Origin: Candidatus Aminicenantes bacterium
GTDB lineage: Bacteria; Acidobacteriota; Aminicenantia; Aminicenantales; JAFGBC01
NCBI GenBank assembly: GCA_963702005.1
Contig: OY969696.1
Coordinates: 4,032,001-4,096,000, forward strand
Direction of reading: 5' to 3'
Length of the DNA stretch: 64,000 nt
This document shows, piece by piece, positions 1 to 64,000 of this stretch (position 1 is the stretch's first letter; every line of letters begins with the position of its first letter). The notes beneath the pieces are model-generated. The model was not told the origin of the DNA. It did no database searches and worked only from the letters and a program-made list of their open reading frames with translations. The translations under genes and the position numbers were made by a program.

Positions 1-28
1 CAAACTTATGCGCTTCATGATGGACACC

Positions 29-610
29 TCAGCGGAGGCCGATGACCTCGATCGTCCAGGCATAGTCCTTGTTCTCCTCGATTTTGATCGTGGTCGACGC
101 GACTTCCCGCCCGTCGCTGAGCCGTGTCGCCTTGAGATACCGCTCGCCCATGGGGACATCCATGATCCAGCGGTTTTCGTCGTCGGCCAGGTCGAACCGG
201 TATTGACCGTCCATGGACACGGCCACGTCGATCCCCGAGTTGTTGGTGACGTTGATGTCGGGCGGGTTGTCGATCGTCCAGGAATAGTCGATCTTGGAGG
301 TGACGTCGATCGTCGTCGAACCGATGACGATATCGGTCCCGGTCCGCTTGGCCGTCAGGACATGCTCATCGAGAGAGACGTCGTCGATCTCGATCGTCAT
401 CTTGTTGGCGATCGTGAACTTGAATGCGCCGTCCATGTACAGGTCCGCGGCTTCCCCGTAATCATTGACGATGATGATATCGGCCTCTCCCCCGCTGGGG
501 CTGGTCGGGCTCTTGCAGCCGGCCGCGGCCAGAGCCAGGGCCAGGATCCCCAAGGCGATCAGGCCGCTCCGCAGCGTCCGCGGCCTCAAGCCCGCCGGTT
601 GGGCTTTCAT
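29..610 (-). CDS. Lipoprotein with two internal PEGA-like beta-sandwich repeats (paralog of 1311-1898)
   Basis: ATG at 610 overlaps the upstream stop (ATGA); lipobox LAAAGC; two repeats each ending STTIxx...DYxWTI. Confidence 0.75.
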   Translation of the reverse strand: MKAQPAGLRPRTLRSGLIALGILALALAAAGCKSPTSPSGGEADIIIVNDYGEAADLYMDGAFKFTIANKMTIEIDDVSLDEHVLTAKRTGTDIVIGSTTIDVTSKIDYSWTIDNPPDINVTNNSGIDVAVSMDGQYRFDLADDENRWIMDVPMGERYLKATRLSDGREVASTTIKIEENKDYAWTIEVIGLR

Positions 611-1314
611 TTCTCGGCGTCCTCGTCGGTTTCGGCCGATTCGCCGCCGCCGAAATGAAAGACGAGTCCGGCCCGGATGCCCAGAAAACCCTGCCGGCCG
701 AAGCCGTTCGTCCCGAATTTCGCCGCGTCCTTGGCGAACAGCAAATGATAGTCGGCCTCGGCCGAGAGGAACAGCCTCGACCAAAGCTTAATTTCGATCC
801 CCAGCCCTCCGTTCAAGTCCAGGCTGGTCTTGGAGAACCGTTCGTCGCTGTTGTCGGGAACGGCCAGATACGATCCTCCAAAAGCTTGGGAGCTGACTCG
901 CCAGGGACAGAGCCCCATCCCCAGCGTCAGATACGGCTCGACGCTTCCCCCCGAGGCGAGGAACACGGTCCCGCCCAGCGTATACATGGGGAGGACCAGG
1001 GCGGGTTTCTGGTCCGTATAGCCGGAGGGCCTTTTCTCGGCCTTGAGGAACATCCAGTTGTAGCCGTAGCCGGCGTCGAGGGCAAGATGGGGGGCAAGGC
1101 GATAGCGAAGGACGAGGCCGAGTCCGGCGCCGGGAATGACCGTGTCCCGAAGGGTTGCCGAATCGCTGTAAGCCCCGTGGATCGAGAGCAGCATCCCAGG
1201 ATGGAGGCCGATGCTGAGATAGCGTGCATACTCGGCCCGAGACGTTCCTACGGCCGGGATCGCCAGGAGCATTATGGCGATGAAACGTTTGATCACGGCG
1301 GCCCCGCTTGTCAT
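607..1314 (-). CDS. Outer-membrane beta-barrel protein
   Basis: Signal peptide, alternating beta strands, EPYLTLGMG and GLGIEIKL motifs, terminal GLVFHF; start 1314 coupled to the upstream stop. Confidence 0.75.
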   Translation of the reverse strand: MTSGAAVIKRFIAIMLLAIPAVGTSRAEYARYLSIGLHPGMLLSIHGAYSDSATLRDTVIPGAGLGLVLRYRLAPHLALDAGYGYNWMFLKAEKRPSGYTDQKPALVLPMYTLGGTVFLASGGSVEPYLTLGMGLCPWRVSSQAFGGSYLAVPDNSDERFSKTSLDLNGGLGIEIKLWSRLFLSAEADYHLLFAKDAAKFGTNGFGRQGFLGIRAGLVFHFGGGESAETDEDAEK

Positions 1315-1898
1315 TGGATCGTCCATGTGTAATCCTTGTTGGCCTCGACGTCGATCGTGGTCGAGGCCACCTCCTTGCCGTCGCTGACCTTGAGCGCCTT
1401 CATGAAATGCTCCCCGAACGCGACATTCATGATCCAGCGGTTCTCTTCATCCGCCACGTCGAAGAGATACGTCCCGTCCATGGTGACCTTCAGGGACACT
1501 CCGTATTTGTTGGTCACGTTGATGTCCGGGGGGTCGCCGATCGACCAGGTGTAGTCCTGGTAGGCGGTCACGTCGATGGTCGTTTCATCGACGACGGTGG
1601 CCGTGCCGGCCCGCTTCGCCTGGAGGTCGTGCTCGTCGAGCGAGACATTATGGATCTTCTTGCTGTCGCCGTCCGCCACGGCAAATTGAAACGTCCCGCC
1701 CATGTAGATGTCAAGCGTCTCGCCGTAGCCGTTGCTGACGATGATTCGAGCTTGCTCATCGTCGCTGGTCGTGGTCGTGTCGGATTTGGGGCCGAAAATG
1801 CTCTCGCAGCCGGCCAAGACCAGGACCAGAATCGTGGTCACGATCAGAAGACCGATGCTCACAATAAAATCCCATTCAGGCTTCTTCCTGTGTGTCAT
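1311..1898 (-). CDS. Lipoprotein with two PEGA-like repeats
   Basis: Lipobox LAGC; near-identical segments to 29-610 (PPDINVTN, ENRWIM, EVASTTI). Confidence 0.8.
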   Translation of the reverse strand: MTHRKKPEWDFIVSIGLLIVTTILVLVLAGCESIFGPKSDTTTTSDDEQARIIVSNGYGETLDIYMGGTFQFAVADGDSKKIHNVSLDEHDLQAKRAGTATVVDETTIDVTAYQDYTWSIGDPPDINVTNKYGVSLKVTMDGTYLFDVADEENRWIMNVAFGEHFMKALKVSDGKEVASTTIDVEANKDYTWTIQ

Positions 1899-2030
1899 AT
1901 AAAACCTCGCCTCTCTATCGTCCTCTCGTTAGATGACGGCGGTCCGCGATCCATTCCGGCCCCGCGCAAAATAATTGACCGGGCCGGGTTTCAGGGAAGA
2001 GGGGAGCCGCCGTGCGCCGGACGGCCGCGG

Positions 2031-3388
2031 CTAATCGTGACGAAGGGCCTTGACCGGGTCGACCAGCGCGGCCCGGTGGGCGGGGTAGATGCCGGCGGCC
2101 AGGCTGACCGCGACGGCGAAGCCCAGCGCCCCGGCGAACAGCCACCAAGGAAAGGCGAAGTAATCGATGGCCGGGACGCCCTGCCGGGCGAGCAGGACGT
2201 TGACGATCCGGTTGATGACCCGGCTGACGACCCATCCCAGTCCATAGCCGAACAGCCCGCCGGCGAAGCCGATGATGCTCGATTCAAAAAAGAAGACGGC
2301 GCGGACGTCCCCGTCGCCGGCCCCGACGGCCTTCATGATCCCGATCTCGCGGGTCCGCTCCAGGATCGACATGACCATGGTGTTGACGATCCCCAGGGCG
2401 GCGACGAAGATGGCGATCATGCCGATCGCCGCCAGGATCATGTCCAGGTAGAAGAAAGCCCGGCGGACTTCGCTGAATTGGTCGGCCAGGGCGAAGGTCG
2501 AAAACCCCATTTTCTTAATTCGGGCTTTAACGGCCTCCAGATCCCGGGGAGAGGACAGCCGGACGTTGAGGGCGGCGTAGCCTTTCGTCCCCTCTTGGAG
2601 ACGAAAGATGTCCCAGATGCTGGTGAAGGGGAGCTTCTTGATCTTGCCGGCCGCCCCCGGCGGAATCATCAGCTCGTTCCAGACCGATCCCGGCCCAAAG
2701 CCGGTGCTCTCGCTGACGCCGACGATCCTGAACTCATAGGTCTCTTGGGAGACCGGGAGCTTCCCTCCCTGGAAAATCGAGGATAAATCCATGGGATTGA
2801 GACGGCCCAGGTCGAACGACACCGACGCGATCTCGATCGGCTTCCCGACGGCGGAGGCCGGATCCTTGATATCGAGGCGGCGGAGGAGATATTCGTTGAC
2901 GATGATCTCGTCGGCATCGTCCGAGAGATACGGTTTCCCCGACCTGAGCTTGATCATCCGGGAGGCCGCGATCTTGGCCGGCAGGATCTGGACCAGCCGG
3001 AACTCCTCGCGGCCGTTGAACCGGACCAGGGCGGGGAAGCTCAGGTCGGGATAGACGGAGTCGACGCCCCGGATCTTGGAGATATCTTCGAGCGCCCGGT
3101 CGTCGAGGGCGGTCTTGGCCGCTCCGGACGGGACTCTCCTCGGCTGGGACGGGTTGGGCCTGTCCGGGTCCGAGCCGCCCGGTCCCGACCCCGACGGGAA
3201 GACGGTGATCGCGTTGAAAAGCTCGAGGCTGTTAAAGGTCTCGGTCACGTTCTTCTGCATGCCGGTGCCGAAGGACATCATCGAGACCAGGGCGCCGATC
3301 CCGACCACGACCCCGGCCGTGGTCAGAAGGGTCCGCAGCTTCACCTTCCAGAGGTTCGACAGCGAGAGCTCGAGATGGTCGCGGAACC

Positions 3389-3392
<4 letters not shown>
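2031..3392 (-). CDS. ABC transporter permease, MacB/FtsX family
   Basis: KLRTLLTTAGVVVG N-terminus, ERTREIGIMKAVGA, YPAHRAALVDPVKALRHD C-terminus. Confidence 0.93.
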
Positions 3393-4117
<725 letters not shown>

Positions 4118-4177
4118 CGCATGTCCTGGACTCTTTTTAATACGTAAAAATTCCGCCCGGGATTATCGCCGACCGAC

Positions 4178-4224
4178 TGAAGCCCCGCGGACTTACGTCC
4201 GTGGAATCCCGCGAAGGGGATCGA
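4178..4224. repeat. Short single-hairpin palindromic element, collapsed version of 11196-11321
   Basis: tgaagccccgcggacttacgtccgtggaatcccgcgaaggggat: 5' part matches the left end and 3' part matches the right end of the 11196 element. Confidence 0.8.
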
Positions 4225-4303
4225 CGCATTTGAAATCATTTGTTTTTTATTATAACGTAACTGTCCTTGAGGAAAAAATCCGCGAAGGAACGAGGAGGCG
4301 CCG

Positions 4304-6784
4304 ATGATAACCGCCTTGATGAAAATCATCCGGATCACCCTGGCCGTCCTGATTGTCATCCCGTCCCTGCTGTGCGCGTCCCTGGAAGTCCGGTCGGTGA
4401 CGAAGGCCCAAGACCTGCCCGAGCCCTTCTGCGGCGCCTGGCGGAGCGGGGATTGGCTCGTCTCGAACGGCCGGTTCCTGGCCCTCGTGGGCGGAACGGA
4501 CCGGACCCTCAAGACAACGCTCAACCTCCCGACCGGAAGCCTCAAGGGGAGCATCATCGGTTTCGTCCCGGCCGGAAAAGGATTGGCCAATACCTTGATC
4601 ATAGGCGCGCCGGCTCTCCTCATCAAGGACCGGACTCGATACCTGACTTATGAATCCGCGCGCCCTCTGCCGGGTCAAGCCGGCCGGACCCTGTCCTTGG
4701 AATGCGATGCCCGATACGGGGACGCGAACGGGCACAAGGCGCGAGTGAAGACGACCTATCGTTTCAGCGCCGGGTCGGACCGGATCGAGATCCTCTCGAC
4801 TTTGACCAATACCGGCAGCGCGGCCTTCAAGGACCTGGGCTTCTACATCTATTTCAACGCCCAGAGCTCCTATTCCTTCAATCCCTACAATCGGGAGCGC
4901 TTCCCCGGCCTCAATTTCCGGGTCTACCAGAAGCCCGGCCATTTTCTGGGCTGGATCAACCCTAATCCCCTGCCGTCCGAAGACGATCCCCTGCCCGGGA
5001 CCCTCGCGCCCGGAGCTTCCTACGCCGTCCGCTATTATCTGTTCGTGGACGAGAAGCCCGAAACCCTCCTGGCCTCGATCTACCGGGAACTCAATATCAA
5101 GCCGCTGACGGCCCGGCTGTTCTTCGAGGAGTATCGGGGCGATCGTCTGGAGGTCATCGTGCGCGACCCCGTTTCCACCTCGACCTTCTTCCGGGCTTTC
5201 CTCGAAAATCGGCCCGGCCAGGACGCCGTCCTTCCCGCGGGAATCTACGAGGTCACGGCCAATCTCTTCCCCGCCGTCGCCAAGAAATACTTGAACGTCA
5301 CGCCGGGCGTCGCGGCCGAATGCGTCTTCAAGGCCCCGGCGCTGGCTACCGTCAAGCTCAAGCTCCAGGACGGGCTGGGCAAGCCCGTCCCGGGCAAGGT
5401 CACCTTCATCGGCCTCTCCCCGACTCCGACGCCCTATTTCCAGCCCACTGATCCGATCGCGACCGGGCGGGGCTGGGAAGGGTTCAGAAATCACGTCTTC
5501 CCCAAGGCCAAAAGCGAGGAGGTCGCGCTCCCGGCCGGGAGCTATCTCGTGACGGCCTCCTGCGGTCCCGAGTATTCGATCGAAGAGGAGGTCGTGAGCC
5601 TCCTCGAAAATGACAGTCGCGAGATCGTCATGACCATCGACAGGGCAGTGCCGACGCCCGGCCTCATCGGCCTCGACCCCCATCTGCACACCCAGTTCTC
5701 GGACGGGAGCAATCGGATCCCGGACCGCGTCCTGTCCCTGGCCGCGGAGGGCGTCGACGTGGCCGTAGCCACGGATCACAATTTCGTCAACGATTACGCG
5801 CCGGCCCTGGCCGAGCTCGGGCTCCAAGACCGCCTGGCCGTCTTCTCTGGGACCGAGGTTACCGCACCCGACAACTTCATTCACTTCAACGTCTATCCCT
5901 TGACTCCGGCGCCCGACGAGGACAACAACGGGGCGGTCTCGGCCTTGGGAGGGAGCCCGGAAGCCCTGCTCGCGGCCGCCCGCGAGAAGTCGGCCTCGGC
6001 CCTGCGTCAGCTCAACCATCCCCGCTCCGGCAGTCTGGGCTTCTTCAACAATTACGACCTCGACCCGGAGGCGGCCGCCTCGGCCTCGCCCGGGTTCAGC
6101 ACGGACTTCGACGTCATGGAGGCCATGAACGGCCCGGTCTTCTACGGGGGAAACGATCGGGCCGTGGCCGACTGGCTTCATCTCCTGAACCGAGGCTATT
6201 TCTTCCCGGTCGTCGGCTCCTCGGACACCCATGCCATCGACGGCGAGGAGCCGGGCTATTCCCGGACCTATGTCAGGTACACGGGCGGCGAGGGCCGCGC
6301 CCTGGACCGGCCCGCCCTCTTCGACGCCGTCCGCAAAGGGCGTTCATTCGTCTCGAACGGGCCGATCGTCGAGCTCAAGGTCGACGACCGCGCCGAATCC
6401 GGGGATACCCTGACCAGCCGCGACGGGAAGGTCTCGGTCCAGATCGAAGTCCGTGGCGCGCCCTGGCTCGACGTCGACGAAGTCTGCCTGATCATCAACG
6501 GCGAACCGGGCCTCATATTCCCGGTCGAGCCTTCTCATGGCGCCGTGGGGAAGTTCCGCCAGCGGGTCGGCCTGACTCTCGCCCGCGATTCGTACATCGT
6601 CTGCCAGGTCATGGGGAGGCGGCCGCTCTATCCCGTCGTCCAGGTCAACGCCCGGAGCGCCGAAGAGGCGGCCCTGCCCTACGCCATCACGAACCCGGTC
6701 TTCATCGACGTCGACGGGAACGGGCGCTACGACGCGCCTCTCCCCCGCGAGATCCGGATCGGCGACGGGGCCCGGAAACCCTGA
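4304..6784 (+). CDS. Secreted CehA/McbA-family PHP-domain metallohydrolase
   Basis: Signal peptide; DPHLHTQFSDG, ATDHN, LNHPR, GSSDTH motifs; C-terminal AITNPVFIDVDG. Confidence 0.88.
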   Translation: MITALMKIIRITLAVLIVIPSLLCASLEVRSVTKAQDLPEPFCGAWRSGDWLVSNGRFLALVGGTDRTLKTTLNLPTGSLKGSIIGFVPAGKGLANTLIIGAPALLIKDRTRYLTYESARPLPGQAGRTLSLECDARYGDANGHKARVKTTYRFSAGSDRIEILSTLTNTGSAAFKDLGFYIYFNAQSSYSFNPYNRERFPGLNFRVYQKPGHFLGWINPNPLPSEDDPLPGTLAPGASYAVRYYLFVDEKPETLLASIYRELNIKPLTARLFFEEYRGDRLEVIVRDPVSTSTFFRAFLENRPGQDAVLPAGIYEVTANLFPAVAKKYLNVTPGVAAECVFKAPALATVKLKLQDGLGKPVPGKVTFIGLSPTPTPYFQPTDPIATGRGWEGFRNHVFPKAKSEEVALPAGSYLVTASCGPEYSIEEEVVSLLENDSREIVMTIDRAVPTPGLIGLDPHLHTQFSDGSNRIPDRVLSLAAEGVDVAVATDHNFVNDYAPALAELGLQDRLAVFSGTEVTAPDNFIHFNVYPLTPAPDEDNNGAVSALGGSPEALLAAAREKSASALRQLNHPRSGSLGFFNNYDLDPEAAASASPGFSTDFDVMEAMNGPVFYGGNDRAVADWLHLLNRGYFFPVVGSSDTHAIDGEEPGYSRTYVRYTGGEGRALDRPALFDAVRKGRSFVSNGPIVELKVDDRAESGDTLTSRDGKVSVQIEVRGAPWLDVDEVCLIINGEPGLIFPVEPSHGAVGKFRQRVGLTLARDSYIVCQVMGRRPLYPVVQVNARSAEEAALPYAITNPVFIDVDGNGRYDAPLPREIRIGDGARKP

Positions 6785-6811
6785 GTTCCTATCACGCCTG
6801 AAAGGATAGCG

Positions 6812-7435
6812 ATGCCATCCCATTCGGTTGACGGACCTAAGGCGGCCGGCGCGGAGGGATTTTCGCTGATCGGACCGCTCCGGCCGGACGCCTTCGCCAG
6901 CGTCCCCAACCTCATCACCCTGGCGCGCTTGGCCGGGTCCCTCGTCTTCTTTATTCTGGCCATCCTGCGCCAGAACCCGCTCTATAACTATATCGGGCTC
7001 GGCGTCCATTGGCTGGGCGATTTATCCGACGGCTACTACGCCCGGCTGTTCCGGCAGGAGACCGTCCTCGGCGCCGAGATCGATATCATCGCCGACCGGG
7101 TCGAGACTCTTTTCTTCTTCCTGAACTTCCTCCACGTCCGGCCCTGGCTGTTCCTGCCGGTGACCCTCTATCTCCTGGACTTCGCCTTCGTCGATTTCTA
7201 CCTCAGCAACCGCTTCCGCGCTTTCGGCCTCATCTCGCCCAACTATTTCTACGAGGTCGACGGCCGGGTCTATCGCTGGAACTTCAGCCCGGCCGGGAAA
7301 TTCGTCAACTCGACGGTCGTGACCCTCGCCCTCATTTTTCTCCCCCGGATGTTCTGGCCCCTCCCCGCGCTTCTCGCTTGCATTTTGATCGGAATTAAAT
7401 TATGTTCAATTGACATCCTTCGCAGAAAACGATAA
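6812..7435 (+). CDS. CDP-alcohol phosphatidyltransferase family protein
   Basis: PNLITLARL and D-x2-DG-x2-AR-x8-G-x3-D-x3-D-like motif (DLSDGYYARLFRQETVLGAEIDIIADR). Confidence 0.88.
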   Translation: MPSHSVDGPKAAGAEGFSLIGPLRPDAFASVPNLITLARLAGSLVFFILAILRQNPLYNYIGLGVHWLGDLSDGYYARLFRQETVLGAEIDIIADRVETLFFFLNFLHVRPWLFLPVTLYLLDFAFVDFYLSNRFRAFGLISPNYFYEVDGRVYRWNFSPAGKFVNSTVVTLALIFLPRMFWPLPALLACILIGIKLCSIDILRRKR

Positions 7436-7457
7436 CCCTGACCGAGAAAGGAGCTCG

Positions 7458-8453
7458 ATGGAATCCAAGGCCCGGACCCGATCGCTGGCCCGGCGGGGCA
7501 TCGTCAATTTCATCCGACGGCGGCCCTTCTGCATCTCCTTCGAAGTCACTTACAACTGCAACGCCCGCTGCAAGCACTGCCATCTGGGCGGAAAGGCCAA
7601 CCCCCCCGATGAAGCGCGCGCGACGGCCGCCCGGTTCGGCGAGCTCAGCCGTCGTTTCAAGCCGGTCGTCGCCCAGGTCTCGGGCGGCGAGCCCCTTCTC
7701 CGCCCCGATATCGAGGACATCATCCGGGCCATCCGCGTCCCGGACCGCGCCCCTTACATCATCCTGACCACGAACGGCGCCCTCCTGACCCGGGCCAAGT
7801 ACGACAAGCTCATCGCCGCCGGCGTTGACGAATTCTCGCTGTCCTTTGATTATCCCGACGAGCGCCACGACGAGTTCCGGGCCATCCCCGGCCTGTTCGA
7901 GAAGATCCGGACGCTGATGGAAAGCTTCGGGCCGGACGAGACGAAGGCCGTCACCCTCTCGGGCGTCGTCCAGCGCTACAACTTCCGCGACCTCGAAGCC
8001 TTGGCCGAGCAGGCCCGGGCTTGGGGGGTGCGCATGAACTTCAGCACCTATACCTGGCTTCGGACCCAGAAGAAGGAGTACATGATCCCGGCCGAGGAAA
8101 TGGCCGAGTTCAAGGCCGTCGTCGGCCGCCTCCTCGAGCACAAGCGCCGCTTCGATACGATCTACACCTCGGAATACGTCTTCCGGAACATGATCGCCTT
8201 CTTCGAGAACGGATCGGTCCCGGACTGCCGGGCCGGCATCCGCTTCTTCGTCGTCAACCCGAGCGGGTCGCTTTCCCCCTGCGGACTGATCATCAAGGAT
8301 TATGCCTCGCCCCGCCAGATCCGGCGGGATTTCCTCAGGCACAACGACTGCACTTTCTGTTACACCTCGATCCGGGGCGGCTCGGAACGCCCCGTCAAGT
8401 ACCTCGTCAAGGACAACATCCACAGGCTCCGCCGCCCCGAGAAGGCCGCATGA
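7458..8453 (+). CDS. Radical SAM protein with a C-terminal Cys cluster (Twitch/SPASM-like)
   Basis: CNARCKHC, SGGEPLLR, TTNG; C-terminal CRAG...PCG...CTFC; RBS aaggag before ATG 7458. Confidence 0.9.
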   Translation: MESKARTRSLARRGIVNFIRRRPFCISFEVTYNCNARCKHCHLGGKANPPDEARATAARFGELSRRFKPVVAQVSGGEPLLRPDIEDIIRAIRVPDRAPYIILTTNGALLTRAKYDKLIAAGVDEFSLSFDYPDERHDEFRAIPGLFEKIRTLMESFGPDETKAVTLSGVVQRYNFRDLEALAEQARAWGVRMNFSTYTWLRTQKKEYMIPAEEMAEFKAVVGRLLEHKRRFDTIYTSEYVFRNMIAFFENGSVPDCRAGIRFFVVNPSGSLSPCGLIIKDYASPRQIRRDFLRHNDCTFCYTSIRGGSERPVKYLVKDNIHRLRRPEKAA

Positions 8454-9163
8454 ACGACGGGAAAGAAAATCCCGCCCTCGAAAATCAGATTCTGGTCGAA
8501 GCGGAAAGGATTCCGCTCCCCTCCGAACGGGTCCGGCGCCGGATCAGGACGCTGTTGTTCATCTTCCAGCTCACGTTTGTCGCGACCTTGCTGACCCTGT
8601 GGATCGCGGCGCCCGCCCTCCGGCGGAGCAAGAGCCTGTGGATCCTGTTCTTTTACTGCTTCCCGGCCGAGTTTCTGGTCGCCACGGTCCCTCACGAGCC
8701 CGTCCTGCTTTTTTTCTCCAAATTTTACGGACCCATGACCATCGCCCTGGTCTCGATCGCCGGGACGGCCCTGACCGAAGTCATCAATTATTCCGTGTTC
8801 AGGTACGTGGCCGACCTCAAGGTCTTCCAGAAAATGCTCCAGAGCCGCGGCGTCCAAAAGCTCGTCGCCTGGTTCAAAAAAGCGCCCTTCATTTCGCTCT
8901 GGGTGGCCGGGTTCACGCCCATCCCCTTTTATCCGTTCCGTTTTCTGGTCGTCCTGGCCCGCTACCCCCTTTGGAAGTATATCCTGGCCGTCGTGACCTC
9001 GCGGACGCCCCGCTTCTTCATCCTGGGTTTGGCGGGCGGGGCTATCAAATTGTCCGATACCCTGCTCGTCCTGCTCATGGTGGTCCTGCTTTCGGTGGGC
9101 GTCGCACCCATCCTGGGCAAGCTGCTTAAAAAGAGGAAGAAGACTCCAGCCCCCGCGGAATAA
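8450..9163 (+). CDS. DedA/VTT (SNARE-associated) family membrane protein
   Basis: ATGA overlap with the radical SAM stop; hydrophobic segments; FTPIPFYPFRFL...YPLWKYILAVVTSRTPRF. Confidence 0.8.
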   Translation: MNDGKENPALENQILVEAERIPLPSERVRRRIRTLLFIFQLTFVATLLTLWIAAPALRRSKSLWILFFYCFPAEFLVATVPHEPVLLFFSKFYGPMTIALVSIAGTALTEVINYSVFRYVADLKVFQKMLQSRGVQKLVAWFKKAPFISLWVAGFTPIPFYPFRFLVVLARYPLWKYILAVVTSRTPRFFILGLAGGAIKLSDTLLVLLMVVLLSVGVAPILGKLLKKRKKTPAPAE

Positions 9164-9257
9164 TTCTGGGGACACACGACTTAATTCACTGCATTATTTC
9201 TGCAAATACGTCAATTATTTCCCCGGAATTAAGTCGTGTGTCCCCAGAATTATTCCG
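9156..9257. repeat. Perfect 32-bp inverted repeat (REPIN/MITE-like)
   Basis: 9156-9187 cggaataattctggggacacacgacttaattc is the exact reverse complement of 9226-9257. Confidence 0.9.
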
Positions 9258-9264
9258 GGGAATT

Positions 9265-9294
9265 TTGACATCTGGCGGGCCGAAGTGCTATAAA
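9265..9294 (+). promoter_or_regulatory. Sigma70-like promoter for the DAG kinase gene
   Basis: TTGACA (9265) then TGcTATAAA extended -10. Confidence 0.6.
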
Positions 9295-9318
9295 TACACG
9301 GCTTAGAGGCGTCACGGC

Positions 9319-10239
9319 ATGAGCTCCAAAACGGCGGCGATGGACAAGACGGCCTGCATCATCAACCCCCGGGCCGCCAACAGGAAGTGGCTGCGCCGGG
9401 GCAGGATGAGGGAAGACCTCCGCCGCGCCCTGCCCGGGCGCGTCCACGACACCCTGGGCGAACGGGAGCTGACGATCGGCCTCGCCCGCGATTCCTGCCG
9501 CGATTCGGACCTGGTGGTCGCCATCGGCGGGGACGGGACCGTGGCCGACGTCCTCCAGGGCATCCTCGACTCGGGCAAGACGAAGGACATCGTCTTCGGC
9601 ATCATCCCCTTTGGGAGCGGGAACGCCTTCCGCAAATCCTTCGGCATTCCCAAGAATCCCACCAAGGCCCTCCGCGTCCTGAGCGAAGGCGAGCCGCGCG
9701 AGGCAGACCTCATCCGGGTCGAGGACCGGGTCGCCGGGTTCGTCAGCGTCGGGGCCACGGCCGCCGTCACCGCGAAAAAACTCGACCACGAAATCCACGG
9801 CATGCTGGGGCACCTGCTGGCCGCGCGCAAGATGTTCCTGCTTCCCGCGACCGACAAGGAGGTCGAGCTCTTCGACGGCCTCGACGACAAAGGCGGGACC
9901 TTCCGGCACAAGACGCTCCGCAGCCGTTTCTTCGACTGCGTCATCGCCAAGACGAACTACTTCGGCTACAGCTGGAAGATCGCTCCCAAGGCCCGCGCCG
10001 ACGACGGCTTTCTCGACATCACCTTTTTCGAGCTCTCGCCGCCGCGCTATCTCCTATCTTTTCCCCTCATCTACTTCGGCCTGTTCCAGCGGACCCAGAA
10101 GCACTTCAAGGCTAAAAAGATCGTCATCAAAGGGAAAGAGCTGCCGATCCAATACAACGGCGAGTTCCTGGGCCGGCGGGAGCGGGTCGAGCTCGAGGTC
10201 TGGCCCAAAGCCGTCAGGATCCTCTGCCCCAAGACATAA
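9319..10239 (+). CDS. Diacylglycerol/lipid kinase family protein (YegS/DgkB-like)
   Basis: IINPRA, GGDGT, IPFGSGNAF, ARADDGFLD, IQYNGE. Confidence 0.92.
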   Translation: MSSKTAAMDKTACIINPRAANRKWLRRGRMREDLRRALPGRVHDTLGERELTIGLARDSCRDSDLVVAIGGDGTVADVLQGILDSGKTKDIVFGIIPFGSGNAFRKSFGIPKNPTKALRVLSEGEPREADLIRVEDRVAGFVSVGATAAVTAKKLDHEIHGMLGHLLAARKMFLLPATDKEVELFDGLDDKGGTFRHKTLRSRFFDCVIAKTNYFGYSWKIAPKARADDGFLDITFFELSPPRYLLSFPLIYFGLFQRTQKHFKAKKIVIKGKELPIQYNGEFLGRRERVELEVWPKAVRILCPKT

Positions 10240-10319
10240 TCCATAATCGCCCCCGACCGTACCCTTCCCTGGTATAATAGGGCTGTCGAGATGTTGAATA
10301 TCATCCGCGAAGGAGGGCC

Positions 10320-11198
10320 TTGAGCGGAGCGTCGGGACCTGCCAAAGGCATCGGCCTGATCGTTTTATGCATTGTTCTCCTGTCCTCCTCCGGCATCGCT
10401 CTCGAGGACGGGGAGCGCTTCGGGGACGGACCGAGCGGAGAATCAGCGAACTGGTTTCGGGACGAAGGGGATTATCTCGTCCATTTGACTCTCCGGGACG
10501 CTTCCCCCAGAGATCCTCTATTGTTCGTTTTGAGCGATATGTCCTCGTTCGAGACATGCATCGGGAAGCGCCTGCGGCTGGGCTCTCCCGCCAAATGGTT
10601 CCACTGGGGGATCGATTTCAGCGTCTTCACCTCGTTGACCCGCTACGGCGTCTGGAATTTTAAGAACATTACCTGCGACGCCCGGTACGGCCTATTTGGC
10701 CTTTTTTATATAAAGCCGGCCATCCTGCTGCTCCGCCTGGGGCACGACTGCTCCAACTTTCTGCAAGGAGCCCCGGAGTTTTCCAAACCCATTAGGTTCT
10801 CCCAATATTACGTCTACGGCCAGCTTCTCTGGCCGATAAGTCTTGACTCTGTCCCGGGCATCAAATCGTTGAAACCCTATGCCGGAGTAGGGGTTTATCT
10901 TTATCAATATCCACAGTCCTACCATCTTCCCTTCGATTTCGGGCTTGGCATCGAATCCAAGGAGTTTCTTTTTCCCCATAAAACTCTTCATCTCGGGATT
11001 GAATGTTCCTTCAACGGCATGCAACGCTATGCGCCGACCTGCGGCCTGTTCCTGGGCTGGGGGACGTCGACAGAAATCAGCAATGCCCGCCTGCCGTTTT
11101 CCTTCGGCGTTTTTTATCAATGGGGGCAGGACGCCAGAGGCCAGTACTACGAACGGAAACGCCGGCTCCTGGGGATTAAAATCAACATGTTTTACTGA
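10320..11198 (+). CDS. Hypothetical exported protein, possibly beta-barrel (DUF1207-like)
   Basis: RBS aggagg; signal peptide; aromatic beta-rich sequence; lower GC than neighbours. Confidence 0.55.
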   Translation: MSGASGPAKGIGLIVLCIVLLSSSGIALEDGERFGDGPSGESANWFRDEGDYLVHLTLRDASPRDPLLFVLSDMSSFETCIGKRLRLGSPAKWFHWGIDFSVFTSLTRYGVWNFKNITCDARYGLFGLFYIKPAILLLRLGHDCSNFLQGAPEFSKPIRFSQYYVYGQLLWPISLDSVPGIKSLKPYAGVGVYLYQYPQSYHLPFDFGLGIESKEFLFPHKTLHLGIECSFNGMQRYAPTCGLFLGWGTSTEISNARLPFSFGVFYQWGQDARGQYYERKRRLLGIKINMFY

Positions 11199-11321
11199 AG
11201 CTCCACGGACTTGCGTCCGTGGGATCTACTTTTTGCAGTCGTTGGAGCGCCTGTCCCCGAAGCGGGGAATTCGCTATTCCTCTACGGACTTACGTCCGTG
11301 GAATCCCGCGAAGGGGATTGA
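11196..11321. repeat. Two-hairpin non-autonomous IS200/IS605-like (REP/MITE) element
   Basis: Hairpins ccacggacttgcgtccgtgg and ctacggacttacgtccgtgg; located between convergent genes; minus strand starts TCAATCCCCT. Confidence 0.75.
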
Positions 11322-11330
11322 GCGATTCAG

Positions 11331-12815
11331 TTAACCCCGTTTCATTTTTCGTTGATAGAGACGGCTCTCTCCCTTCCAGCCTATCAGCTCATAAGAAGGG
11401 TTTTGTTGGATCTGGAGGAGAAACTTATCAAACTCTTCCCTGGTATAGGGCCAGAGATTGACGCCCCGCTGGACGAGGATAAAGTCTTCTCCATGAAAAG
11501 CGGGCAGCATAACGATCGCCTTTCGCTTGGGGATATGAGGGATCAGCGCCGACTGGGCCGCCACTGAAGCCTCGGGGGGAATCCGGCCGATGAGCTCCAT
11601 GACGCCCGAATAAGTTGATAAGGCCCGATAGCGCGAGGGTTGAATGATCCTCCACAAGTTGGAGTTCGCCAGATTCAACAGCAGCAGTACGGCGGCCACG
11701 ATGGAAATGATAAACCGGATTTTCCGCCTCTTTCGGGAAGCCGCAAAATCCCGAACGTTCTTCATTCCATAGATCAAAGCCAGAAAAAGAAAAGGCAGGA
11801 AAGTCGCGCTGTAGTGAAGACCGAACGTATACATCTGGGGTATTTTGCTCAAGATCATCACCGCCAGCGGCGGTACAAGCAAAAGCGCGAAGGAAGACGC
11901 GAGGGGGAGAAACAGAAGCGGGAGAAGGATGTTGGCGGCCAGAATCCGGAAGAAGAGCCCGAAATCGACCCCTTGGAGGAGAATCCCGGGATGGCTGAGA
12001 ATAGTGCCGATCATCCGGAATAGGCTCCCGCCCTCCTGGCCATAGATGGCCCCATAGAGATAGAACCCGGCCCCCCCGGCTTGATGGCGAAAATAGGGAA
12101 TGATGAATCCTAAAGTCAGCAGAATATAGCCAAGAGACAGCGCGGACGTCAACCACCCCAGCCGTTTTTCCTTGAGCTTATAAACGGCAAATATCCCAAA
12201 AAAGAAGAGATAGATTCCGATATCTTCTTTCACAAGGAGGGCGAGGCTCAGGAACAAAACAAACATGAGGGGCTTCTTTCGGATGGCCAGGAAATAGAAC
12301 GCTCCCAAAAAGAAGACGGGAAAAAGCAGCTCGGTATGAAAATCATGCATCAAACCGATCAGCAGCTGTCTAAAGAAGAGATAAACGACAGCCACGACGA
12401 CGGGAAGAAACCGATCCTGGAAGACGTTTCGGGCGATAAGATACAGGAACCAGGCCGAAAATCCGATGGCGATCACCTCGATATAGAGCAGGATCAGAGG
12501 CCCGGGAAAGACGATATAAAGGGGAATCAATAAAAAAAGAATCGGAGTGAAATGGAGCGCAAAATGGCTTTCCCAGCCTTTGACGCGGCCGGGCGTGTAG
12601 GACAGCGTGCCCTGGTCCCTTTCCCATCGGCCGAAGGCATACTGGTGAAAAGGGTCGGCCATGACCTCTCCCTTGAGGGTGTAATGAAAGCCGTAGTCGA
12701 CGATGGAAAGGTCACAGGCATTCGTGCCGAACGATAGATGTTGGAGGGTTTTGAAACCGCAAAAGACAACCATCCATACTCCCAAAAATATCATAAAGAA
12801 TCGCTCGGCCTTCAT
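11331..12815 (-). CDS. DUF2079 family membrane protein (GT-C glycosyltransferase-like)
   Basis: DLSIVDY, HFTPIL, HDFHTE, LLVKED, HYSA, IPPEASVAAQ motifs; many TM segments. Confidence 0.85.
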   Translation of the reverse strand: MKAERFFMIFLGVWMVVFCGFKTLQHLSFGTNACDLSIVDYGFHYTLKGEVMADPFHQYAFGRWERDQGTLSYTPGRVKGWESHFALHFTPILFLLIPLYIVFPGPLILLYIEVIAIGFSAWFLYLIARNVFQDRFLPVVVAVVYLFFRQLLIGLMHDFHTELLFPVFFLGAFYFLAIRKKPLMFVLFLSLALLVKEDIGIYLFFFGIFAVYKLKEKRLGWLTSALSLGYILLTLGFIIPYFRHQAGGAGFYLYGAIYGQEGGSLFRMIGTILSHPGILLQGVDFGLFFRILAANILLPLLFLPLASSFALLLVPPLAVMILSKIPQMYTFGLHYSATFLPFLFLALIYGMKNVRDFAASRKRRKIRFIISIVAAVLLLLNLANSNLWRIIQPSRYRALSTYSGVMELIGRIPPEASVAAQSALIPHIPKRKAIVMLPAFHGEDFILVQRGVNLWPYTREEFDKFLLQIQQNPSYELIGWKGESRLYQRKMKRG

Positions 12816-12830
12816 ATGAGTCCACTTCTT

Positions 12831-15279
12831 TTAGGGCGGGGGCCGCGTTCCGAGTCTTTTAGAAGGGGTCCTCACCGAATGGCGTTCTCCGGGACCGACC
12901 CGGATGAGAAGCCAGGAGACGTCGCGGCCGTTGTCATCCTTGCCCGCCATGGCTGTTCGCGCCGTCCCATCCATGATGAGCTCCGCCCAGCGGCCGGGAA
13001 AAACGGCTTTCCAGACGAGCTCGGGACCGGCCGAATTCTCGAACGCCGTCTCGTCCTTCATCAAGTGCCGGACCTCGATGGTGTTTCCGAAGACCGGGAT
13101 GTTCTTGAGCTCGGCCCACTCGGTTTGCGCCGTCAAACCCGACCGGGTGGCCACCAGCCTCTCCCGCGCGTCCGGCTGCACGCCGAACAGCCCCGTCGCG
13201 ACGGCCCCGATGACTGCGAAAGACGCCTCCGGATAGTCCCGTCGCCGCGTCCTCGGGTCGCAGATTTTCAGGAGCTCGGCGTAAGCCGCGTCGTTAATGC
13301 CGTAGCGATAATAGACCTCGGGCAGGTAGGACTCGATCTCGATCCCCTCGGGACTCTTGTCGAGAAGGCCGTCGATTGTTTTTTGCCTCTGCGGCCCCGG
13401 CGGAATAAGCCCGAAATAGAGGGGAAAGAGGCCGCTCCAGAACATGTCTTCGAACATCGGTTTTCGGCCCTGGAGGAAGACGGCGGCGAAACGGCCCAGA
13501 CGATCGCTCCACCAATTCTTTCCAAAATACGCGCGCAGATGATCCGCCTTTTTGAAATATCGGGCGGCGGCTTTCGGCTCCCCCCGGAGCGCGAGCATCT
13601 CCCCCAAGGAACGATAGGCCCTGGCTATGGCGGCGATGAGGTCGCTCCCCATCATCGTCGTGTCGGAGGCGGGGCCCTCATCGTAGCTCCCCAGACCCCG
13701 GTTCCCATCCTCGGGCCGGTGCTCGGGAATTCCGTCGCCATCCTTGTCCCAAGCACGAATATAGCCGTCGACGGTCAGCTCATAGAATGTCCTGAATTCC
13801 GGCCCATCGATATAGGTCCGGTCCCCGGACCACAGGAACTGCCTCCAGCAGGCATCCAGGACGTCGAAGTTGGCCGGCAGGTTGTACCAGAAATCCCGGT
13901 CGTTCTTGTAATCCACGGGCGCGGGCCGGTCATATTTATCGATCTCCCAGTACGAACAGAAATCGCGGGACTTCGAGACGGCCGCGGCGAACTTGCGGAG
14001 CATGTTCAGGTTGAAAAGGGCCAGGCCCAGGACATGGCCGCCCGCGGCCTGGTGAGAGACGTCCCTCATGCAGAATGCGAAACGCCCCGGCAGCGCGGCT
14101 TCGTACCAGTCGCCGACTGCGTCCCCGGTCTCCTCGGCCGGAAAGACGTAATCCAACGCCCGATCCTTCGCCCAAGCAAAAGCCGCCGCCAGCTTCGGGT
14201 CGGAGGTTTCCAAACGCAACGGGCTTTCCGGCCGAACGGACGGGCGGAAGCCGCCCGGCGGCTTCAAGGCCATCGCCAACGGTTTGTTTCTGTCGCAGAC
14301 GATCCTGCCGTCCTCGATATCAAGCTTCGCCGCCTGAAGGGACGAACGGTGTTTCCCCGGCTGGACATGCTCTTTCGCCCCGAAAGGATGGGTGAAGTAG
14401 AACAGGAACGCCTCTTTCCCCTGGACGAGAACCTCGCCGTGCCGTCCGATGTCCGCGTCATCGGGCCGCGTTCCCGGGATGCCCGAGGATCGTATGGGGT
14501 TGTTCGGTCCATTGCCTGAGGTCGGCCGAGCGCAGGACGGCCATCCCCTGCCAGCGGTCGACGACCATCCAGTAGGCCCCCTGCCACCAGAAGACCGCGG
14601 GCCCTTCCTGGGCTTTCTCGGTGACGACGGGGCCCTGGACCTTCCAGCGGAAAAGGTCCTCACTGTCCGCCGCATATATGTGCGATCCGTTGGTTTCGTC
14701 TTTATACCACATGCGCCAACCTCCGCCCGGCTTCGCGTAGACGAAGGCGTCGATGACCCGTTCCGAGCTCAGCGGGACGACGGCCTCGTATTTCCAGGTC
14801 GCGAGGTCGTTGCTCGTGTAATGGACGATGTGCCTGTCCCCGCTCCAGTCGGCCGGGACGCCCCGGACATAAGCTAGATACATATGATAAATCCCGCCCT
14901 GCTCGACGAGGCAGGGCGCCCAGAACGTGTTCCGGCCGGGCTCGAATTCAAGTCCCTTGGCGGTCCCTCGATAGGTCCAGGTCAGACCGCCGTCCGCCGA
15001 CGAGGCGATCCCGATGTCGGTCCCGTGACACCAGCGGACGCCGTCCTGGGCCGCCGGATCGTTGGCCCGCCGGTTGGTGTAGAAGATCCACCAGGCCCGT
15101 TCGCGATCGTTCCAGATGAGGGAAGGATCGGCGGCCCCGTCGTAGACGGGGTCCCGATAGAGCGGCGCGGGCGCGTTCCGCGGCGGAACCGCCGCGGTCT
15201 CCGCGCCCAGGAGGGAGCCCAGGATCAGAATCGGCCAAAGCCGCGCGGCCTTGCGTCTCATCGGAACTCTCCCGTTCAT
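12831..15279 (-). pseudogene. Frameshifted two-domain glycoside hydrolase: N-terminal GH43-like beta-propeller and C-terminal putative (alpha/alpha)6 domain
   Basis: ORF 14458-15279 (DGAADP, FWAP, VIDA, EGP) continues as ...PGTRPDDADIGRH...FYFTHP in the frame of 12831-14675; one extra base near 14470-14486. Confidence 0.75.
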
Positions 15280-15878
15280 TTTTTCTTGCGGGGAGGCCGG
15301 GGCATCAGGATGGCGCCGGTCTTGAAGTCGCCCAAGATCTCGGCCTTCCCCTCCAGAAAGAGGCGCCCGACCAGGGCGCCGGTCGCGGCGTCGAGCTCAT
15401 GGTCGGAGGCCCCCCGGCGCAGGCCTTTGAGCCCGAGCTTTCTCAGCCCGCGCAGCAGACCGTCATGATCGCGCTTCGCCCTGGGCATATGCCAGATGTC
15501 CTGCGCTCCGCCGGGATACATCTCGACGACGCGGATCCCTTTCCGTCCCAGAAGACGCCGCAGCCGAATCCCGCGCTCGGTCAGGCCGCGCATCGGCCCC
15601 AGCGTGATCGGGAAAAAGGGGATGCCTCGCCTCCTGAGCTCCAGGTCGCAGGGCCGGTAGTGCTCTCCGTTCCGGTCGTCCATCGAGCGACGGCCGGGGG
15701 GGAGGTTCAGGGGCGCGTCGACGGCGACGAGGGAGGGAGCGGCCGCCAGAATGTAGTCCTTGATCTCATCGTCGGAGAAAAGGAGGCGCGTCTCAGCCCG
15801 GAGGCCGCTCAGAAGGCAGGCGCCGGTCGGCCGGCGGGCGGCCCCGGCCAGGTCGATCCCAATCACAATCGGGGACAC
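15276..15878 (-). CDS. DUF429 family predicted nuclease (RNase H fold)
   Basis: GIDLAG, VAVDAPL, EMYPGG, HELDA. Confidence 0.85.
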   Translation of the reverse strand: MSPIVIGIDLAGAARRPTGACLLSGLRAETRLLFSDDEIKDYILAAAPSLVAVDAPLNLPPGRRSMDDRNGEHYRPCDLELRRRGIPFFPITLGPMRGLTERGIRLRRLLGRKGIRVVEMYPGGAQDIWHMPRAKRDHDGLLRGLRKLGLKGLRRGASDHELDAATGALVGRLFLEGKAEILGDFKTGAILMPRPPRKKK

Positions 15879-15884
15879 GACGAT

Positions 15885-16817
15885 TTATGACTCGAGGATG
15901 ATGGCGGCTTCCCGCAGCGCCTGGACCGCGGCCTCGGGGAAGGCCCGGCCGGCCAGCCGCTCGAAGTCCTTGAAAGACCGGATCGTCTCCGTCCCCAAAG
16001 TCGCCTCGCCCGTCGTCCGGAGCCGGTCGAACAGGCTGGCCAGGGCGATCAGGCTGCTTCCCTTGGGGACTTCGGCCAAGTTTTTTTCGATCCGGTCGGC
16101 GTCCTCGACATAGTGCCGAACATAGCCGGAAAGGAGCGGCTCAACCTCCTTGAGCAGGGAAGCCGTGGTGCTGAGAAGGACCTGCTCGCGGCTCCCGATT
16201 TTCGTCCTGGCGCCCAGACCCCCCGAGCGGATGAATTCGGCGACCTCCTCGAACAAGCGCACGCTGCTTCTAAGCTCGCCCGTCCCGACCAGCAGGGCGG
16301 CCGACTTGACGTTCTCGATGTCGCCCCTGCTCATCCCGGCTTTCTTGGCCAGCATCCCGGCCAGCAGCGACACGCGCAGGGAAGGGGGCTTGTCCTCGTC
16401 GGCGACCTCGAAGTATTTGAGGAGGACGCCCAGGACTCCGACATAGGCCTTCTGCATGCTGTCGATCTTGCGTTCCCGCTCGTCGGAGACGGTCCCCAGC
16501 AGGGCGCCGGTCAGGATCAGGAATCCGCCCCAGGCCAGCAGGCTGATGAGATCGTCCAGGGATAAGGTGGCCTGCCCGCGGGAGAGGAGCCGCGTATACA
16601 GGAAAAAGCAAAAGACGAGCAGGACGCACAGGGTCGCCATCAGGACGGCTTTTCTCTTCCCCAGGTAGTAGCCGGCCAGGATGACGGGAAGGAAGAAGAA
16701 ATTCAGGAACGAAACCTTATAGGTGACGAGGAGCCCGATCAGGACGATGCCGGCGACGACGAGAAGGATGATGAAGAGCTCGAAATGGAGGCGGATAAAG
16801 GCGATAAGACGGTGCAT
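15885..16817 (-). CDS. Membrane sensor (DUF4118-like) fused to a degenerate HD-GYP-like domain
   Basis: 4 TM helices with FFLPVILAGYYLG; SLRVS...AALLVGTGE in place of HS.RV...AALLHDIGK. Confidence 0.6.
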   Translation of the reverse strand: MHRLIAFIRLHFELFIILLVVAGIVLIGLLVTYKVSFLNFFFLPVILAGYYLGKRKAVLMATLCVLLVFCFFLYTRLLSRGQATLSLDDLISLLAWGGFLILTGALLGTVSDERERKIDSMQKAYVGVLGVLLKYFEVADEDKPPSLRVSLLAGMLAKKAGMSRGDIENVKSAALLVGTGELRSSVRLFEEVAEFIRSGGLGARTKIGSREQVLLSTTASLLKEVEPLLSGYVRHYVEDADRIEKNLAEVPKGSSLIALASLFDRLRTTGEATLGTETIRSFKDFERLAGRAFPEAAVQALREAAIILES

Positions 16818-16856
16818 GATCGTTAGCTTGTTTATACCACCTGAACCGGAATCAAG

Positions 16857-16941
16857 TCAAATCATCGACACCCATACTAAGCCGTTTTCCGGCTTAGTAT
16901 GAGTACTGCAAGGCTGGGCTCGGCGTCGGCGAACGAGTCAA
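16857..16941. repeat. TCAA-bounded modular palindromic element
   Basis: Starts tcaaatcatcgacacccatac; hairpin catactaagccg-tttt-ccggcttagtatg; ends cgtcggcgaacgagtcaa, as does the 50179-50283 copy. Confidence 0.8.
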
Positions 16942-17342
16942 CCGATCCGGGCTTCCATGACGAAGGCGGGCGGCTTGGCGAGATAAGCCTTGACGGCGCA
17001 GGCCTCGGCGGCCTTGACGGCGGCCGCTTTGTACTTGGCCGGGAATCCGGCCGGGAGGAGGATTTCGATCGTGATCAGATCGATCATCTTCGTCTTCGCG
17101 TTCCGGCTCGTGCTCATCCGGATGGATAAGCCCTCGGTCGGGATCGCCCGCTCCTTGGAAAAGGCCAGGACGTAGTACCCGGCGCAGGTCGCCAAGGAGG
17201 CCAGGAAGAGGTCGAAGGGCGAAGGCGCGCTGTTTTCGCCGCCCGCCTGGACGGGTTGGTCGGTCTTGATCGTGAACCCCTTGACCAAGGCGTCGACCTT
17301 GACCCCGCCCGGGAAGCTGACCAGGATGTCCTTTTCGCTCAT
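16938..17342 (-). CDS. OsmC family protein
   Basis: TDQPVQAGGENSAPSPFDLFLASLATC...CAVK; ATGA coupling to the upstream gene. Confidence 0.9.
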   Translation of the reverse strand: MSEKDILVSFPGGVKVDALVKGFTIKTDQPVQAGGENSAPSPFDLFLASLATCAGYYVLAFSKERAIPTEGLSIRMSTSRNAKTKMIDLITIEILLPAGFPAKYKAAAVKAAEACAVKAYLAKPPAFVMEARIG

Positions 17343-18139
17343 GGCGTCGCTCCTTTGTTCTTTGGGTTCTCTTGAGTCGGCCGGTCCGGCTGCCGGGCCG
17401 CCTGCGAAAACACGGCCAGCAGCAGCCGCCTGTCCTCGTCGGTCAGGGCCAGTCGCCCGAAAAGGTCGGAGAGCCTCTCCCCCATGTGCCTCCGGTTCGC
17501 GGCGTGGAGGAAGCCCCCGGCGTCGAGCTTCTCGATGATGAGCCGGAGGAATCGTTCCTGCTCGCGCCTGGGAAGGGGACGGGACTCGCGGCGCCGCCGG
17601 AGAGGAGACGCCCGCCGGCTCCGGCTGAAGAGCGCGAAGAGCGTCAAGAGCACGGCGCCGGCCAGGTTGTAGGAGGGCTGTGAGGCCGCTTGGGGAATCG
17701 TAAACCTGAAGTTGGAATGACGGAGCTCCACCGAGGTCAGCCCGGTCCGTTCGTTCCCGAAGAGAAGTCCGATCCGGGCCAAGGACGGCGCGGCCAAAAT
17801 CCGGTCGAGAGCCTCCTCCCAAGAAAGGATCTCGAAATTTTTGCGGCTCTTCGCGGTGCCGGCGAAGACGAGATGGAGGTCGGCGACGGCCTCCGCCAGG
17901 TCAGGAAATATCCGGGCCCGGTCGAGGATCTTCCCGGCGTGGACGGCCGTTTTATGAGCGGTGGGGTCGAGGGGTCCGGTCCGAACGAGGCGCAGCTCCG
18001 TGAATCCGGTGTTCGCCATGGCCCGGGCGGCCAGGCCGATGTTCTCCGCGCTTTCGGGCCGGCAGAGGATAACGGCAAAGCGCCCTGCGAAGGCGGAACG
18101 CCCCGGGGCCGGCCGTTTCCTTTCGGAGCCTCGTATCAC
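17339..18139 (-). CDS. trmJ: SPOUT RNA methyltransferase, TrmJ/LasT family
   Basis: ENIGLAARAMANTG, FGNERTGLT, SYNLAGAV; start codon uncertain. Confidence 0.85.
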   Translation of the reverse strand: MIRGSERKRPAPGRSAFAGRFAVILCRPESAENIGLAARAMANTGFTELRLVRTGPLDPTAHKTAVHAGKILDRARIFPDLAEAVADLHLVFAGTAKSRKNFEILSWEEALDRILAAPSLARIGLLFGNERTGLTSVELRHSNFRFTIPQAASQPSYNLAGAVLLTLFALFSRSRRASPLRRRRESRPLPRREQERFLRLIIEKLDAGGFLHAANRRHMGERLSDLFGRLALTDEDRRLLLAVFSQAARQPDRPTQENPKNKGATP

Positions 18140-18193
18140 CCGTTTATTATACCGGACTTCGGCCCTGAACAAGCAACGGCCGGCGCGGGCGGT

Positions 18194-19060
18194 TCAGGCT
18201 TTCATCGAATCGATCAACTGCCGCAGCAGCGCGAAGTCGGTCTCCCGCCGGTAAAGGGGCTCTTTTCTGACTTGGTAGGCGCTTAACGTCTCTTCAAAAG
18301 GCTTCTTCTTGTCATTGAGATAAAAAATCCCCAGCGGGAGCGTGTCGGTCTCGATCGCCCGCCGAAACGCCGCCTGCCGGTCATAGGGATCGTGGGTCGG
18401 CTCCAGATAGCCGATGCGCTCTTTGAACCACTGATAAGTGTTGACCTTGTTGAATGAAACGCACGGCTGGAGAATATCGACCAGCGCGTAGCCGGCTCGA
18501 TGCTTCAACGCTTTTTGCAGGATCGCCACCGTCGCTTCGACATCCGCGCAGTAAGCCCGGGCGACAAACGAGGCGTCGAGCGCTATCGCCACCGCCAGAG
18601 GATTGAAAGGCGCTTCGCTGACCCCGTCCACCTGGACCGGAGTTCTGAAATTCAACTGGCTGGTCGGCGAAGCCTGCCCCTTGGTCAGGCCGTAGACCAT
18701 GTTATTATGGACGATATTGACGATCCCCGGGTTTCGGCGGATCGCGTGGATGAAATGGTTCCCCCCTTCTCCGTACATGTCGCCGTCGCCGCTTTCGGCG
18801 ATGACCACCAGGCCGGGATTGGCCGCTTTGATCGCGGTGGCCGGGGGAAGAGCCCGCCCGTGCAAGCCGTTGAAGATATGGGTTTTCAGGTAGTGGGGCG
18901 CCTTCGCCGCTTGGCCGATTCCGGAAACGATGACCAGATTTTCCGGCTCGATGTCCAGGCCGGCCAGCGCCTCTTTCAGGATCGTCAGGATCCGGAAATT
19001 CCCGCAGCCCGGGCACCAGGCGATATCGATCGGCCCCGGATCAAAGTCCTTTTTTTCCAT
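18194..19060 (-). CDS. korB: 2-oxoacid:ferredoxin oxidoreductase beta subunit
   Basis: WCPGCGN, SGIG, LHGR, GDGD...NN TPP motif, [11 protein letters not shown]. Confidence 0.93.
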
Positions 19061-20748
19061 TAGGCTATCGCCTCAATCTTGGCGCTCAGGGCTTCGACCG
19101 AAAAAGGCAGCCCGTCATAGCGGAGGATCTTATGACCGACATCGAACCCGGTCTGAAGCTTGAGCAGTTGGCAGAACTGGCCGGTCGCGTTATTTTCGAC
19201 CGCGATCAGCTTAGAGGCCTTTTTCAGATATTTCGACGTATCGGGATGAAGCGGATAGACCTGACGGAAATGGAGACAGGCCGTCCCTTTCCCGCCCAGT
19301 CGCGCCAGCGCCTCCTTGATGACGTTCCCGTTCGATCCCCAGCCGAGGATTAAAGTCCGATAATCGGCCGGCCCGGTCAGCTCCGGCGCCAGCGCCGCGG
19401 CGGCCAGTCCCTCTTTTTTCTTGAGCCTTTTATCGACGATGCGGACCCGCCAGTCGAGGTCTTCGCTGATATGGCCGTCCGCGTCATGTTCGTCGCTGTC
19501 GACGGCCACCAGGCCGCGGCCGTAGCCGGGAATGGCGCGCGGCGAAACGCCGTCTTCGGTCAAAGCGTAGCGTTGATAGCCCGGCTCCGACTCGACGAAG
19601 TACTTCTCGGCCGGGCCGGACGGCTCCAGCCCGGGGACATTGTAATAAGAATCCATCAGGTATTGGTCGGTCATGATGAAAACCGGCACTTGGAAGCGGT
19701 CGGCCAGGTTGAAAGCGTGGCGGGTCAGGTCGAAGGTTTCTTCAATGCTCCCCGGCGCCAGGATGGCGCGCGGAAATTCGCCGTGGCCGGCATAAAGCGC
19801 GAAGCTGAGGTCAGCCTGCTCCGTCCTGGTCGGCAATCCGGTCGCCGGCCCCGGCCTTTGGCCTAAATTGATGACGACCGGAAGCTCCAGCATCCCGGCC
19901 AGGCTTAAGCCTTCGACCATCAGAGCAAAACCGCCCCCCGAACTGGACACCAAGGCCCGCGCGCCGGCGTACCAGGCCCCGAGCGCCATGTTCATCGCCG
20001 CGATCTCGTCTTCCGCCTGCTCCACGACAAGGCCGAAAGTCTTAGCCTGCTGGGCCAGAAAAGTCATCACGCCGGTCGCCGGCGTCATCGGATAGGCGGC
20101 GATAAAATTGCAGCCGCCGGCCAGCGCTCCCAGCGCCATCGCTTCCGCCCCGCTCAGCAACGGCTCGGCGGCCGCCTGGGGATCGGGCTGGACATCGAAT
20201 CGTATGTTCAATCCTTGCCCGATCAGGTAACCGGCCTGGGCCGCCTGGACGTTGTTTTCGATGGTCGCCCGGTCTTTGCGCGAAAAATAGCGACGGAGAA
20301 AACTTTCGACGGTCTCGCGGGCGACCGAAAAAAGCCCGGCCACGACACCGATCGCGATCGTATTGGCATAGAGCTTGTCGCCGATCTCCAGGGCTTTAGC
20401 GCTGAATGGAACTTCAACGATCCGGCAGACCCCCGCTTCGCAGGTTTCGTCGATATTGTCCTTTTCGCCCAGGATCACGGTCGAAGAAGCGATCCTTTTT
20501 TGGAGATGCGAAGTCCGGCCCTTGTCGAGCGGTATCAGGATATCGATCCGGTCGCTGTAAGCCGCCACCCGTCGGGAGGAGACTCTGATCGAGGTGGAAT
20601 TGACCCCGCCCCGGATGCGGGACATATACTCTTTAGTGGCGAAGACGTGATAGCCGCTCAGCTTGAGAAGCCGGGTCAGGACCTGCTCGATCGTCTGGAT
20701 CCCCTGGCCGGCTTCGCCGCACAGGACCAGAGAAACGTCATCGGGCAT
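19060..20748 (-). CDS. korA: 2-oxoacid:ferredoxin oxidoreductase alpha (gamma-alpha) subunit
   Basis: [34 protein letters not shown]. Confidence 0.93.
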
Positions 20749-20905
20749 TCTTGTCGTTCTCGGCCACGAACTTCTTGATATCTTCGATATGCTCGAGGAT
20801 CAGCTTGGCCTTGGTGAGGCCGAACGAGAACGGAAATTTCTCGCCCTCATTTCTCTTCAACACCAGCAACGGATTCCCCTTATATTCGGAACGTTCGGCG
20901 ATCAT
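20738..20905 (-). CDS. Small hypothetical protein (55 aa)
   Basis: RBS aaggag; YKGNPLLVLKR...FPFSFGLTKAKLILEHIEDIKKFV; overlaps the korA start. Confidence 0.7.
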   Translation of the reverse strand: MIAERSEYKGNPLLVLKRNEGEKFPFSFGLTKAKLILEHIEDIKKFVAENDKNAR

Positions 20906-20971
20906 CGCGCGCTCCTTTCCTTGCCCGGAACGATTATACCTCACTGAATTCAATAGAAGATAGTCGTAAAG

Positions 20972-21921
20972 CTAATAACGAAAGCGGTAGTCGTCCACGG
21001 CCCGGAGAAAGGCCAGGATGTTTTCCCAGGGCACTTCGGGCTCGAGGACATGGGTCGGGCATGGGAAGTAGCCGGTCGGGCCGAGGACATCGATCGTCCT
21101 CTGGACGGTCTTATAGACGTCGTCGGGCGAGGAGAAGGGCATCGTCGTCTGCGTCCCGACCCCGCCCCAAAAGATCAGGCGGTCCCCGAACGTTTTCTTG
21201 ACCTCGGCCAGGTCGAGGCACTCCGGCTGCAGGGGGTTGAGCACCGTGACCCCGATCTCGACGAGGTCGGGAATGATGTCACGGCAATTGCCGTCGCTGT
21301 GGTAACAGACGGGGAGGTCGGGCCGCGCCTCGCGCGCCGAGCGGATGACCGCGGCGTGCCGGGGCTTGAACCATTCGCGATACATTCCGGGGCTCATGAG
21401 CATGGCCCTCTGCGTCCCCAGGTCGTCCCCGATCTTGAGCATGTCCACGCCCGCCTCGGCGAAGCGCCGCGCCTGGAAGCGGCGGATCGAGGTGATCCGA
21501 TCGAGCAGATATTCGGCGAAGGACGGGTTAAAGGCCAGGTCACTGAACAGCTCGGCCATCCCCCGCAGGTGCCAGGCGATCTCGAAAATCGTCCACTCCA
21601 TGAAACCGATGACGAACAGCCCGCGCTCGTGGAGGTGTCGGATTCGGCCCTCAAGATGCGCGTGCCGCGCCGGCGGCGTCAGGTCGGGGAAAGGATAGCG
21701 CTCGAGCTCCGCGATCGAGGCGAGCCGGAGCATGGGGTGTTCGAGCCGAACGAAGTGGTACAGCGAGCCGTCCCTGACGCCGACGCCCCATTCTCCGACC
21801 TCCCAACCGGCCGGGTTCCAGAAGCGCGGCAGGCCGTCCGGAAAATAGGCGCTGAAATCCGCGAGGTCGATCGGCGGCGCGAAAAAAACATCTGCTCCTC
21901 GATCAAGCGGCGCATCGGCAT
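20972..21921 (-). pseudogene. UroD/MtaA-CmuA family protein with a deleted, out-of-frame N-terminus
   Basis: GDDLGTQ, YHSDGN, LNPLQPE, PTHVL; the frame stays protein-like to ~21890 (DFSAYFP...EWGVG), but the RBS+ATG at 21921 is in another frame. Confidence 0.7.
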
Positions 21922-21957
21922 CCGATCCTCCGGTCCGGGGCCGCAGGGAGCGCCCCC

Positions 21958-22070
21958 TTACCCTCCGCCCCTGAGCGCCGTATCGTACATGGCCACGATA
22001 TTCTCCGGCGGCGTGACGGCGCTGATGTCGTGGCTCGATGCCAGAATGTAGCCGCCGCCGGTGGCCTCGA
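21958..22070 (-). pseudogene. C-terminal fragment of a second UroD/MtaA-family gene
   Basis: Manual translation EATGGGYILASSHDISAVTPPENIVAMYDTALRGGG*. Confidence 0.75.
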
Positions 22071-22512
22071 ATTCGATTTACCGCTCACCTTCAATAAGTT
22101 CGAGTGGGACAGGCGGGCCGAATATACGGTTTATCCCGACGACCATATCGGCCGTCCTCGGGGCGCGGCGCTCGCCCACCCGACCGCGGACCAGGCCGTC
22201 CCTCCGGCGGGGCGGCCTTTCGGGCTCGACGACCACGCCTGGGGTTCCAACGACTTCCGAAGCTCGAAGCGGGGAATCTATTGGGCCAGGTTATCCGGTC
22301 CGGGCGGTTCCGTCCGGGTCGTCTCGGACGGGACGCAGACCGTCCGCTGCGCGGTCACGTCCCACGAAGTCTCGCTCAAGGTGCTGGACTTCTACGGCGG
22401 ATCGGGAGGACCCAAGGAATGGTCGGTCCTCGGCTTTCACTACGGGGCCGGCCGGCTGATAAAAACCGGAGAGACGGTCAAGGGCACGGTGAGGCTGAAG
22501 CTCATAGAATGA
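22060..22512 (+). pseudogene. C-terminal fragment of a probable GH2-type glycosidase
   Basis: WDRRAEYTVYPDDHIGRPRG...SNDFRSSKRGIY resembles C-termini of large GH2 proteins; no start or RBS. Confidence 0.55.
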
Positions 22513-22519
22513 AGCCCGG

Positions 22520-22799
22520 CCGGTGTCTGGGAAGACCGGATATGGGCTGGCCGCCGGCTCTCTTCCTCCAGAGTCTTCAGGTCATAAGGATCGAACCGCC
22601 GCTTCCAGCGATAAAACGTTTGGGCGGAGATCCCAAAATAACGGCAGGTCCGACGGGCGTTCCCGTATCGGCCGTAATACTCGAACCAACGCAGCCGCTT
22701 GGCGGCTTCTCGCGTGATTGTCCCCTGACGAACGATGGACCGGATGTACTCCGAGCCTGGGATGATGAATCCATGGTTTGCAGGGGGCTTTACGTACAT
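22520..22799 (-). mobile_element. Truncated IS481-like transposase (N-terminal HTH only)
   Basis: AAKRLRWFEYY...NARRTCRYFGISAQTFYRWKRRF...LEEESRRP; no DDE domain. Confidence 0.75.
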
Positions 22800-22826
22800 G
22801 GCGACACCTATCATAGCCCATGGTGT

Positions 22827-23361
22827 TGGCGCCGTAGCCGCCGCCAACGCTCACCATGCCGACTTCGATGAGCGTGAGCCCAATCAACGTCACCACCGTG
22901 CCGGTGACAATTGGCGTGATCACCGCGCTCGCGTAGCGAATGAACCGGCTGGCGAGCATCACAACGAACTCTCCGGCGAAGCACAGCCCGAACACGACGC
23001 CGAGCGCACGTTGCGGGCTCGCGCCGGAGGCCATCACGATGCCCGCCGCGGAGATCACCGGCGCGATGAACGTGAAGCTCGTTCCCTGAATGCTCAGCAG
23101 CCCGGAGCCCACGGGCCCGATCTGGCGTGTCTGCAGAATCGTGGCGGCATCGGACACGAACAAAGACATGCTGACGAGATACGCCGTCTCCGCCGCACCC
23201 AGTTTCAGCGCGCCGGCGATCAGCAGCGGCGGCGTCACCATGCCCACGAACGTCGCGAACACGTGCTGAAGCGCGACGAGCAGCGTCTTCTACAGCGGCG
23301 GGGAATCGTTCAGACCATAGATGAGGTCCGTGCTCGCGGCGGCAGGCTTCTGCGCGGCCAT
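22827..23361 (-). pseudogene. Xanthine/uracil permease (NCS2) N-terminal fragment with an in-frame TAG
   Basis: DLIYGLNDSPPL*KTLLVALQHVFA...GSGLLSIQGTSF...IVTGTVVTLIG; TAG at 23290-23292; truncated at the IS fragment. Confidence 0.85.
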
Positions 23362-23375
23362 GCGTGGCTACGGCG

Positions 23376-24509
23376 TCACTTGTCGTACGGAGGAGTGCGG
23401 TCGCGATATCTCGCCCAGTGCCCGACGATCTCGTTCACCACCACCGAGCCCACGCGATACGCCGCTTCCACCGAAGCGGAAAGACCTACGTATCCCTCGT
23501 TCTCGCGCAACAGGTGTTCGGCTGCGGTCATGCCGCCCGGCGGCTGCATCGTGAAGTTGCTGGCCGTGCGCAGAACCATCACCCGGTCTTTGTTCACCTT
23601 GCCAGTGGGATGCAGATACGTGAGCGCCCGATACGTACCGGTGTCTTCCATCGCGGAGGTGACGAAGTTGCCTTTGCCCTCCGTCCAGTAGCTCACCCAG
23701 CGATCGGCCCACTCGTTGAGAATCTTTCCGTGCCAGAACGTCATGGCCGCCAGGTTGTCGCCCTTCAGCACGAACGGCGGCTTCTGCGCATTCGGATAGC
23801 CGGTGTATTGCGCGCGCTCCTTCTGCAGCGAAGGGTCGTCATCCAGCACGACGTTGCGAGTCATCTGATACGCCCACTCGGTGAGCGCGCCATTCAGATG
23901 AAACATCTCACCGGTGGGCTCGGGCTTTTTCGGGTCGTAGGGCTTGCGCGTGTCGCGCGCGAAGTAACCCGTTGGCCAGTCCGGTGGCATCTCGCGCGCG
24001 TCGATCTCGTGTGCGAGATCGCCGTCGACGAGATATTCAGCCCAGGCGGCGGAGCCGATCGAGGCATCCTGCGGATCCACGCCCGCGATGCCGGCCACGA
24101 GCCAGTACGCGTGCGAGAGATCGAAGCGCGGGTCCGTGCCGAGCTCCATCACCGCAGTGGCAGAGTTCGCCGTGCCCATGCCGGTGACCATGCCGAGCAC
24201 GCCGGTTTCGCGATTGAAATAGAGGTCGTGGTGATGGGCGAACAGAAAGCGCTCGTTGAGCTTTTGCCGCTCGTGCCACAACTGGAATTCGCCGGCGACA
24301 TCGCCCGAGTCCGCCCCGATTTCAAACATCGTGACGACCACGACCCTGACCTCGATCGGCCTCGTGTCGCTCGCCTTCGCAGGCGTGGCGGCCTGCATTC
24401 CGGAAGTGGACGCACAGCCCGCAAGCACACACGCTGCTGCCGCCACCAAAGCGGCACGCAGCAGCGTGTGAAGCCTGAAGGATAGGAAATTCCTTTTTTC
24501 GTGCAGCAT
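23376..24509 (-). CDS. Purine nucleoside permease (NUP) family lipoprotein
   Basis: VVVVTMFEIG...GEFQLW, DPRFDLSHAYWLVAGIAG, SAMEDTG, LRTASNF; lipobox LAGC. Confidence 0.88.
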   Translation of the reverse strand: MLHEKRNFLSFRLHTLLRAALVAAAACVLAGCASTSGMQAATPAKASDTRPIEVRVVVVTMFEIGADSGDVAGEFQLWHERQKLNERFLFAHHHDLYFNRETGVLGMVTGMGTANSATAVMELGTDPRFDLSHAYWLVAGIAGVDPQDASIGSAAWAEYLVDGDLAHEIDAREMPPDWPTGYFARDTRKPYDPKKPEPTGEMFHLNGALTEWAYQMTRNVVLDDDPSLQKERAQYTGYPNAQKPPFVLKGDNLAAMTFWHGKILNEWADRWVSYWTEGKGNFVTSAMEDTGTYRALTYLHPTGKVNKDRVMVLRTASNFTMQPPGGMTAAEHLLRENEGYVGLSASVEAAYRVGSVVVNEIVGHWARYRDRTPPYDK

Positions 24510-24632
24510 GAAAACGCCGGCTTCAGGCTCGAAATCAACCCTTCCCCTCACAAAATGAGGATATCCCGGCCGTAGTCGATCGCGCCGATCGAGAGCGGCG
24601 GGGGGTGTCCGGTTCGATAGCCCCATCTTAAG

Positions 24633-25106
24633 TTATTTGCTCTTGCGGATCTTCTCCAGCGTCGCTTTGGCCTCGGGAACCTGGGCCAGGAAAGCCGTAA
24701 GCTTCTGGCAGGGGTATTCGGCGCAATAGGCGCAGTTTTGAACTTTCTTATCCCTGGCGCACTTGCGGATCTCACAGATGCGGCAATAATTGAAGATTCT
24801 CTGCGAATCGCTGGGGCAACCGTCGCAGTTGACGTCTTCGGGTTTTATCTTGGATTTAAATTGCTCCGACCACTTTTTCGCCGTTTCCGCCCGCATCGCG
24901 TCGTCGTTCTTCTGGGTGGCGATATAGGCCGGGCATTCGCTACAGGTGATCCCGCAGTAGGCTATCATTTTCTCCTGAGGCTTCTTGGGCTGACCTTCCT
25001 GCCGGGCCGATGATCTCGCGCTCCGGAACAGCAACGGGATGCCCAAGCCGGCGAGCGTCATTTTCAGACATGTCTGGCAGAACTCCTTACGTGTTTGCGT
25101 TTTCAT
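24633..25106 (-). CDS. DUF3795 Cys-rich metal-binding protein with a Tat-like leader
   Basis: RBS ggaggt; TRKEFC leader; AYCGITCSECP, CDGC, CEIRKC, CAYCAEYPC. Confidence 0.85.
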   Translation of the reverse strand: MKTQTRKEFCQTCLKMTLAGLGIPLLFRSARSSARQEGQPKKPQEKMIAYCGITCSECPAYIATQKNDDAMRAETAKKWSEQFKSKIKPEDVNCDGCPSDSQRIFNYCRICEIRKCARDKKVQNCAYCAEYPCQKLTAFLAQVPEAKATLEKIRKSK

Positions 25107-25298
25107 AGCATCACCTCCTTGTACGGTTTCCTGGCCGACAGCCAGGCCAGAGTCATTATTGTATTCCATGATACGGCGTTTCATCATCAAAAATCAAACC
25201 GCTGAACATCGCGGAACACGAGAATGGGTACAGAAGCCGGCCCTCCATGAAGTACTCGCGGGCTCAGTCCGGCCTGAGACGGTCGGCTTCGGCGGAAA

Positions 25299-26165
25299 TC
25301 AGCGAGCCTTAGGGACTTTGAGTTCGATGAGCTCGCGGACCTGGCGGACGAGCTCAGGGACGGTTGTTTCGAAAATGATCTTGCCCTTCTCTTTTGTGGC
25401 CAGAGTCGGGTCGCCGTAGATTCCGGTCGGACTGTAATTGCCCTTGCCCTTCGGGTCGCGGGTAAGGCCTCTCCGGTCCGGACGAGGGTCAAAATCCTTC
25501 ACCGCTTTGGTCATGTCGACTTTCTCGGGGGCAACATAGAGCATCATCGACGTCTCTTCCTCGTCGGCATGAGTCCCCCCTTCCTGTTCGAGAAGGCCCT
25601 CGGGAAGCTGCTCCTTCTCCTCGAACAGCCCCGTGTACCAGAGGAGGATTCCTGATTTCTCGAGTTCATCCTTGGCCTCGCCGAGGGGAAATCGAGTGGA
25701 GATGCCGAAGTTGAGGATATAGAACTTCTTGATCCCATAGCCGCTCATGGATCGGCAGATATCGACGACGAAGCTCTTGAATGTCTCCCGCCCGATGGAA
25801 ACGGAGCCGGGGTATTCTAAAAACGAGGGGTAGAACCCGTACTCGATCGTGGGAAGGACGGCCACCGGCACCTCTCGAATCACCCGGTCCCTGAGAGCCT
25901 CGGCCAGGATGAAGTCCGTGTTGAGGGGGAGGTGGGGACCGTGTTCCTTGGACCTGGCTCCCAAGGCGATGAGGACAACGTCGTATGTCTTTAATGCTTT
26001 TTCGGCCTCAACCCAAGTCAGGTTTTCGAGAAGGACGGAGCTTGTTGATCTCTGCTGAATGGCGGAAGGAGTCTTCTCGTACGGGGCCGCGGTCCAAGCG
26101 GCCGACACCCCCAACGCGACGAATAATGGAATAAAGACCGTCAAACCCCGTTTTAGGCCGCCCAT
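25299..26165 (-). CDS. Creatininase/creatinine amidohydrolase family protein, secreted
   Basis: EHGPHLPLNTD, HADEEETS, SPTGIYGDP; signal peptide. Confidence 0.9.
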   Translation of the reverse strand: MGGLKRGLTVFIPLFVALGVSAAWTAAPYEKTPSAIQQRSTSSVLLENLTWVEAEKALKTYDVVLIALGARSKEHGPHLPLNTDFILAEALRDRVIREVPVAVLPTIEYGFYPSFLEYPGSVSIGRETFKSFVVDICRSMSGYGIKKFYILNFGISTRFPLGEAKDELEKSGILLWYTGLFEEKEQLPEGLLEQEGGTHADEEETSMMLYVAPEKVDMTKAVKDFDPRPDRRGLTRDPKGKGNYSPTGIYGDPTLATKEKGKIIFETTVPELVRQVRELIELKVPKAR

Positions 26166-26408
26166 ATTCCACCCCCTCGGTTGGATAAGGAATTATTTAT
26201 TCTCGCGGGTTCCCTCTCCCATTCTTCCCATCGGAATCCCGGCGCCTTCCCGCCGAGACGTCATGGACCCAGAGCATATATTCCGGCCGAACTTGTGTCA
26301 AGGTCGGCCGGAATCCTTCCCCTTCCGATTGATCGCTCCCATTTTCTGTGATATTAAGAAAGGACGAAAATTAGCTGCTATAAAGAATCAAGCCCCGCGG
26401 GAGATGAC

Positions 26409-27767
26409 ATGAAAACGAAGCGCATATCTTATAAGATATTTATCGACATCGCCCCGGCCGTCGTTGTCCTCGCCGTCCTCGTCATCTTGACCTTCCTCGG
26501 CCCGGCCCTCAACGCCCAAGAAACCGCACAGAATCAATCCCCGCCCCGCCTCAAGTTCTCCTTCATCGAGCGGATCCGCCAGGAGAGCTCGGACAACGTC
26601 ACCAGCCTCAACGAATCTCTCGCCGACAGCTCCGCCTACATCCGCTTCCGGACGAGTCTGGCCGCCCAATGGCTCCCCTCTCCCAAGCTCGAGTTCGCCG
26701 TCAAGCTCACCAACGAAAACCGCTACTACATCGCGCCCAAGTCCGACCCCAGGCTCAAGAAAAACTACGACATCAACGAGGTCTTCTTCGACCAGCTCTA
26801 CCTCCGCTGGAAAAAGCCGGCCGAGCTTCCTTTCACACTGACCTTAGGCCGCCAGGACGTGCAGCTCGGCGAAGGCTTTATCATCTTCGACGGCGGGCCG
26901 CTCGACGGCTCCCGTTCGGCCTACTTCAACGCCGTCCGGCTCGATTGGGCAGCCGGCCCCAAGACGACCTTGACGAGCTTCTACCTGAGCCAGCCCCGGA
27001 CCGACAAGCTCCTGCCGCTCATCCACGATGTCGGCCAGAACATGGTCGAGCAGGACGAGGCGGGTTTCGGCCTCTACGGCCTGGGTTCCCTCGCCAAGCT
27101 CAATTGGGAAGCGTACCTCTTCCGGAAGACGATCCGCCGGACCGGCCCGCTCCCCGGCTCCGGGATCACCAACGTCGGCGGGAGGATCCAAGCTCCATTC
27201 GGCCCCCGCCTGTCCCTCACGACCGAGGCCGCCCTCCAATCCGGCTCCTACGGCGACAAGGATCGCATCGGATTCGGCGGCTATTTCCACATGGACTTCA
27301 AAACTCAGGCCGCCCCGCCCTGGCCGACCGTCCTGACCTTGGGGGGAATCTACCTCAGCGGAGACGACCCGGCCACATCCGACAAATATGAGGGCTGGGA
27401 TCCGGCCTTCAGCCGCTGGCCGAAGTGGAGCGAGTCGCTCATTTACCTCTTCGCCCGCGAAACCCGCCCCGCCTTCTGGACGAACTTCGTTTCCCTCCAC
27501 GGCACCCTCAATTTCAACCTCCGGGACAACCTCCGTCTGATCCTGACCTGGCATCGTCTTTGGGCGGCCCAAGCGACTCCGGCCACGGCCACCCTAAGCG
27601 GCGTCGGCAAGGACCGGGGCGACCTCTTCCTGGCCCGCTTGAATTTCGAAATCAGCAAGCACGTCTCCGGCCATTTCCTCTGGGAAAGCTTCCGGCCGGG
27701 CGACTATTATTTCCGCGGAGCCCAGAGCTACGCCTGGGTCCGCTTCGAGCTCATCTTCCGCTATTGA
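26409..27767 (+). CDS. Alginate-export-family outer-membrane porin
   Basis: Signal peptide; LTLGRQD...GEG, YLSGDDP, terminal aromatic FRY. Confidence 0.8.
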   Translation: MKTKRISYKIFIDIAPAVVVLAVLVILTFLGPALNAQETAQNQSPPRLKFSFIERIRQESSDNVTSLNESLADSSAYIRFRTSLAAQWLPSPKLEFAVKLTNENRYYIAPKSDPRLKKNYDINEVFFDQLYLRWKKPAELPFTLTLGRQDVQLGEGFIIFDGGPLDGSRSAYFNAVRLDWAAGPKTTLTSFYLSQPRTDKLLPLIHDVGQNMVEQDEAGFGLYGLGSLAKLNWEAYLFRKTIRRTGPLPGSGITNVGGRIQAPFGPRLSLTTEAALQSGSYGDKDRIGFGGYFHMDFKTQAAPPWPTVLTLGGIYLSGDDPATSDKYEGWDPAFSRWPKWSESLIYLFARETRPAFWTNFVSLHGTLNFNLRDNLRLILTWHRLWAAQATPATATLSGVGKDRGDLFLARLNFEISKHVSGHFLWESFRPGDYYFRGAQSYAWVRFELIFRY

Positions 27768-27799
27768 CCGGTCGAACCGAAACATAGAAGGAGGCAAGC

Positions 27800-29242
27800 A
27801 TGGCGCTCAAGGTCATCGTGCTGGCCGCTTACGTGGCCCTCATTATCGCCATCGGCGTCCTGCGCGGGCGCAAGACGAAATCCTTCTCCGACTTTTTCCT
27901 GGGGGGCGGGACGATCGGTCCCTGGATGACGGCCTTCACCTATGGCGCGGCCTACTTCTCGGCCGTCCTGTTCATCGGGTTCGCCGGGAAAGTCGGCTGG
28001 GGCTTCGGCTATTCCGGCCTGTGGATCGCCGTCGGCAACGCCCTGATCGGAGTCCTGGCCGTGTGGTGGATCATGGGCGAGCGGGTCAAGAAGATGGCGG
28101 CCGAGACCGGCGCCGCGACCATGGGCGAGTATCTCGAGAAGCGCTACGGGAGCCCCTTCCTCAAGCTCTTCTCGTCATTCTCCATCTTCGTCTTCTTCGT
28201 CCCCTACTCGGCGGCCGTCTTCATCGGCCTCTCCTACCTGTTCAAGCTCAACTTCAACACCGAATATTGGCAGGCCCTGATCTTCATGGGTGTCTTCACG
28301 GCCGTCTACATAGTTCTGGGCGGTTACAAGTCCATGACCATGATGGACGTTCTGTTCGGGATCCTGATGCTCATCGGCGGCATGGTTATGGCCTTGAGCG
28401 TCGTCTCTAGGACGGGCGGGATCGCCTCCGCGACGGCGCAACTCCAAGCCATCAATCCCAAGCTCACGGCCCTCGTCGGACCGCCCGGCTGGTGGCCGCT
28501 CTTCTCGCTCGTCTTTCTGACCTCGGTCGCGCCTTTCGGCATGCCGCAGCTCATCCAGAAATTTTACGCCGTCAAGGACCGGCGCTCGATCCGGATCGGC
28601 ATGATCATCTCGACCCTATTCGCGCTTCTCCTCTCCGCCGTCGCCTACTTCTCGGGGAGCGTGACCCGTCTTTTTCTTTCGCCCGAAACGGCCCCGGCCG
28701 CTTTCGCCAACGGAAAACCCGTCTACGACGCTCTGATGCCCGAGATGCTGGCCCGGGTCGTTCCCGGCCCGCTCTCGATCCTCATTCTTCTTCTTATTCT
28801 TGCCGCCTCGATGTCGACGCTGGCCGCCCTCATTCTCATCTCCAGCTCGGCCGTCGCCAAGGACTTCTACGCGGGCTTTATCAATCCCAGGGTATCGGAC
28901 CGGACCCTGACCCGGATGATGAGGGGGCTGAGCGCCCTGTTCGCGGCCCTGTCGGTCGTCTTCGCCTGGCTCCGGCCGGCGACGATCGTCTCGATCCTGG
29001 GGATCTCCTGGGGCGCGATCGGCTCGGTCTTTCTGGGGCCGTTCGTCTGGGGGCTGTTGACCAAACGGGCCAACAAGCTCGGCGCCGTCGCGGGCTCCAT
29101 CCTCGCTCTGGTCGTGTGCGTCGTCCTCTATGTCCGGGGCATGTCCTCGCCCGAAGCCGGGACGATCGGAATGATGGTCTCGCTCGCGGCCGTCCCGCTC
29201 CTGAGCCTGTTCGGGGCGCCACCTTCCCCAGAACATAAATAA
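27800..29242 (+). CDS. Sodium:solute symporter (PutP-like)
   Basis: DFFLGG, FSAVLFIGFAG, GMPQLIQKFY, AASMSTL; about 13 TM segments. Confidence 0.92.
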   Translation: MALKVIVLAAYVALIIAIGVLRGRKTKSFSDFFLGGGTIGPWMTAFTYGAAYFSAVLFIGFAGKVGWGFGYSGLWIAVGNALIGVLAVWWIMGERVKKMAAETGAATMGEYLEKRYGSPFLKLFSSFSIFVFFVPYSAAVFIGLSYLFKLNFNTEYWQALIFMGVFTAVYIVLGGYKSMTMMDVLFGILMLIGGMVMALSVVSRTGGIASATAQLQAINPKLTALVGPPGWWPLFSLVFLTSVAPFGMPQLIQKFYAVKDRRSIRIGMIISTLFALLLSAVAYFSGSVTRLFLSPETAPAAFANGKPVYDALMPEMLARVVPGPLSILILLLILAASMSTLAALILISSSAVAKDFYAGFINPRVSDRTLTRMMRGLSALFAALSVVFAWLRPATIVSILGISWGAIGSVFLGPFVWGLLTKRANKLGAVAGSILALVVCVVLYVRGMSSPEAGTIGMMVSLAAVPLLSLFGAPPSPEHK

Positions 29243-29288
29243 CCCAGGGCGCGATCCACGTCGAAAAGGAAACCCCCTTGGACCAATC

Positions 29289-30190
29289 TTAGAAACTCCG
29301 GCGGCAGATGCCGCCGCTCCAGGTCCCGACGTAGACCTTGCGGCCGGCGGAATCAATCGCCATCCAGGTGATATTATACTGTGCATAATCTATGGGAAGA
29401 CCCGGGCTGAGGTCCTCCCAGGTCGTCCCCCCGTCGCCGCTGTAGAAAACGCCGGTTCCGGCCGCAAGGACTTCGTTCGAACTGGAGGGATTGATCACGA
29501 TCCAGCGGCTGGACGACGGGCTGTTCGCGATCTTCGTCCAGGTCGAACCTCCATTCGTGCTCTTGTAAATCCCTTGATTAGAGATCCCGCCGGTGTAGAG
29601 GGTCTTGGGCGAGTCCGGCGCTATGGCGATAGAACTGAATACGGGCCCCGGGCCGGACGATGGGGAGGCGATAGGGCCCCAAGCGACGCCGCCGTCCGTG
29701 CTTTTATAAAAGACCGGAATCGAAGACGCCGTCACTCCGGCGACATAGACCGTATTGCTGTTGGAAGGGTCCAGGACCACGGCCGTCGCGTAACTGTAAT
29801 TGTCGTCCCTGATCTTGGTTTGGGTCCACTTCAGCCCCCCGTCCGTCGAGCGGGAAATCCCCATGACGGCCTTGCCGCCGACCAGGATGGAGCCGGCCGC
29901 GAGGACCCGATCCTTGTTCACGGAGTCGGCGACCAAGACCTGTCCCAGCGCCGCATATGAGGAATAGGGGAGAACTAGATCGAAGCTCTTTCCGCCGTTA
30001 ACAGACCTGAAGACGCCCCCGGCGTAGGCCGACAGATATATTCGGTTCAGGTCCGCAGCCGAGACGATGAGGCTAGAGATGGAGGAGTTCCCCGGGTTGG
30101 CACCGAGTCTCGTCCAACTGCCGCCGGCGTTTAAGCTCTTGAAGAAGCCAAAGTCGTAGGCCGCGGCATAGAATGTCCCGGCCGCGCCTC
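29289..30190 (-). pseudogene. C-terminal part of a BNR/Asp-box (sortilin/VPS10-like) beta-propeller protein, 5' truncated
   Basis: Repeated S-x-D/N-GG-x-x-W boxes; no signal peptide or RBS; abuts an oppositely oriented fragment. Confidence 0.65.
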
Positions 30191-30357
30191 GGGAGTTCCT
30201 GAGCACTGGGGCGGCGGCCGCGGCCGGCGTGATGATCGTGCCGCGCCGCGTCTTAGGCGGCCCGGGCTATTCGGCGCCGAGCGATGCGTTGAACGTCGGC
30301 TGCGTCGCCGTCGGCGGCCGGGGGTTCGCGGATACTCAGGCGGCGAGCACTGAGTAG
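30190..30357 (+). pseudogene. N-terminal fragment of a Tat-exported Gfo/Idh/MocA oxidoreductase
   Basis: Manual translation REFLSTGAAAAAGVMIVPRRVLGGPGYSAPSDALNVGCVAVGGRG...*. Confidence 0.7.
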
Positions 30358-30532
30358 CGGCGGACGGCGGATACCAACCGAGTTCGGAACCGTTCACCAC
30401 GGACTCGGCCTTCCGGCGGGGAACGGAGGGACTTTTGTAGAAAAACAAACGGGATTATGGATATTGTCTCTCATTTTGTGCGATAAATAGATAAAGAGTT
30501 TTCCTTAAGACATCTAGTTGGGAGAGGCCGAC

Positions 30533-31666
30533 ATGAGCCGACTCCGCGTCCCGATCAAGAAACCAAAGCCCGATATCGGGCACTTCCTGGCGGCGATGAG
30601 CGGGAAGACGATCCCGGAACAGGTTCCGCTGGTCGAGTATCTGATCGACAACGCCGTCATGAAGCCCATCCTGACGGACCTGTTGGGCCGCCGCTGGGTG
30701 GACGCCTCGGACAAGACCGAATACATGGGCGGCCAGATGGACTTCTCCCGGGAAAACCTGAAGACCATCGACGCCTGGCTCGACAATCAGATCGCCTTTT
30801 GGCTGCACATGGGGTATGACTTTATCCGCTGCGAGGTGAGCCTGCCCCTGCCCGCCGTCTCGCTCGTCACGCGCGATACGGCGCGGGGGAACGAAAGCGC
30901 GAACCGGGCCTGGCAGGGACTTCATGAGGGCTTGATAAAATCCTGGGAGGATTTCGAGAAGTATCCCTGGCCCCAGGTGAGCGACGACAATTTCTACATT
31001 CACCGTTATATCTGCGACCACCTCCCGGACGGGTTCGGCTTCATCACCTGTCACGCCGGCGGCGTCTATGAGCACGTCTCCCGTCTCATCGGATATGAAA
31101 CCCTCTGCTATCTGCTGTATGACGACCCGGGCCTTGTCAAGGCGGTCGCCGACCGGCTCGGCGAACTCATCTTCAAATACAATGCCTTTCTCCTCGAGCT
31201 CGACGGGCTGTCGGTCATTTTCCAGGGCGAGGACTTCGGCTACAATACCCAGACCCTGATCCCGCCGGACGACATACGGAAATTCTTTCTGCCCTGGCAC
31301 AAGAAGTTCGCGGATCAGAGCCACGCCAAGGGGAGGCCGTATTATCTCCACAGCTGCGGCGAAGTCTCCGCAATCATGGAGGATCTCATCCGGGATGTCC
31401 GGATCGATGCCAAGCATTCCTTCCAGGACAACGTCCTCCCGGTTTGGGAGGCGAAGAAGAAATACGGCGACCGGATCGCCATCCTGGGTGGCGTCGACGT
31501 CGACAAACTGGCCGGCCTCCCGCCGGATGAGCTCCGAAAATATGTCCGGACGGTGATCGACCGCTGCGCGCCCGGCGGGCGCTTCGCGGTCGGGGCCGGA
31601 AACTCCATCCCGAGCTATATCCCCGTGAAGAATTATCTGACCCTGCTCGACGAGGCCCTTCGTTGA
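30533..31666 (+). CDS. UroD/MtaA-CmuA (methylcobamide methyltransferase-like) family protein
   Basis: GEDFG, LHSCG, DAKHSFQD, LGGVDVD, GAGNSIP. Confidence 0.88.
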   Translation: MSRLRVPIKKPKPDIGHFLAAMSGKTIPEQVPLVEYLIDNAVMKPILTDLLGRRWVDASDKTEYMGGQMDFSRENLKTIDAWLDNQIAFWLHMGYDFIRCEVSLPLPAVSLVTRDTARGNESANRAWQGLHEGLIKSWEDFEKYPWPQVSDDNFYIHRYICDHLPDGFGFITCHAGGVYEHVSRLIGYETLCYLLYDDPGLVKAVADRLGELIFKYNAFLLELDGLSVIFQGEDFGYNTQTLIPPDDIRKFFLPWHKKFADQSHAKGRPYYLHSCGEVSAIMEDLIRDVRIDAKHSFQDNVLPVWEAKKKYGDRIAILGGVDVDKLAGLPPDELRKYVRTVIDRCAPGGRFAVGAGNSIPSYIPVKNYLTLLDEALR

Positions 31667-32045
31667 AAGGCCAACCTCACCCCGGCAAACTCCGTCTCGC
31701 CCCGGTCCTCCGGCTTTCGACGGCGGAACCCTGAAACTTTTTCGATTTAAAAAGGCTATGGGAAAAGAAAGAGGCCTAACCACCGAGAAGGCAGCTTCGT
31801 TTTGGCCAAGATAGTCAAAAACGAAACTAGCCTCTCGCACAAGGTCGAGAAAGGAAAGAAGTAACGAGTATAATAAATGATCAATCCTATCTTGAACTCT
31901 GTGACTGTCTCAAAAATGAAATCTTGCAGGAATCAAGGCTGAATAAGTGCTTGATAGGTACTTATGTACTAAATTCGCAGATATCTATGAAATAGCGGAC
32001 TGAAATCATTCCTTTGGCAGGGCGGTCCAAATATCTCCGCTCGCG

Positions 32046-32074
32046 TTGACTAATCGCTGGCCGGGTGCTATAAA
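32046..32074 (+). promoter_or_regulatory. Sigma70-like promoter of the amidohydrolase operon
   Basis: TTGACT-N17-TATAAA with TG extension. Confidence 0.6.
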
Positions 32075-32122
32075 ACAAGTCTTGATCAGATCGACGGGAA
32101 AGCCCAATACGGAGGACGTCCC

Positions 32123-34702
32123 ATGAAGTCTAGATATCTGTCCGGACTCGTCGCCTTTTCCCTACTTTATATGGCGTTGGCGTCCCTGCCTTCTGTCTTG
32201 GCAGAGACAAAGGCGGCCTCAGCGACGGGACTCCAGCACGCCGGGGCGGCGGCCGACGCGGGCCTTCTCATCAGGGCCAAGCGGATCTATACGGCGACCC
32301 AGGGCATCATCAATGAGGGCATGATCCTCATCGAAAACGGAAAGATCGCCCGGATCGGGACGAAGATCCCCGTCCCGGGCAAGCCACGGGAGATCCTTGC
32401 CGAAGTCGTCATCCCCGGTCTGATCGACATCCACACCCACCTTGGCGTCTACAGCGTCCCCAATATTCAGGAGAACGAGGACGGGAACGAGATGACCAAT
32501 CCCGTCACGCCCCAGGTCCGCGCCATCGACTCCTTCAACTTTGAAGATCCGGCTCTCAAGATTGGCCGGGCCGGCGGCGTTACGACGATCATCTCCCGGC
32601 CCGGGAGCGGGAACGTCATCGGCGGCACGAGCGTCGCCGTCAAGCTCAAGTCCGGCCCGCCCGAGGCGATGGTCCTCAGGGAGGACTGCGACCTCAAGAT
32701 GGCTATCGAGGGAAATCCGGTCGGGGTTTACGGCGAGCGAAAGCAGATGCCCTCGACGCTGATGGCCGTCTATCATCTCGCCCGTAAGGCCTTCCTCGAG
32801 GCCCAGGCCTACCAAAAAAGCTGGGAGGATTACGAGAAGGACAAAAAGGCCGGCAAAGATCCCGCTCCCCCCAAGCGGGACCTCGGTAAAGACAACCTGG
32901 TCAGGGCTCTCAAACGCGAGATCCCGGTCCACATCCACTGCGCCACGGCGTCCGAAATCGTTAGCTGCATCCGGCTCGCGGACGAGTTCAAGCTCCGCCT
33001 CAGCCTGGGCCACTGCTACTGGGCTTATCTCATCGTCGATGAGCTGGCCGCCCGCAAGGACGTCTTCTTCAACGTCGGGCCGCCCATGCTCTTCAGCTAC
33101 TTCGACGATCCGAGCCAATTCATGAACTGCGCGGCCATCCTGGCCGAGGCCGGCCTCAAGGTCTCGCTCCAGACCGACGCCCTGGGCGGCGCTCAGCAAA
33201 ACCTGCGCGAGCTGGCCGCCCTCTGCGTCCGCTACGGCATGAAGGAAGAGGATGCCCTCAAGTCCGTCACGATCTGGGAAGCCGAAGCGGTCGGGCTGGA
33301 CGACCGGATCGGAAGCCTCGAGCCCGGCAAGGACGCCGATCTCGTCCTGCTCGACGGCGATCCCTTCGAGCTCCTGACGGCAGTCGACAAAGTCCTCATC
33401 GACGGTGTTGTCGAATACGAGAATCCCGCGCTCGCCCCGCGGGCCGCCGTCGCCCTCCCCGAGCCCCGGGGCGGGCTGGCGCTCCCAGCCGGATTCGAGG
33501 GCGCCGCCGCTTTCGCCATTAAAGCCGGAACCGTCTTCACCATGGCCGGAGTACCCATCCGTAACGGGGTCGTCCTGGTCAAGGGCGGAAAGATCGAAAA
33601 GGTCGGAGAGGAGCTGGACGTCCCCGCAGGCTATGCCGTCATCGACGCCCCCGGCTATGTCGTCATGCCCGGCTTCGTTTCGCCGCGCTCAACGCTCGGC
33701 ATCTCCTCGAACTGGAGGAGGCAGAGCTCGGTCGACGAGGCGTCGAATCCGATTACGCCCGAGCTCGAAGTTAAGTATGCCCTCGAGCCCCAGGCGCCCC
33801 TCTTCAACTTCTCCCGTCAGCTCGGGATCACGACCGCCCTGGTGACGCCCGGAAACCGGAACGTCATCGGCGGACAGGGCGTCGCCATAAGAACCGACGG
33901 CGCCGTCGTCGATAAGATGATCGTCAAGGACAGAGCCGTCATGGTCTTCGGGTTCGGCCCCCAGGCTAAGCGTGCCAATGCGATGCCCTCGACCCGCATG
34001 GGCCTGGCCGCCCTGCTCAGGGAAACGCTGGTCAAGGCCCGGGAGCACCTGGCCTCGATCGAGCGCTGGGAGAAGGACAAGAAGGGAGCGCGCCCGAGCG
34101 ACCTGTCCCTGGAAGCCCTGATCCCGGTCCTCAAGCGTGAGATGCCGGTCCTCGTCCACGCCGAGCGCGAAGACGACATCCGAACCGCGCTCAGGATCGC
34201 CGACGAGTTCGAGCTCCGCATTATCCTCGACGGCGCGACCGACGCCTGGAAGCTCGCCGCCGAGATCAAGAAACGCGACATCCCCGTCATCCTCGAAGAC
34301 GTCTTCCGCGGCATCGGCAATATCGAGGACGCAGGATTCAACCCCCGCAATCCGGCCCTCCTGGCCGAGGCCGGGATCCTTGTCGCCTTCAAGCCCGAGA
34401 CCGGCTCCTGGCTGGTTCCCGGCCCGGGCGAATCGGGCGGAGACCCGCTCGAAATCGCCGCCTTCGCCGTTCGGAACGGTATGAGCGAAGAGGCCGCGCT
34501 GCGGGCGATCACGATCGACGCCGCCCGGATCGTCGGCGTCGACGCCACGACCGGGAGCCTCGAGCCCGGCAAGGATGCGGATCTCGTCATCCTGCGCGGC
34601 TATCCCCTGTCGACCAAGGCCGTTCCCGAAGCCGTGTTCAGCGACGGGAAGCTCGTGTTCAAGAATGAACCGGGACGGCATCTCAAGACGAAGGGCCGTT
34701 GA
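32123..34702 (+). CDS. Secreted tandem two-domain amidohydrolase
   Basis: Domain 1 PGLIDIHTH; domain 2 PGFVSPRST; each ends GSLEPGKDADLV. Confidence 0.9.
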   Translation: MKSRYLSGLVAFSLLYMALASLPSVLAETKAASATGLQHAGAAADAGLLIRAKRIYTATQGIINEGMILIENGKIARIGTKIPVPGKPREILAEVVIPGLIDIHTHLGVYSVPNIQENEDGNEMTNPVTPQVRAIDSFNFEDPALKIGRAGGVTTIISRPGSGNVIGGTSVAVKLKSGPPEAMVLREDCDLKMAIEGNPVGVYGERKQMPSTLMAVYHLARKAFLEAQAYQKSWEDYEKDKKAGKDPAPPKRDLGKDNLVRALKREIPVHIHCATASEIVSCIRLADEFKLRLSLGHCYWAYLIVDELAARKDVFFNVGPPMLFSYFDDPSQFMNCAAILAEAGLKVSLQTDALGGAQQNLRELAALCVRYGMKEEDALKSVTIWEAEAVGLDDRIGSLEPGKDADLVLLDGDPFELLTAVDKVLIDGVVEYENPALAPRAAVALPEPRGGLALPAGFEGAAAFAIKAGTVFTMAGVPIRNGVVLVKGGKIEKVGEELDVPAGYAVIDAPGYVVMPGFVSPRSTLGISSNWRRQSSVDEASNPITPELEVKYALEPQAPLFNFSRQLGITTALVTPGNRNVIGGQGVAIRTDGAVVDKMIVKDRAVMVFGFGPQAKRANAMPSTRMGLAALLRETLVKAREHLASIERWEKDKKGARPSDLSLEALIPVLKREMPVLVHAEREDDIRTALRIADEFELRIILDGATDAWKLAAEIKKRDIPVILEDVFRGIGNIEDAGFNPRNPALLAEAGILVAFKPETGSWLVPGPGESGGDPLEIAAFAVRNGMSEEAALRAITIDAARIVGVDATTGSLEPGKDADLVILRGYPLSTKAVPEAVFSDGKLVFKNEPGRHLKTKGR

Positions 34703-34712
34703 GGGAGTCGCC

Positions 34713-36014
34713 ATGGACACCATGCGCGCGGCACGAGCCGGGGCGATCCTGCTTCTCGCGGCCGGCCTGCTCGCCCCGGCGCTCCCTTCGGATCAGGCCG
34801 AGGAAGGAAAAACGTTGGCCCTGCGGGGCGGCCGGATCATGACCGTGACCCGGGGCATTCTCGAGGACGGCATCATCCTGATCCGGGAAGGGATCATCGC
34901 GGCCGTGGGGCCGGCCGTCACGATCCCCGCCGACGTCGAGGTCATCGACATCCCGGGTCTCGTCGTCTGTCCGGGATTCGTCGACGCCACCACGAACCTC
35001 GGGGCGGCGAACCCGGACTGGGCCGAGCGGGACGACGACGAAGCCACCTCTCCCTTGACGCCCCAGCTCAATATCCTGGACGGCTTCAACCCGGCGAATC
35101 GGTACATCCCGGCCGCCCGCCGGCTCGGCGTCGTCTACGCCCTCTGCGCGCCGGGGCGTGGAAATCTCCTGTCCGGGTCGAGCGCCCTCGTCCGCCTCAA
35201 AGGCGAAGAGGCGCGGTCCATGGCCCTCAAGACGCCCGCCGCCGTCCACGGGAGCTTGGGGGAAGGACCCAAACTCCGCTATGGCGCAAAGAACGTCTAT
35301 CCCTCGACGCGGATGGGCGAGGCCGCCCTCCTCCGTCAGACGTTGATCGAAGCGCAGGAATACGTCGCCGCCCGGGAAGCCTATGAGCGCAAGGCGGAAG
35401 CATGGACGGAGAAGGAGTCGCGGGGCGAGAAGCCCGAGGGCGACAAGCCCGAACCGATCGCTCCGAATGCGCAATGGGACGCTCTCATCCCCGTCCTCAA
35501 GGGCGAGCTGCCGCTGGTCGTCACCGCCAACCGGATGGACGACATCCTGACCGCCATCAGGATCGCCGACGAGTTCAAACTCCGGATCATCCTCAACGAA
35601 GGAGCCGACGCTCCCAAGGTCAAGGACAAGCTCGCCGTTCGAGGGATTCCGGTCCTCCTCAGGCCCAGGGCGGCCTACAAGCTTACGCCTGAAACGGAGG
35701 GGGCCGGCTTCGACGGGGCGCTCCAACTCGTCCGGGCCGGGATCCGGATCGCTTTTCAGACCGGCTCCGTCCAGAATCTGGGCGACCTCATCCCCCAGGC
35801 CCAGCAGGCGATCGCCCACGGCCTCCACGAGGACGACGCCCTGCGGGCCTTGACGCTGTGGCCGGCCGAGATCTTCGGCGTCGCGGACCGGATCGGGTCC
35901 ATCGTCAAGGGGAAAGCGGGAGACCTGGTCGTTTTCGACCGGAATCCGCTCCGGTCGCCGGCCCGCGTCAAATTCGTCATCATCGGCGGCGAGATCGTCG
36001 ATAAGGAGGACTGA
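34713..36014 (+). CDS. Secreted amidohydrolase-family protein with a degenerate metal site
   Basis: PGFVDATTN, YPSTRMG, GSIVKGKAGDLV; signal peptide. Confidence 0.88.
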   Translation: MDTMRAARAGAILLLAAGLLAPALPSDQAEEGKTLALRGGRIMTVTRGILEDGIILIREGIIAAVGPAVTIPADVEVIDIPGLVVCPGFVDATTNLGAANPDWAERDDDEATSPLTPQLNILDGFNPANRYIPAARRLGVVYALCAPGRGNLLSGSSALVRLKGEEARSMALKTPAAVHGSLGEGPKLRYGAKNVYPSTRMGEAALLRQTLIEAQEYVAAREAYERKAEAWTEKESRGEKPEGDKPEPIAPNAQWDALIPVLKGELPLVVTANRMDDILTAIRIADEFKLRIILNEGADAPKVKDKLAVRGIPVLLRPRAAYKLTPETEGAGFDGALQLVRAGIRIAFQTGSVQNLGDLIPQAQQAIAHGLHEDDALRALTLWPAEIFGVADRIGSIVKGKAGDLVVFDRNPLRSPARVKFVIIGGEIVDKED

Positions 36015-36015
36015 C

Positions 36016-36555
36016 ATGATGGATCGGCAAGCGTTGGAAGAGTTGTTCAAGGCGCGCGGCTACCGGGATTTCCGCTGGATCGATCCGAAGACGATCGTCG
36101 TCGGCCAGTGGGTCCGGATGAAGTGCCTGTTCGGATGCGGCGATTACGGAAAATGCGCGACGTGCCCCCCCGAAGTGCCTTCGGTCGAGGACTGCGAGCG
36201 CTTCTTTCGGGATTATACGACGGTCGCGGTCTTCCACTTCGAGAAGGCGGTCGTCAAGCCGGAGGACCGGCACGCCTGGACGAAGTCCATCAACGACAAG
36301 CTCCTCGACCTCGAACGGGAAGTCTTCCTGGCCGGCCATCGCAAGGCGTTCCTTCTCCCCATGGACAGCTGCGCGCTGTGCGAACCGTGCACGGGGAGGC
36401 GGGCGACCTGCAAGGAGCCGAAGAAGGCCCGGCCCACGCCCGACGCTCTGGCCATGGACGTTTATGCGACGGTCCGCTCGATCGGCTACCCGATCGAGGT
36501 CCTTTACGATTATAAGCAGGCCATGAACCGCTACGCGTTTCTGCTCATCGATTAA
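36016..36555 (+). CDS. DUF2284 predicted metal-binding protein
   Basis: WVRMKCLFGC...CPP, LEREVF, CALC..C...C, ARPTPDALAMDV. Confidence 0.85.
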   Translation: MMDRQALEELFKARGYRDFRWIDPKTIVVGQWVRMKCLFGCGDYGKCATCPPEVPSVEDCERFFRDYTTVAVFHFEKAVVKPEDRHAWTKSINDKLLDLEREVFLAGHRKAFLLPMDSCALCEPCTGRRATCKEPKKARPTPDALAMDVYATVRSIGYPIEVLYDYKQAMNRYAFLLID

Positions 36556-36717
36556 TGCCGTTGCCGGATCCTTATGCGAAACGCGCTTAGTACTTTGTCT
36601 GCGGGATGCCGTCGCTTTCATTAAAATAGCGCGACTTCGAGCAACCTAATGGCACCACAGCGCGTATAGACAGTAATGGATCTTAAGATAGATATTTTCG
36701 ATTCCGGGGAGGACTCT

Positions 36718-39700
36718 ATGAAATTTTTCGGGGCTCGCACTCTGAAACCGTATTCCGCGATTCTCCTTCTGCTGATTGGACTCTTAGGCTCGTTCCCGCT
36801 CCGGGCCCAGGATAAGCCCCTCTGGCTTCGCTATCCGGCGATATCTCCCGACGGACAAAATATCCTCTTTTGCTACCAGGGCGATATCTATAAGGTTTCC
36901 TCGTTGGGCGGTCAGGCCGTTCCCTTGACCATCGGCGAGGCCTACGACTTTGCGCCCATCTGGAGCCACGACGGCCGGTCCATCGCCTTCGCCTCCGACC
37001 GATACGGTCATTTCGATGTCTTCCTCATGCCGGCGGCCGGGGGGGAGGCCAAGCGCCTGACTTATCATTCAGCCGCGGATATCCCCAGCAGCTTCAGCTC
37101 CGACGATCAGCGCATACTCTTCACGTCGACGCGTCAGGATCTGGTGACGAACGCCCAGTTCCCGATGTCCGTATTTCCCGAGCTCTACAACGTATCCGTC
37201 AAAGGCGGAGAGGCGGCGCTCGTCTTGACCCAGCCGGCGATCTCGGCCACGGTCAACCCGGCCGGGGACAAGATTATCTATCATGACCAGAAAGGATACG
37301 AGAGCGACTGGCGCAAGCACCATACCTCCTCGGTGACCCGGGATATCTGGGTCTATGACCTCAAAGCAAAAAAGAACACCCGGCTCACGACTTTCAAGGG
37401 CGAGGACCGCAATCCCGTCTTCGACGCCAACGGCGACGATTTTTATTATCTGAGCGAGCAGAACGGCTCGTTCAACGTTTATAAAAGCTCCCTGAGCAAG
37501 CCGGCGGCGTCGACCGCCCTGACCGGCTTCAGCAAGAATCCCGTCCGGTTCCTAAGCCGCGCCAACTCCGGCGTTCTGTGTTTCGGATATGACGGGGAGA
37601 TCTACACCAAGTCCGGAAACGCGGCCCCGCGCAAGATCGACGTCCGTCTCGCGCAGGACGGCCGCGGGGTCTTGGAGAAAAGCGTGCCGGTCGGCGGCGG
37701 CATCACCCAAATGCGGCTGTCGCCCAACGGCAAGGAAATCGCCTATGTCTTCCGCGGCGAGATTTTCGTCGGCAGCGTCGAGGGCGGCGTCACCAAGCGC
37801 ATCACCAACACCCCTTGGCAGGAGCGGAGCGTGAGCTTCAGCCCCGACGGACGGACGCTCGTCTATGCTGCGGAAAGAGACAACAACTGGAACGTCTATA
37901 CGACCTCGATCACGCGGAAGGAAGAGCCTTATTTCTACGCCTCGACGGTCTTCAAGGAGGAGCCGCTGGTCGCCACGGCGGCCGAGGAATTCCAGCCGGA
38001 ATTCTCGCCGGACGGGAAGGAGGTTGCCTATCTGGAAAACCGGGTCGTTCTCAAGGTCATCAACCTGGCCTCGAAGGAGACCCGGACGATCTTACCGGCG
38101 GAACACAATTATTCCTATGCGGACGGCGACCAGAATTACCGCTGGAGCCCGGACGGGAAGTGGTTCCTGGTCCAGTTCGGATACGTCCGCCTGTTCACGG
38201 CCCAGGTCGGGCTGGTCTCGAGCGACGGTAAGGGCCGGGTCATCAACCTGACCAAGAGCGGCTTCGACAATATCGGGGCCCGCTGGGGGATGGACGGCAC
38301 GATGATGTATTGGGGATGCACGAGGGAAGGCGCGGCGAACCTGGACGGGTCCCCCCTGACCTATGACGTCTTCGGCATGTTCTTCACCCGGGACGCCTAT
38401 GACCGATTCCGGCTGTCCAAGCCCGATTATGACCTGTTGAAGGAGCAAGAAGATAAGGCGAAAGACGAGAAGGCCAAGGAGGACAAGGATAAATCCAAGG
38501 ACTCTAAAGCCAAAGAAGCGGCGGTCAAGAAAGAGGAGCCGAAGAAGGACATCGTCATCGAGTTCGACGGCCTGGATCAGCGCAAAGCCCGGTTCACCAT
38601 AAACTCCGCCGACATCGCCGATATGGCCCTGACCAAGACAGGCGATAAGCTCTTCTATCTGGCCAGCTTCGAGAAGGGCTATGATCTGTGGCTGACCGAG
38701 CTGCGCACGAAGGATACCAAGCTATTCGTCAAGCTGGGGGCTTCGAACGCGGCCATGGAACTCTCGGACGACGGCAAGGCCCTCTTCGTCCTAGCCGACG
38801 GCAAGGTCTCCAAGATCGATCCCGAAAGCGGCAAGATGGATTCCGTGGCCGTCGGGGGCGAAATGGCCCTCGACCAGACCGCCGAGAAGGCCTACATGTT
38901 CGATCACATGTGGCGGCAGATCAAGCAGAAATTCCTGGTCGCCGACTTGTACGGCGCGGACTGGGATTTCTATTACGCGGCTTACCGGAAGTTCCTCCCT
39001 TACATCGCCAACAACTACGACTATGCGGAGATGGTCAGCGAAATGCTGGGCGAGCTGAATGCCTCGCACACCGGCTGCTATTATTCCGGGGCGCGCACTC
39101 CGGCCTCCGACGCCACGGCCTCACTGGGCATTTTCAGGGACTATGACTATGCCGGTCCCGGCTTAAGAGTCGCGGAGATCCTGAGCGGCGGCCCGCTGGA
39201 TAAAGCGGCCCTCAAGATCAGGGCGGGACATATCATCGAAAAAATCGACGGCCAAGCTCTCGACGGCTCGTTCGATCATGCCCGGCTCCTGAACCGGAAA
39301 GCCGGACAGCTCACCCTGCTTTCCGTCTACGATCCGGCGGCGCAGCAGCGCTGGGACGAGGCCGTCAAGCCCGTTTCGCTGGGAGAGGAGAACGGCCTGT
39401 TGTACCGGCGCTGGGTCAAGGCCCGGCGCGCCGAAGTGGATCGCCTCTCCGGCGGCCGGATCGGCTACGTTCACGTCCGGAGCATGAACGATTCCAGTTT
39501 CCGGACGGTCATCGAGGAGGTCCTCGGCCTGTGCATCGATAAAGAGGCTCTGATCGTCGACACCCGGTTCAACGGCGGGGGAAGCCTCCACGACCAGCTC
39601 GCGGATTTCCTGAACGGAAAAAAAGTCTTCGACATCCTGCCCCGGGGACAGCTCGTCGGCTACGAACCGTACGGAAAATGGATCAAGCCCTCTATCGTCC

Positions 39701-40002
39701 TGATGGGCGAATGCAACTACTCGGATGCCCATCTTTTCCCGGTGGAATATAAGATCAAGGGCATCGGCAAGACGCTGGGCATGCCCGTGCCCGGCACCGG
39801 GACGTTCGTCTGGTGGGAAGCCCAGATCGATCCGACCCTGCGCTTCGGCATCCCCCAGGGCGGCTGGCGCACGCCGGAAGGGATTCTCTGCGAGAATAAT
39901 CAGCTCGAGCCCGACATCCTGGTCAAGAACGACCCGGACGTCCTCTCATTGGGCCGCGATCAGCAGATCGAAGCGGCGGTGAAGGAACTGTTGAAGAAGT
40001 AG
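36718..40002 (+). CDS. Tricorn protease homolog (S41 family)
   Basis: WLRYPAISPDG, PD40 repeats, GELNASH, PDZ, DTRFNGGG, NYSDAH. Confidence 0.93.
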   Translation: MKFFGARTLKPYSAILLLLIGLLGSFPLRAQDKPLWLRYPAISPDGQNILFCYQGDIYKVSSLGGQAVPLTIGEAYDFAPIWSHDGRSIAFASDRYGHFDVFLMPAAGGEAKRLTYHSAADIPSSFSSDDQRILFTSTRQDLVTNAQFPMSVFPELYNVSVKGGEAALVLTQPAISATVNPAGDKIIYHDQKGYESDWRKHHTSSVTRDIWVYDLKAKKNTRLTTFKGEDRNPVFDANGDDFYYLSEQNGSFNVYKSSLSKPAASTALTGFSKNPVRFLSRANSGVLCFGYDGEIYTKSGNAAPRKIDVRLAQDGRGVLEKSVPVGGGITQMRLSPNGKEIAYVFRGEIFVGSVEGGVTKRITNTPWQERSVSFSPDGRTLVYAAERDNNWNVYTTSITRKEEPYFYASTVFKEEPLVATAAEEFQPEFSPDGKEVAYLENRVVLKVINLASKETRTILPAEHNYSYADGDQNYRWSPDGKWFLVQFGYVRLFTAQVGLVSSDGKGRVINLTKSGFDNIGARWGMDGTMMYWGCTREGAANLDGSPLTYDVFGMFFTRDAYDRFRLSKPDYDLLKEQEDKAKDEKAKEDKDKSKDSKAKEAAVKKEEPKKDIVIEFDGLDQRKARFTINSADIADMALTKTGDKLFYLASFEKGYDLWLTELRTKDTKLFVKLGASNAAMELSDDGKALFVLADGKVSKIDPESGKMDSVAVGGEMALDQTAEKAYMFDHMWRQIKQKFLVADLYGADWDFYYAAYRKFLPYIANNYDYAEMVSEMLGELNASHTGCYYSGARTPASDATASLGIFRDYDYAGPGLRVAEILSGGPLDKAALKIRAGHIIEKIDGQALDGSFDHARLLNRKAGQLTLLSVYDPAAQQRWDEAVKPVSLGEENGLLYRRWVKARRAEVDRLSGGRIGYVHVRSMNDSSFRTVIEEVLGLCIDKEALIVDTRFNGGGSLHDQLADFLNGKKVFDILPRGQLVGYEPYGKWIKPSIVLMGECNYSDAHLFPVEYKIKGIGKTLGMPVPGTGTFVWWEAQIDPTLRFGIPQGGWRTPEGILCENNQLEPDILVKNDPDVLSLGRDQQIEAAVKELLKK

Positions 40003-40039
40003 CCGGCGGTCAGAACTAGAAACGGAAATCGCAAGCTGC

Positions 40040-40681
40040 CTATTCGACGACCCGGGCGACGACAACGCCGAGGGAGCCGGTCTCGACATTGCGGCGCGTC
40101 GTTTCCTCGAAACCGTTCTCCCGGATAAAAGCCCGCAGGCCGCCGCGCTCCAAAAAGTCCCGGCTGTTCCGGAAATGCTCGCCGCCTCCCAGGCGCTCGA
40201 TGATCCGAACCAGGAACGCCCCGGTTCTCGACTTCGCGTTCCAGGGATTTTCGAAATCGACGACGATGAGCCGCCCGCCCGGGGCCAGAACCCTCCGGAC
40301 TTCTCTCATTATTGCGCTCCGGACGCCGGGGCTCTTATCGTGGAGGCCGAATGAAACTGAAACCGCCCGGAACGCCCCATCCTTGAACGGTATTCGCGCG
40401 GCGTCCCCGCAGACGAAGGGAAGGCCGGGCGCCCGGGCCGCCGCGTAGCGGATCATCCCGGCGCTCCTGTCGAGCCCGATAGCCCGGCCCGGTCCTTCCC
40501 CGGACCTGATCCCTCGGAACTGGCTTCCTGTCCCGCAGCAGACATCGAGCCAGGGGTAGAGTCCCTCCGCCCCGACCGCCGCCGCGACCCGCCTCCGCAC
40601 CCCCCTCAGCATTCCGCCGAAGGCTAGGTCATAAAGCCTTCCCGGGAGGTGCCAAAAGCCTTGGCGACGCGAGGTCCGCAT
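40040..40681 (-). CDS. Class I SAM-dependent methyltransferase (UbiE-like)
   Basis: LDVCCGTG, GDAARIPF, SFGLHD, RVLAPGG. Confidence 0.85.
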   Translation of the reverse strand: MRTSRRQGFWHLPGRLYDLAFGGMLRGVRRRVAAAVGAEGLYPWLDVCCGTGSQFRGIRSGEGPGRAIGLDRSAGMIRYAAARAPGLPFVCGDAARIPFKDGAFRAVSVSFGLHDKSPGVRSAIMREVRRVLAPGGRLIVVDFENPWNAKSRTGAFLVRIIERLGGGEHFRNSRDFLERGGLRAFIRENGFEETTRRNVETGSLGVVVARVVE

Positions 40682-40939
40682 TTGACATATTGTAGTCGAG
40701 ATCCGCGCCCCCGACAAAAGGCTTTTCATGGGAATGAACTTACGGCTATGGTTTTTCCCTCAGAATATCAGCCCCAGGACGACCGCCCATTCTCTGGTTT
40801 GAAATTCATACTCTCGGAATTCTCCTTTTTATTGATTTTATGTCTCCGGAAAGGAAGAAAGCAATATCCGCTATCGCGTCCGGGATCGTCCGTCTTCCAA
40901 CCAAAAGGCGATCCGCACGATCCTCGGCTTTGAGCCGGA

Positions 40940-41046
40940 TTGACCCGTTCGCCGACGCTACCCCGCCCTGAAAGGCGGGGACGAGAAGTGAGGCTCAGGG
41001 TTAACCCCGAATAAGCCCCGGCATTCATGCCGGGGAGTCGAGGGGT
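40940..41046 (-). repeat. Modular palindromic element with two IS200/IS605-type hairpins (inverted copy of 50179-50283)
   Basis: ccccgccctgaaaggcgggg and ccccggcattcatgccgggg; its reverse complement aligns along the full length with 50179-50283. Confidence 0.9.
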
Positions 41047-41105
41047 GTACTCCTTGCTTCGGTTAGGGTATGAAAAAGAGGGAAGATGCCCGGTAAGGAG
41101 CTACT

Positions 41106-41417
41106 ATGAAGAAGCCATCGCCTAGCAAGACCGCCAAGGCGGAAACGGGAACGCCCCTAACCTCGCTCCCCAATATCGGAAAAATCACCGCCTCGGGTCT
41201 CGAGAAAATCGGGATCAGAACGGCGGAGCAATTCCTGGCCCGGGATCCCTATCTGGTCTTCGAGGAACTCCGCAAGAAAGTCGACCCCACGCTCTGCCGC
41301 TGCGCGCTGGCCGGAATCGTCGGGGCCAAGCGGGGCGTTCCCTGGCACACGATCACCAAGAGAACCGCCCGTGAATACGAGAAGCGCCATCCCCGGCATA
41401 GATGGGGGCCGTGCTGA
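41106..41417 (+). CDS. Helix-hairpin-helix protein (TfoX C-terminal/Cdd1-like)
   Basis: LTSLPNIGK...LEKIGI...RDP...CRC; RBS aaggag. Confidence 0.75.
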   Translation: MKKPSPSKTAKAETGTPLTSLPNIGKITASGLEKIGIRTAEQFLARDPYLVFEELRKKVDPTLCRCALAGIVGAKRGVPWHTITKRTAREYEKRHPRHRWGPC

Positions 41418-41477
41418 AACAGCTCACGGACTGATTTTTGCGGGACTTTATCCGTGCGGACTGTCCTCGCCGGCCGG

Positions 41478-42641
41478 CTATTTTCGGACGCCGGGCGCCG
41501 GGCCGTAGAATGTCGCGGGATTCGATGTGTAGACGGCTCCGATAAATACGCCCTCGTTGCCGCCGGCGAATTTATGCGGCTCGGGCGCGCCCTTAGGCAC
41601 GAGAACGAGCTGCTTGTCGGTCTTCCCGCCGAACGAGCGCTGGTTGTCGCCCGTCTTGAAGTAATAGGCATTGCGCAGGATGAAGGGCTTCCATTCGGGC
41701 AGGACTTCCGCTCCGACTCTGCAGGCGACGGGCCGGTCGGCCGCGAAGGCCGCCTGGAGTTCGATGCCGTTGAGGGGCACTCCGTCGAGCTCGCCGATCG
41801 CCCCGTACTGCCCGTCCGCCAGGACCCACTTGTGGAACTGCTCCAGCCAGACTTCCGCGACCGAATGGGCTTCGCTGCGGGTTTCGACGTCGCGCGGCAG
41901 AAGGTTGACCAGGCGGGCCGGCATTCCGTAAGCTTTGGCCACGCCGGCCATGACGATGGCATACTCCCGGCAAATGAAACGCCCGCCCTTCTGCGCCTCC
42001 CTCAGAATCGTGACGGGATCGGACTTGGAAGCCATCTGATTCGGACTGTGCTGCCAGCGGCTGCTGACCCACCGCGTCAGGCGGCACAGCCGCTCGTAAT
42101 CGTCTTTCGCTCCGGCCACGACGGCGTCGATCGCAAATTCGCGCCGCATGTCCTGCAGTTCCTTCGTTTCCGGCGAGTCGAACAGAACCTGGAACTCCGG
42201 CGGGCTCTGGCTGAGATCCCACTCGAGCGGGCGGGGGCCGTATTTGGCCTTGAGATCAGTGACCAAGAGCGTGAATTCGGGATCGCTCCGCAGGCACTCG
42301 AAGTCGGCGTCGCTCGCGAAACTGGCGGCGTCCGTGAAGCCGGCCGCGATGCAGTCCCGGACGGCGGCGACGGCCTGCGCCTTTTGTCCCGCGAGGGCAT
42401 GGACGCAGGCCTTATTGTAGAGCACTCCGGCCCGGACTTCCCGGTTGCCGAGGCGGTCGGCAAGCTCCAACTGGCGCTCGATGACGCGAAGGGCGCCCGC
42501 CCAGTCTTTCTGGCTGTATAAGCGGGCCAGCTCCCGGCTCGAATCCTGAAGCTCCTTCTCCACGGACGTCTGGGCCGACGCCGTGAGACACAGCAGCAAG
42601 GCCGTCAAACCCGCGCCAACGATTTTCTTGATTCGAATCAT
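41478..42641 (-). CDS. Secreted TPR plus transglutaminase-like domain protein
   Basis: LYNKACVHAL TPR; candidate triad ICREYA / AHSVAEVW / WVLADG. Confidence 0.85.
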   Translation of the reverse strand: MIRIKKIVGAGLTALLLCLTASAQTSVEKELQDSSRELARLYSQKDWAGALRVIERQLELADRLGNREVRAGVLYNKACVHALAGQKAQAVAAVRDCIAAGFTDAASFASDADFECLRSDPEFTLLVTDLKAKYGPRPLEWDLSQSPPEFQVLFDSPETKELQDMRREFAIDAVVAGAKDDYERLCRLTRWVSSRWQHSPNQMASKSDPVTILREAQKGGRFICREYAIVMAGVAKAYGMPARLVNLLPRDVETRSEAHSVAEVWLEQFHKWVLADGQYGAIGELDGVPLNGIELQAAFAADRPVACRVGAEVLPEWKPFILRNAYYFKTGDNQRSFGGKTDKQLVLVPKGAPEPHKFAGGNEGVFIGAVYTSNPATFYGPAPGVRK

Positions 42642-42841
42642 GGTCCCTCCCTATAAAAGACCTTCTAAAGCAAATACGCCCAGGACTTCCAGAAAGTTTA
42701 CGCTCTTTTTTAGAATAAGCGCCGGTGCCGGACGAACAAGCTCCTCCATCATTTTTTTCGATCAGGTAACGAATAGGCGGGGATTCATGTATTATCTTAT
42801 ACATGATCTCTTTTGAGCCGCTCGGGCATAAGGAGGCCGCT

Positions 42842-44329
42842 ATGAAGTCCAAAATCTTCGCCGCTCTCATGATCTGTCTGTTTCTTACCGGAGCCCTCTG
42901 GGCCCAGCAGCCCGGCGAGCAGAGCTACAGCGACAGCCCGAGCCTGCTCCAGGGGATCAAGGGCGAGCGGGTCCGGTCCGTCATCGACACCATAAACTCG
43001 AGCGACCCGGATCGAGTCCGCCGTTTTATCAACGAGGAATGCACCGGCTCCTTCCGGACGGGTATTCCGATGGACGAGCACGTCCAAACGCTTTTGGGAT
43101 TTTTCCGGCAAACCGGGGGCGTCGATTTCTTCGGCATCCGAAGCTATGTTCCCGAACGCAAGGGCGAAACCGTCGTTATCGTCAAGGACCGGAACCTGGA
43201 AAGCTGGTGGGGCATCACGCTCCGCTTCACGGAGAGCCCCGAAGCCCTGATCCAAGGCATCGGAATCAGCCCGGCTCGCGCGCCGTCAGGATTGAAGGAA
43301 GCGCCCCTGACCGAAGGCGAGTTCGCCGCGCAAACCAAGGCGCTTATCGACAAGCTCATTGCCAAGGGCGCATTTTCGGGGGCTCTCCTGGTCGCCAAGG
43401 GCGACAAAGTGCTGCTGACCTCGGCCGGCGGAGAAGCCAGCAAGGCCTTTCACGTCCCGAACAACGTCGACACCAAGTTCAACCTGGGATCGATGAACAA
43501 GATGTTCACCTCGACGGCGATCATGCGGCTGGTCGAACAGGGAAAACTCTCTCTCGACGACCCGATCTCCAAGTTCCTGGACGAGTCTTGGCTTCCTAAG
43601 TCCGTAACCGAAAAGATCACAATCCGCCATCTCCTGACCCACTCCTCCGGGCTGGGGAGCTACTTCAACGAGACCTATGACAAGAGCTCCCGGGCGCTCT
43701 TCCGCAAGCTCGACGACTACAAGCCCCTGATCAAGGACGACCGGCCGGCCTTCGAACCGGGCAGCCGCTTCCAGTACAGCAACACCGGGATGTTCCTGCT
43801 GGGCGTCGTCATCGAGAAGGTCACCGGCCAGGGTTATTTCGAACACATCCGAAAGGCCATCTACGAACCGGCCGGGATGACGAACAGCGACTCCTACGAG
43901 ATGGACGTCCCGGTCGAAAACCTGGCCATCGGGTACAGCCCCGATCCGTCCAGTCCCACCGGCTGGAGGAATAACCTTTATACTCACGTCATCAAGGGCG
44001 GTCCGGCCGGAGGCGGGTTCTCGACGGTCAAAGACCTCCACAAATTCGCCCTGGCCCTCCTGGCCGGGAAATACGTCTCTCCGGAGAGCCTGAAGATGAT
44101 GTGGACGGACCACCTCAAGGCCAACTACGGCTTCGGGTTCACGGTCGACCAAGGCCCCGCCGGCAAGGTCGTCGGGCACAGCGGCGGCTTCAGCGGGATC
44201 AACTCCGAGCTCGATATCTACCTGGATTCCGGGACTATCGTCGCCGTTATGTCCAACATCGATATGGGCGCGAGCCCGCTCGCCCGCAAGCTCGGCCAGT
44301 GGCTGGCCCGGGTCGGACCTGCGAAATAG
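42842..44329 (+). CDS. Serine hydrolase (beta-lactamase family, S12)
   Basis: SMNK (SxxK), LLTHSSG, YSN, GHSGG; signal peptide. Confidence 0.92.
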   Translation: MKSKIFAALMICLFLTGALWAQQPGEQSYSDSPSLLQGIKGERVRSVIDTINSSDPDRVRRFINEECTGSFRTGIPMDEHVQTLLGFFRQTGGVDFFGIRSYVPERKGETVVIVKDRNLESWWGITLRFTESPEALIQGIGISPARAPSGLKEAPLTEGEFAAQTKALIDKLIAKGAFSGALLVAKGDKVLLTSAGGEASKAFHVPNNVDTKFNLGSMNKMFTSTAIMRLVEQGKLSLDDPISKFLDESWLPKSVTEKITIRHLLTHSSGLGSYFNETYDKSSRALFRKLDDYKPLIKDDRPAFEPGSRFQYSNTGMFLLGVVIEKVTGQGYFEHIRKAIYEPAGMTNSDSYEMDVPVENLAIGYSPDPSSPTGWRNNLYTHVIKGGPAGGGFSTVKDLHKFALALLAGKYVSPESLKMMWTDHLKANYGFGFTVDQGPAGKVVGHSGGFSGINSELDIYLDSGTIVAVMSNIDMGASPLARKLGQWLARVGPAK

Positions 44330-44364
44330 TCAAACCCTCGACACTTCTATGATGGCGAAACGCA

Positions 44365-44520
44365 AGCCCCGAGAGTCTTTTTTCTTATCTTCGTTCCTTA
44401 TGGCTGCCTCGGTTTCTTGAACCACCCTTCTATCCGCGCCTCTAAGCGCACTGTAATATCCGGTCTCGGCTCCTAAACCTCATGGAGAACGCGACTCTCG
44501 CGAGTCCGTTAAGTGTCGTC
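44365..44520 (-). ncRNA. Putative bridge RNA/seekRNA of the IS1111-type element
   Basis: Two hairpin-centred loops whose flanks match the target (CGACACT, TCCATGAG) and the donor (ATATTAC, ATAGAAG); RNA ends are approximate. Confidence 0.8.
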
Positions 44521-45552
44521 CTAGGCAGCCGATCGATTCATGTCCGGGAGATACGTTCTTTTCTCGGTCAAGATGCGATAGATAATGGTCAGGAGCCGCC
44601 GCGCCACCGCGATCTTGGCCGCGTTCGGCCCCTTCCGCCTGGCCAGCCGGTTGTAGAGGACTCGAAGTCCTAGGTCTTTCTTGATCGCCGGATAGACCGC
44701 CTCCAGCGCCGCCCATCTCAGCCAGGCGCTCCCCTGTTTGGTGATCCGCCCATGATATGTCCGCTCTCCCGACGCATAGGTCGAAGGAATTACCCCGGCG
44801 TAGGAGTGAAGATGGGCCGGACTGGAAAACCGTTGGATATCCGCGATCTCCACCGCGACCAGTACCGCCAGCGTCGTGGCAAAACCCGGGATGCTGTCGA
44901 TGCGGGAGGCCTCCTCGATCGTTCCATACAAGGCTTGGACCCTTCCATCCGACGCCTTGATATGAGCTTGGGTTTCTTGATGTCCCCGCAGAAGATCGTC
45001 CAAGACCATCTTGTCCGGTCCCTCCAAGGGAAGCCGGCTGAGGAACTCGATCCCGCGGCCGCTGAACAGCCCGCCCGTTCGCTTGTCCACCTCCAGCCGG
45101 ATCTCTTCCTTCTGCTGAGCCAAGAGCGCCCGGATCTTGTTCTTGATTTCCGTCTGGATCCGAACCCAATAGGCCCGGGCTCTCAGCACTCTTTGCGCTT
45201 GCCGGTTCGCCTCGCCTCGTTGATAGATTTCCGGAATCAGGTCCGCCCGTAAAAGCTGGGCCAGTGTCCGGGAATCCCGCTTGTCCGTCTTGATCCGGGC
45301 ATGGGCGATCGCTTTGACCTGAAGCGCATTCGCCATTTTCACCTCGCCGCCCAGTTCCCTGAGAAGATCCGCCATCACATAGGAGGACCGCCCAGCTTCG
45401 AGAACGGCCGTGAACGGATGAAACCCCTTGAGGAAGGTCTCGACATTCCTCCTGAGGTTGAAGACGCGCCCCGTCTTCAGTTCCCGTCCGTCTTCGGCCA
45501 GAACCGTCAGCTGAGAGGCTTGCTTGTGATGGTCGACACCGATAAAATACAT
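44521..45552 (-). CDS. IS110-family DEDD recombinase/transposase
   Basis: IGVD, LEAG, KTDKRD, SIPGF, YAGVIP...ASG (catalytic Ser region), AVARRLL. Confidence 0.95.
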   Translation of the reverse strand: MYFIGVDHHKQASQLTVLAEDGRELKTGRVFNLRRNVETFLKGFHPFTAVLEAGRSSYVMADLLRELGGEVKMANALQVKAIAHARIKTDKRDSRTLAQLLRADLIPEIYQRGEANRQAQRVLRARAYWVRIQTEIKNKIRALLAQQKEEIRLEVDKRTGGLFSGRGIEFLSRLPLEGPDKMVLDDLLRGHQETQAHIKASDGRVQALYGTIEEASRIDSIPGFATTLAVLVAVEIADIQRFSSPAHLHSYAGVIPSTYASGERTYHGRITKQGSAWLRWAALEAVYPAIKKDLGLRVLYNRLARRKGPNAAKIAVARRLLTIIYRILTEKRTYLPDMNRSAA

Positions 45553-45641
45553 CTGCGCACCTCCTTAAAAGAATTTGAGTCGACGTGTAATCTATCACAG
45601 TATTACCCGTCAGGGAGGTGCGTTTCGCTATCATGTTACCT

Positions 45642-45815
45642 CATGGAAGCCCTGAGTGCAGGCGTTTCGCAGTACTCATACTAAACGGGAAACGGTTTAG
45701 TATGGGTGCTGCAAGGCTGCTACCGGGCATGAAGGCCGGCACTCATAAGCCGTTTCCGGCTTATGGGTACTGCGAAACCGCCGCACTCATGAACCGGAAA
45801 CGGTTCAGCGGTTAA
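45642..45815. repeat. REP-like hairpin cluster, the remainder of the element interrupted by IS110
   Basis: Hairpins 45669-45712, 45739-45770 and 45790-45807; nested IR 45661-45680/45762-45782; shares sequence with 16857-16941. Confidence 0.85.
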
Positions 45816-45944
45816 GACCTCCCGTCAACCTGTTCGAAACTCTTCGGGCGCATTCCCACCCCTGTGGCTTGGAGACTTTTTGAATGAGTGCTGCATGCTT
45901 AGTGTGCCCCGTCCTATCCTCCGGGGAGGACCCCCTCAGGCGGG

Positions 45945-47393
45945 TCAGCGCTTCAACAGGGTCGGAGGGCCCTCGGGGATAAAAGGCTTGTAGACCACGC
46001 CCTTGGTTTTCTCCCGGAATTCGGCCTGAACGGCCTCGAGGATCTTGGCGTCTTCGAACAGGTCCACCATCGTCGTCGCCAGAGCCTTGGCCGCGTAGAC
46101 CAGCCCTTTGTGGCCGATCGACATCCCTCCGCAGGCGACGACGGGCCAGGCGTGCCAGGGAGCGTCCACGGGCGCCGTAGTGGCGTTCATGCTCAGGGTG
46201 GGAACGATCCAGCTCACGTCGCCGACGTCCGTCGAGCCGCCTTCCGGATCCGGCTTCGGCGCCGACCACGGCTGGACCGCGCCGTCGAGGCCCTTCGGGT
46301 CTATGCCCGTCGCGCGCTGGATCTCTTTGGCGAATTCCTGCTCCTCCGGCGTGAACTTGATCGGGCCGAGCCTCATGAGGTTGGCGAACATCACTTTTTC
46401 CCCGGTCAGGTTGACGAGGGTCTCCCAGTTGCCCCCCTGCACCGTGATCTTCGATTCGACTTCAGCCATCATGGCCGCACCCTCGGCGATCCGGCGCGCC
46501 CAGGCGAGAAGCTGCTCCACCCCGGCCCCCTTCGAATCGCGAAGCCAGCACCAGAGCCTGGCGTAGGCCGGCACGACGTTCGGCACGTCGCCCCCGTTCA
46601 GAATCGAGTAGTGCATTCGGACGGTGGGCTTGACGAATTCGCGCATGCGGTTCAAGCCCGTGACGAAGAGCTCCAGAGCGGCCACCGCGCTGCGGCCGTT
46701 CCAGGGGTCGCCCGCCGCGTGCGCGGTTTTGCCCTTGAACTCCAGGATAAAGTCGACGATGGCCTGCGAGCCGTCAACGGAGACCCGGGTCTTCTCGTCG
46801 GGGTGCCAGGCCAGGCAGACATCGAGGTCCTTGAAGAACCCCTCCCGGATCATGTACACCTTGCCGCCGACGGCTTCTTCGGCGGGCGTCCCGTAGAACC
46901 GGATCGTCCCCTTGAGTTTGCCCGCGGCCATCAGGTCCTTGACGGCCAGGGCGGCCCCGAGGGCCGCCGTGCCCAGGAGGTTGTGCCCACAGCCATGGCC
47001 CGGCGAACCGGCCTGCAGGGCTTCCTTCACAGGCTGGACTCTCTGGGACAGGCCCGGCAGGGCGTCGTATTCGCCCAAAACTCCGATGATCGGCCGGCCC
47101 TCCCCGTAGCTCGCCACGAACGCGGTCGGCATGCCGGCCACGCCGCGTTCGACCGTGAAGCCTTGTTTTTCGGCATAGTCCGCGAGCAGCTTCGAGGAAC
47201 TCGTCTCCAGCAAGGCGGTTTCGGCGAACGCCCAGACCTGATCGCTCAGGCCGATGATTTCGGTTCTGTGTTTTTCGATGGAGGCAACAGCTTCCTCTTT
47301 TTTCTTGACGGAGGCGCCGGCCGCCAGCTGGGAAATAATCAACAGAGCGGCGAGCAGGACTACGGCGTTCGGAAGACGTGTTTTCATCGGCAT
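45945..47393 (-). CDS. M20 amidohydrolase, AbgB-like, secreted
   Basis: EYDALPG, HGCGHN, GTPAEE, WHP, GSTDVGDVSW. Confidence 0.9.
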   Translation of the reverse strand: MPMKTRLPNAVVLLAALLIISQLAAGASVKKKEEAVASIEKHRTEIIGLSDQVWAFAETALLETSSSKLLADYAEKQGFTVERGVAGMPTAFVASYGEGRPIIGVLGEYDALPGLSQRVQPVKEALQAGSPGHGCGHNLLGTAALGAALAVKDLMAAGKLKGTIRFYGTPAEEAVGGKVYMIREGFFKDLDVCLAWHPDEKTRVSVDGSQAIVDFILEFKGKTAHAAGDPWNGRSAVAALELFVTGLNRMREFVKPTVRMHYSILNGGDVPNVVPAYARLWCWLRDSKGAGVEQLLAWARRIAEGAAMMAEVESKITVQGGNWETLVNLTGEKVMFANLMRLGPIKFTPEEQEFAKEIQRATGIDPKGLDGAVQPWSAPKPDPEGGSTDVGDVSWIVPTLSMNATTAPVDAPWHAWPVVACGGMSIGHKGLVYAAKALATTMVDLFEDAKILEAVQAEFREKTKGVVYKPFIPEGPPTLLKR

Positions 47394-47608
47394 CCTCTCT
47401 TTCGTTTCAAGCCGGAATTCGAAGCGAGTGTGAAGTGACCCGGCCCCGTCCGGAAAGACTATATAGCTTCGTTCGAACGGCTGTCAAGAAGGGTGCGCGC
47501 TGCACCTCATCGAACCGTTCATTCCGCTATCGGTTCGGAAATCGTAATTCAGGTGGATAGGATTTTGCTTTTTCCGTGCGGGCTGAATTCTCAGTCTGAA
47601 CGATGAAT

Positions 47609-47637
47609 CTTTCCCCCTGACCCATGCCGGAATTTTA
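47609..47637 (+). repeat. 29-bp direct repeat, copy 1
   Basis: ctttccccctgacccatgccggaatttta, identical to 50310-50338. Confidence 0.9.
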
Positions 47638-47684
47638 TCTCCGGCCCGGCGGCGGCGGGAGGGTGAGAATCCGGAGAAATCCGG

Positions 47685-48716
47685 CTACCATACTTTTTCG
47701 GAGTGCAGATCCCAGGCTTCGTCCTCGTCGTTATATCGAAGATAGAAATAACGGCCTTGGTAGAAACAGAAAAGGATGCCGTTGGATAGACGGCCGGTAA
47801 AGGGGAGGAAGATCCTCCGCAATTCACGCCCTTGCTGGTCGAAGACGGCGAATTCCGCCGTATCCGGGCCGTACTTATAGGTTCGGGTGACGAATTTCCC
47901 GTCGACGACGTCAAAATAATCGAGCCCCGGCGTGGCGTCGGGAAAGTAGAGACGCTTTTCGAATTCCTGCCATCTCGGCCTCATCTCCGGATCCTCCCTG
48001 ATGGGCTTGAGGATGGCCTCTTTCACGGCGGCCGTGATCTTGACCGGTTCCAGGGGCAGGCGGATCTCTTTTTGCCGGAGGCCGTTCTCGTCATAGACCG
48101 TGATGATCGATTCCTTTCCCGAAGCGATGACGAAGATTTGATCGTCTGACACCCGGGCCGAATAATAATCCCCCACGAGGTTGATCTTCTCGATGTTCAT
48201 CGATTCCCTTTGCGCGCCGATCTCTCTGATCAGCTTGAAATCTTTGTCGTATAAACGGATCGTCGTGACGACTCCCGTGGAGTCGAATTGAACATCCCTG
48301 GCCAGGAAATTCTCGCCGAGGCGATAGATCCCTCCTTTAAACACCCCGATGGTGAGCTTGATCTCATTGATGTACTCGCCCTCCAAGGAAAAGCGGGCGA
48401 GCTTATTGGAGCCCGGAATATCCAGGTGATCTTTGAAGACGCTGACGCGGTGAATGAAATCAAATTCGCCGGGGCCCTGCCCTTCGCGTCCAAAGGTTTT
48501 GACGAACGAGACGCCCTTGGCGCCGATCGTGAAAAGATGCACGGCCGCGGAATTCTCCACGATATAGACCCTGCCGTCGGAGATCGTGACAAAAAAGGGA
48601 TTCATCACCTGGGGCAGCTTGGCGACCAGCTCCCCCGCTGCCGGCTTGGCGGCGAACATTATGCCCAAAACAGAAATGAGTCCGAAAAATCGGAAAAGCG
48701 TCTTTCGACCTTTCAT
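47685..48716 (-). CDS. 6-bladed beta-propeller exported protein
   Basis: Signal peptide; FGREGQGPGEF motif. Confidence 0.8.
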   Translation of the reverse strand: MKGRKTLFRFFGLISVLGIMFAAKPAAGELVAKLPQVMNPFFVTISDGRVYIVENSAAVHLFTIGAKGVSFVKTFGREGQGPGEFDFIHRVSVFKDHLDIPGSNKLARFSLEGEYINEIKLTIGVFKGGIYRLGENFLARDVQFDSTGVVTTIRLYDKDFKLIREIGAQRESMNIEKINLVGDYYSARVSDDQIFVIASGKESIITVYDENGLRQKEIRLPLEPVKITAAVKEAILKPIREDPEMRPRWQEFEKRLYFPDATPGLDYFDVVDGKFVTRTYKYGPDTAEFAVFDQQGRELRRIFLPFTGRLSNGILFCFYQGRYFYLRYNDEDEAWDLHSEKVW

Positions 48717-48828
48717 CCAAACCTCCCTTGGCGAGGAAACGTCTCTCCGGACCTTGAATCTCCTTCGGTAACGATGCCTCCCCTCATAAATTGATGATAT
48801 CGCCGGCCGCGGGTCGTAGTCAACCCCT

Positions 48829-50178
48829 CGCATTGAATCACGTAAAATGTTACCGAAGGAAAGCCCGTTGAATCATATAAAATGTTACCCAAATCTCCTA
48901 AAGGATAGGGTGACATGGATAGGATGGACATGCGATCACGAGAACAGTATCTGAAAGCTCTCTTGGGACGGTATCTCAGGGCCCGAAAAAGGGGGAAGAG
49001 CGCGCTTTTAGACGAATACTGCCGCAATACGGGCCTGGCGCGCAAGTCTGTTCTGCGGAAGATGGCCAGCCTCCTTAAGGGGGACTCGCGGCCCCGGAAG
49101 GCGAGACGGCGGGTGTACGGAAGGCCTGTGCGGGTGGCCCTAGAGACGCTCTGGGAGATCTTCGATCGGCCTTGCGGCCAGAGGCTGAAGCCCTTGGTCG
49201 AGGAGGAGTTGGGTAGGCTTCGCGCTTTGGGTGAGCTTGAGGTCGATGAGAAGACCGCCCGGCAACTTCGGCGGGTCTCGCCGGCCACGATCGACCGCCT
49301 CCTGAAGTCGAGGAAGACCGAATGGATCGCCCAACGGCGCTACGGGCGGGTCGGGGGGAATCTCATCGCCAAGAAGATCCCGCTGAAAATGACCGATTGG
49401 GACCTCCACCAAGTCGGGTTCCTGGAGATGGACTTGGTTCTCCACTGCGGGGCTTCGACGGCCGGCGAGTATGCCCACAGCCTCTCCGCCCTGGAGATCG
49501 GCTCGACCTGGTGGGAGGGCGAGGCGGTAATGGGCCGCGCCCAGGGCCGGATTTTCGATGCTATCAAGAAGATCCGGGCCAGGACCCCCTTCACCTGGCG
49601 GGGGATCGACTCGGACAACGACAACGCCTTCATCAACGATCAGCTCTACCGGTACACCCAGGAGGAGGGACTGGCCTTCACCCGGTCCCGGCCCTATCGC
49701 AAGAACGACAACGCCTATATCGAACAGAAGAACTTCACCCATGTCCGCCGGCCGCTGGGCTACCTGCGCTATGACACCCCCGAAGAGCTGAACCTGATAA
49801 ACGATCTATACAGAAACGAGCTGCGGCTCTTCAAGAACTTCTTCCAGCCGGTAATGAGACTCGAGCGCAAGGAACGGGTCGATGGGAAGACCCGCAGGCG
49901 CTATGCGAAGCCCCAGACGCCCTATCGGATCCTCCGGGAGTTGGGGCAACTCCCCCCGGAGGCCCTCAAAACCCTGGACGACCTCTATCGCAGTCTCAAT
50001 CCCGCCGACTTGAAGCGTCGGATCGACCAGAAGCTGAAGAGACTTTTTACCCTGTATGAGAAGAAACGCAAGGGGCTTGTCCAGGTCGATCCTTACAAAA
50101 AACTCGATCCTTCTTCGGTATCATTTTCGGTGATGCAATGACTACCGTTTCGGTAACATGGTTATATGAGTTGACACG
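48829..50178 (+). mobile_element. DDE insertion sequence (ISNCY/IS481-like integrase-core type) with reiterated sub-terminal repeats
   Basis: Left cattgaatcacgtaaaatgttaccgaag vs right (reverse complement) cattgcatcaccgaaaatgataccgaag; two motif copies per end; flanking cccct(cg) direct repeat. Confidence 0.85.
48915..50141 (+). CDS. DDE transposase (integrase core)
   Basis: EMDLVLH, GIDSDND, RSRPYRKNDNAYIEQKN. Confidence 0.92.
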   Translation: MDRMDMRSREQYLKALLGRYLRARKRGKSALLDEYCRNTGLARKSVLRKMASLLKGDSRPRKARRRVYGRPVRVALETLWEIFDRPCGQRLKPLVEEELGRLRALGELEVDEKTARQLRRVSPATIDRLLKSRKTEWIAQRRYGRVGGNLIAKKIPLKMTDWDLHQVGFLEMDLVLHCGASTAGEYAHSLSALEIGSTWWEGEAVMGRAQGRIFDAIKKIRARTPFTWRGIDSDNDNAFINDQLYRYTQEEGLAFTRSRPYRKNDNAYIEQKNFTHVRRPLGYLRYDTPEELNLINDLYRNELRLFKNFFQPVMRLERKERVDGKTRRRYAKPQTPYRILRELGQLPPEALKTLDDLYRSLNPADLKRRIDQKLKRLFTLYEKKRKGLVQVDPYKKLDPSSVSFSVMQ

Positions 50179-50283
50179 CCCCTCGACTCCCCGGCATGAA
50201 GCCGGGGCTTGTTCGGGGTTAACCCTGAGCCTCGCTTCTCATCCCCGCCTTTCAGGGCGGGGTGGCGTCGGCGAACGGGTCAA
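50179..50283 (+). repeat. Modular palindromic element interrupted by the DDE IS (left stub at 48820-48830)
   Basis: cccctcgactccccggcatgaagccgggg...ccccgcctttcagggcgggg...cgtcggcgaacgggtcaa. Confidence 0.88.
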
Positions 50284-50309
50284 GAACCAGCAAAGCGACC
50301 AGAACCGGG

Positions 50310-50338
50310 CTTTCCCCCTGACCCATGCCGGAATTTTA
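50310..50338 (+). repeat. 29-bp direct repeat, copy 2
   Basis: Identical to 47609-47637. Confidence 0.9.
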
Positions 50339-50424
50339 ATAGTCGATGTTCTCCTCAGCCGCCGCGAGCGAGACCTGCCTGAAGACGTGGGAGGGCGGGG
50401 GGCTTCTCGGCCGCAAACGTCAGC

Positions 50425-50589
50425 TCAGCGGATGAGGTTGGCCAGGAGGCCGCCGAAGACGGCCCAGTAGATCATCGACCGGTAGCGGTTGCTGGTGATA
50501 TAACAGGCGCCGCTCCGGCAGCCGATCAGACGGTAATAAAGCAAGCCCACGCCGGCCCCGGCCACGACGCCGACAATAATCTTTATCAT
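50425..50589 (-). CDS. Small membrane protein, DUF6132-like (54 aa; below the ORF-track cutoff)
   Basis: Manual translation MIKIIVGVVAGAGVGLLYYRLIGCRSGACYITSNRYRSMIYWAVFGGLLANLIR. Confidence 0.8.
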   Translation of the reverse strand: MIKIIVGVVAGAGVGLLYYRLIGCRSGACYITSNRYRSMIYWAVFGGLLANLIR

Positions 50590-50733
50590 CTGAACTCGCT
50601 TTCCCGAAAACTATTTCTTCAGTGCGGTGTCATTATTATTGCAGGCGGCGGCGCTTCTGTCTATGGATACGGAGAAGAAAGCCGGGAGTCAGGCGGCTTT
50701 GCACAAAGTGACAGAGTGTAGGTTTGACCCTGG

Positions 50734-51156
50734 TTAAAAAAGGCCGGTTGAGCCGAAGCCGTTCTCGCCGCGCGGAGTGTCGTCGAGCGTCTCGCTCTCG
50801 ACGACCTTGATCTCGGACACGGGCTGGATGAGGAGCTGGGCGATTTTCATCCCGGCCTTGATGGGGAAGGGCGCCGTCCCCAGGTTGATCAGCACGACCT
50901 GGATCTCGCCCCTGTAGCAAGCGTCGATGACGCCGGCCAGCCGATGGACGCCCTTGAGCGATATTCCGCTCTTGTCCCAGACAAGACCGGCGAAGCCCTT
51001 GGGGATCGAGACCTGGATTCCGGTCGGGACCGCCCGCAGGTCCCCGGGCGGTATCTCCAAGTCCCGGCAGGAGAACAGGTCGAGCCCGGCGTCGCCGGGA
51101 TGGCCCTGGATCGGAAGCTTCGCTTCGGGATGAATGCGTTTAACCTTGAGCTCCAT
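50734..51156 (-). CDS. dut: dUTP diphosphatase
   Basis: AGLDL, KSG, GVIDACYRGEI, IAQL, RGENGFGSTG. Confidence 0.95.
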   Translation of the reverse strand: MELKVKRIHPEAKLPIQGHPGDAGLDLFSCRDLEIPPGDLRAVPTGIQVSIPKGFAGLVWDKSGISLKGVHRLAGVIDACYRGEIQVVLINLGTAPFPIKAGMKIAQLLIQPVSEIKVVESETLDDTPRGENGFGSTGLF

Positions 51157-51159
51157 ACC

Positions 51160-51858
51160 TCACGCCCCTTCCAGGCGAACTTCCTCGAAATAGGGCCGGA
51201 CCGCGTCCGCCAGCTTCTCCATGGTCTCCCTGCAGTAAGGTTTGACCTTAAGGAATTCCGGGTCCAGGGTGTTCCGGGGGGAAAAGACCTGCAATTGAAA
51301 GAGAGCGGCGCCTTTGAGCCAGCATCCGATCGCGACGAGATCCTCCTCGCCGATCAGCCCGGGCACGGCCGTCGTCCGGAACATGTGCTCGAGGCCGGAA
51401 CCCCTGAGGATGTCCGCGCTCCTTCGGATGTCGTCCTCGTTCACCTCGCTCCGGACCGTCGGCCAATACTTGCCGGGCGCGGCCTTGACGTCCATGGCGA
51501 CCGCGTCGACCAGGCCGGTCCGGATGACCTCCTCGAGCCGCCCGGGAAGCGATCCGTTCGTGTCGAGCTTGACCCGAAAGCCGCGCTCCTTGACGATCCG
51601 GAGCAGAGTTTCGAGCTCGGGCGCCAGGAGCGGCTCGCCGCCCGAAACGCAGACGGCTTCGAGCCAGCCCTTGCGCTCGTCGAGGAAGGCCAGGAACTCC
51701 GCCCCGTCGATGTCGGGGAGCGTCGCTGGCCGGAGGACGAGGTCGGCGTTGTGGCAGAACGGACAGCGGAAATTGCAGCCGCCCAGGAAAACGGTTGCCG
51801 TGATGTAGCCCGGATAGTCCTTGGAGGCGAACTTTTCTAAGCCCTTGATCGCGACCAC
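51160..51858 (-). CDS. nrdG: Anaerobic ribonucleotide reductase activating enzyme
   Basis: DYPG, GCNFRCPFCHN, SGGEP, KLDTNG; adjacent to nrdD. Confidence 0.92.
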   Translation of the reverse strand: MVAIKGLEKFASKDYPGYITATVFLGGCNFRCPFCHNADLVLRPATLPDIDGAEFLAFLDERKGWLEAVCVSGGEPLLAPELETLLRIVKERGFRVKLDTNGSLPGRLEEVIRTGLVDAVAMDVKAAPGKYWPTVRSEVNEDDIRRSADILRGSGLEHMFRTTAVPGLIGEEDLVAIGCWLKGAALFQLQVFSPRNTLDPEFLKVKPYCRETMEKLADAVRPYFEEVRLEGA

Positions 51859-52103
51859 GCCTCGAGCTCCTCGACCGAATTGACGACGGCCAGGGCCGCC
51901 CCGGCCTCGCTCAGGATGAGGGTCGGCAGGATGACAGCGCCGCTTTCGTCCCGCTTGATGACCTCACGGTATTCCCGCAGCTTCATTTTGGCGTCTTTGC
52001 CGACCAGGTTGAACTCCTTCCAGACGACGCCCTGGGCGGCCAGGCGCTTCTTGAGGGCGTCGCATTTGAGACAGCCGGGCAGGGTGAACAGGAGGTGCTC
52101 CAC
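51837..52103 (-). CDS. Glutaredoxin/NrdH-like redoxin
   Basis: GTG start after gaggag; FTLPGCLKC (CxxC) and ILPTL cis-Pro motif. Confidence 0.75.
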   Translation of the reverse strand: MEHLLFTLPGCLKCDALKKRLAAQGVVWKEFNLVGKDAKMKLREYREVIKRDESGAVILPTLILSEAGAALAVVNSVEELEAWSRSRA

Positions 52104-52114
52104 GGCGCTCCTCG

Positions 52115-54187
52115 TCAGGCGATCTTGGTGTAGGGCGTCCGATCCTTGAACTCCTGCTGCTTGCCGTCGTTCCATGTTCGGATCGGCCTCAGGTAGCCGA
52201 CGATCCGGGAGTAGACCTCGGTCTCCTTCCCGCACTGGGGGCAGCGGGCGTTCTCGCCCTTGAGATAGCCGTGGTCCTCGCAGACGCTGAAGGTCGGCGT
52301 GATACTGAAATAGGGCAGCCGCGTCTCGGCGATCTTCCGGACGAGCTTCCGGCAGGTCATCCAATCGATGGCCTCGGGCAGGAAGGTGTGGAAGATCGTC
52401 CCGCCGGTGTAGAGGGGTTGGATGTCGCCCTGATGCTGGATGGCTTCAAAGACGTCCCTGGTCGCGTCGACGTTGAGCTGGGTCGAATTCGTCAGGTAGG
52501 GGTGATTGGCCGTTCCCGAGGCGATGATGTTCGGGAACCTTTCCCTGTCGAGCCGGGCCAGCCGGTAGGAGGTCGATTCGGCCGGCGTCGCCTCGAGGTT
52601 GTAGAGGCTTCCGGTCTCCTCCTGAAATTCAAACAGCACGCCCCGCATGTAGTTCAGGATCTCGACGGCGAAGGCTTTGCCCTCGGGAGTCCCGATCCCC
52701 TTGCCGAGCAGGTTGAGGCAGGCCTCGTTCATGCCGCAGATGCCGATCGTCGAGAAGTGGTTGGCGAAGTGCTGCAGGTAGACCTGGGTGTAGGGCATGA
52801 TCCCCTTCTCGAGCATATGGTTGACGACCTCGCGCTTCGCCTCCAGGGATTCCTTGGCCAGCGTCATCAGCTCACGAAGCTTGGCCTTGAACTCGTCCAG
52901 GCTGTGGGTCGTGTAGCCGATCCGGTTGAGGTTGATGGTCACCACCCCGATCGAGCCGGTCGAGTCGCCGGGCCCCCACATGCTCCCCGGCCGCCGCATC
53001 AGCTCCCGCTGGTCGAGGTTGAGCCGGCAGCACATGGCCCGGATGTCGCCCGGGTTCATGTTCGTCCCGATGTAGTTCTGGAAATAAGGGATCCCGTACT
53101 TGGCGGTCGCCTCGAACAGGAGCCGGGCGTTGGGAGTGTCCCAGTTGAAATCCTTGGTCAGGTTGTAGGTCGGGATGGGAAAGGTGAAGACCCGGCCCTG
53201 GTGGTCGCCCTCGACCATGAGCTCGAGGAAGGCCTTGTTGATCAGGTCCATCTCGGCCTGGAATTCGCCGTAGGTCGCGTCGATCTCCTTGCCGCCGACG
53301 ACGGCCTTCTTGTCCTTCATGTCGGCCGGCACCACCCAGTCGAAGGTCAGGTTCGAGAACGGCGTCTGCCACCCCCAGCGGGAGGGGACGTTGAGGCCGA
53401 AGATGAGCTTCTGGATATCCTGCTTGACGCGCTCGTAGTCGAGATTGTCGGCCCGGACGAAGGGGGCGAGCAGGGTGTCGACGCTCGAGAAGGCCTGGGC
53501 GCCCGCGAACTCGCCCTGCATGGTCCCGATGAAGTTGACCATGTGGAGGGTCGCCGTCTCCAGGTGCTTGGCCGGCGAGGAATGGACCTGGTTGGGGACG
53601 TGGCCGAACCCGATCCGGAGGAGCTTGTCGAGGGACCAGCCGGCGCAGTAGCCGACGATCGGGTAGGACAGGTCGTGGAGGTGAAAATCGCCCTCGAGGT
53701 GGGCCCTCTTGACCTTCTCGGTGTAGATCTGGTTGAGGGCGAAGTTCGAGAGGACCTCGCCCGAGACCCGGGCGTTGAGCCCCGAGAAGCTGACGACGCC
53801 CTCGTTGCTGTTCTCCTTGACCTTCCAATCGTGGTCGTTGATGTAGTCCTTGACGAGCCGGACGAGGTTGATCCCCGTCTCGTGGGCCTCCCGGATCTCC
53901 TTGTGCCGCGCCCGGTACAGGATGTAGGACTTGGCGACCTCGTGGTAGCCCTGCTTCATGAGGACTCTTTCGACGATGTCCTGGATCTGCTCGACGGACG
54001 GGATGGTGTAGCCGCCGAAGCGGTCCTCGAGCATGTAGGTCGAGATGTCGGAGACCGTCTTGGCGACCCTCTGGTCGTGGACGCCGTTGGCGGCCATGGC
54101 CTTGGCCACGGCGTTGGTGATTTTGTCCTGGTGAAAATCAGCGATGGAACCGTCCCGCTTCTTGATGCGGGCAATGGTGGTCAACAT
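52115..54187 (-). CDS. nrdD: Class III ribonucleoside-triphosphate reductase with ATP cone
   Basis: IKKRDG ATP cone; HLHDL, AMCCRL, ATPAE, Zn site, glycyl-radical motif YSRIVGY. Confidence 0.95.
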   Translation of the reverse strand: MLTTIARIKKRDGSIADFHQDKITNAVAKAMAANGVHDQRVAKTVSDISTYMLEDRFGGYTIPSVEQIQDIVERVLMKQGYHEVAKSYILYRARHKEIREAHETGINLVRLVKDYINDHDWKVKENSNEGVVSFSGLNARVSGEVLSNFALNQIYTEKVKRAHLEGDFHLHDLSYPIVGYCAGWSLDKLLRIGFGHVPNQVHSSPAKHLETATLHMVNFIGTMQGEFAGAQAFSSVDTLLAPFVRADNLDYERVKQDIQKLIFGLNVPSRWGWQTPFSNLTFDWVVPADMKDKKAVVGGKEIDATYGEFQAEMDLINKAFLELMVEGDHQGRVFTFPIPTYNLTKDFNWDTPNARLLFEATAKYGIPYFQNYIGTNMNPGDIRAMCCRLNLDQRELMRRPGSMWGPGDSTGSIGVVTINLNRIGYTTHSLDEFKAKLRELMTLAKESLEAKREVVNHMLEKGIMPYTQVYLQHFANHFSTIGICGMNEACLNLLGKGIGTPEGKAFAVEILNYMRGVLFEFQEETGSLYNLEATPAESTSYRLARLDRERFPNIIASGTANHPYLTNSTQLNVDATRDVFEAIQHQGDIQPLYTGGTIFHTFLPEAIDWMTCRKLVRKIAETRLPYFSITPTFSVCEDHGYLKGENARCPQCGKETEVYSRIVGYLRPIRTWNDGKQQEFKDRTPYTKIA

Positions 54188-54298
54188 GTCGTCTCTCCTC
54201 CCTCCAAGAGCCCCGTCGGAGCTTTCCAGCGCCCCCGGCGCGTGTTAAAATGGCCTCGCCTTGATACCTCGAAGAAAAAAAGCAACCGCTTCAGCCGA

Positions 54299-54350
54299 CT
54301 GCCATATATTGTGGACCCTACTTCCGGTAACTACTAAATGTAGTAGTTAC
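54299..54350. promoter_or_regulatory. Tandem NrdR boxes upstream of nrdD
   Basis: Cores CCATATATTG (54302) and CTAAATGTAG (54334), 32 bp apart, fit CwAtATaTwG; minus-strand TTGACA at 54380-54385. Confidence 0.75.
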
Positions 54351-54445
54351 ATCCCTGAATTTATCACAATTTTTGTTGTTGTCAAGCCTTTTTTTGATAA
54401 TTTTTTTCACTCTTTTTTACTCTTTCGGGTACGCGAGGTCCAGCC

Positions 54446-54838
54446 ATGACAATAATCGAAGTGAGGACAAAATCCCGGGAGGAACTCGTCGATATCACGC
54501 CCCAAGTCCAGGACGCCGTCCGGACATCCGGCATCGCCGAGGGGATCTGCGTCGTCTATGCCCCGCACACGACGGCCGCGGTCACCATCAACGAGTGCGC
54601 CGACCCGGACGTCAGGAGCGATATTCTGATGGCGCTCAAAAAAGCCGTGCCGGATTCCCTGGCCTACAGCCACAGCGAGGGAAACTCGCCGGCTCACGTC
54701 AAGGCGACGCTGGTAGGGCCTTCGCTGAGCGTCATCATCGAGGATGAAAAGCTCGCCCTGGGCACTTGGCAGGCCATTTTCCTGTGCGAATTCGACGGCC
54801 CCCGGACCCGCAAGGTTTGGATCCGGGTCGTGAGCTGA
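54446..54838 (+). CDS. yjbQ: YjbQ/UPF0047 family protein
   Basis: PHTTAAVTINE, HSEGNSPAHVK, LGTWQ...EFDGPR. Confidence 0.92.
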   Translation: MTIIEVRTKSREELVDITPQVQDAVRTSGIAEGICVVYAPHTTAAVTINECADPDVRSDILMALKKAVPDSLAYSHSEGNSPAHVKATLVGPSLSVIIEDEKLALGTWQAIFLCEFDGPRTRKVWIRVVS

Positions 54839-54866
54839 CGAGGATGCCATCGGCGTCTTTTAAATG

Positions 54867-54897
54867 AAAAAAAGGGCCGCCCCTCGGGGCGGCCCTT
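54867..54897 (-). terminator. Intrinsic terminator between convergent genes
   Basis: aagggccgccc/gggcggccctt stem preceded by an A-run. Confidence 0.8.
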
Positions 54898-54923
54898 CGG
54901 ATTCCGTGGCAAGATACGAGCTG

Positions 54924-55439
54924 TTATTTAAGCTTAATCGTCACTCCGAGGTCTATCCCGAGCGACGAGCCTCCTGAAACGATGATGAAGTTAAGCCTCG
55001 CGTTGGCCGCCACTTTGGGATTAAAGAAATACCGCCCGCCGATAAACGGGGATGCAAAGACGGCCGATCCGCCGCCATAGAAGCCCGTGTCTTCATCCGA
55101 GGAGGAAACGGAGAAAAGCCCCAGTCCCGCCCCGACATAGAGATCGTAATAATCGCCCTGGAGGGCCCTGGGCCTGAAGTGGTAGGCGCCGTCGGCTTCG
55201 ATTGAGAATGCGGTCGGGCTCGTCTGCCAGAGGCGCACGGTCCCTCCGACGCTGACCATATCGGTCATCCCGTACTCGCCCTGAACACCGACCGGAACGA
55301 CCCCGTTGTAAATGCCGATATGCGGAGTCAGATAAATCGCGCTCTTGGCGAAAGCGGCGAAATGCTTGGTGGCCGGGAAAGCCAGGGATGTGAGCAGCCC
55401 GACGGCGACGACCGTCACCGCGATCCTTTTAGCGATCAT
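54924..55439 (-). CDS. Small outer-membrane beta-barrel protein
   Basis: Signal peptide; YHF, DLYVGAGLG, GGRYFF, GVTIKL. Confidence 0.75.
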   Translation of the reverse strand: MIAKRIAVTVVAVGLLTSLAFPATKHFAAFAKSAIYLTPHIGIYNGVVPVGVQGEYGMTDMVSVGGTVRLWQTSPTAFSIEADGAYHFRPRALQGDYYDLYVGAGLGLFSVSSSDEDTGFYGGGSAVFASPFIGGRYFFNPKVAANARLNFIIVSGGSSLGIDLGVTIKLK

Positions 55440-55544
55440 GAGACCTCCTCGAAATTGAATTTTTTTCGTCCCATCCTCAACGTGAGGATACCTTGTCGCC
55501 GACCCCCTGTCAAGCCTCGGCCCGGAACGATCCCTCCGTTCTCA

Positions 55545-56159
55545 TCAAAGGCCGCTGAATCCGAGGGCGCGGAGCTCGGCGGCAATGTCGGTCGTCCCAG
55601 CCGTGAAGACGATCCCCTTGATCCCCTGCTTCGCCGCGGCGTCCACGTTCAACGCGAGGTCGTCGATGAAGACGGCTTCCTGCGGCCGGCAGCCGGCGCG
55701 CCGGATCGCCTCCTCGTAGATGGCCGGGTCGGGCTTGATGGCTCCGACCTCGTAGGACAACACGTATTCGTCGAAAATCAGGATTTCGGGAAAGGTTCGC
55801 TTGATGAACCCAAAGCGCATCGGGTCGGTGTTGGAGAGGAGCAGCAGCCTGGCCCGGGGCTTGAGCCGCCCTAAAATATCGAGCGTTCCCGGAATCGGCG
55901 AGAAAATGTCGTTGTAGATTGTAAAAAACTCATCGTATCCGATCCTAGCCCCCGTCCGGGACGTGACCCGCTCATAGAACTCGCGCGGCGCCATCCGGCC
56001 GCCGTCGAAGAGGCGGACGAGCTCGCCGTGATCGAAAGCGAGCCGGGCGATCTCCTCGTAGCTCAGCGGCGCGTAGCCGGACAGCTTCCGGTAGAAAATA
56101 TGGTTGTCGAAATGGAGGAGGACCCGGCCCAGGTCCGAGACGACCGCCTTAATGATCAT
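55545..56159 (-). CDS. HAD-family phosphatase (YihX-like)
   Basis: DLGRVL, LLSNT, KPDPAIY, FIDD. Confidence 0.9.
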   Translation of the reverse strand: MIIKAVVSDLGRVLLHFDNHIFYRKLSGYAPLSYEEIARLAFDHGELVRLFDGGRMAPREFYERVTSRTGARIGYDEFFTIYNDIFSPIPGTLDILGRLKPRARLLLLSNTDPMRFGFIKRTFPEILIFDEYVLSYEVGAIKPDPAIYEEAIRRAGCRPQEAVFIDDLALNVDAAAKQGIKGIVFTAGTTDIAAELRALGFSGL

Positions 56160-56163
56160 GAGC

Positions 56164-57495
56164 TCAGGCGCGCTGCTGTCGCTGGGTTTCGAGGATTCCG
56201 CCCTCGCGGCCGTCGGCCCGCTTGAGGAGGAACGCGAAGGTCAGGCCCAGGATGCCCAGGCTGGCGAACATGATGGAGCTCGCCGTATAGGACTTGGTCG
56301 TGTCGCGGAGGAGCCCGTTGAGGAGCGAGAACCCGCCCAGACCGATGTTCTGGATGGCCGTCATCAGCCCGAAGGCCGTCCCGACCCGCTCCTTGCGGAC
56401 AATCAGGGGGACCGAGGGCCACAGGGCCGCCGGGACAAGGACGAAAGCCACGCCCAGGGCGATCATGGGCCAGGCCGGATAAATTCGGGTCACCCCCATC
56501 AGCAGGTGGCAGGGAATGAGGATGAGGGAGCCCCAGACCATGAGGGAGGCCCGCTTCCCAATCCGGTCGATCAGCCGGCCGCCGAAAGGCGCAAAGATCA
56601 TCGAGGCGAAGATAATGATGCTCGTTATCCCGCCCGCTGTCCCGAACAGATGGAAGAAGTTGGAGAAGACCCGGGCCAGGAAGCTCCCTTCGCCGGCGGC
56701 GGTCCGGGCAATCCCCCACTTGTCGACAAACATGTCGGTCGAGAGGTTCGTGAAGGGAAAGACGGCCGAGTAGAAGGTGAAACACAGGAAGGTCACGTAC
56801 CAGAAGGAGGCCTTGAATTCCTTGATGTCGGCGAAGACGATCTTATCGCCGGAGCTTTCGTCCTTGAGCTTGAGGGCCTTCTCCCCCCGGCGGTCCATAA
56901 ATATGTAGACGAGGTTTCCGATCAGGGAGAGCGCGCAGGCGGCCACGGCCGTCAACAGGGCGGCCCGGAACGTCCCGAAGTAGCTCGTGATGAGCTCGCC
57001 CGTGTTGAAAGCGAACAGCGACCCGATCCGGCTCACGGTCAGCGAGATCCCGAACGAAAGGGCCAGCTCCTTGTTCTTGAACCAGCGGGCCAGCATGGCG
57101 CTCTGGGCGACGACCAGGGGCTCGGAGCCTGCCCCGAAGATGAAGCGGCCGATGAAAAAGGCGGGGATGCTCTTGGCGTGCCAGACGAGGGCCGCGCCGG
57201 CCAAGACCAGAACCGAGAATAGAAGGCTGGCTTTCCGGGTCCCAAGCTTATCCGTCAGCATGCCACCGACGAGGACGGCCAGGACGGCCGCGATGCTGTA
57301 CATGGTGAAGAAGGTCCCGACCGTGCCCCGGGCGGCGTGGAGCTCTTCGACCAGCGAGGGGGCAATGGCGCCGACGATGTCGTAGGCGAAGTAGCTCCCA
57401 AAGGACAGGGAGGCGATGAAAAGGAGGATCGTGAAACGATAGAGCGCCCGCGAGGGGTGGAAGGCGCCGCCCGTCGTCTCGGCCGTCATGGTCAT
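56164..57495 (-). CDS. MFS transporter
   Basis: GMLTDKLGTRK motif A; GRFIFGAG; about 12 TM segments. Confidence 0.92.
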   Translation of the reverse strand: MTMTAETTGGAFHPSRALYRFTILLFIASLSFGSYFAYDIVGAIAPSLVEELHAARGTVGTFFTMYSIAAVLAVLVGGMLTDKLGTRKASLLFSVLVLAGAALVWHAKSIPAFFIGRFIFGAGSEPLVVAQSAMLARWFKNKELALSFGISLTVSRIGSLFAFNTGELITSYFGTFRAALLTAVAACALSLIGNLVYIFMDRRGEKALKLKDESSGDKIVFADIKEFKASFWYVTFLCFTFYSAVFPFTNLSTDMFVDKWGIARTAAGEGSFLARVFSNFFHLFGTAGGITSIIIFASMIFAPFGGRLIDRIGKRASLMVWGSLILIPCHLLMGVTRIYPAWPMIALGVAFVLVPAALWPSVPLIVRKERVGTAFGLMTAIQNIGLGGFSLLNGLLRDTTKSYTASSIMFASLGILGLTFAFLLKRADGREGGILETQRQQRA

Positions 57496-57646
57496 GTCAA
57501 GCCGTCCTTTCCGGATGGGTTCTCGGCCAAGATATATCAGCCGTCGGCGGGGTGTCAAGAGAGGAGATGAGCCGGCGTCTTCTCGGTTGATGTCGGGCCG
57601 GGATTCTGATTAAATAAAGGGACCCCCCGAGCCGAGGAGACGATTC

Positions 57647-59551
57647 ATGAAAACGAGCCGTGTCCTGCTTCTGCTGGCGACGCTTGCCCTCATCTGCGGC
57701 GGCTGCGCCAAGAAAAAGGAGCTTCCTGGCGCGGAGGGGGCCGTCACTTTTGATCCGGCCCAGCCTCGGGCCGGGGCTCCCGTGACCGTTTCATACAAAC
57801 CGGCCGGGACTCCTCTTAAGGAAGAGGCGTCCGTCACTTGCGTCGCCTACATCTACACCAAGGGCGCTCCGGAAGCCAAGTCCGTCCCCATGATGAAGGA
57901 CGGCTCAGTCTGGAAGGCGACCTTGAGCCTCGGCCCGGCCGACCGCGGGATGATCCTCAAATTCCTGGCCGGGGACGTCGTTGACAACAACGATCAAAAG
58001 GGCTACACGACGCCCTTCGCCGACGCCGCCGGAAATCCGGTCGCGGGAAGTTTCGCGGGCCTGGCCGAAGCCTATGCGACTTGGGGAAAGGATCTCGCCG
58101 GGATGAACACGGACCAGGACCTGGCCCTGGCCCTGCTCGACAAGGAGTTCGCCCTCCACCCCGAGGTCAAAGCCGAGTATCTATCTCCCTATTTCAGCCT
58201 ACTGGCCCGGCTCAAGAAAGAGGAGGGCAAGGCTCAGATCCTCCGGGAGCTTGAAACACTGGCGGCCCGGCCCGGCCTCGGGGTCGAGGATTTGGGCCTT
58301 CTCCAGTACTGGATGGCGCGCCTTGACCGGCCCGACGAATCCCGCCGCTTCGCGGCCCTCCTCCGCGAGAAGGATCCTCAAGGAGAGTTCGTCCAGGCCG
58401 AGCGTTACCAGGAATTCGCCAAGGAAACCGACCCTGCCAAGAAAGCCGCCTTGTTCGAACGATTTAAGATCGGATTTCCCAAAAGCCCCCTTATTCCTCA
58501 GTTCGTCCACGGCCTGATCGCCGCCTTCCGCGCCAACAAGGATTTCGACAAGGCCGCCGATTTTATCCTCCATAATCCGGACGGAGTGTCCTGGAGCCTG
58601 TACGCGACCCTGTCCTCGGACTTCCTGAAGAATAAGCTCCCCGCCGGCCGGGCCGTCGAGCTCGCGGCCCGGGCGCTGGACCTGGCTCGGAGCGAGGATG
58701 CGGCCGGCGCCAAGCCCCCTTACCTGACCGAGGAGGAATGGACGAAGGAAAAAAATTCCGTCCTGGGACAGGCCCTGGCCACCCAGGGTGAAGCTCTTTT
58801 AGCCGTCGCCAAGACGGGGGAAGCCGTCCAAGCTTTCAAGGAAGCCGTGGGACGCACGAACGGCGCGAGCGCCGACCTTAACACCCGCTATGCCGAGCTC
58901 CTCGTCCGGCTCCCCGGATCCGATCCGGCCGCGGCCTTGGCCGAGATGGAGCCTTTCATTTCCTCCGGGAACGGTACGGCCAGGCTCAAAGGGTATCTGC
59001 GGCAAGCCTTCATCAAGAAGCGGGGAACCGATTCCGAGTTCGACGCCTATCTGGGCGGACTCGAAGAGCGGGCGCACGCTTCGCTGCTGGCCGATCTCCG
59101 GCGCCGGATCGTCGATATCCCCGCGGCCGAATTCGACCTCGAGGACCTGGAAGGGAACCGAGTCGCCCTGTCCGGGCTAAGGGGGAAGGTGGTCGTCCTC
59201 GACTTCTGGGCGACCTGGTGCGCTCCCTGCCTCAGTTCCTTCCCGGCCATGAAGCGGCTCGTCGAGAAACACAAGGACGATTCCGACGTCAGGTTCTATT
59301 TCATCAATACCTGGGAACGGGTCGCCGATAAGAAGAAAAACGCCCTCGACTTCCTGGCCAAAACGAGCTATCCCTTCCGGGTGCTTCTCGACCTCGAGAA
59401 CCGCGCCATAGACGCCTTCAAGGTGGACGGCATCCCGACCAAGTTCGTCATCGACGGCAAGGGCCGAATCCGCTTCAAGACGATCGGCTACACGGGCAAC
59501 CCGGACCGCCTCATCGACGAAATCGAGGCCATGATCGAGATGGCGCGCTGA
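57647..59551 (+). CDS. Lipoprotein with a TPR-like region and C-terminal TlpA-type redoxin
   Basis: Lipobox CGGC; DFWATWCAPC; GIPTKFVID. Confidence 0.88.
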   Translation: MKTSRVLLLLATLALICGGCAKKKELPGAEGAVTFDPAQPRAGAPVTVSYKPAGTPLKEEASVTCVAYIYTKGAPEAKSVPMMKDGSVWKATLSLGPADRGMILKFLAGDVVDNNDQKGYTTPFADAAGNPVAGSFAGLAEAYATWGKDLAGMNTDQDLALALLDKEFALHPEVKAEYLSPYFSLLARLKKEEGKAQILRELETLAARPGLGVEDLGLLQYWMARLDRPDESRRFAALLREKDPQGEFVQAERYQEFAKETDPAKKAALFERFKIGFPKSPLIPQFVHGLIAAFRANKDFDKAADFILHNPDGVSWSLYATLSSDFLKNKLPAGRAVELAARALDLARSEDAAGAKPPYLTEEEWTKEKNSVLGQALATQGEALLAVAKTGEAVQAFKEAVGRTNGASADLNTRYAELLVRLPGSDPAAALAEMEPFISSGNGTARLKGYLRQAFIKKRGTDSEFDAYLGGLEERAHASLLADLRRRIVDIPAAEFDLEDLEGNRVALSGLRGKVVVLDFWATWCAPCLSSFPAMKRLVEKHKDDSDVRFYFINTWERVADKKKNALDFLAKTSYPFRVLLDLENRAIDAFKVDGIPTKFVIDGKGRIRFKTIGYTGNPDRLIDEIEAMIEMAR

Positions 59552-59563
59552 GAGAAGGGGCCG

Positions 59564-61267
59564 ATGGATCTCCGAACCGCTATCCCGTCCGCTTACGAAG
59601 GCGCCCTCGGCGCGGCCTTGGCCGGGATCGGCTCGGCCGGCCTCGTTCGCCGCATCTGGGACAGGGATTGGACGGTCTGGGGCCGGGAGCCGGACGAGAT
59701 CGCCAACCGGCTCGGCTGGCTGACTTCGGCCGAGGCATCCCTGCAGAGTCTGCCGGCGATTGAAGCCCTGGTCCGGGACATCCGCCGCGAGGGATACCGC
59801 GAGGCCGTCGTCCTGGGCATGGGAGGATCGAGCCTGGCCCCCGAAGTCCTGGGACTCATTTTTCCGACCGGCGAGAGCGGCTGCCGGCTTTCGATTCACG
59901 ACAGCACGGACCCGGCCGCCGTCCTGGCCAGCGCCCGCCGGCTCGACCTCGAGCATACGGTCTTTCTCGTTTCCTCGAAGTCGGGAACGACCGTCGAGAC
60001 GAATTCCTTCTTTCGCTACTTCTACAACCTCGTCGCGGGTCTCGCCGGCGAGGAGGGAGCCGGCCGGTCGTTCCTGGCCCTGAGCGATCCCGGCAGCCCG
60101 CTCGAAGCTGAGGCCCAAACCCTCCGTTTCCGCGCCTTTGTCCCGGGCGACTCGGCGATCGGGGGACGCTTCTCCGTGTTATCGCCGTTCGGGATCCTCC
60201 CGGCCGCGCTCAAAGGGCTGGATGTCCGCCGCCTTCTGAACGAAGGGCTCCGGGCGGCCGCCCTCTGCCGGGAGGAGGATCCCTTCCGCAATCCCGGCGT
60301 CGGGTTGGGAGCGCTCTTGGCCGTCCTGGCCCGGGAGGGCCGGGATAAGCTGTCCTTCCTGCTCTCGGAGGCGGTCCGGCCGTTCGGCGCCTGGCTCGAG
60401 CAACTCATCGCCGAAAGCACGGGGAAGAAAGGCCGGGGGATTCTTCCCGTCGTCGAAGAGACTCCCCTGGCCCCGACAGCGCTCGGCGCGGATCGCTTCT
60501 TCGTCGTCTTGAGGCTCGAAACCGAGCCCGGACCGGAGGCCGACCTCCAAGCTCTCGCCGCCGCCGGCGTCCCGCACTGCGTGATAAAGCTCGCCGATCG
60601 CTACGAGCTGGGCGGCCAGTTCTTCATCTGGGAAATGGCGACGGCCGTCGCCGGGCATATCCTCGGCGTCAATCCCTTCGAGCAACCCGACGTGGAATCG
60701 GCCAAGAAAATCGCCCGGGAGATGGTCCGCGTCTTTAAGAACCGCGGGGCCCTCCCCGCGGAGCAGCCGGTCCTGGTTGAGGACGGGATTTCGCTCTTCG
60801 GCGACATCGCCGCGCCGGGAATCGGCGAGGGATTGCGCCGTTTCCTCGACCCGGCCCGGCCGGGCGACTACACGGCCCTGCTCGCCTTCCTGCCCCCGAC
60901 GCCGGAAATCGAAGCTCTCCTGCGACGGCTGGCCGGGACGATCCGGGAGAGGACGGGCCTGGCCTCGACCTGGGGCTGGGGACCCCGCTATCTTCATTCG
61001 ACGGGACAGCTCCACAAAGGGGACGCCGGGCGCGGGCTGTTCGTCCTCCTCACGGCCGCCGACTCCGAGGATGTCCCCATCCCCGATGCGGCCGGCGACA
61101 CGAAGTCCAGCCTCAGCTTTGGGACTCTCGAGGCGGCCCAGGCCAGAGGGGATTTCGAAGCCCTCCGCGCGGCCGGACGCCGAGTTCTCCGTTTCGATTT
61201 GGGAAAAGACATATCCGCCGGGCTAACGCTCGTCGCCTCTCTATCGGCAGTCCGCGGCGGAAAATAA
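59564..61267 (+). CDS. pgi: Glucose-6-phosphate isomerase (Tal-Pgi-type PGI domain, stand-alone)
   Basis: GMGGSSL, SSKSGTTVE, IGGRFS, EQLIAESTGK, NPFEQPDVE, PRYLHSTGQLHKG. Confidence 0.88.
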   Translation: MDLRTAIPSAYEGALGAALAGIGSAGLVRRIWDRDWTVWGREPDEIANRLGWLTSAEASLQSLPAIEALVRDIRREGYREAVVLGMGGSSLAPEVLGLIFPTGESGCRLSIHDSTDPAAVLASARRLDLEHTVFLVSSKSGTTVETNSFFRYFYNLVAGLAGEEGAGRSFLALSDPGSPLEAEAQTLRFRAFVPGDSAIGGRFSVLSPFGILPAALKGLDVRRLLNEGLRAAALCREEDPFRNPGVGLGALLAVLAREGRDKLSFLLSEAVRPFGAWLEQLIAESTGKKGRGILPVVEETPLAPTALGADRFFVVLRLETEPGPEADLQALAAAGVPHCVIKLADRYELGGQFFIWEMATAVAGHILGVNPFEQPDVESAKKIAREMVRVFKNRGALPAEQPVLVEDGISLFGDIAAPGIGEGLRRFLDPARPGDYTALLAFLPPTPEIEALLRRLAGTIRERTGLASTWGWGPRYLHSTGQLHKGDAGRGLFVLLTAADSEDVPIPDAAGDTKSSLSFGTLEAAQARGDFEALRAAGRRVLRFDLGKDISAGLTLVASLSAVRGGK

Positions 61268-61276
61268 CTAAGGGCT

Positions 61277-62005
61277 TCAGAACAAGCCGACGAAGACGAG
61301 GTCGGCGTGGAAAAGCTCCTTGCTCTTGACCCGGGTCTTGGCGTCGACGGATTCCTTGGCGTTCAAGTAGAACCAGAACTGATCGAACAGCCTCAGCTTC
61401 TTGATGTAGTACTGGGCATATTCGGTGATGTTGTCGATGATGATCTTGCCCGTCTCTTTGCCGTTTTCGTCGCTCATCGAGATGGCGTTCGTTTCGCCCT
61501 GGACGAGCTTGCCGAAGACTCTGACCTTGGCTTTGCCTTCCCAGCCTTCGGGCTTATTGGGGACAAGACCCTTGAGGGCCTCATAGCCTTCCCGAGCGAT
61601 GGGGTCTATATAGTCCTGAAGATTCGGCGCGGCTTTCTGATTGTAGAAAGGCTTGAAACTCCCGCCCTCCTTGACCTCGATCGTCTCGGCGGCCAGGATG
61701 GAGGGGCGCTTGGAATCGAACAGTCCCTTGACCCTGACCTCTTTGCCGACGAGGGCGGCCGTATTGACCTGGCCGGCGACGACGATGTCGAAACCCTGGG
61801 CGGCCGGGACATAGATGTACTTACCGAGGGCCAGTTTGACCGTTCCCTGGAACTCGTTGAAGCCTTCCTTAATGGTCGAAACCTGCGCGGCCGCGGCCGC
61901 CGTCTCCTTCGCCTTCTTGGAGCAGGCGACCGAAAGCACCAGGAGAAGGGCCAGCGCCATCAGACCGATAAGGATTATCTTTTCAGAGGCTCGTCCTTTC
62001 CTCAT
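61277..62005 (-). CDS. Hypothetical lipoprotein
   Basis: RBS ggaggt; lipobox SVAC. Confidence 0.7.
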   Translation of the reverse strand: MRKGRASEKIILIGLMALALLLVLSVACSKKAKETAAAAAQVSTIKEGFNEFQGTVKLALGKYIYVPAAQGFDIVVAGQVNTAALVGKEVRVKGLFDSKRPSILAAETIEVKEGGSFKPFYNQKAAPNLQDYIDPIAREGYEALKGLVPNKPEGWEGKAKVRVFGKLVQGETNAISMSDENGKETGKIIIDNITEYAQYYIKKLRLFDQFWFYLNAKESVDAKTRVKSKELFHADLVFVGLF

Positions 62006-62101
62006 AGCTTTGACCTCCCTAAGATTCGGCGTTCATGATCAGCCCGTCTAAAGGAATTATTTTTATACCATTCCGAGGGTTAAAAGTAAAGAAGAAAGTT
62101 G

Positions 62102-62129
62102 AGGGGGCGGGCTTTCGCGTCCGCCCCCT
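62102..62129 (-). terminator. Probable terminator hairpin after the DUF6600 gene
   Basis: agggggcgg/ccgccccct stem followed by T-rich sequence on the minus strand. Confidence 0.55.
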
Positions 62130-62150
62130 GGTTATGGAAAAGCCGGCCGC

Positions 62151-64000
62151 TTATTTCCTGTGAATGCGGCCGGACGACACGGAACGGGAAGACGATCCCG
62201 AGCTTCGCGAGGGGGAGGAATAGGACCTGGCGCTGGGACGGGACCCGGAAGACCGGGGAGAATAGCTCGGACGGCTCGACGAGGACGAAGGGCCCGAATC
62301 TCCGGAACGCGGCGAGTAGCTCCTCGAATAGGACGGGCGGTCGGACGAGTCGGATTCCCGCCCATAGCGGATCTCGGGGCGGCGCTCCGCATCATCATAG
62401 GACCGGCTCCGGGGATACGGATCGTAGCTCGAATCCCTGTCCTCATTCCTCGTTCCGGATTCGGAGAACCGGCTCCGGAACGTCCGCAGCAGGCCGCCGA
62501 GCGTCTCCGAAGAAGACCGCGGCTCGCGCGACTCGTACTCCCTCAAGGAAGAACGAGATTCATCTTGGCGCGGGACGGGCTGCCGCGAAGAGAAGGATGA
62601 ATCGTTGCGGCGTTCGACGAGGTCCGACCGCCAGGTGGAGGGGGCGATCCGGGCCGGAAAGGTCTTGATCCCGGTCCTCGGAACGCCGACCTCCCCGGCG
62701 CCGCGCCGGCTGTCGAACTCCCGGCTGCGGGGCGCCGGGTCCTTGCTCGGGCCGATCGACGGCCCGTCGCTTCGCCGCGACGGATAGGTTTTAATGCCCT
62801 CCTTGTCGAGGAGGCGCGGGGTCAGGCTCCGGTCGGAGCCGCGGATGTCCCTGGGAGCCGCGACCGGCCTCGTTTCCCGGATCGTCGTCTTGTCGAACGA
62901 GCCGGCCACCCCTTTGCCGCGGATGTCGCCGGGGAGCCGGGATCGGTCCAATCGGATCTCTCCCGGCGAGAAGCTTTTAGGGACGTCGCGGATGTTATCG
63001 CGCGAGAGGTTCTTCGCCCCGATGCGCTGCTCCAGGCTCGACCGGTCGATGACGGGCTTGATGTCGGGCTGCTGGGCGCGGAGCGAGATCTTATTGATGG
63101 ACCTGATCCGGTCGGCGCTCAGGGCGTCGCGGCTGATCTGGCGCGACTGGAGCTGGTTGCGGCGGACGACGGTCAAGGCGCGGGAATTCGCGGGGTAGTC
63201 GTGGCGATTATAGCGGTCGTAGAAGTAGTTGTTGATGATGACGATGGGCGTATTGTAGTAGCCGAGCGGGCACCAACCGCAGTAATCGTAATCCCACCAC
63301 CAATGGACCCAGGCCGGGCCCCAATGATGGGTCGGGATCCAGTACCAGCCGAGGCCCATCCTCCAGTGCCAACGGCCGTAGTGGTAGGCGGCCCAGCCCC
63401 AGGGCTCGTAGGAAACCCAGGTCCAGCCGATGATCGGATACCAGGCCCAGCGGCCGTGGTAGTACGGCCGCCAGTCCGTCTCGTAGATGGAGGGAATCCA
63501 AACATAGCCGTAGGGCTGTTCGTAGGCCCAGCGGCCGTAAGAGTCAAGCTCGTCCTGGTATTCGTTGATCTCCTCGGGGAGATAGCGGGTCGAGGCGCGG
63601 GGTTTGTGCAGCTCGTCCCGGTCGGCGTTCCATTCGGCGAAATCATCCCGGCTCGCGATATAATCGTTGGCGGGCGATCGGAGGTCGCCGTTGACGGCGG
63701 TCAGCCGCTCATTCCGGTTGACCTGGACCGAGCCTTCTTGCCCGGCCGCTTCGAGCGAGCCGTCGAGGACGAGGACCTCGGTCTCCCGGTTCTGGCTGAC
63801 CTCGAACCGGTAAAGACCGCGGTCGAGGATATAAAAGGAAGCGTCCGGCGTGTGAATTTCGAAGGCCTTCTCCCGCTCGAGGAAGGCCACCCGGAGGTAA
63901 ATCCGGCCGGCCAGGAGATGGAGGTTAGTGGCGTCGCCGTCCCGCTGCGGGAGACCGTAGAAGTCGAGCTGCGTCTCGGCGTCGAGCCGGAGGTAGTTCG
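62151..64000 (-). CDS. FecR/DUF6600-domain protein with an R/S-rich tail (5' end outside the window)
   Basis: LDSYGRW, WRPYYHGRW, WTWVSYEPWGWAAYHYGRW, WGPAWV. Confidence 0.85.
   Translation of the reverse strand, partial: NYLRLDAETQLDFYGLPQRDGDATNLHLLAGRIYLRVAFLEREKAFEIHTPDASFYILDRGLYRFEVSQNRETEVLVLDGSLEAAGQEGSVQVNRNERLTAVNGDLRSPANDYIASRDDFAEWNADRDELHKPRASTRYLPEEINEYQDELDSYGRWAYEQPYGYVWIPSIYETDWRPYYHGRWAWYPIIGWTWVSYEPWGWAAYHYGRWHWRMGLGWYWIPTHHWGPAWVHWWWDYDYCGWCPLGYYNTPIVIINNYFYDRYNRHDYPANSRALTVVRRNQLQSRQISRDALSADRIRSINKISLRAQQPDIKPVIDRSSLEQRIGAKNLSRDNIRDVPKSFSPGEIRLDRSRLPGDIRGKGVAGSFDKTTIRETRPVAAPRDIRGSDRSLTPRLLDKEGIKTYPSRRSDGPSIGPSKDPAPRSREFDSRRGAGEVGVPRTGIKTFPARIAPSTWRSDLVERRNDSSFSSRQPVPRQDESRSSLREYESREPRSSSETLGGLLRTFRSRFSESGTRNEDRDSSYDPYPRSRSYDDAERRPEIRYGRESDSSDRPSYSRSYSPRSGDSGPSSSSSRPSYSPRSSGSRPSARSYSSPSRSSGSSSRSVSSGRIHRK

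Follow-up and report, generated by a model that had tools for sequence, protein, structure and literature searches.

The window analysed here, a 64,000-nucleotide stretch of a Candidatus Aminicenantes bacterium genome (GCA_963702005.1 OY969696.1:4032001-4096000), contains four members of a family of gene-less mobile elements, which is best explained as a set of PATE-like derivatives of an insertion sequence of the IS200 group. PATEs are gene-less IS200/IS605 derivatives with sub-terminal hairpins, which insert 3' of a short sequence without target duplication, carry a short cleavage sequence at their far end, require a Y1 transposase in trans, and have an orientation tied to replication. The family is likewise gene-less, with sub-terminal hairpins, a defined site without duplication, a cleavage copy at the far end and an orientation tied to replication, and a Y1 transposase acting in trans is proposed for it as well. 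It belongs to a type already counted as PATE/REP-like, of which it is a variant form: unlike PATEs, it has no matching autonomous element, it carries a putative left-end-type CAAG guide at both ends for the same TGAC site, many optional hairpin modules make up its interiors (67-360 nt), and in one abundant form the only hairpin is an unrelated one. The term PATE occurs in PMC7290912, PMC4810608, and PMC3119063.

The two terminal motifs are far commoner in the whole 4.31-Mb genome than chance would allow: the 18-mer right motif has 64 exact matches (129 at up to two mismatches) and the 13-mer left motif 41 (106 at up to one mismatch), with 0 matches for the reversed-pattern control. A left motif lies 67-360 nt upstream on the same strand of 67 of the 129 right motifs, and for a further seven the TCAA is common to the next element. 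In total, the genome yielded 116 complete elements of 67-360 nt, among them 12 copies of 111 nt that are 98.5% identical to one another and have flanks only 25.8% identical. The first-pass annotation of the window had proposed a non-autonomous, possibly undescribed family whose termini co-occur genome-wide; the co-occurrence and the genome-wide repetition are borne out by these counts, and no catalogued or published match was found, either by an Rfam scan of the window at the gathering threshold (0 matches) or by literature searches for a description of the family.

All four copies previously listed are present in the window. Copy 1 (16856..16941, minus strand) comprises an inserted unit at 16856-16936 and, in the minus-strand reading, a host target TTGAC at 16937-16941; its layout is a left variant GTCAAATCATCGAC, one long ACCCATAC..GTATGAGT hairpin (type A1), and a right motif with one change. 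Copy 2 (40940..41050, plus strand), which is inverted, has a host TTGAC at 40940-44 followed by a 106-nt unit at 40945-41050 with two CCCCG..CGGGG hairpins, a GGGTTAACCC core, and a mutated far end, TGTAC instead of TTGAC. Copy 3 (44329..45828, minus strand) retains the left terminus, along with several type-A hairpins and a single CCGGGC..GCCGG hairpin; since it lacks a right motif and its right end occurs nowhere else in the genome, the copy is truncated and the end formerly placed at 45815 is approximate. Copy 4 (48819..50283, minus strand) consists of a 105-nt unit plus a host GTCAA, and its left terminus is interrupted by an insertion sequence. Element ends can supply or abut stop codons, as had been remarked for two genes: the TGA stop of the OsmC-like gene on the minus strand (16938-16940) falls within the terminal TCAA of copy 1, and the TAG stop of the serine (beta-lactamase-family) hydrolase gene ends at 44329, the G of the GTCAA of copy 3.

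The family shows presence/absence polymorphism, and the element inserts beside one (T)TGAC without target duplication. A comparison of empty and filled sites in relatives, which had been recommended, was run on a sister genome and metagenome contigs and revealed a single (G)TCAA/TTGAC at empty sites. From the sister genome 30 loci were fetched, both flanks were mapped in G000 for 19 of them, and junctions were read at the 10 of these 19 with flanks at most 250 nt apart; the empty site in G000 has a clean single (G)TCAA at three loci (L052, L044, and L037) and is near-clean at three more (L032, L053, and L060). Within the window, wetland metagenome contigs from runs X2 and X4 lack precisely the 106 nt of copy 2 and keep one TTGAC, and a contig of run X3 skips the 1460 nt (48819-50278) of copy 4 together with its insertion sequence and keeps one GTCAA. 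An empty site for copy 3 was also sought; the 44-nt spacer in G001 is too diverged, and 6.1 kb of G000 sits there instead. The two GTCAA copies of an element decay one-sidedly (Fisher p 0.0014), the element-side copy being intact in 102 of 111 ends and the host-side copy in 94 of 123, with changes mostly at the outermost base. TCAA, previously described as a symmetric boundary, is therefore not one: one copy belongs to the host target and the other to the element itself. Both the empty sites and the one-sided decay indicate that, as in PATEs, the element enters on the 3' side of a specific 4-5-nt sequence and creates no duplication.

These junctions also bear on the alternative of a classical MITE with inverted repeats at its termini, mobilized by a DDE transposase and flanked by a 4-5-bp target duplication (TCAA/GTCAA). 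GTCAA is indeed found at both ends with one copy at empty sites, and the termini are weakly inverted-repeat-like (TCAACCCCTCGAC versus the reverse complement of the right motif); however, the flanking 5-mers often differ within an element, even among near-identical young copies and on one side, and a strong link between orientation and replication, described below, is not expected of cut-and-paste DDE elements. Moreover, no DDE element with family ends is present in the genome, and the DDE insertion sequence that touches the family has other ends and a 7-bp duplication of its own, which makes a MITE most improbable. That the family is not mobile DNA but a structured RNA or a regulatory cassette (promoter, terminator, or mRNA stabiliser) multiplied by host selection is scarcely credible. 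The next gene is co-oriented with the TTGAC-first strand in 80 of 116 cases (p 5e-5), the terminal TTGAC of the unit equals the core of a -35 box so that a promoter can be rebuilt, and the family hairpins are stable; but the presence/absence polymorphism extends to close strains, near-identical copies have unrelated flanks, 36 of the 116 copies adjoin gene ends, no conserved partner gene was seen, and no Rfam RNA family reached its gathering score in the window.

The orientation of the elements is tied to replication. The TTGAC-first strand lies on the lagging-strand template in 93 of 116 elements, compared with 53% of genes co-directional with replication in crude gene calls, and the split is 15 plus to 43 minus on one replichore and 50 plus to 8 minus on the other (Fisher 4.5e-11), although the copies are mutually related and the element counts thus overstate their independence. 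This bias is a mark of single-strand "peel-and-paste" transposition. The active strand accordingly has the placement known from PATEs, and nine of the 11 IS200 copies in the genome are oriented in the same way as the family; targeting of the lagging-strand template by IS608 and ISDra2 is stated in the part consulted of bioRxiv 10.1101/279083. Tests of which strand folds are weak or contradictory across mismatch types and energies: the folding energies of the two strands (-66.8 and -68.5 kcal/mol) differ by a slight gap that is present even without G-U pairs, and stem mismatches number 25 C·A versus 3 T·G at one position and 7 versus 2 the other way at another.

The ends of the youngest subfamily suggest how the cleavage sites may be recognized. 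Its left side reads TTGAC, 13 nt, CCAAG, and a hairpin, and its right side ACAAG, a hairpin, and 15 nt ending in TTGAC, with CAAG preceding each sub-terminal 8-bp/4-nt CCCCG hairpin. Judged by sequence, this layout matches that of IS200 relatives from the same order, which is composed of a 5-nt site, 12-14 nt, a 5-nt guide, and a 20-nt hairpin. The left-end guides of these relatives fall into 11 distinct variants, of which 9 pair with the site at three covarying positions; TTGAC is used both as target and as right end by L076, L078, L083-85, and L106, and the right ends of the TTGAC-type relatives break the pairing rule at one position. The TGAC/CAAG pair obeys the same rule as the two guide/site pairs of IS608, TTAC/AAAG and TCAA/GAAT in the portion consulted of PMC5934647, and CAAG is a putative DNA guide that would pair with the TGAC cleavage site at both ends. 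Of 55 right ends, 37 have a candidate guide of the xCAAG type, as do 30 of 55 left ends. Another 22 of the 55 left ends have CGCTA-type flanks with a shorter, 11-nt spacer and fall outside the guide rule, and 23 one-hairpin elements (L-A-R) are devoid of the CCCCG hairpin and have a hairpin flank that fits two of the three tested positions. The sub-terminal hairpins with predicted 5' guides that characterize PATEs are seen in the young subfamily and in those 37 right and 30 left ends, but not in these 22 left ends or the one-hairpin forms. As in IS608 and ISDra2, a guide 5' of the hairpin foot would recognize the cleavage site (PMC5934647, same portion) and the target is kept in the left flank, the ISDra2 target TTGAT being one base away from TTGAC; unlike them, the family is DNA alone and not an autonomous element with tnpA (and tnpB), and where the left and right cleavage sites of IS608 are unlike each other, the family appears to use TGAC at both ends.

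The interiors had been described as mix-and-match, which overstates their variety: 41 architectures were distinguished, the module order is identical throughout, and each hairpin variant occupies one position. Types A1 or A2 follow the left terminus in 37 of 38 cases, type A3 is located in the 3' arm of the second CCCCG hairpin in 9 of 11, and type A4 follows the H module in 12 of 15. Because the order is fixed, the variety looks like optional parts of one long layout, and we infer that the interiors are optional hairpin modules of a single collinear long form, which recombination or slippage between internal repeats has removed or, in some cases, duplicated. A nested insertion of independent small hairpin elements, instead of loss from a long form, could account for module GAAGCTCCACGGACT.. 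standing alone outside the family (e.g., at 11194-11250, 11285-11321, and 4188-4224 of the window), for ACTCA..TGAGT hairpins in a few foreign contexts, for hairpins located within the arms of other hairpins, and for orthologous sites in G000 and G001 that hold quite different members (L042, L034, and L056). This scenario is rather unlikely given the position-tied variants and the common order of all 41 architectures; furthermore, the short-form junctions fall within an approximately 18-nt repeat after each type-A hairpin, which is the outcome expected of deletion between direct repeats.

A Y1/HUH mechanism, as suggested earlier, fits the empty sites, the link between orientation and replication, and the putative guide/cleavage-site pairing of IS608 type, and we consider it probable that such a single-strand mechanism moves the family. 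A Y1 HUH transposase acting in trans would cut out the strand as a circle, which would be pasted beside another TGAC on the lagging-strand template; on the active strand the unit sits directly 3' of a host (T)TGAC and ends in TTGAC, and the CAAG guide may pair with the TGAC site at each end in the manner of AAAG/TTAC and GAAT/TCAA in IS608. As noted before, the window itself encodes no Y1 enzyme; the Y1 inventory of the genome, 11 IS200 copies and three RAYT-like genes, lies outside it. A tnpA gene flanked by both motifs, which had been anticipated, is absent from this genome and the relatives searched, no Y1 gene bounded by family termini being found in G000, G001, G002, G005, G013, or G025. 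Left-right motif pairs 400-6000 nt apart, inspected as candidate autonomous copies, are all elements split by IS110 or the insertion sequence seen in copy 4 or are unrelated, and TnpB (PF07282) was not found in the genome, for which marker genes indicate 94% completeness. No autonomous relative sharing the ends, as known for PATEs, was thus found, either between termini in this genome or near the Y1 genes of the five relatives checked; the IS200 relatives resemble the family in layout and, outside this genome, in the TTGAC site, while differing in sequence.

Among the resident enzymes, the TnpA of the 11-copy IS200 is the best candidate, an assignment that we make tentatively. IS200 TnpA is present in both high-copy genomes, G000 (111 right motifs) and G001 (154), and was not found in G002, which has one right motif; IS200 was also not found in G005, G013, and G025, which have 3-17 copies, and the family right motif is absent from five genomes with TTGAC-type IS200. 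The resident IS200 has different hairpin sequences and the cleavage sites TGCAC and ..TTTAC. With the same left-end-type guide at both ends, cutting and pasting at TGAC by the resident TnpA would be possible, and a speculative but conceivable reading is that the family is a self-guided IS200 parasite, in which the CAAG guides let a TnpA with other sites cut at TGAC, the target is a -35 core, and the terminal TTGAC rebuilds the promoter that was entered.

A REP/REPIN-like family moved by one of the three single-copy RAYT-like proteins, and not by IS200 TnpA, is improbable. The three genes best match the NCBIfam REP-associated tyrosine transposase (61-79 bits versus a cut-off of 80), RAYTs act in trans on high-copy hairpin repeats, and the orientation bias and single-strand logic would be the same. 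However, RAYT1 and RAYT2 each have a separate REP family of their own at their flanks, no family termini occur within 5 kb of any of the three genes, and in G001, which has 154 copies, a partial element disrupts the RAYT2 orthologue; repeats that flank and co-occur with a single-copy RAYT gene, the hallmark of REP/REPIN systems, are thus not seen for the family. RAYT3 was ruled out as a partner by missing co-occurrence, since its orthologues were not found in G001, G005, G013, and G025, where the family is present, and are present in genomes without the family. The two repeat-flanked RAYT genes constitute classical REP-RAYT pairs in their own right, with repeats that differ from the family. 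The GTAG/CGTC tags of the REP superfamily (PMC3733652, in part) occur as GGTAGCGTC in many copies, and this idea was dropped because they are on the wrong hairpin side and not conserved. With REP/BIME and REPIN-RAYT systems (consulted portions of PMC2817692 and PMC8266576) the family shares high-copy extragenic hairpins, mosaics, and, as proposed, a Y1 enzyme in trans; unlike simple REP hairpins, its units have two distinct, non-identical ends and a defined insertion site, and they neither flank a RAYT gene nor follow the RAYT genes in their presence.

The fixed order of modules in this family has a parallel in Streptococcus pneumoniae, where BOX elements have a boxA-boxB(n)-boxC layout with fixed terminal modules and a variable internal number. 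Conserved termini, variable internal modules, and fixed order are common to both, whereas the sequences are unrelated, and our family comes with an identifiable target site, known empty sites, and a plausible class of enzyme.

With this family, active mobile DNA of very small size is documented for an uncultivated phylum, for whose mobile elements we found no description in print. It also offers a natural test of the IS608-based rule that site choice by single-strand transposons depends on DNA-DNA pairing: nine guide variants change in step with their sites, and an element devoid of genes appears to obey the IS608 pattern at both ends. If the family is a self-guided parasite, it and the nine guide/site variants among IS200 relatives (about 75-84% identical in DNA) would form a natural series of re-programmed single-strand transposons, whose targeting code could be read directly from sequence. 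As the target is a -35 core, insertions can sit in promoters without destroying them, which may matter for gene regulation and for promoter reading in these genomes.

The family is in turn a landing pad for an RNA-guided IS110 element. In copy 3, an IS110-family element (44345..45633, minus strand) interrupts the first hairpin in its 5' arm (..CGACAC^TCATGG..); its transposase gene at 44521-45552 matches Pfam DEDD_Tnp_IS110 and Transposase_20 as well as the NCBIfam IS110 RNA-guided transposase (195.6 bits, cut-off 140), and all four genomic IS110 copies lie at one position in hairpin A of the family. REP sequences are described as insertion-sequence targets in the part consulted of PMC1525189; here, the insertion point falls in a module of a mobile PATE-like element and not in a REP. 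The insertion sequence in copy 4 (48831..50178, plus strand; 1348 nt) has a 408-aa transposase gene at 48915-50141, which gave no match in a Pfam search and a weak IS481 match (E 3.3e-8), and is bracketed by a 7-bp duplication CCCCTCG (48824-30 and 50179-85). It has four identical genomic copies, each with a 7-bp duplication directly after GTCAA or GACAA. In the sister draft genome, contig ends were also seen to fall at family repeats.

The Candidatus Aminicenantes genome examined here, G000 (a single contig of 4.31 Mb with 60% G+C, the window being G000:C1:4032001-4096000), contains a repeat family, named the TTGAC family, with left terminus L (TCAACCCCTCGAC or GTCAAATCATCGAC) and right terminus R (..GCGTCGGCGAACGGGTCAA). 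The four window copies described in the first-pass annotation are all present, at 16856-16941 (copy 1), 40940-41050 (copy 2), 44329-45828 (copy 3) and 48819-50283 (copy 4); copy 3 lacks R, and the sequence at its right end occurs nowhere else in G000. A whole-genome scan matched R 64 times exactly and 129 times when up to two mismatches were allowed; for L the counts were 41 (exact) and 106 (up to one mismatch), and the reversed-pattern control gave zero matches. The genome-wide co-occurrence of both termini, on which that annotation made the existence of a family depend, is borne out: of the 129 R motifs, 67 are preceded at 67-360 nt by a same-strand L, and 7 further R motifs overlap the L of the next element via a common TCAA. 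The second L variant heads a near-identical set of copies. A BLAST search with all paired elements as queries delineated 173 repeat islands totaling 21.2 kb, and looser terminal patterns identified 116 complete elements.

The TTGAC-family elements are mobile and take a single target without duplicating it. Twelve copies of 111 nt share 98.5% mutual identity, six of them being exactly their consensus, and the flanks of these twelve copies are 25.8% identical, i.e., at the random level. For the empty-site comparison, we mapped the flanks of 30 element-bearing loci from the sister genome G001 onto G000; both flanks were mapped for 19 loci, 10 of which had them at most 250 nt apart, and the junctions of these were read. 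This comparison of empty and filled sites in relatives, proposed in the first-pass annotation, revealed three sites that are cleanly empty in G000, each keeping a single (G)TCAA (L052, L044 and L037), and three near-clean ones (L032, L053 and L060) with GTTAA, TTCA or GTCAG among the 10 junctions. Loci L042, L056 and L034 are occupied in both genomes, by very different family members. Independent evidence comes from metagenome contigs aligned to the window: copy 2 is absent in contigs from wetland runs X2 and X4 (106 nt skipped, one TTGAC kept), and copy 4 together with its IS is absent in a contig from run X3 (1460 nt skipped, one GTCAA kept). In a scan with cores excluding the pentamers, the flanking GTCAA is intact at 102 of 111 left-side ends, whereas on the right side it is intact at 94 of 123 ends, with changes mostly in the outermost base (Fisher p 0.0014). 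Since the two pentamers are thus unequal, the left-side copy is part of the element, and the right-side copy is the host target, whose effective sequence on the other strand is NTGAC; read on the opposite strand, a host TTGAC is followed by a unit that itself terminates in TTGAC.

Relatives of the resident IS200, an 11-copy insertion sequence with the Y1 transposase TnpA, were matched in 20 of 201 genomes. On the tnpA-sense strand, the left end of those from the order consists of an external 5-nt site, 12-14 nt, a 5-nt stretch and a 20-nt hairpin; when spacers of 12-14 nt are allowed, 9 of 11 distinct 5-nt stretches form Watson-Crick pairs with their own site at three covarying positions. For IS608, PMC5934647 gives guides 5' of each hairpin foot (C_L TTAC/G_L AAAG and C_R TCAA/G_R GAAT), and both of these guide/site pairs follow the positional rule seen in the IS200 relatives. 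The site/5-mer covariation appears to be the guide/cleavage-site relation of IS608. Among loci L076-L109, close IS200 relatives (75-84% DNA identity) carry different 5-mers next to the left end, and the 5-mer before the left hairpin varies in compensation; in TTGAC-type relatives, a G opposite a G breaks the rule at one position of the right end. Several relatives from other Aminicenantales (L076, L078, L083-85 and L106) have TTGAC as site and ..TTGAC as end.

The young TTGAC subfamily has a comparable layout: one end runs TTGAC, 13 nt, CCAAG and an 8-bp/4-nt hairpin, and the other runs ACAAG, an 8-bp/4-nt hairpin and 15 nt terminating in TTGAC. At both ends, the TGAC/CAAG sequences follow the pairing rule. 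The 55 elements with recognised CCCCG hairpins have xCAAG-type flanks on the right in 37 cases and on the left in 30; in another 22, the left flank is of CGCTA type, the spacer is 11 nt, and the rule is not followed. The TTGAC family is therefore quite probably PATE-like, i.e., a gene-less derivative of an IS200/IS605 element, mobilised by a Y1 TnpA.

The Y1 proteins of G000 are the 150-aa IS200 TnpA, in 11 copies, and three longer proteins (RAYT1 to RAYT3), for which the best model is the REP-associated tyrosine transposase, with every score below the cut-off; no TnpB was found in this genome. The RAYT1 and RAYT2 genes are each bordered by their own REP family, one of which is also represented in the window at 9153-9260, and the G001 ortholog of RAYT2 is interrupted by a partial TTGAC-family element. 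RAYT3 has no repeat family, and a search for its orthologs in the other genomes holding the TTGAC family found none. The resident IS200 TnpA is the best candidate enzyme, an assignment that is tentative because the case is mixed. Both high-copy genomes carry IS200, and G002, with its single R motif, yielded none; however, G005, G013 and G025, which carry 3-17 copies of the family, yielded none either, and TTGAC-type IS200 occurs in five genomes without the TTGAC family. The IS200 ends in G000 are unlike L and R in sequence.

The elements have a strong orientation bias relative to replication. With the origin at ~0.6 Mb and the terminus at ~2.75 Mb, as located by cumulative GC skew, one replichore has 15 elements on the plus and 43 on the minus strand, and the other has 50 and 8, respectively (Fisher 4.5e-11), so that the TTGAC-first strand lies on the lagging-strand template in 93 of 116 elements. 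By crude gene calls, only 53% of genes are co-directional with replication, and gene orientation therefore cannot account for the bias (binomial p 1.8e-9). The same bias is seen in 9 of the 11 IS200 copies; IS608 and ISDra2 are stated to target the lagging-strand template in bioRxiv 10.1101/279083.

The next gene on the TTGAC-first strand is co-oriented for 80 of 116 elements (p 5e-5), consistent with -35 boxes being partly preferred. Two copies indeed adjoin or supply stop codons, as had been noticed: in copy 1, the TGA stop of an OsmC-like gene lies inside the host TTGAC, and copy 3 starts at the final base of the TAG stop of a hydrolase gene. The G001 version of the OsmC-like gene runs on for two more codons and is followed after 13 nt by another family member. 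The 6.1-kb segment at window 44330-50420 (copy 3, M20 peptidase, beta-propeller and copy 4) has as its counterpart in G001:C120 a 44-nt spacer with a single TTGAC. Identical 29-nt direct repeats, 2701 nt apart at window 47609-47637 and 50310-50338, bracket the beta-propeller gene and copy 4, and window 47531-47626 is replaced by 80 other nt in metagenome contigs.

The interiors, with modules that include A, B1, B2, C and H, form 41 architectures among the 116 elements, as labelled approximately by regular expressions that miss worn hairpins. L-A-R, with 23 elements, and L-B1-C-B2-R, with 20 (plus 7 with B1 unrecognised), are the most frequent, whereas most of the long forms, which reach 360 nt, occur only once. 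Module order is constant across all architectures, and the variants of hairpin A are bound to position: A1/A2 follow L in 37 of 38 cases, A3 lies in the 3' arm of B2 in 9 of 11, and A4 follows H in 12 of 15. This pattern fits a single collinear layout, whose optional parts are lost through recombination between direct repeats within the element, better than the free exchange implied by the mix-and-match interiors proposed earlier. Nested insertion also contributed to module variety: H is an independent repeat elsewhere, and orthologous sites hold different members. A hairpin repeat, ..CCACGGACTTACGTCCGTGG.., stands alone at window 4188-4224, 11194-11250 and 11285-11321, and is also nested within long TTGAC-family members.

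Among 41 relatives, R is multi-copy only in the genus of G000 (154 matches in G001) and a single further family within the order (17 in G005, 9 in G025 and 3 in G013). In a 300-genome sample of the phylum, it is multi-copy only in the Aminicenantes order of G000; other sampled genomes with R have 1-3 one-mismatch matches each, near the reversed-control level. Literature searches turned up no publication describing such repeats in Aminicenantes, nor any describing an IS200 that targets TTGAC.

Other mobile elements and repeats were also seen. An RNA-guided IS110-family element (window 44345-45633; G000 2354010-2355297, 3156130-3157340 and 3583742-3585030) has all four copies at one place, the 5' arm of the family's ACTCAT hairpin (..AC^TCAT..), although one copy is reversed and occupies the complementary arm; a non-coding part of ~180 nt, at about 44345-44520 in the window copy, lies 3' of its transposase gene. 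A 1348-nt IS with four identical copies (window 48831-50178; G000 628950, 1389999 and 2924103) encodes a 408-aa transposase with no Pfam match and a weak likeness to IS481, and its right end carries TTGACACG. Each copy has a 7-bp duplication immediately after GTCAA or GACAA, which places it 7 bp ahead of a TTGAC(A)-like hexamer; this IS is a second element homing to -35-like boxes. The REP repeat AATAATTCTGGGGACACACGACTTAATTC, which has many occurrences in G000 and forms an inverted pair at window 9153-9260, lies on both sides of a 217-aa RAYT-like gene (G000 2326423-2327082), together constituting a classical REP-RAYT pair. A second, palindromic REP family, GGGGTCAAACCTACACTTTGT.., borders a 312-aa RAYT-like gene (G000 713755-714726). 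Its centre is the insertion site of several IS200 copies (G000 1259993, 2614818, 3781633, 717274 and 2083742) and also of a TTGAC-element copy in G001 (L039).

Follow-up and report, generated by a model that had tools for sequence, protein, structure and literature searches.

An IS1111-group element with a recombinase gene and a guide RNA

The locus raises the question of whether an uncultured bacterial lineage carries an intact RNA-guided recombinase whose target and donor guides can be read directly from its own non-coding RNA. In the window (the whole 64,000-nucleotide stretch of DNA that was analysed), the interval 44344-45641 is, we conclude with high confidence, an intact IS1111-group insertion sequence of the IS110 family in which a guide RNA lies downstream of a single recombinase gene (Table 1). 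Re-reading the sequence found every string quoted in the original prediction in its place, among them the left junction cgaca-CT-tctatgat (44339-44353) and the right junction atgttac-CT-catggaa (45633-45648). The proposed interval gives the borders of the element but spans both copies of the CT core. Because empty sites carry a single CT (TCGACA-CT-CATGGAAG), the insertion amounts to 1296 bp instead of 1298 bp. Homology to 12 full-length relatives from other genomes ends at these borders, exactly in nine cases and no more than 3 nt off in the remaining three, and the RE end reads ...ATCATAGA-AG in all 18 elements compared except L017 (GG).

The assignment to the IS1111-type RNA-guided recombinases, made originally from the letters alone, agrees with Pfam, NCBIfam, the predicted fold, the subterminal inverted repeats and the long downstream non-coding region. 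The non-coding sequence extends 175 nt downstream of the gene (44346-44520) compared to 87 nt upstream (45553-45639). The inverted repeats are 16 bp long, match at 15 of 16 positions and are separated from the core by 3 and 5 nt; the available text of PMC11208160 gives a range of 7-17 bp for the group. Their arms co-vary in parallel, with 20 distinct arm pairs from 78 elements. The element is thus a further example of a class that has already been described, the seekRNA or bridge RNA systems, which have been assayed since 2024.

The source genome (4.3 Mb) holds five elements of the family in total, one of them decayed. Three are near-identical copies (99.6-100%), two of which show no difference across 1298 bp and one of which differs at 5 positions, and the reading frames are open in all three and in an 80% paralogue, L004. 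The paralogue and the decayed copy are each found in a REP-like repeat of another kind. Their guide windows have altered accordingly, although only in part in the decayed copy.

Table 1 Features of the element and its flanks in the window.
Feature	Position	Strand	Basis
Target left half (CGACA), within REP-like dispersed repeat	44339..44343	+	Same in L002; CGATA in L003; 12 exact empty sites
CT core copy, downstream (RE) junction side	44344..44345	.	Occupied sites have one CT per junction; empty sites a single CT
RE 3-nt terminal extension (AGA, recombinase orientation)	44346..44348	-	Sequence reading and relatives' ends
Subterminal inverted repeat, RE arm; holds candidate -35 hexamer TTGCGT (44365-44360, minus strand)	44349..44364	.	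15/16 complementary to 45619-45634
A-rich, poorly conserved spacer between RNA scaffold and RE repeat	44365..44410	-	Conservation falls past third hairpin
Conserved non-coding RNA scaffold (putative seekRNA / bridge RNA), ~122 nt	44411..44532	-	77 distinct relatives align
Third hairpin (GGUU-CAAGA-AACC)	44411..44423	-	Helix 5, 97.4% paired, one-sided (wobble) changes only
Donor-loop arm D2 (ATAGAAG)	44427..44433	-	Identical to last 7 nt of RE including core
Hairpin within donor loop (UGCGC / GCGCG), variable 6-nt loop	44435..44450	-	Helix 4, 99.7% paired, 1/5 pairs compensatory
Donor-loop arm D1 (ATATTAC)	44453..44459	-	6/7 identical to + strand end ATGTTAC, 45633-45639
Stem P1, 3' strand (UAGG-AGCCGA)	44466..44475	-	Helix 1
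Target guide G2 (TCCATGAG)	44479..44486	-	Reverse complement of core and right half (CT-CATGGA)
Hairpin within target loop, GNRA-type tetraloop (GCGA)	44488..44510	-	Helix 2, both-side changes at 6/9 pairs
Target guide G1 (CGACACT)	44512..44518	-	Identical to + strand left half and core; pairs with opposite strand
Recombinase gene, 343 aa: RuvC-like DEDD domain, coiled coil, Tnp domain with S261-G262	44521..45552	-	ORF, Pfam, NCBIfam, alignment, model
Stem P1, 5' strand (UCGGCU-G-CCUA); overlaps last four codons and start of stop codon	44522..44532	-	Helix 1, 98.6% paired, one compensatory U:A to C:G
Shine-Dalgarno-like AAGGAGGTG, 5 nt ahead of ATG	45558..45566	-	Sequence reading
Subterminal inverted repeat, LE arm; candidate -10 hexamer TAACAT (45638-45633, minus strand)	45619..45634	.	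Parallel arm changes
LE 5-nt terminal extension (GTAAC, recombinase orientation)	45635..45639	-	Sequence and relatives
CT core copy, upstream (LE) junction side	45640..45641	.	Empty versus occupied sites
Target right half (CATGGA), 5' arm of REP-like hairpin CACTCATGG-AAG-CCATGAGTG	45642..45647	+	Sequence and repeat copies

The recombinase has a complete set of catalytic residues

The protein matches the Pfam families PF01548 (DEDD_Tnp_IS110; E = 9.8e-16, residues 4-146) and PF02371 (Transposase_20; E = 6.1e-19, residues 216-293) and, at 195.6 bits, clears the 140-bit cut-off of the NCBIfam model NF033542, 'IS110 family RNA-guided transposase'. Its length of 343 residues and the sequence G253-V-I-P256-S-T-Y-A-S261-G262 (GVIPSTYASG) fit the description of IS1111-group recombinases in the available text of PMC11187229, namely 330-350 residues with a GL-P----S(t)G motif. 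The DEDD residues and the Ser motif had been judged intact, and the alignment bears this out: D7, E52, D90, D93 and S261-G262 are all present and are invariant in eight relatives down to 37% identity. This alignment excludes two distant loci, L021 with its interrupted frame and L026 with its short one. In IS621 the catalytic residues are D11, E60, D102, D105, S241 and G242 (PMC11208158), and D7, D90, D93 and S261-G262 align with their counterparts. At E52 the HMMER alignment to IS621 is one column off; across the eight relatives E52 is invariant and the neighboring L51 is variable.

The AlphaFold model has a mean pLDDT of 81.9, with low-confidence loops at residues 81-91 and 257-273 that carry D90 and S261. 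In a Foldseek search of this model, the ten best matches are all chains of IS621 or ISCro4 (E 2e-13 to 8e-12, TM 0.53-0.63). The predicted RuvC / coiled-coil / Tnp fold is closest to those of the IS621 and ISCro4 bridge recombinases. Among sequenced plasmids searched by tblastn, the best identity was 42% and all 2054 matching records lay below 60%.

Guide windows track the target in a REP-like repeat

Insertion is site- and orientation-specific, with a shared core dinucleotide. The 13-bp target of the element in the window is CGACA-CT-CATGGA (TCGACACTCATGGAAG), and the three near-identical copies lie in one REP-like repeat at the same type of site and in the same orientation. Other copies had been expected to have these flanks, and they do: those of L002 are identical and those of L003 have 2 mismatches over the 13 guide-covered bases. 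Genome-wide there are 12 exact empty 16-mer sites, the 13-mer is found 12 times against 0.12 expected, and 2 of 14 exact target sites are occupied. The paralogue L004 is inserted in GCAGTA-CT-CATACT, and the same two windows of its RNA read GCAGTACT and TATGAG. A target string matching guide windows of the L004 type is GCAGTACTCATACT.

The guides of loop 1 were proposed to match opposite strands of the two target halves, and CGACACT and TCCATGAG do so exactly against CGACA-CT-CATGGA. In recombinase orientation, the top strand of the target is complementary to G1 (CGACACU) and the bottom strand to UCCAUGAG, with G1 on the 5' side. The minus strand reads, in order, CGACACT, TAACG, GACTC-GCGA-GAGTC, GCGTTC and TCCATGAG. 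The guides of both loops flank hairpins as originally drawn, but conserved spacers (TAACG, GCGTTC, AG and G) lie between guides and hairpins. A search of the 64-kb window for CGACACT-N20-35-TCCATGAG gives a single hit, and 100 shuffles give none.

We compared guide windows with insertion flanks across the family. The genome collection provided 24 loci, of which 13 full-length ones were used, the related loci being labelled Candidatus Aminicenantes; metagenomes provided 80 loci, of which 60 had both ends and 50 were usable (6 had flanks shorter than 12 nt and 4 failed the scaffold pattern). Merging duplicates left 50 of the resulting 68 insertions, each distinct in guide pair and in target. Guide windows matched their own flanks at 9.84 of 13 positions and the flanks of other elements at 4.44, and none of 100,000 permutations reached the observed total. 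The own flank was strictly best in 30 of the 50 pairs and tied best in 8. Five lineages had a poor match to their own flank (5-7/13), and the position of the core within G1 is shifted by one nucleotide between two subgroups, which is unexplained by a simple model. Relatives whose proteins are 80-90% identical and whose scaffold does not vary are inserted at unrelated targets that follow the two guide windows. The putative guides co-vary with the target flanks on a conserved scaffold, and this natural variation in 50 distinct relatives supports the description of the element as reprogrammable with a specificity of its own.

Palindromic repeats are the landing sites of all three lineages within the genome, and a protein could read such palindromes too; the guide-like matches would then be non-functional and would have arisen by chance or by capture of target sequence. 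We consider this extremely improbable. Chance is opposed by the shuffles of the window and by the family-wide permutations, and reading by the protein is opposed by the relatives whose nearly unchanged proteins go to unrelated targets along with their two windows. Moreover, two matches on opposite strands flanking a hairpin are not expected from a captured copy of the target. Collectively, these data favor two target guides that would act by pairing.

A predicted two-loop RNA structure that begins within the recombinase gene

The RNA had been placed at 44365-44520, a range that proved too short on its 5' side: the conserved structure begins inside the recombinase gene, where the 5' strand of stem P1 (44532-44522) runs over the final four codons and into the TAG stop. 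Across the 77 aligned sequences the scaffold is invariant at 41 columns, and in the two-loop model 98.4% of cells are paired, with 8 pairs changed on both sides compared to 2.1 in shuffles. Compensatory changes are present, at 6 of 9 pairs in one hairpin. Folded as a single sequence, the non-coding region gains no stability over its shuffled versions (z = -0.10), and this fold is uninformative. The tetraloop of the target loop is GCGA, GAGA, GGGA, GCAA or GUGA in most relatives. Stem P1, with a single compensatory change, is made of the last codons and the stop codon of the recombinase gene and could couple translation to the folding or release of the guide.

RNAalifold on 14 sequences had suggested an outer stem (GCUGCCU:AGGCAGC) with a three-way junction. 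We rejected this stem because it is 86.5% paired on the 77 sequences with no compensatory change, compared to 98.6% and one compensatory change for the stem closing the target loop. The data do not discriminate between the third hairpin and the alternative long arm. Rfam yielded no family match, its sole hit being a chance match to a flavivirus frameshift element (E = 0.95) outside the element, and a search of the genome for orphan RNA copies with the 77-sequence nhmmer profile found just the five element-borne copies.

Does loop 2 read the joined ends?

On the minus strand loop 2 reads ATATTAC, AG, TGCGC-TTAGAG-GCGCG, G and ATAGAAG. The original prediction took it for the donor guide, and the D2 arm fits this well, with a 7/7 match in 48 of 51 distinct elements. 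The D1 arm does not fit as well: it matches at 4/7 positions in 2 elements, 5/7 in 16, 6/7 in 25 and 7/7 in 8, and the 6/7 match of the element in the window is weak by itself. The proposal that loop 2 would read both strands of the joined element ends is therefore partly supported. A handshake-type role, in which variable positions of D1 follow the target, was considered separately and rejected, as L005 and L007 have a common target and differ in D1.

It is possible, though less likely, that loop 2 is not a donor guide at all. The recombinase would then recognize the ends through the subterminal repeats, a short RNA of ~70 nt (P1, target loop and hairpin) would be enough, and ATATTAC and ATAGAAG would be scaffold or protein-binding sequence. 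Several features of D1 point this way besides its modest matches: position 2 has C opposite A in 24 of 51 elements with the end sequence unchanged, and the arm lacks the core and adjoins variable dinucleotides instead. Neither D2 nor the RE end varies appreciably, so that co-variation carries no information on their identity. In addition, the available text of PMC11187229 reports that the short, 82-nt seekRNA of ISEc11 is better for transposition than the long form and stresses the repeats as a family difference. Against these points, D1 and D2 mirror the layout of G1 and G2 around a hairpin, and when the non-coding region was shuffled 200,000 times, only 70 shuffles produced a donor-type pair, defined as a first arm matching at 6/7 or better followed 8-30 nt downstream by the exact second arm. 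At the one variable position of the end, D1 follows the end, with 13 T/T, 21 C/C, 11 wobble-compatible and 6 mismatched cases (Fisher p = 0.007, uncorrected for relatedness). Donor-complementary loops are reported for IS1111 members such as ISPa11, and one donor guide of IS621 pairs discontinuously (available text of PMC11208160). A loop 2 that reads the donor is the more likely of the two, with partial support.

A proposed mechanism and the question of activity

The steps that lie beyond the anatomy, site specificity, guide-target co-variation, RNA hairpins, catalytic residues and fold documented here (production and processing of the RNA, its binding to the protein, the circular intermediate, the junction promoter and the chemistry) are modeled on ISEc11, ISPa11 and IS621. 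The RNA would most likely come from the 3' end of the recombinase transcript. Counting against the scheme, a scan of the minus strand found no sigma-70-like promoter or terminator. It would fold as two loops, each with a closing stem and an internal hairpin. G1 (CGACACU) and G2 (UCCAUGAG) would pair with opposite strands of the 13-bp target, overlapping at the CT core, and this pairing would position a recombinase tetramer whose serine/DEDD composite sites exchange strands at the core. Loop 2 (D1 AUAUUAC, D2 AUAGAAG) is placed such that it could likewise read the joined ends of the excised circle, and the subterminal inverted repeats probably supply protein recognition of the ends. Joining the ends would give TTGCGT (RE), 17 nt and TAACAT (LE), a candidate junction promoter matching the consensus at 7 of 12 positions. 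A target within a multi-copy REP-like palindrome would offer many harmless landing sites.

The element had been called active. We infer as much only from the three copies that are 99.6-100% identical with intact frames; neither RNA nor a circle junction nor a polymorphic site came to light. Among the 24 public runs listed, 20 contain part of the stretch, each at a share below 0.5. Runs X1, X2, X4 and X20 yielded short contigs, mostly of relatives, and no piece across a junction. The RNA run among them, X20, gave 13 contigs, none with a likeness of 99% or more, and is uninformative on transcription of the copy in the window. A loose end at 45640 in X2 was considered as an empty allele and rejected, its left flank belonging to another genomic copy of the repeat.

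An element recently silenced or immobile, with its anatomy intact and transposition lost in this host, would fit the failure to see a circle junction, a polymorphic empty site at the locus or a transcript in the public reads, and also the small share of exact target sites that are filled and a family of only five elements, one decayed, in 4.3 Mb. We nonetheless regard this as quite unlikely: two copies have not diverged at all over 1298 bp and the third has done so at 5 positions, the frames of all three copies and of L004 are open, the catalytic residues are complete and the guides are still exact to their flanks.

Three lineages in one genome

Three related lineages coexist in one genome, each addressing a different REP-like repeat. 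Their ends, inverted repeats and donor loops are nearly alike, and the differences lie essentially in the two target windows. Because the lineages differ essentially in these windows alone, it is conceivable that guide RNAs act in trans on each other's circles or that guide windows are swapped by recombination. The family would then be one recombinase platform with an interchangeable pool of addresses for REP-like repeats, an idea that we put forward as speculation and judge to be rather unlikely. Locus L031 fits this idea: over 141 nt its RNA region departs from that of the element in the window at G1 and at the final base displayed and nowhere else. It carries a G1 of the kind found in the other lineage (CAGTACT) but is inserted in a site of the window type, CGACA-CT-CATGAA.

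The element offers an RNA-guided IS1111-type recombinase of an uncultured lineage that is clean and readable throughout. Among its relatives, no fewer than 51 different guide pairs occur on a near-invariant scaffold of ~120 nt, a natural series in which free and fixed RNA positions are visible. This series could aid the choice and engineering of compact orthologues, and tests of donor reading by loop 2 in IS1111-type RNAs.

Comparison with known systems

Pseudomonas putida ISPpu9 and ISPpu10 likewise have several copies at one REP position, and a gene for a small RNA follows their transposase gene (available text of PMC12288879). Here, by contrast, the RNA is confined to the five elements by nhmmer, and its guide windows track targets.

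IS621 and ISCro4 (Durrant et al. 2024, PMC11208160, and Hiraizumi et al. 2024, PMC11208158, in their available text; PDB 8wt6, 9t56) share the three-domain fold and the DEDD and Ser-Gly composite site. They also resemble the element in the window in the CT core, the REP-type target and a predicted two-loop RNA with two arms per loop that would read opposite strands. With CT on the top strand, the arms resemble the LTG and RTG of IS621, the 5' arm corresponding to left half plus core and the 3' arm to core plus right half. However, sequence identity is ~21%, the RNA lies downstream rather than upstream of the gene, which reverses the gene and RNA with respect to the target frame, the subterminal repeats are 16 bp instead of 2-3 bp, and one of the putative donor arms stops short of the core and admits mismatches.

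The element in the window shares its group features with the IS1111 seekRNA elements ISEc11, ISPa11, ISKpn4 and ISPst6 (Siddiquee et al. 2024, PMC11187229, in its available text). They are alike in recombinase size and motif, in subterminal repeats with short extensions, in the long downstream non-coding region and in two short opposite-strand matches that overlap at the insertion point, the top-strand match lying 5' of the bottom-strand match. The same source places the IS1111 guide RNA downstream of the gene, and the available text of PMC11208160 predicts IS1111 bridge RNAs in the RE. ISEc11 and ISXne4 provide a case of natural redirection through replaced guide windows alone (PMC11187229), as among the relatives described here. 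The element differs from them in that the closing stem of its RNA overlaps the end of the coding sequence, and its host lineage is uncultured. The current picture of the system is unchanged, and its reach is widened to a new host group.

Target guides follow the flanks of the insertions

The original prediction read two target guides, G1 and G2, in loop 1 of an RNA encoded after the recombinase stop codon, and every string that it quoted is present in the sequence where it was placed. The pattern CGACACT-N20-35-TCCATGAG has a single match in the window and none in 100 dinucleotide-preserving shuffles. Relatives of the element were drawn from the genome collection (24 loci, 13 full-length ones used) and from metagenome contigs (80 loci, 60 with both ends and 50 usable, after exclusion of 6 for short flanks and 4 that did not fit the scaffold pattern). 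Their alignment revealed a scaffold that hardly varies, interrupted by two hypervariable windows, one immediately 3' of the stop codon and the other between GCGTTC and GGTTTAGG. Guide scores covered 13 flank positions, 7 in the first window and 6 in the second, and excluded the core, the CT at the junctions. Across 13 lineages, the score was 9.77/13 on a lineage's own flanks compared to 4.25 on those of the others. With the metagenome loci added, 68 insertions yielded 50 distinct guide/target pairs that scored 9.84/13 on their own flanks and 4.44 (sd 1.98) on others'. In 30 of the 50 the own flank alone scored best, in 8 it shared the best score, and 0 of 100,000 permutations reached the observed total. 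The guides are thus real, with windows that track the flanks in 50 distinct pairs. As judged by sequence comparison, this natural series is the equivalent of a guide-swap experiment, and the co-variation rules out both chance and a target read purely by protein.

A few lineages occupy sites that fit their guides poorly. Own-flank scores (of 13) were low in the decayed genome copy L005 (6) and in the relatives L031 (7), L053 (5), L068 (6) and L070 (7). In L031, a metagenome locus with ends at 293 and 1600, the 141-nt RNA region departs from that of the window copy only in the G1 window and at the last base shown. The G1 of L031, CAGTACT, is of the L004 lineage's type, giving a hybrid guide, and its site, CGACA-CT-CATGAA, is window-type; an RNA acting in trans, guide windows swapped between elements or an off-target insertion may be the cause. 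In the metagenome locus L053, a second tail resembling the RE, the end downstream of the recombinase gene (…GGGGCTTGCGTTTC), lies in the right flank downstream of 1806, about 30 nt past the first end. The arrangement thus appears nested or tandem, which accounts for the poor score.

The position of the core within G1 differs by one nucleotide between two subgroups of the 51 distinct guide pairs. When G1 ends in CTT (36/51), the core is usually at -3/-2 (this placement is better in 23, equal in 8 and worse in 5); when it ends in CCT, TCT or CGT (15/51), the core lies one nucleotide further 3' (better in 13). Loop length is mostly 10 nt, and 11 nt in the group of L039, L042 and L048.

Features of the element, its surroundings and its genomic copies
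Feature	Window position	Strand	Detail
Left junction	44339-44353	+	CGACA-CT-TCTATGAT
Right junction	45633-45647	+	ATGTTAC-CT-CATGGA
Subterminal inverted repeats	44349-44364 and 45619-45634		16 bp, 15/16; set 3 and 5 nt inside core
Recombinase gene	44521-45552	minus	343 aa; single long ORF with family match
G1	44518-44512	minus	CGACACT, after recombinase stop codon
Loop 1 hairpin	between G1 and G2	minus	GACUC-GCGA-GAGUC plus flanking spacers
G2	44486-44479	minus	TCCATGAG
D1	44459-44453	minus	ATATTAC
Loop 2 hairpin	between D1 and D2	minus	UGCGC-UUAGAG-GCGCG
D2	44433-44427	minus	ATAGAAG
Overlapping ORF	44480-45634	minus	384 aa, other frame
REP-like hairpin cluster	45642-45830		right of element
Vacant L004-lineage target	45669-45680		GCAGTACTCATA, 28 bp from element end
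PF00144 gene	42803-44329	+	serine hydrolase/beta-lactamase-family protein, 508 aa
Peptidase gene	45945-47393	minus	M20 family, 482 aa
Window copy			genome copy
L002			genome copy, 100% identical to window copy
L003			genome copy, five differences from window copy
L004			genome copy, 80% paralogue, 1332 bp, open frame
L005			genome copy, decayed, without about 109 bp of gene

Element ends and targets in the genome

The predicted interval, 44344-45641, was correct in its junctions and not in its length: CT stands at both ends of the interval compared to a single CT in uninterrupted sites, so the inserted DNA is 1296 bp. The proposed ends coincide with the limit of nucleotide similarity in 12 full-length relatives from other genomes, to the nucleotide in 9 and to within 3 nt in the other 3. 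Several positions of the inverted-repeat arms are altered jointly in both arms (20 distinct arm pairs, 78 elements).

The genome, one contig of 4.31 Mb, holds five elements of the recombinase's family and no further ones. The window copy, L002 and L003 share one orientation and a common site, GTCAAnCCnTCGAcA-CT-CATGgAAgCC. The flanks of the other genomic copies bore out the predicted target, exactly in L002 and with two mismatches in 13 guide-covered bases in L003. The uninterrupted 16-mer TCGACACTCATGGAAG has 12 further occurrences in the genome, every one within the same dispersed repeat, and the target 13-mer was found 12 times compared to 0.12 expected from base composition. The site forms the 5' arm of a hairpin, CACTCATGG-AAG-CCATGAGTG, and the target is therefore a REP-like palindrome. 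The paralogue L004 carries GCAGTACT and TATGAG in the two predicted guide windows and occupies GCAGTA-CT-CATACT, in a separate REP-like hairpin. A third target, ATCCCGCGA-AG-GGGATTG (recombinase orientation), is common to L005 and L007, a relative in another genome, which also share the same two guide windows.

Each of the three element lineages of the source genome addresses its own dispersed palindromic repeat family. The L004-lineage 12-mer GCAGTACTCATA has 15 exact copies genome-wide compared to 0.26 expected. The third family (…GGACTnACGTCCGTGGAATCCCGCGAAGGGGATTG) has an 18-mer core in 10 exact copies, with the insertion point within the hairpin loop. Convergent genes flank the window element; the PF00144 stop codon lies 14 nt from the insertion, and the target repeat starts immediately past that stop codon.

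RNA architecture and the second loop

Two RNA models were compared on 77 distinct sequences. An outer stem with a three-way junction, obtained by RNAalifold from 14 sequences, was only 86.5% paired with no double change and was rejected. The predicted, bridge-like two-loop fold held up across homologs: 98.4% of its cells are paired, and double changes occur at 8 pairs compared to 2.1 in shuffles; slid controls lowered the paired share to 28-46%. In stem P1, which closes the target loop (UCGGCU-G-CCUA against UAGG-AGCCGA), pairing reaches 98.6% and a single pair shows a double change, from U:A to C:G. The target-loop hairpin has both-sided changes at 6 of 9 pairs and a mostly GNRA tetraloop; in the second-loop hairpin, pairing is 99.7%, one pair is compensatory and the loop varies freely. 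Conservation stops after the third hairpin, at about 44411, from where an A-rich variable spacer runs to the RE repeat. The 5' strand of P1 is formed by the final four recombinase codons together with the stop codon, so a promoter for the RNA alone cannot lie outside the gene. Most simply, the RNA would be processed from the 3' part of the recombinase transcript, as was proposed for ISEc11 (PMC11187229).

The metagenome locus L076 (1617-1757) lacks 7 nt around the conserved GGTTTAG, part of P1 and the linker, and may have a defective RNA or a variant architecture. Contigs of one sediment metatranscriptome (X20), derived from relatives, are 90-95% like the RNA scaffold over 44394-44570. Their summed word depth peaks at the scaffold (51 in bin 44405-44465 compared to 2-4 over the gene, with DNA carry-over possible), which at most hints that RNAs of this kind are abundant. 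The 384-aa ORF overlaps the whole recombinase gene, with its start in the repeat at the upstream end (LE) and its end in the RNA. An ORF starting MIAKRTSL is the longest in 5 of 18 elements examined (the window copy, L002, L007, L011 and L024); in L004, an overlapping ORF of 360 aa starts differently and ends similarly, and in L003 a 1-bp deletion has removed the frame. The ORF probably arises as a by-product of the GC-rich coding sequence.

The prediction that loop 2 is a donor guide was supported in part. D2 equals the last seven RE bases including the core in 48 of 51 distinct elements, a match that says little because D2 and the RE end are both nearly invariant. D1 matches the reverse complement of LE bases 3-9 at 4/7 in 2 elements, 5/7 in 16, 6/7 in 25 and 7/7 in 8, with no core after it and a plain mismatch at position 2 in 24/51. 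These imperfections, together with the sufficiency of a short ISEc11 RNA without this part described by Siddiquee et al. (PMC11187229), would fit a loop 2 that is not a donor guide. We regard that reading as the less likely one, yet as a serious rival: the D1/D2 arrangement arose in just 70 of 200,000 shuffles of the non-coding region, and at the one variable end position D1 follows or is wobble-compatible in 45/51 (Fisher p = 0.007, relatedness ignored). Moreover, Durrant et al. (PMC11208160) describe donor-complementary loops in IS1111 members and discontinuous pairing of one donor guide in IS621.

Recombinase, mechanism and relation to known systems

The recombinase matches Pfam DEDD_Tnp_IS110 and Transposase_20, and NCBIfam NF033542 'IS110 family RNA-guided transposase' at 195.6 bits (cut-off 140). 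Sequence kinship to the solved IS621 and ISCro4 recombinases is weak (E about 1e-8). The fold was modelled with AlphaFold on the basis of eight relatives (mean pLDDT 81.9); in a Foldseek search with this model, the ten best matches were all IS621/ISCro4, full length, with E 2e-13 to 8e-12, TM 0.53-0.63 and about 21% identity. D7, E52, D90, D93, S261 and G262 are invariant in an eight-sequence alignment reaching down to 37% identity and correspond to IS621 D11, E60, D102, D105, S241 and G242 (numbering as in PMC11208158). A HMMER pairwise alignment sets E52 one column off; we take it as catalytic because E52 is invariant and L51 variable. D90 and S261 sit in the two low-confidence loops of the model, whose IS621 equivalents are mobile. 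The best match among 72,556 plasmid records has 42% identity, and the recombinase is therefore not a close copy of an element of cultured bacteria.

By analogy, the mechanism is most likely that established for the IS110 family. G1 and G2 of the RNA-bound recombinase would each pair with one strand of CGACA-CT-CATGGA, a second dimer would hold the joined ends of the excised circle, and composite Ser/DEDD sites would exchange strands at CT. End joining would place TTGCGT (RE) and TAACAT (LE) 17 nt apart as a candidate junction promoter, a step that we only infer because the promoter-like arrangement is weak (7/12 to consensus). The four public sequencing runs inspected contained fragments of relatives only. 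In the orientation that puts CT on the top strand, loop 1 reads left half plus core through its 5' arm and core plus right half through its 3' arm, the way in which the two IS621 target guides are defined; the order of the matches is that given for IS1111 (PMC11187229).

The value of the element lies in a clean natural series of reprogrammed guides on a single scaffold, in a host group without cultured representatives; related loci are labelled Candidatus Aminicenantes. Every defining feature of the IS110 family that could be tested is present, as are the four IS1111-group features examined out of five, phylogenetic placement being the fifth, and the target-guide features of seekRNA/bridge RNA systems. 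REP-like targets are already known for IS621, ISPpu9 and ISPpu10 (the latter two in PMC12288879), and with these features the element therefore belongs to a known type of system.
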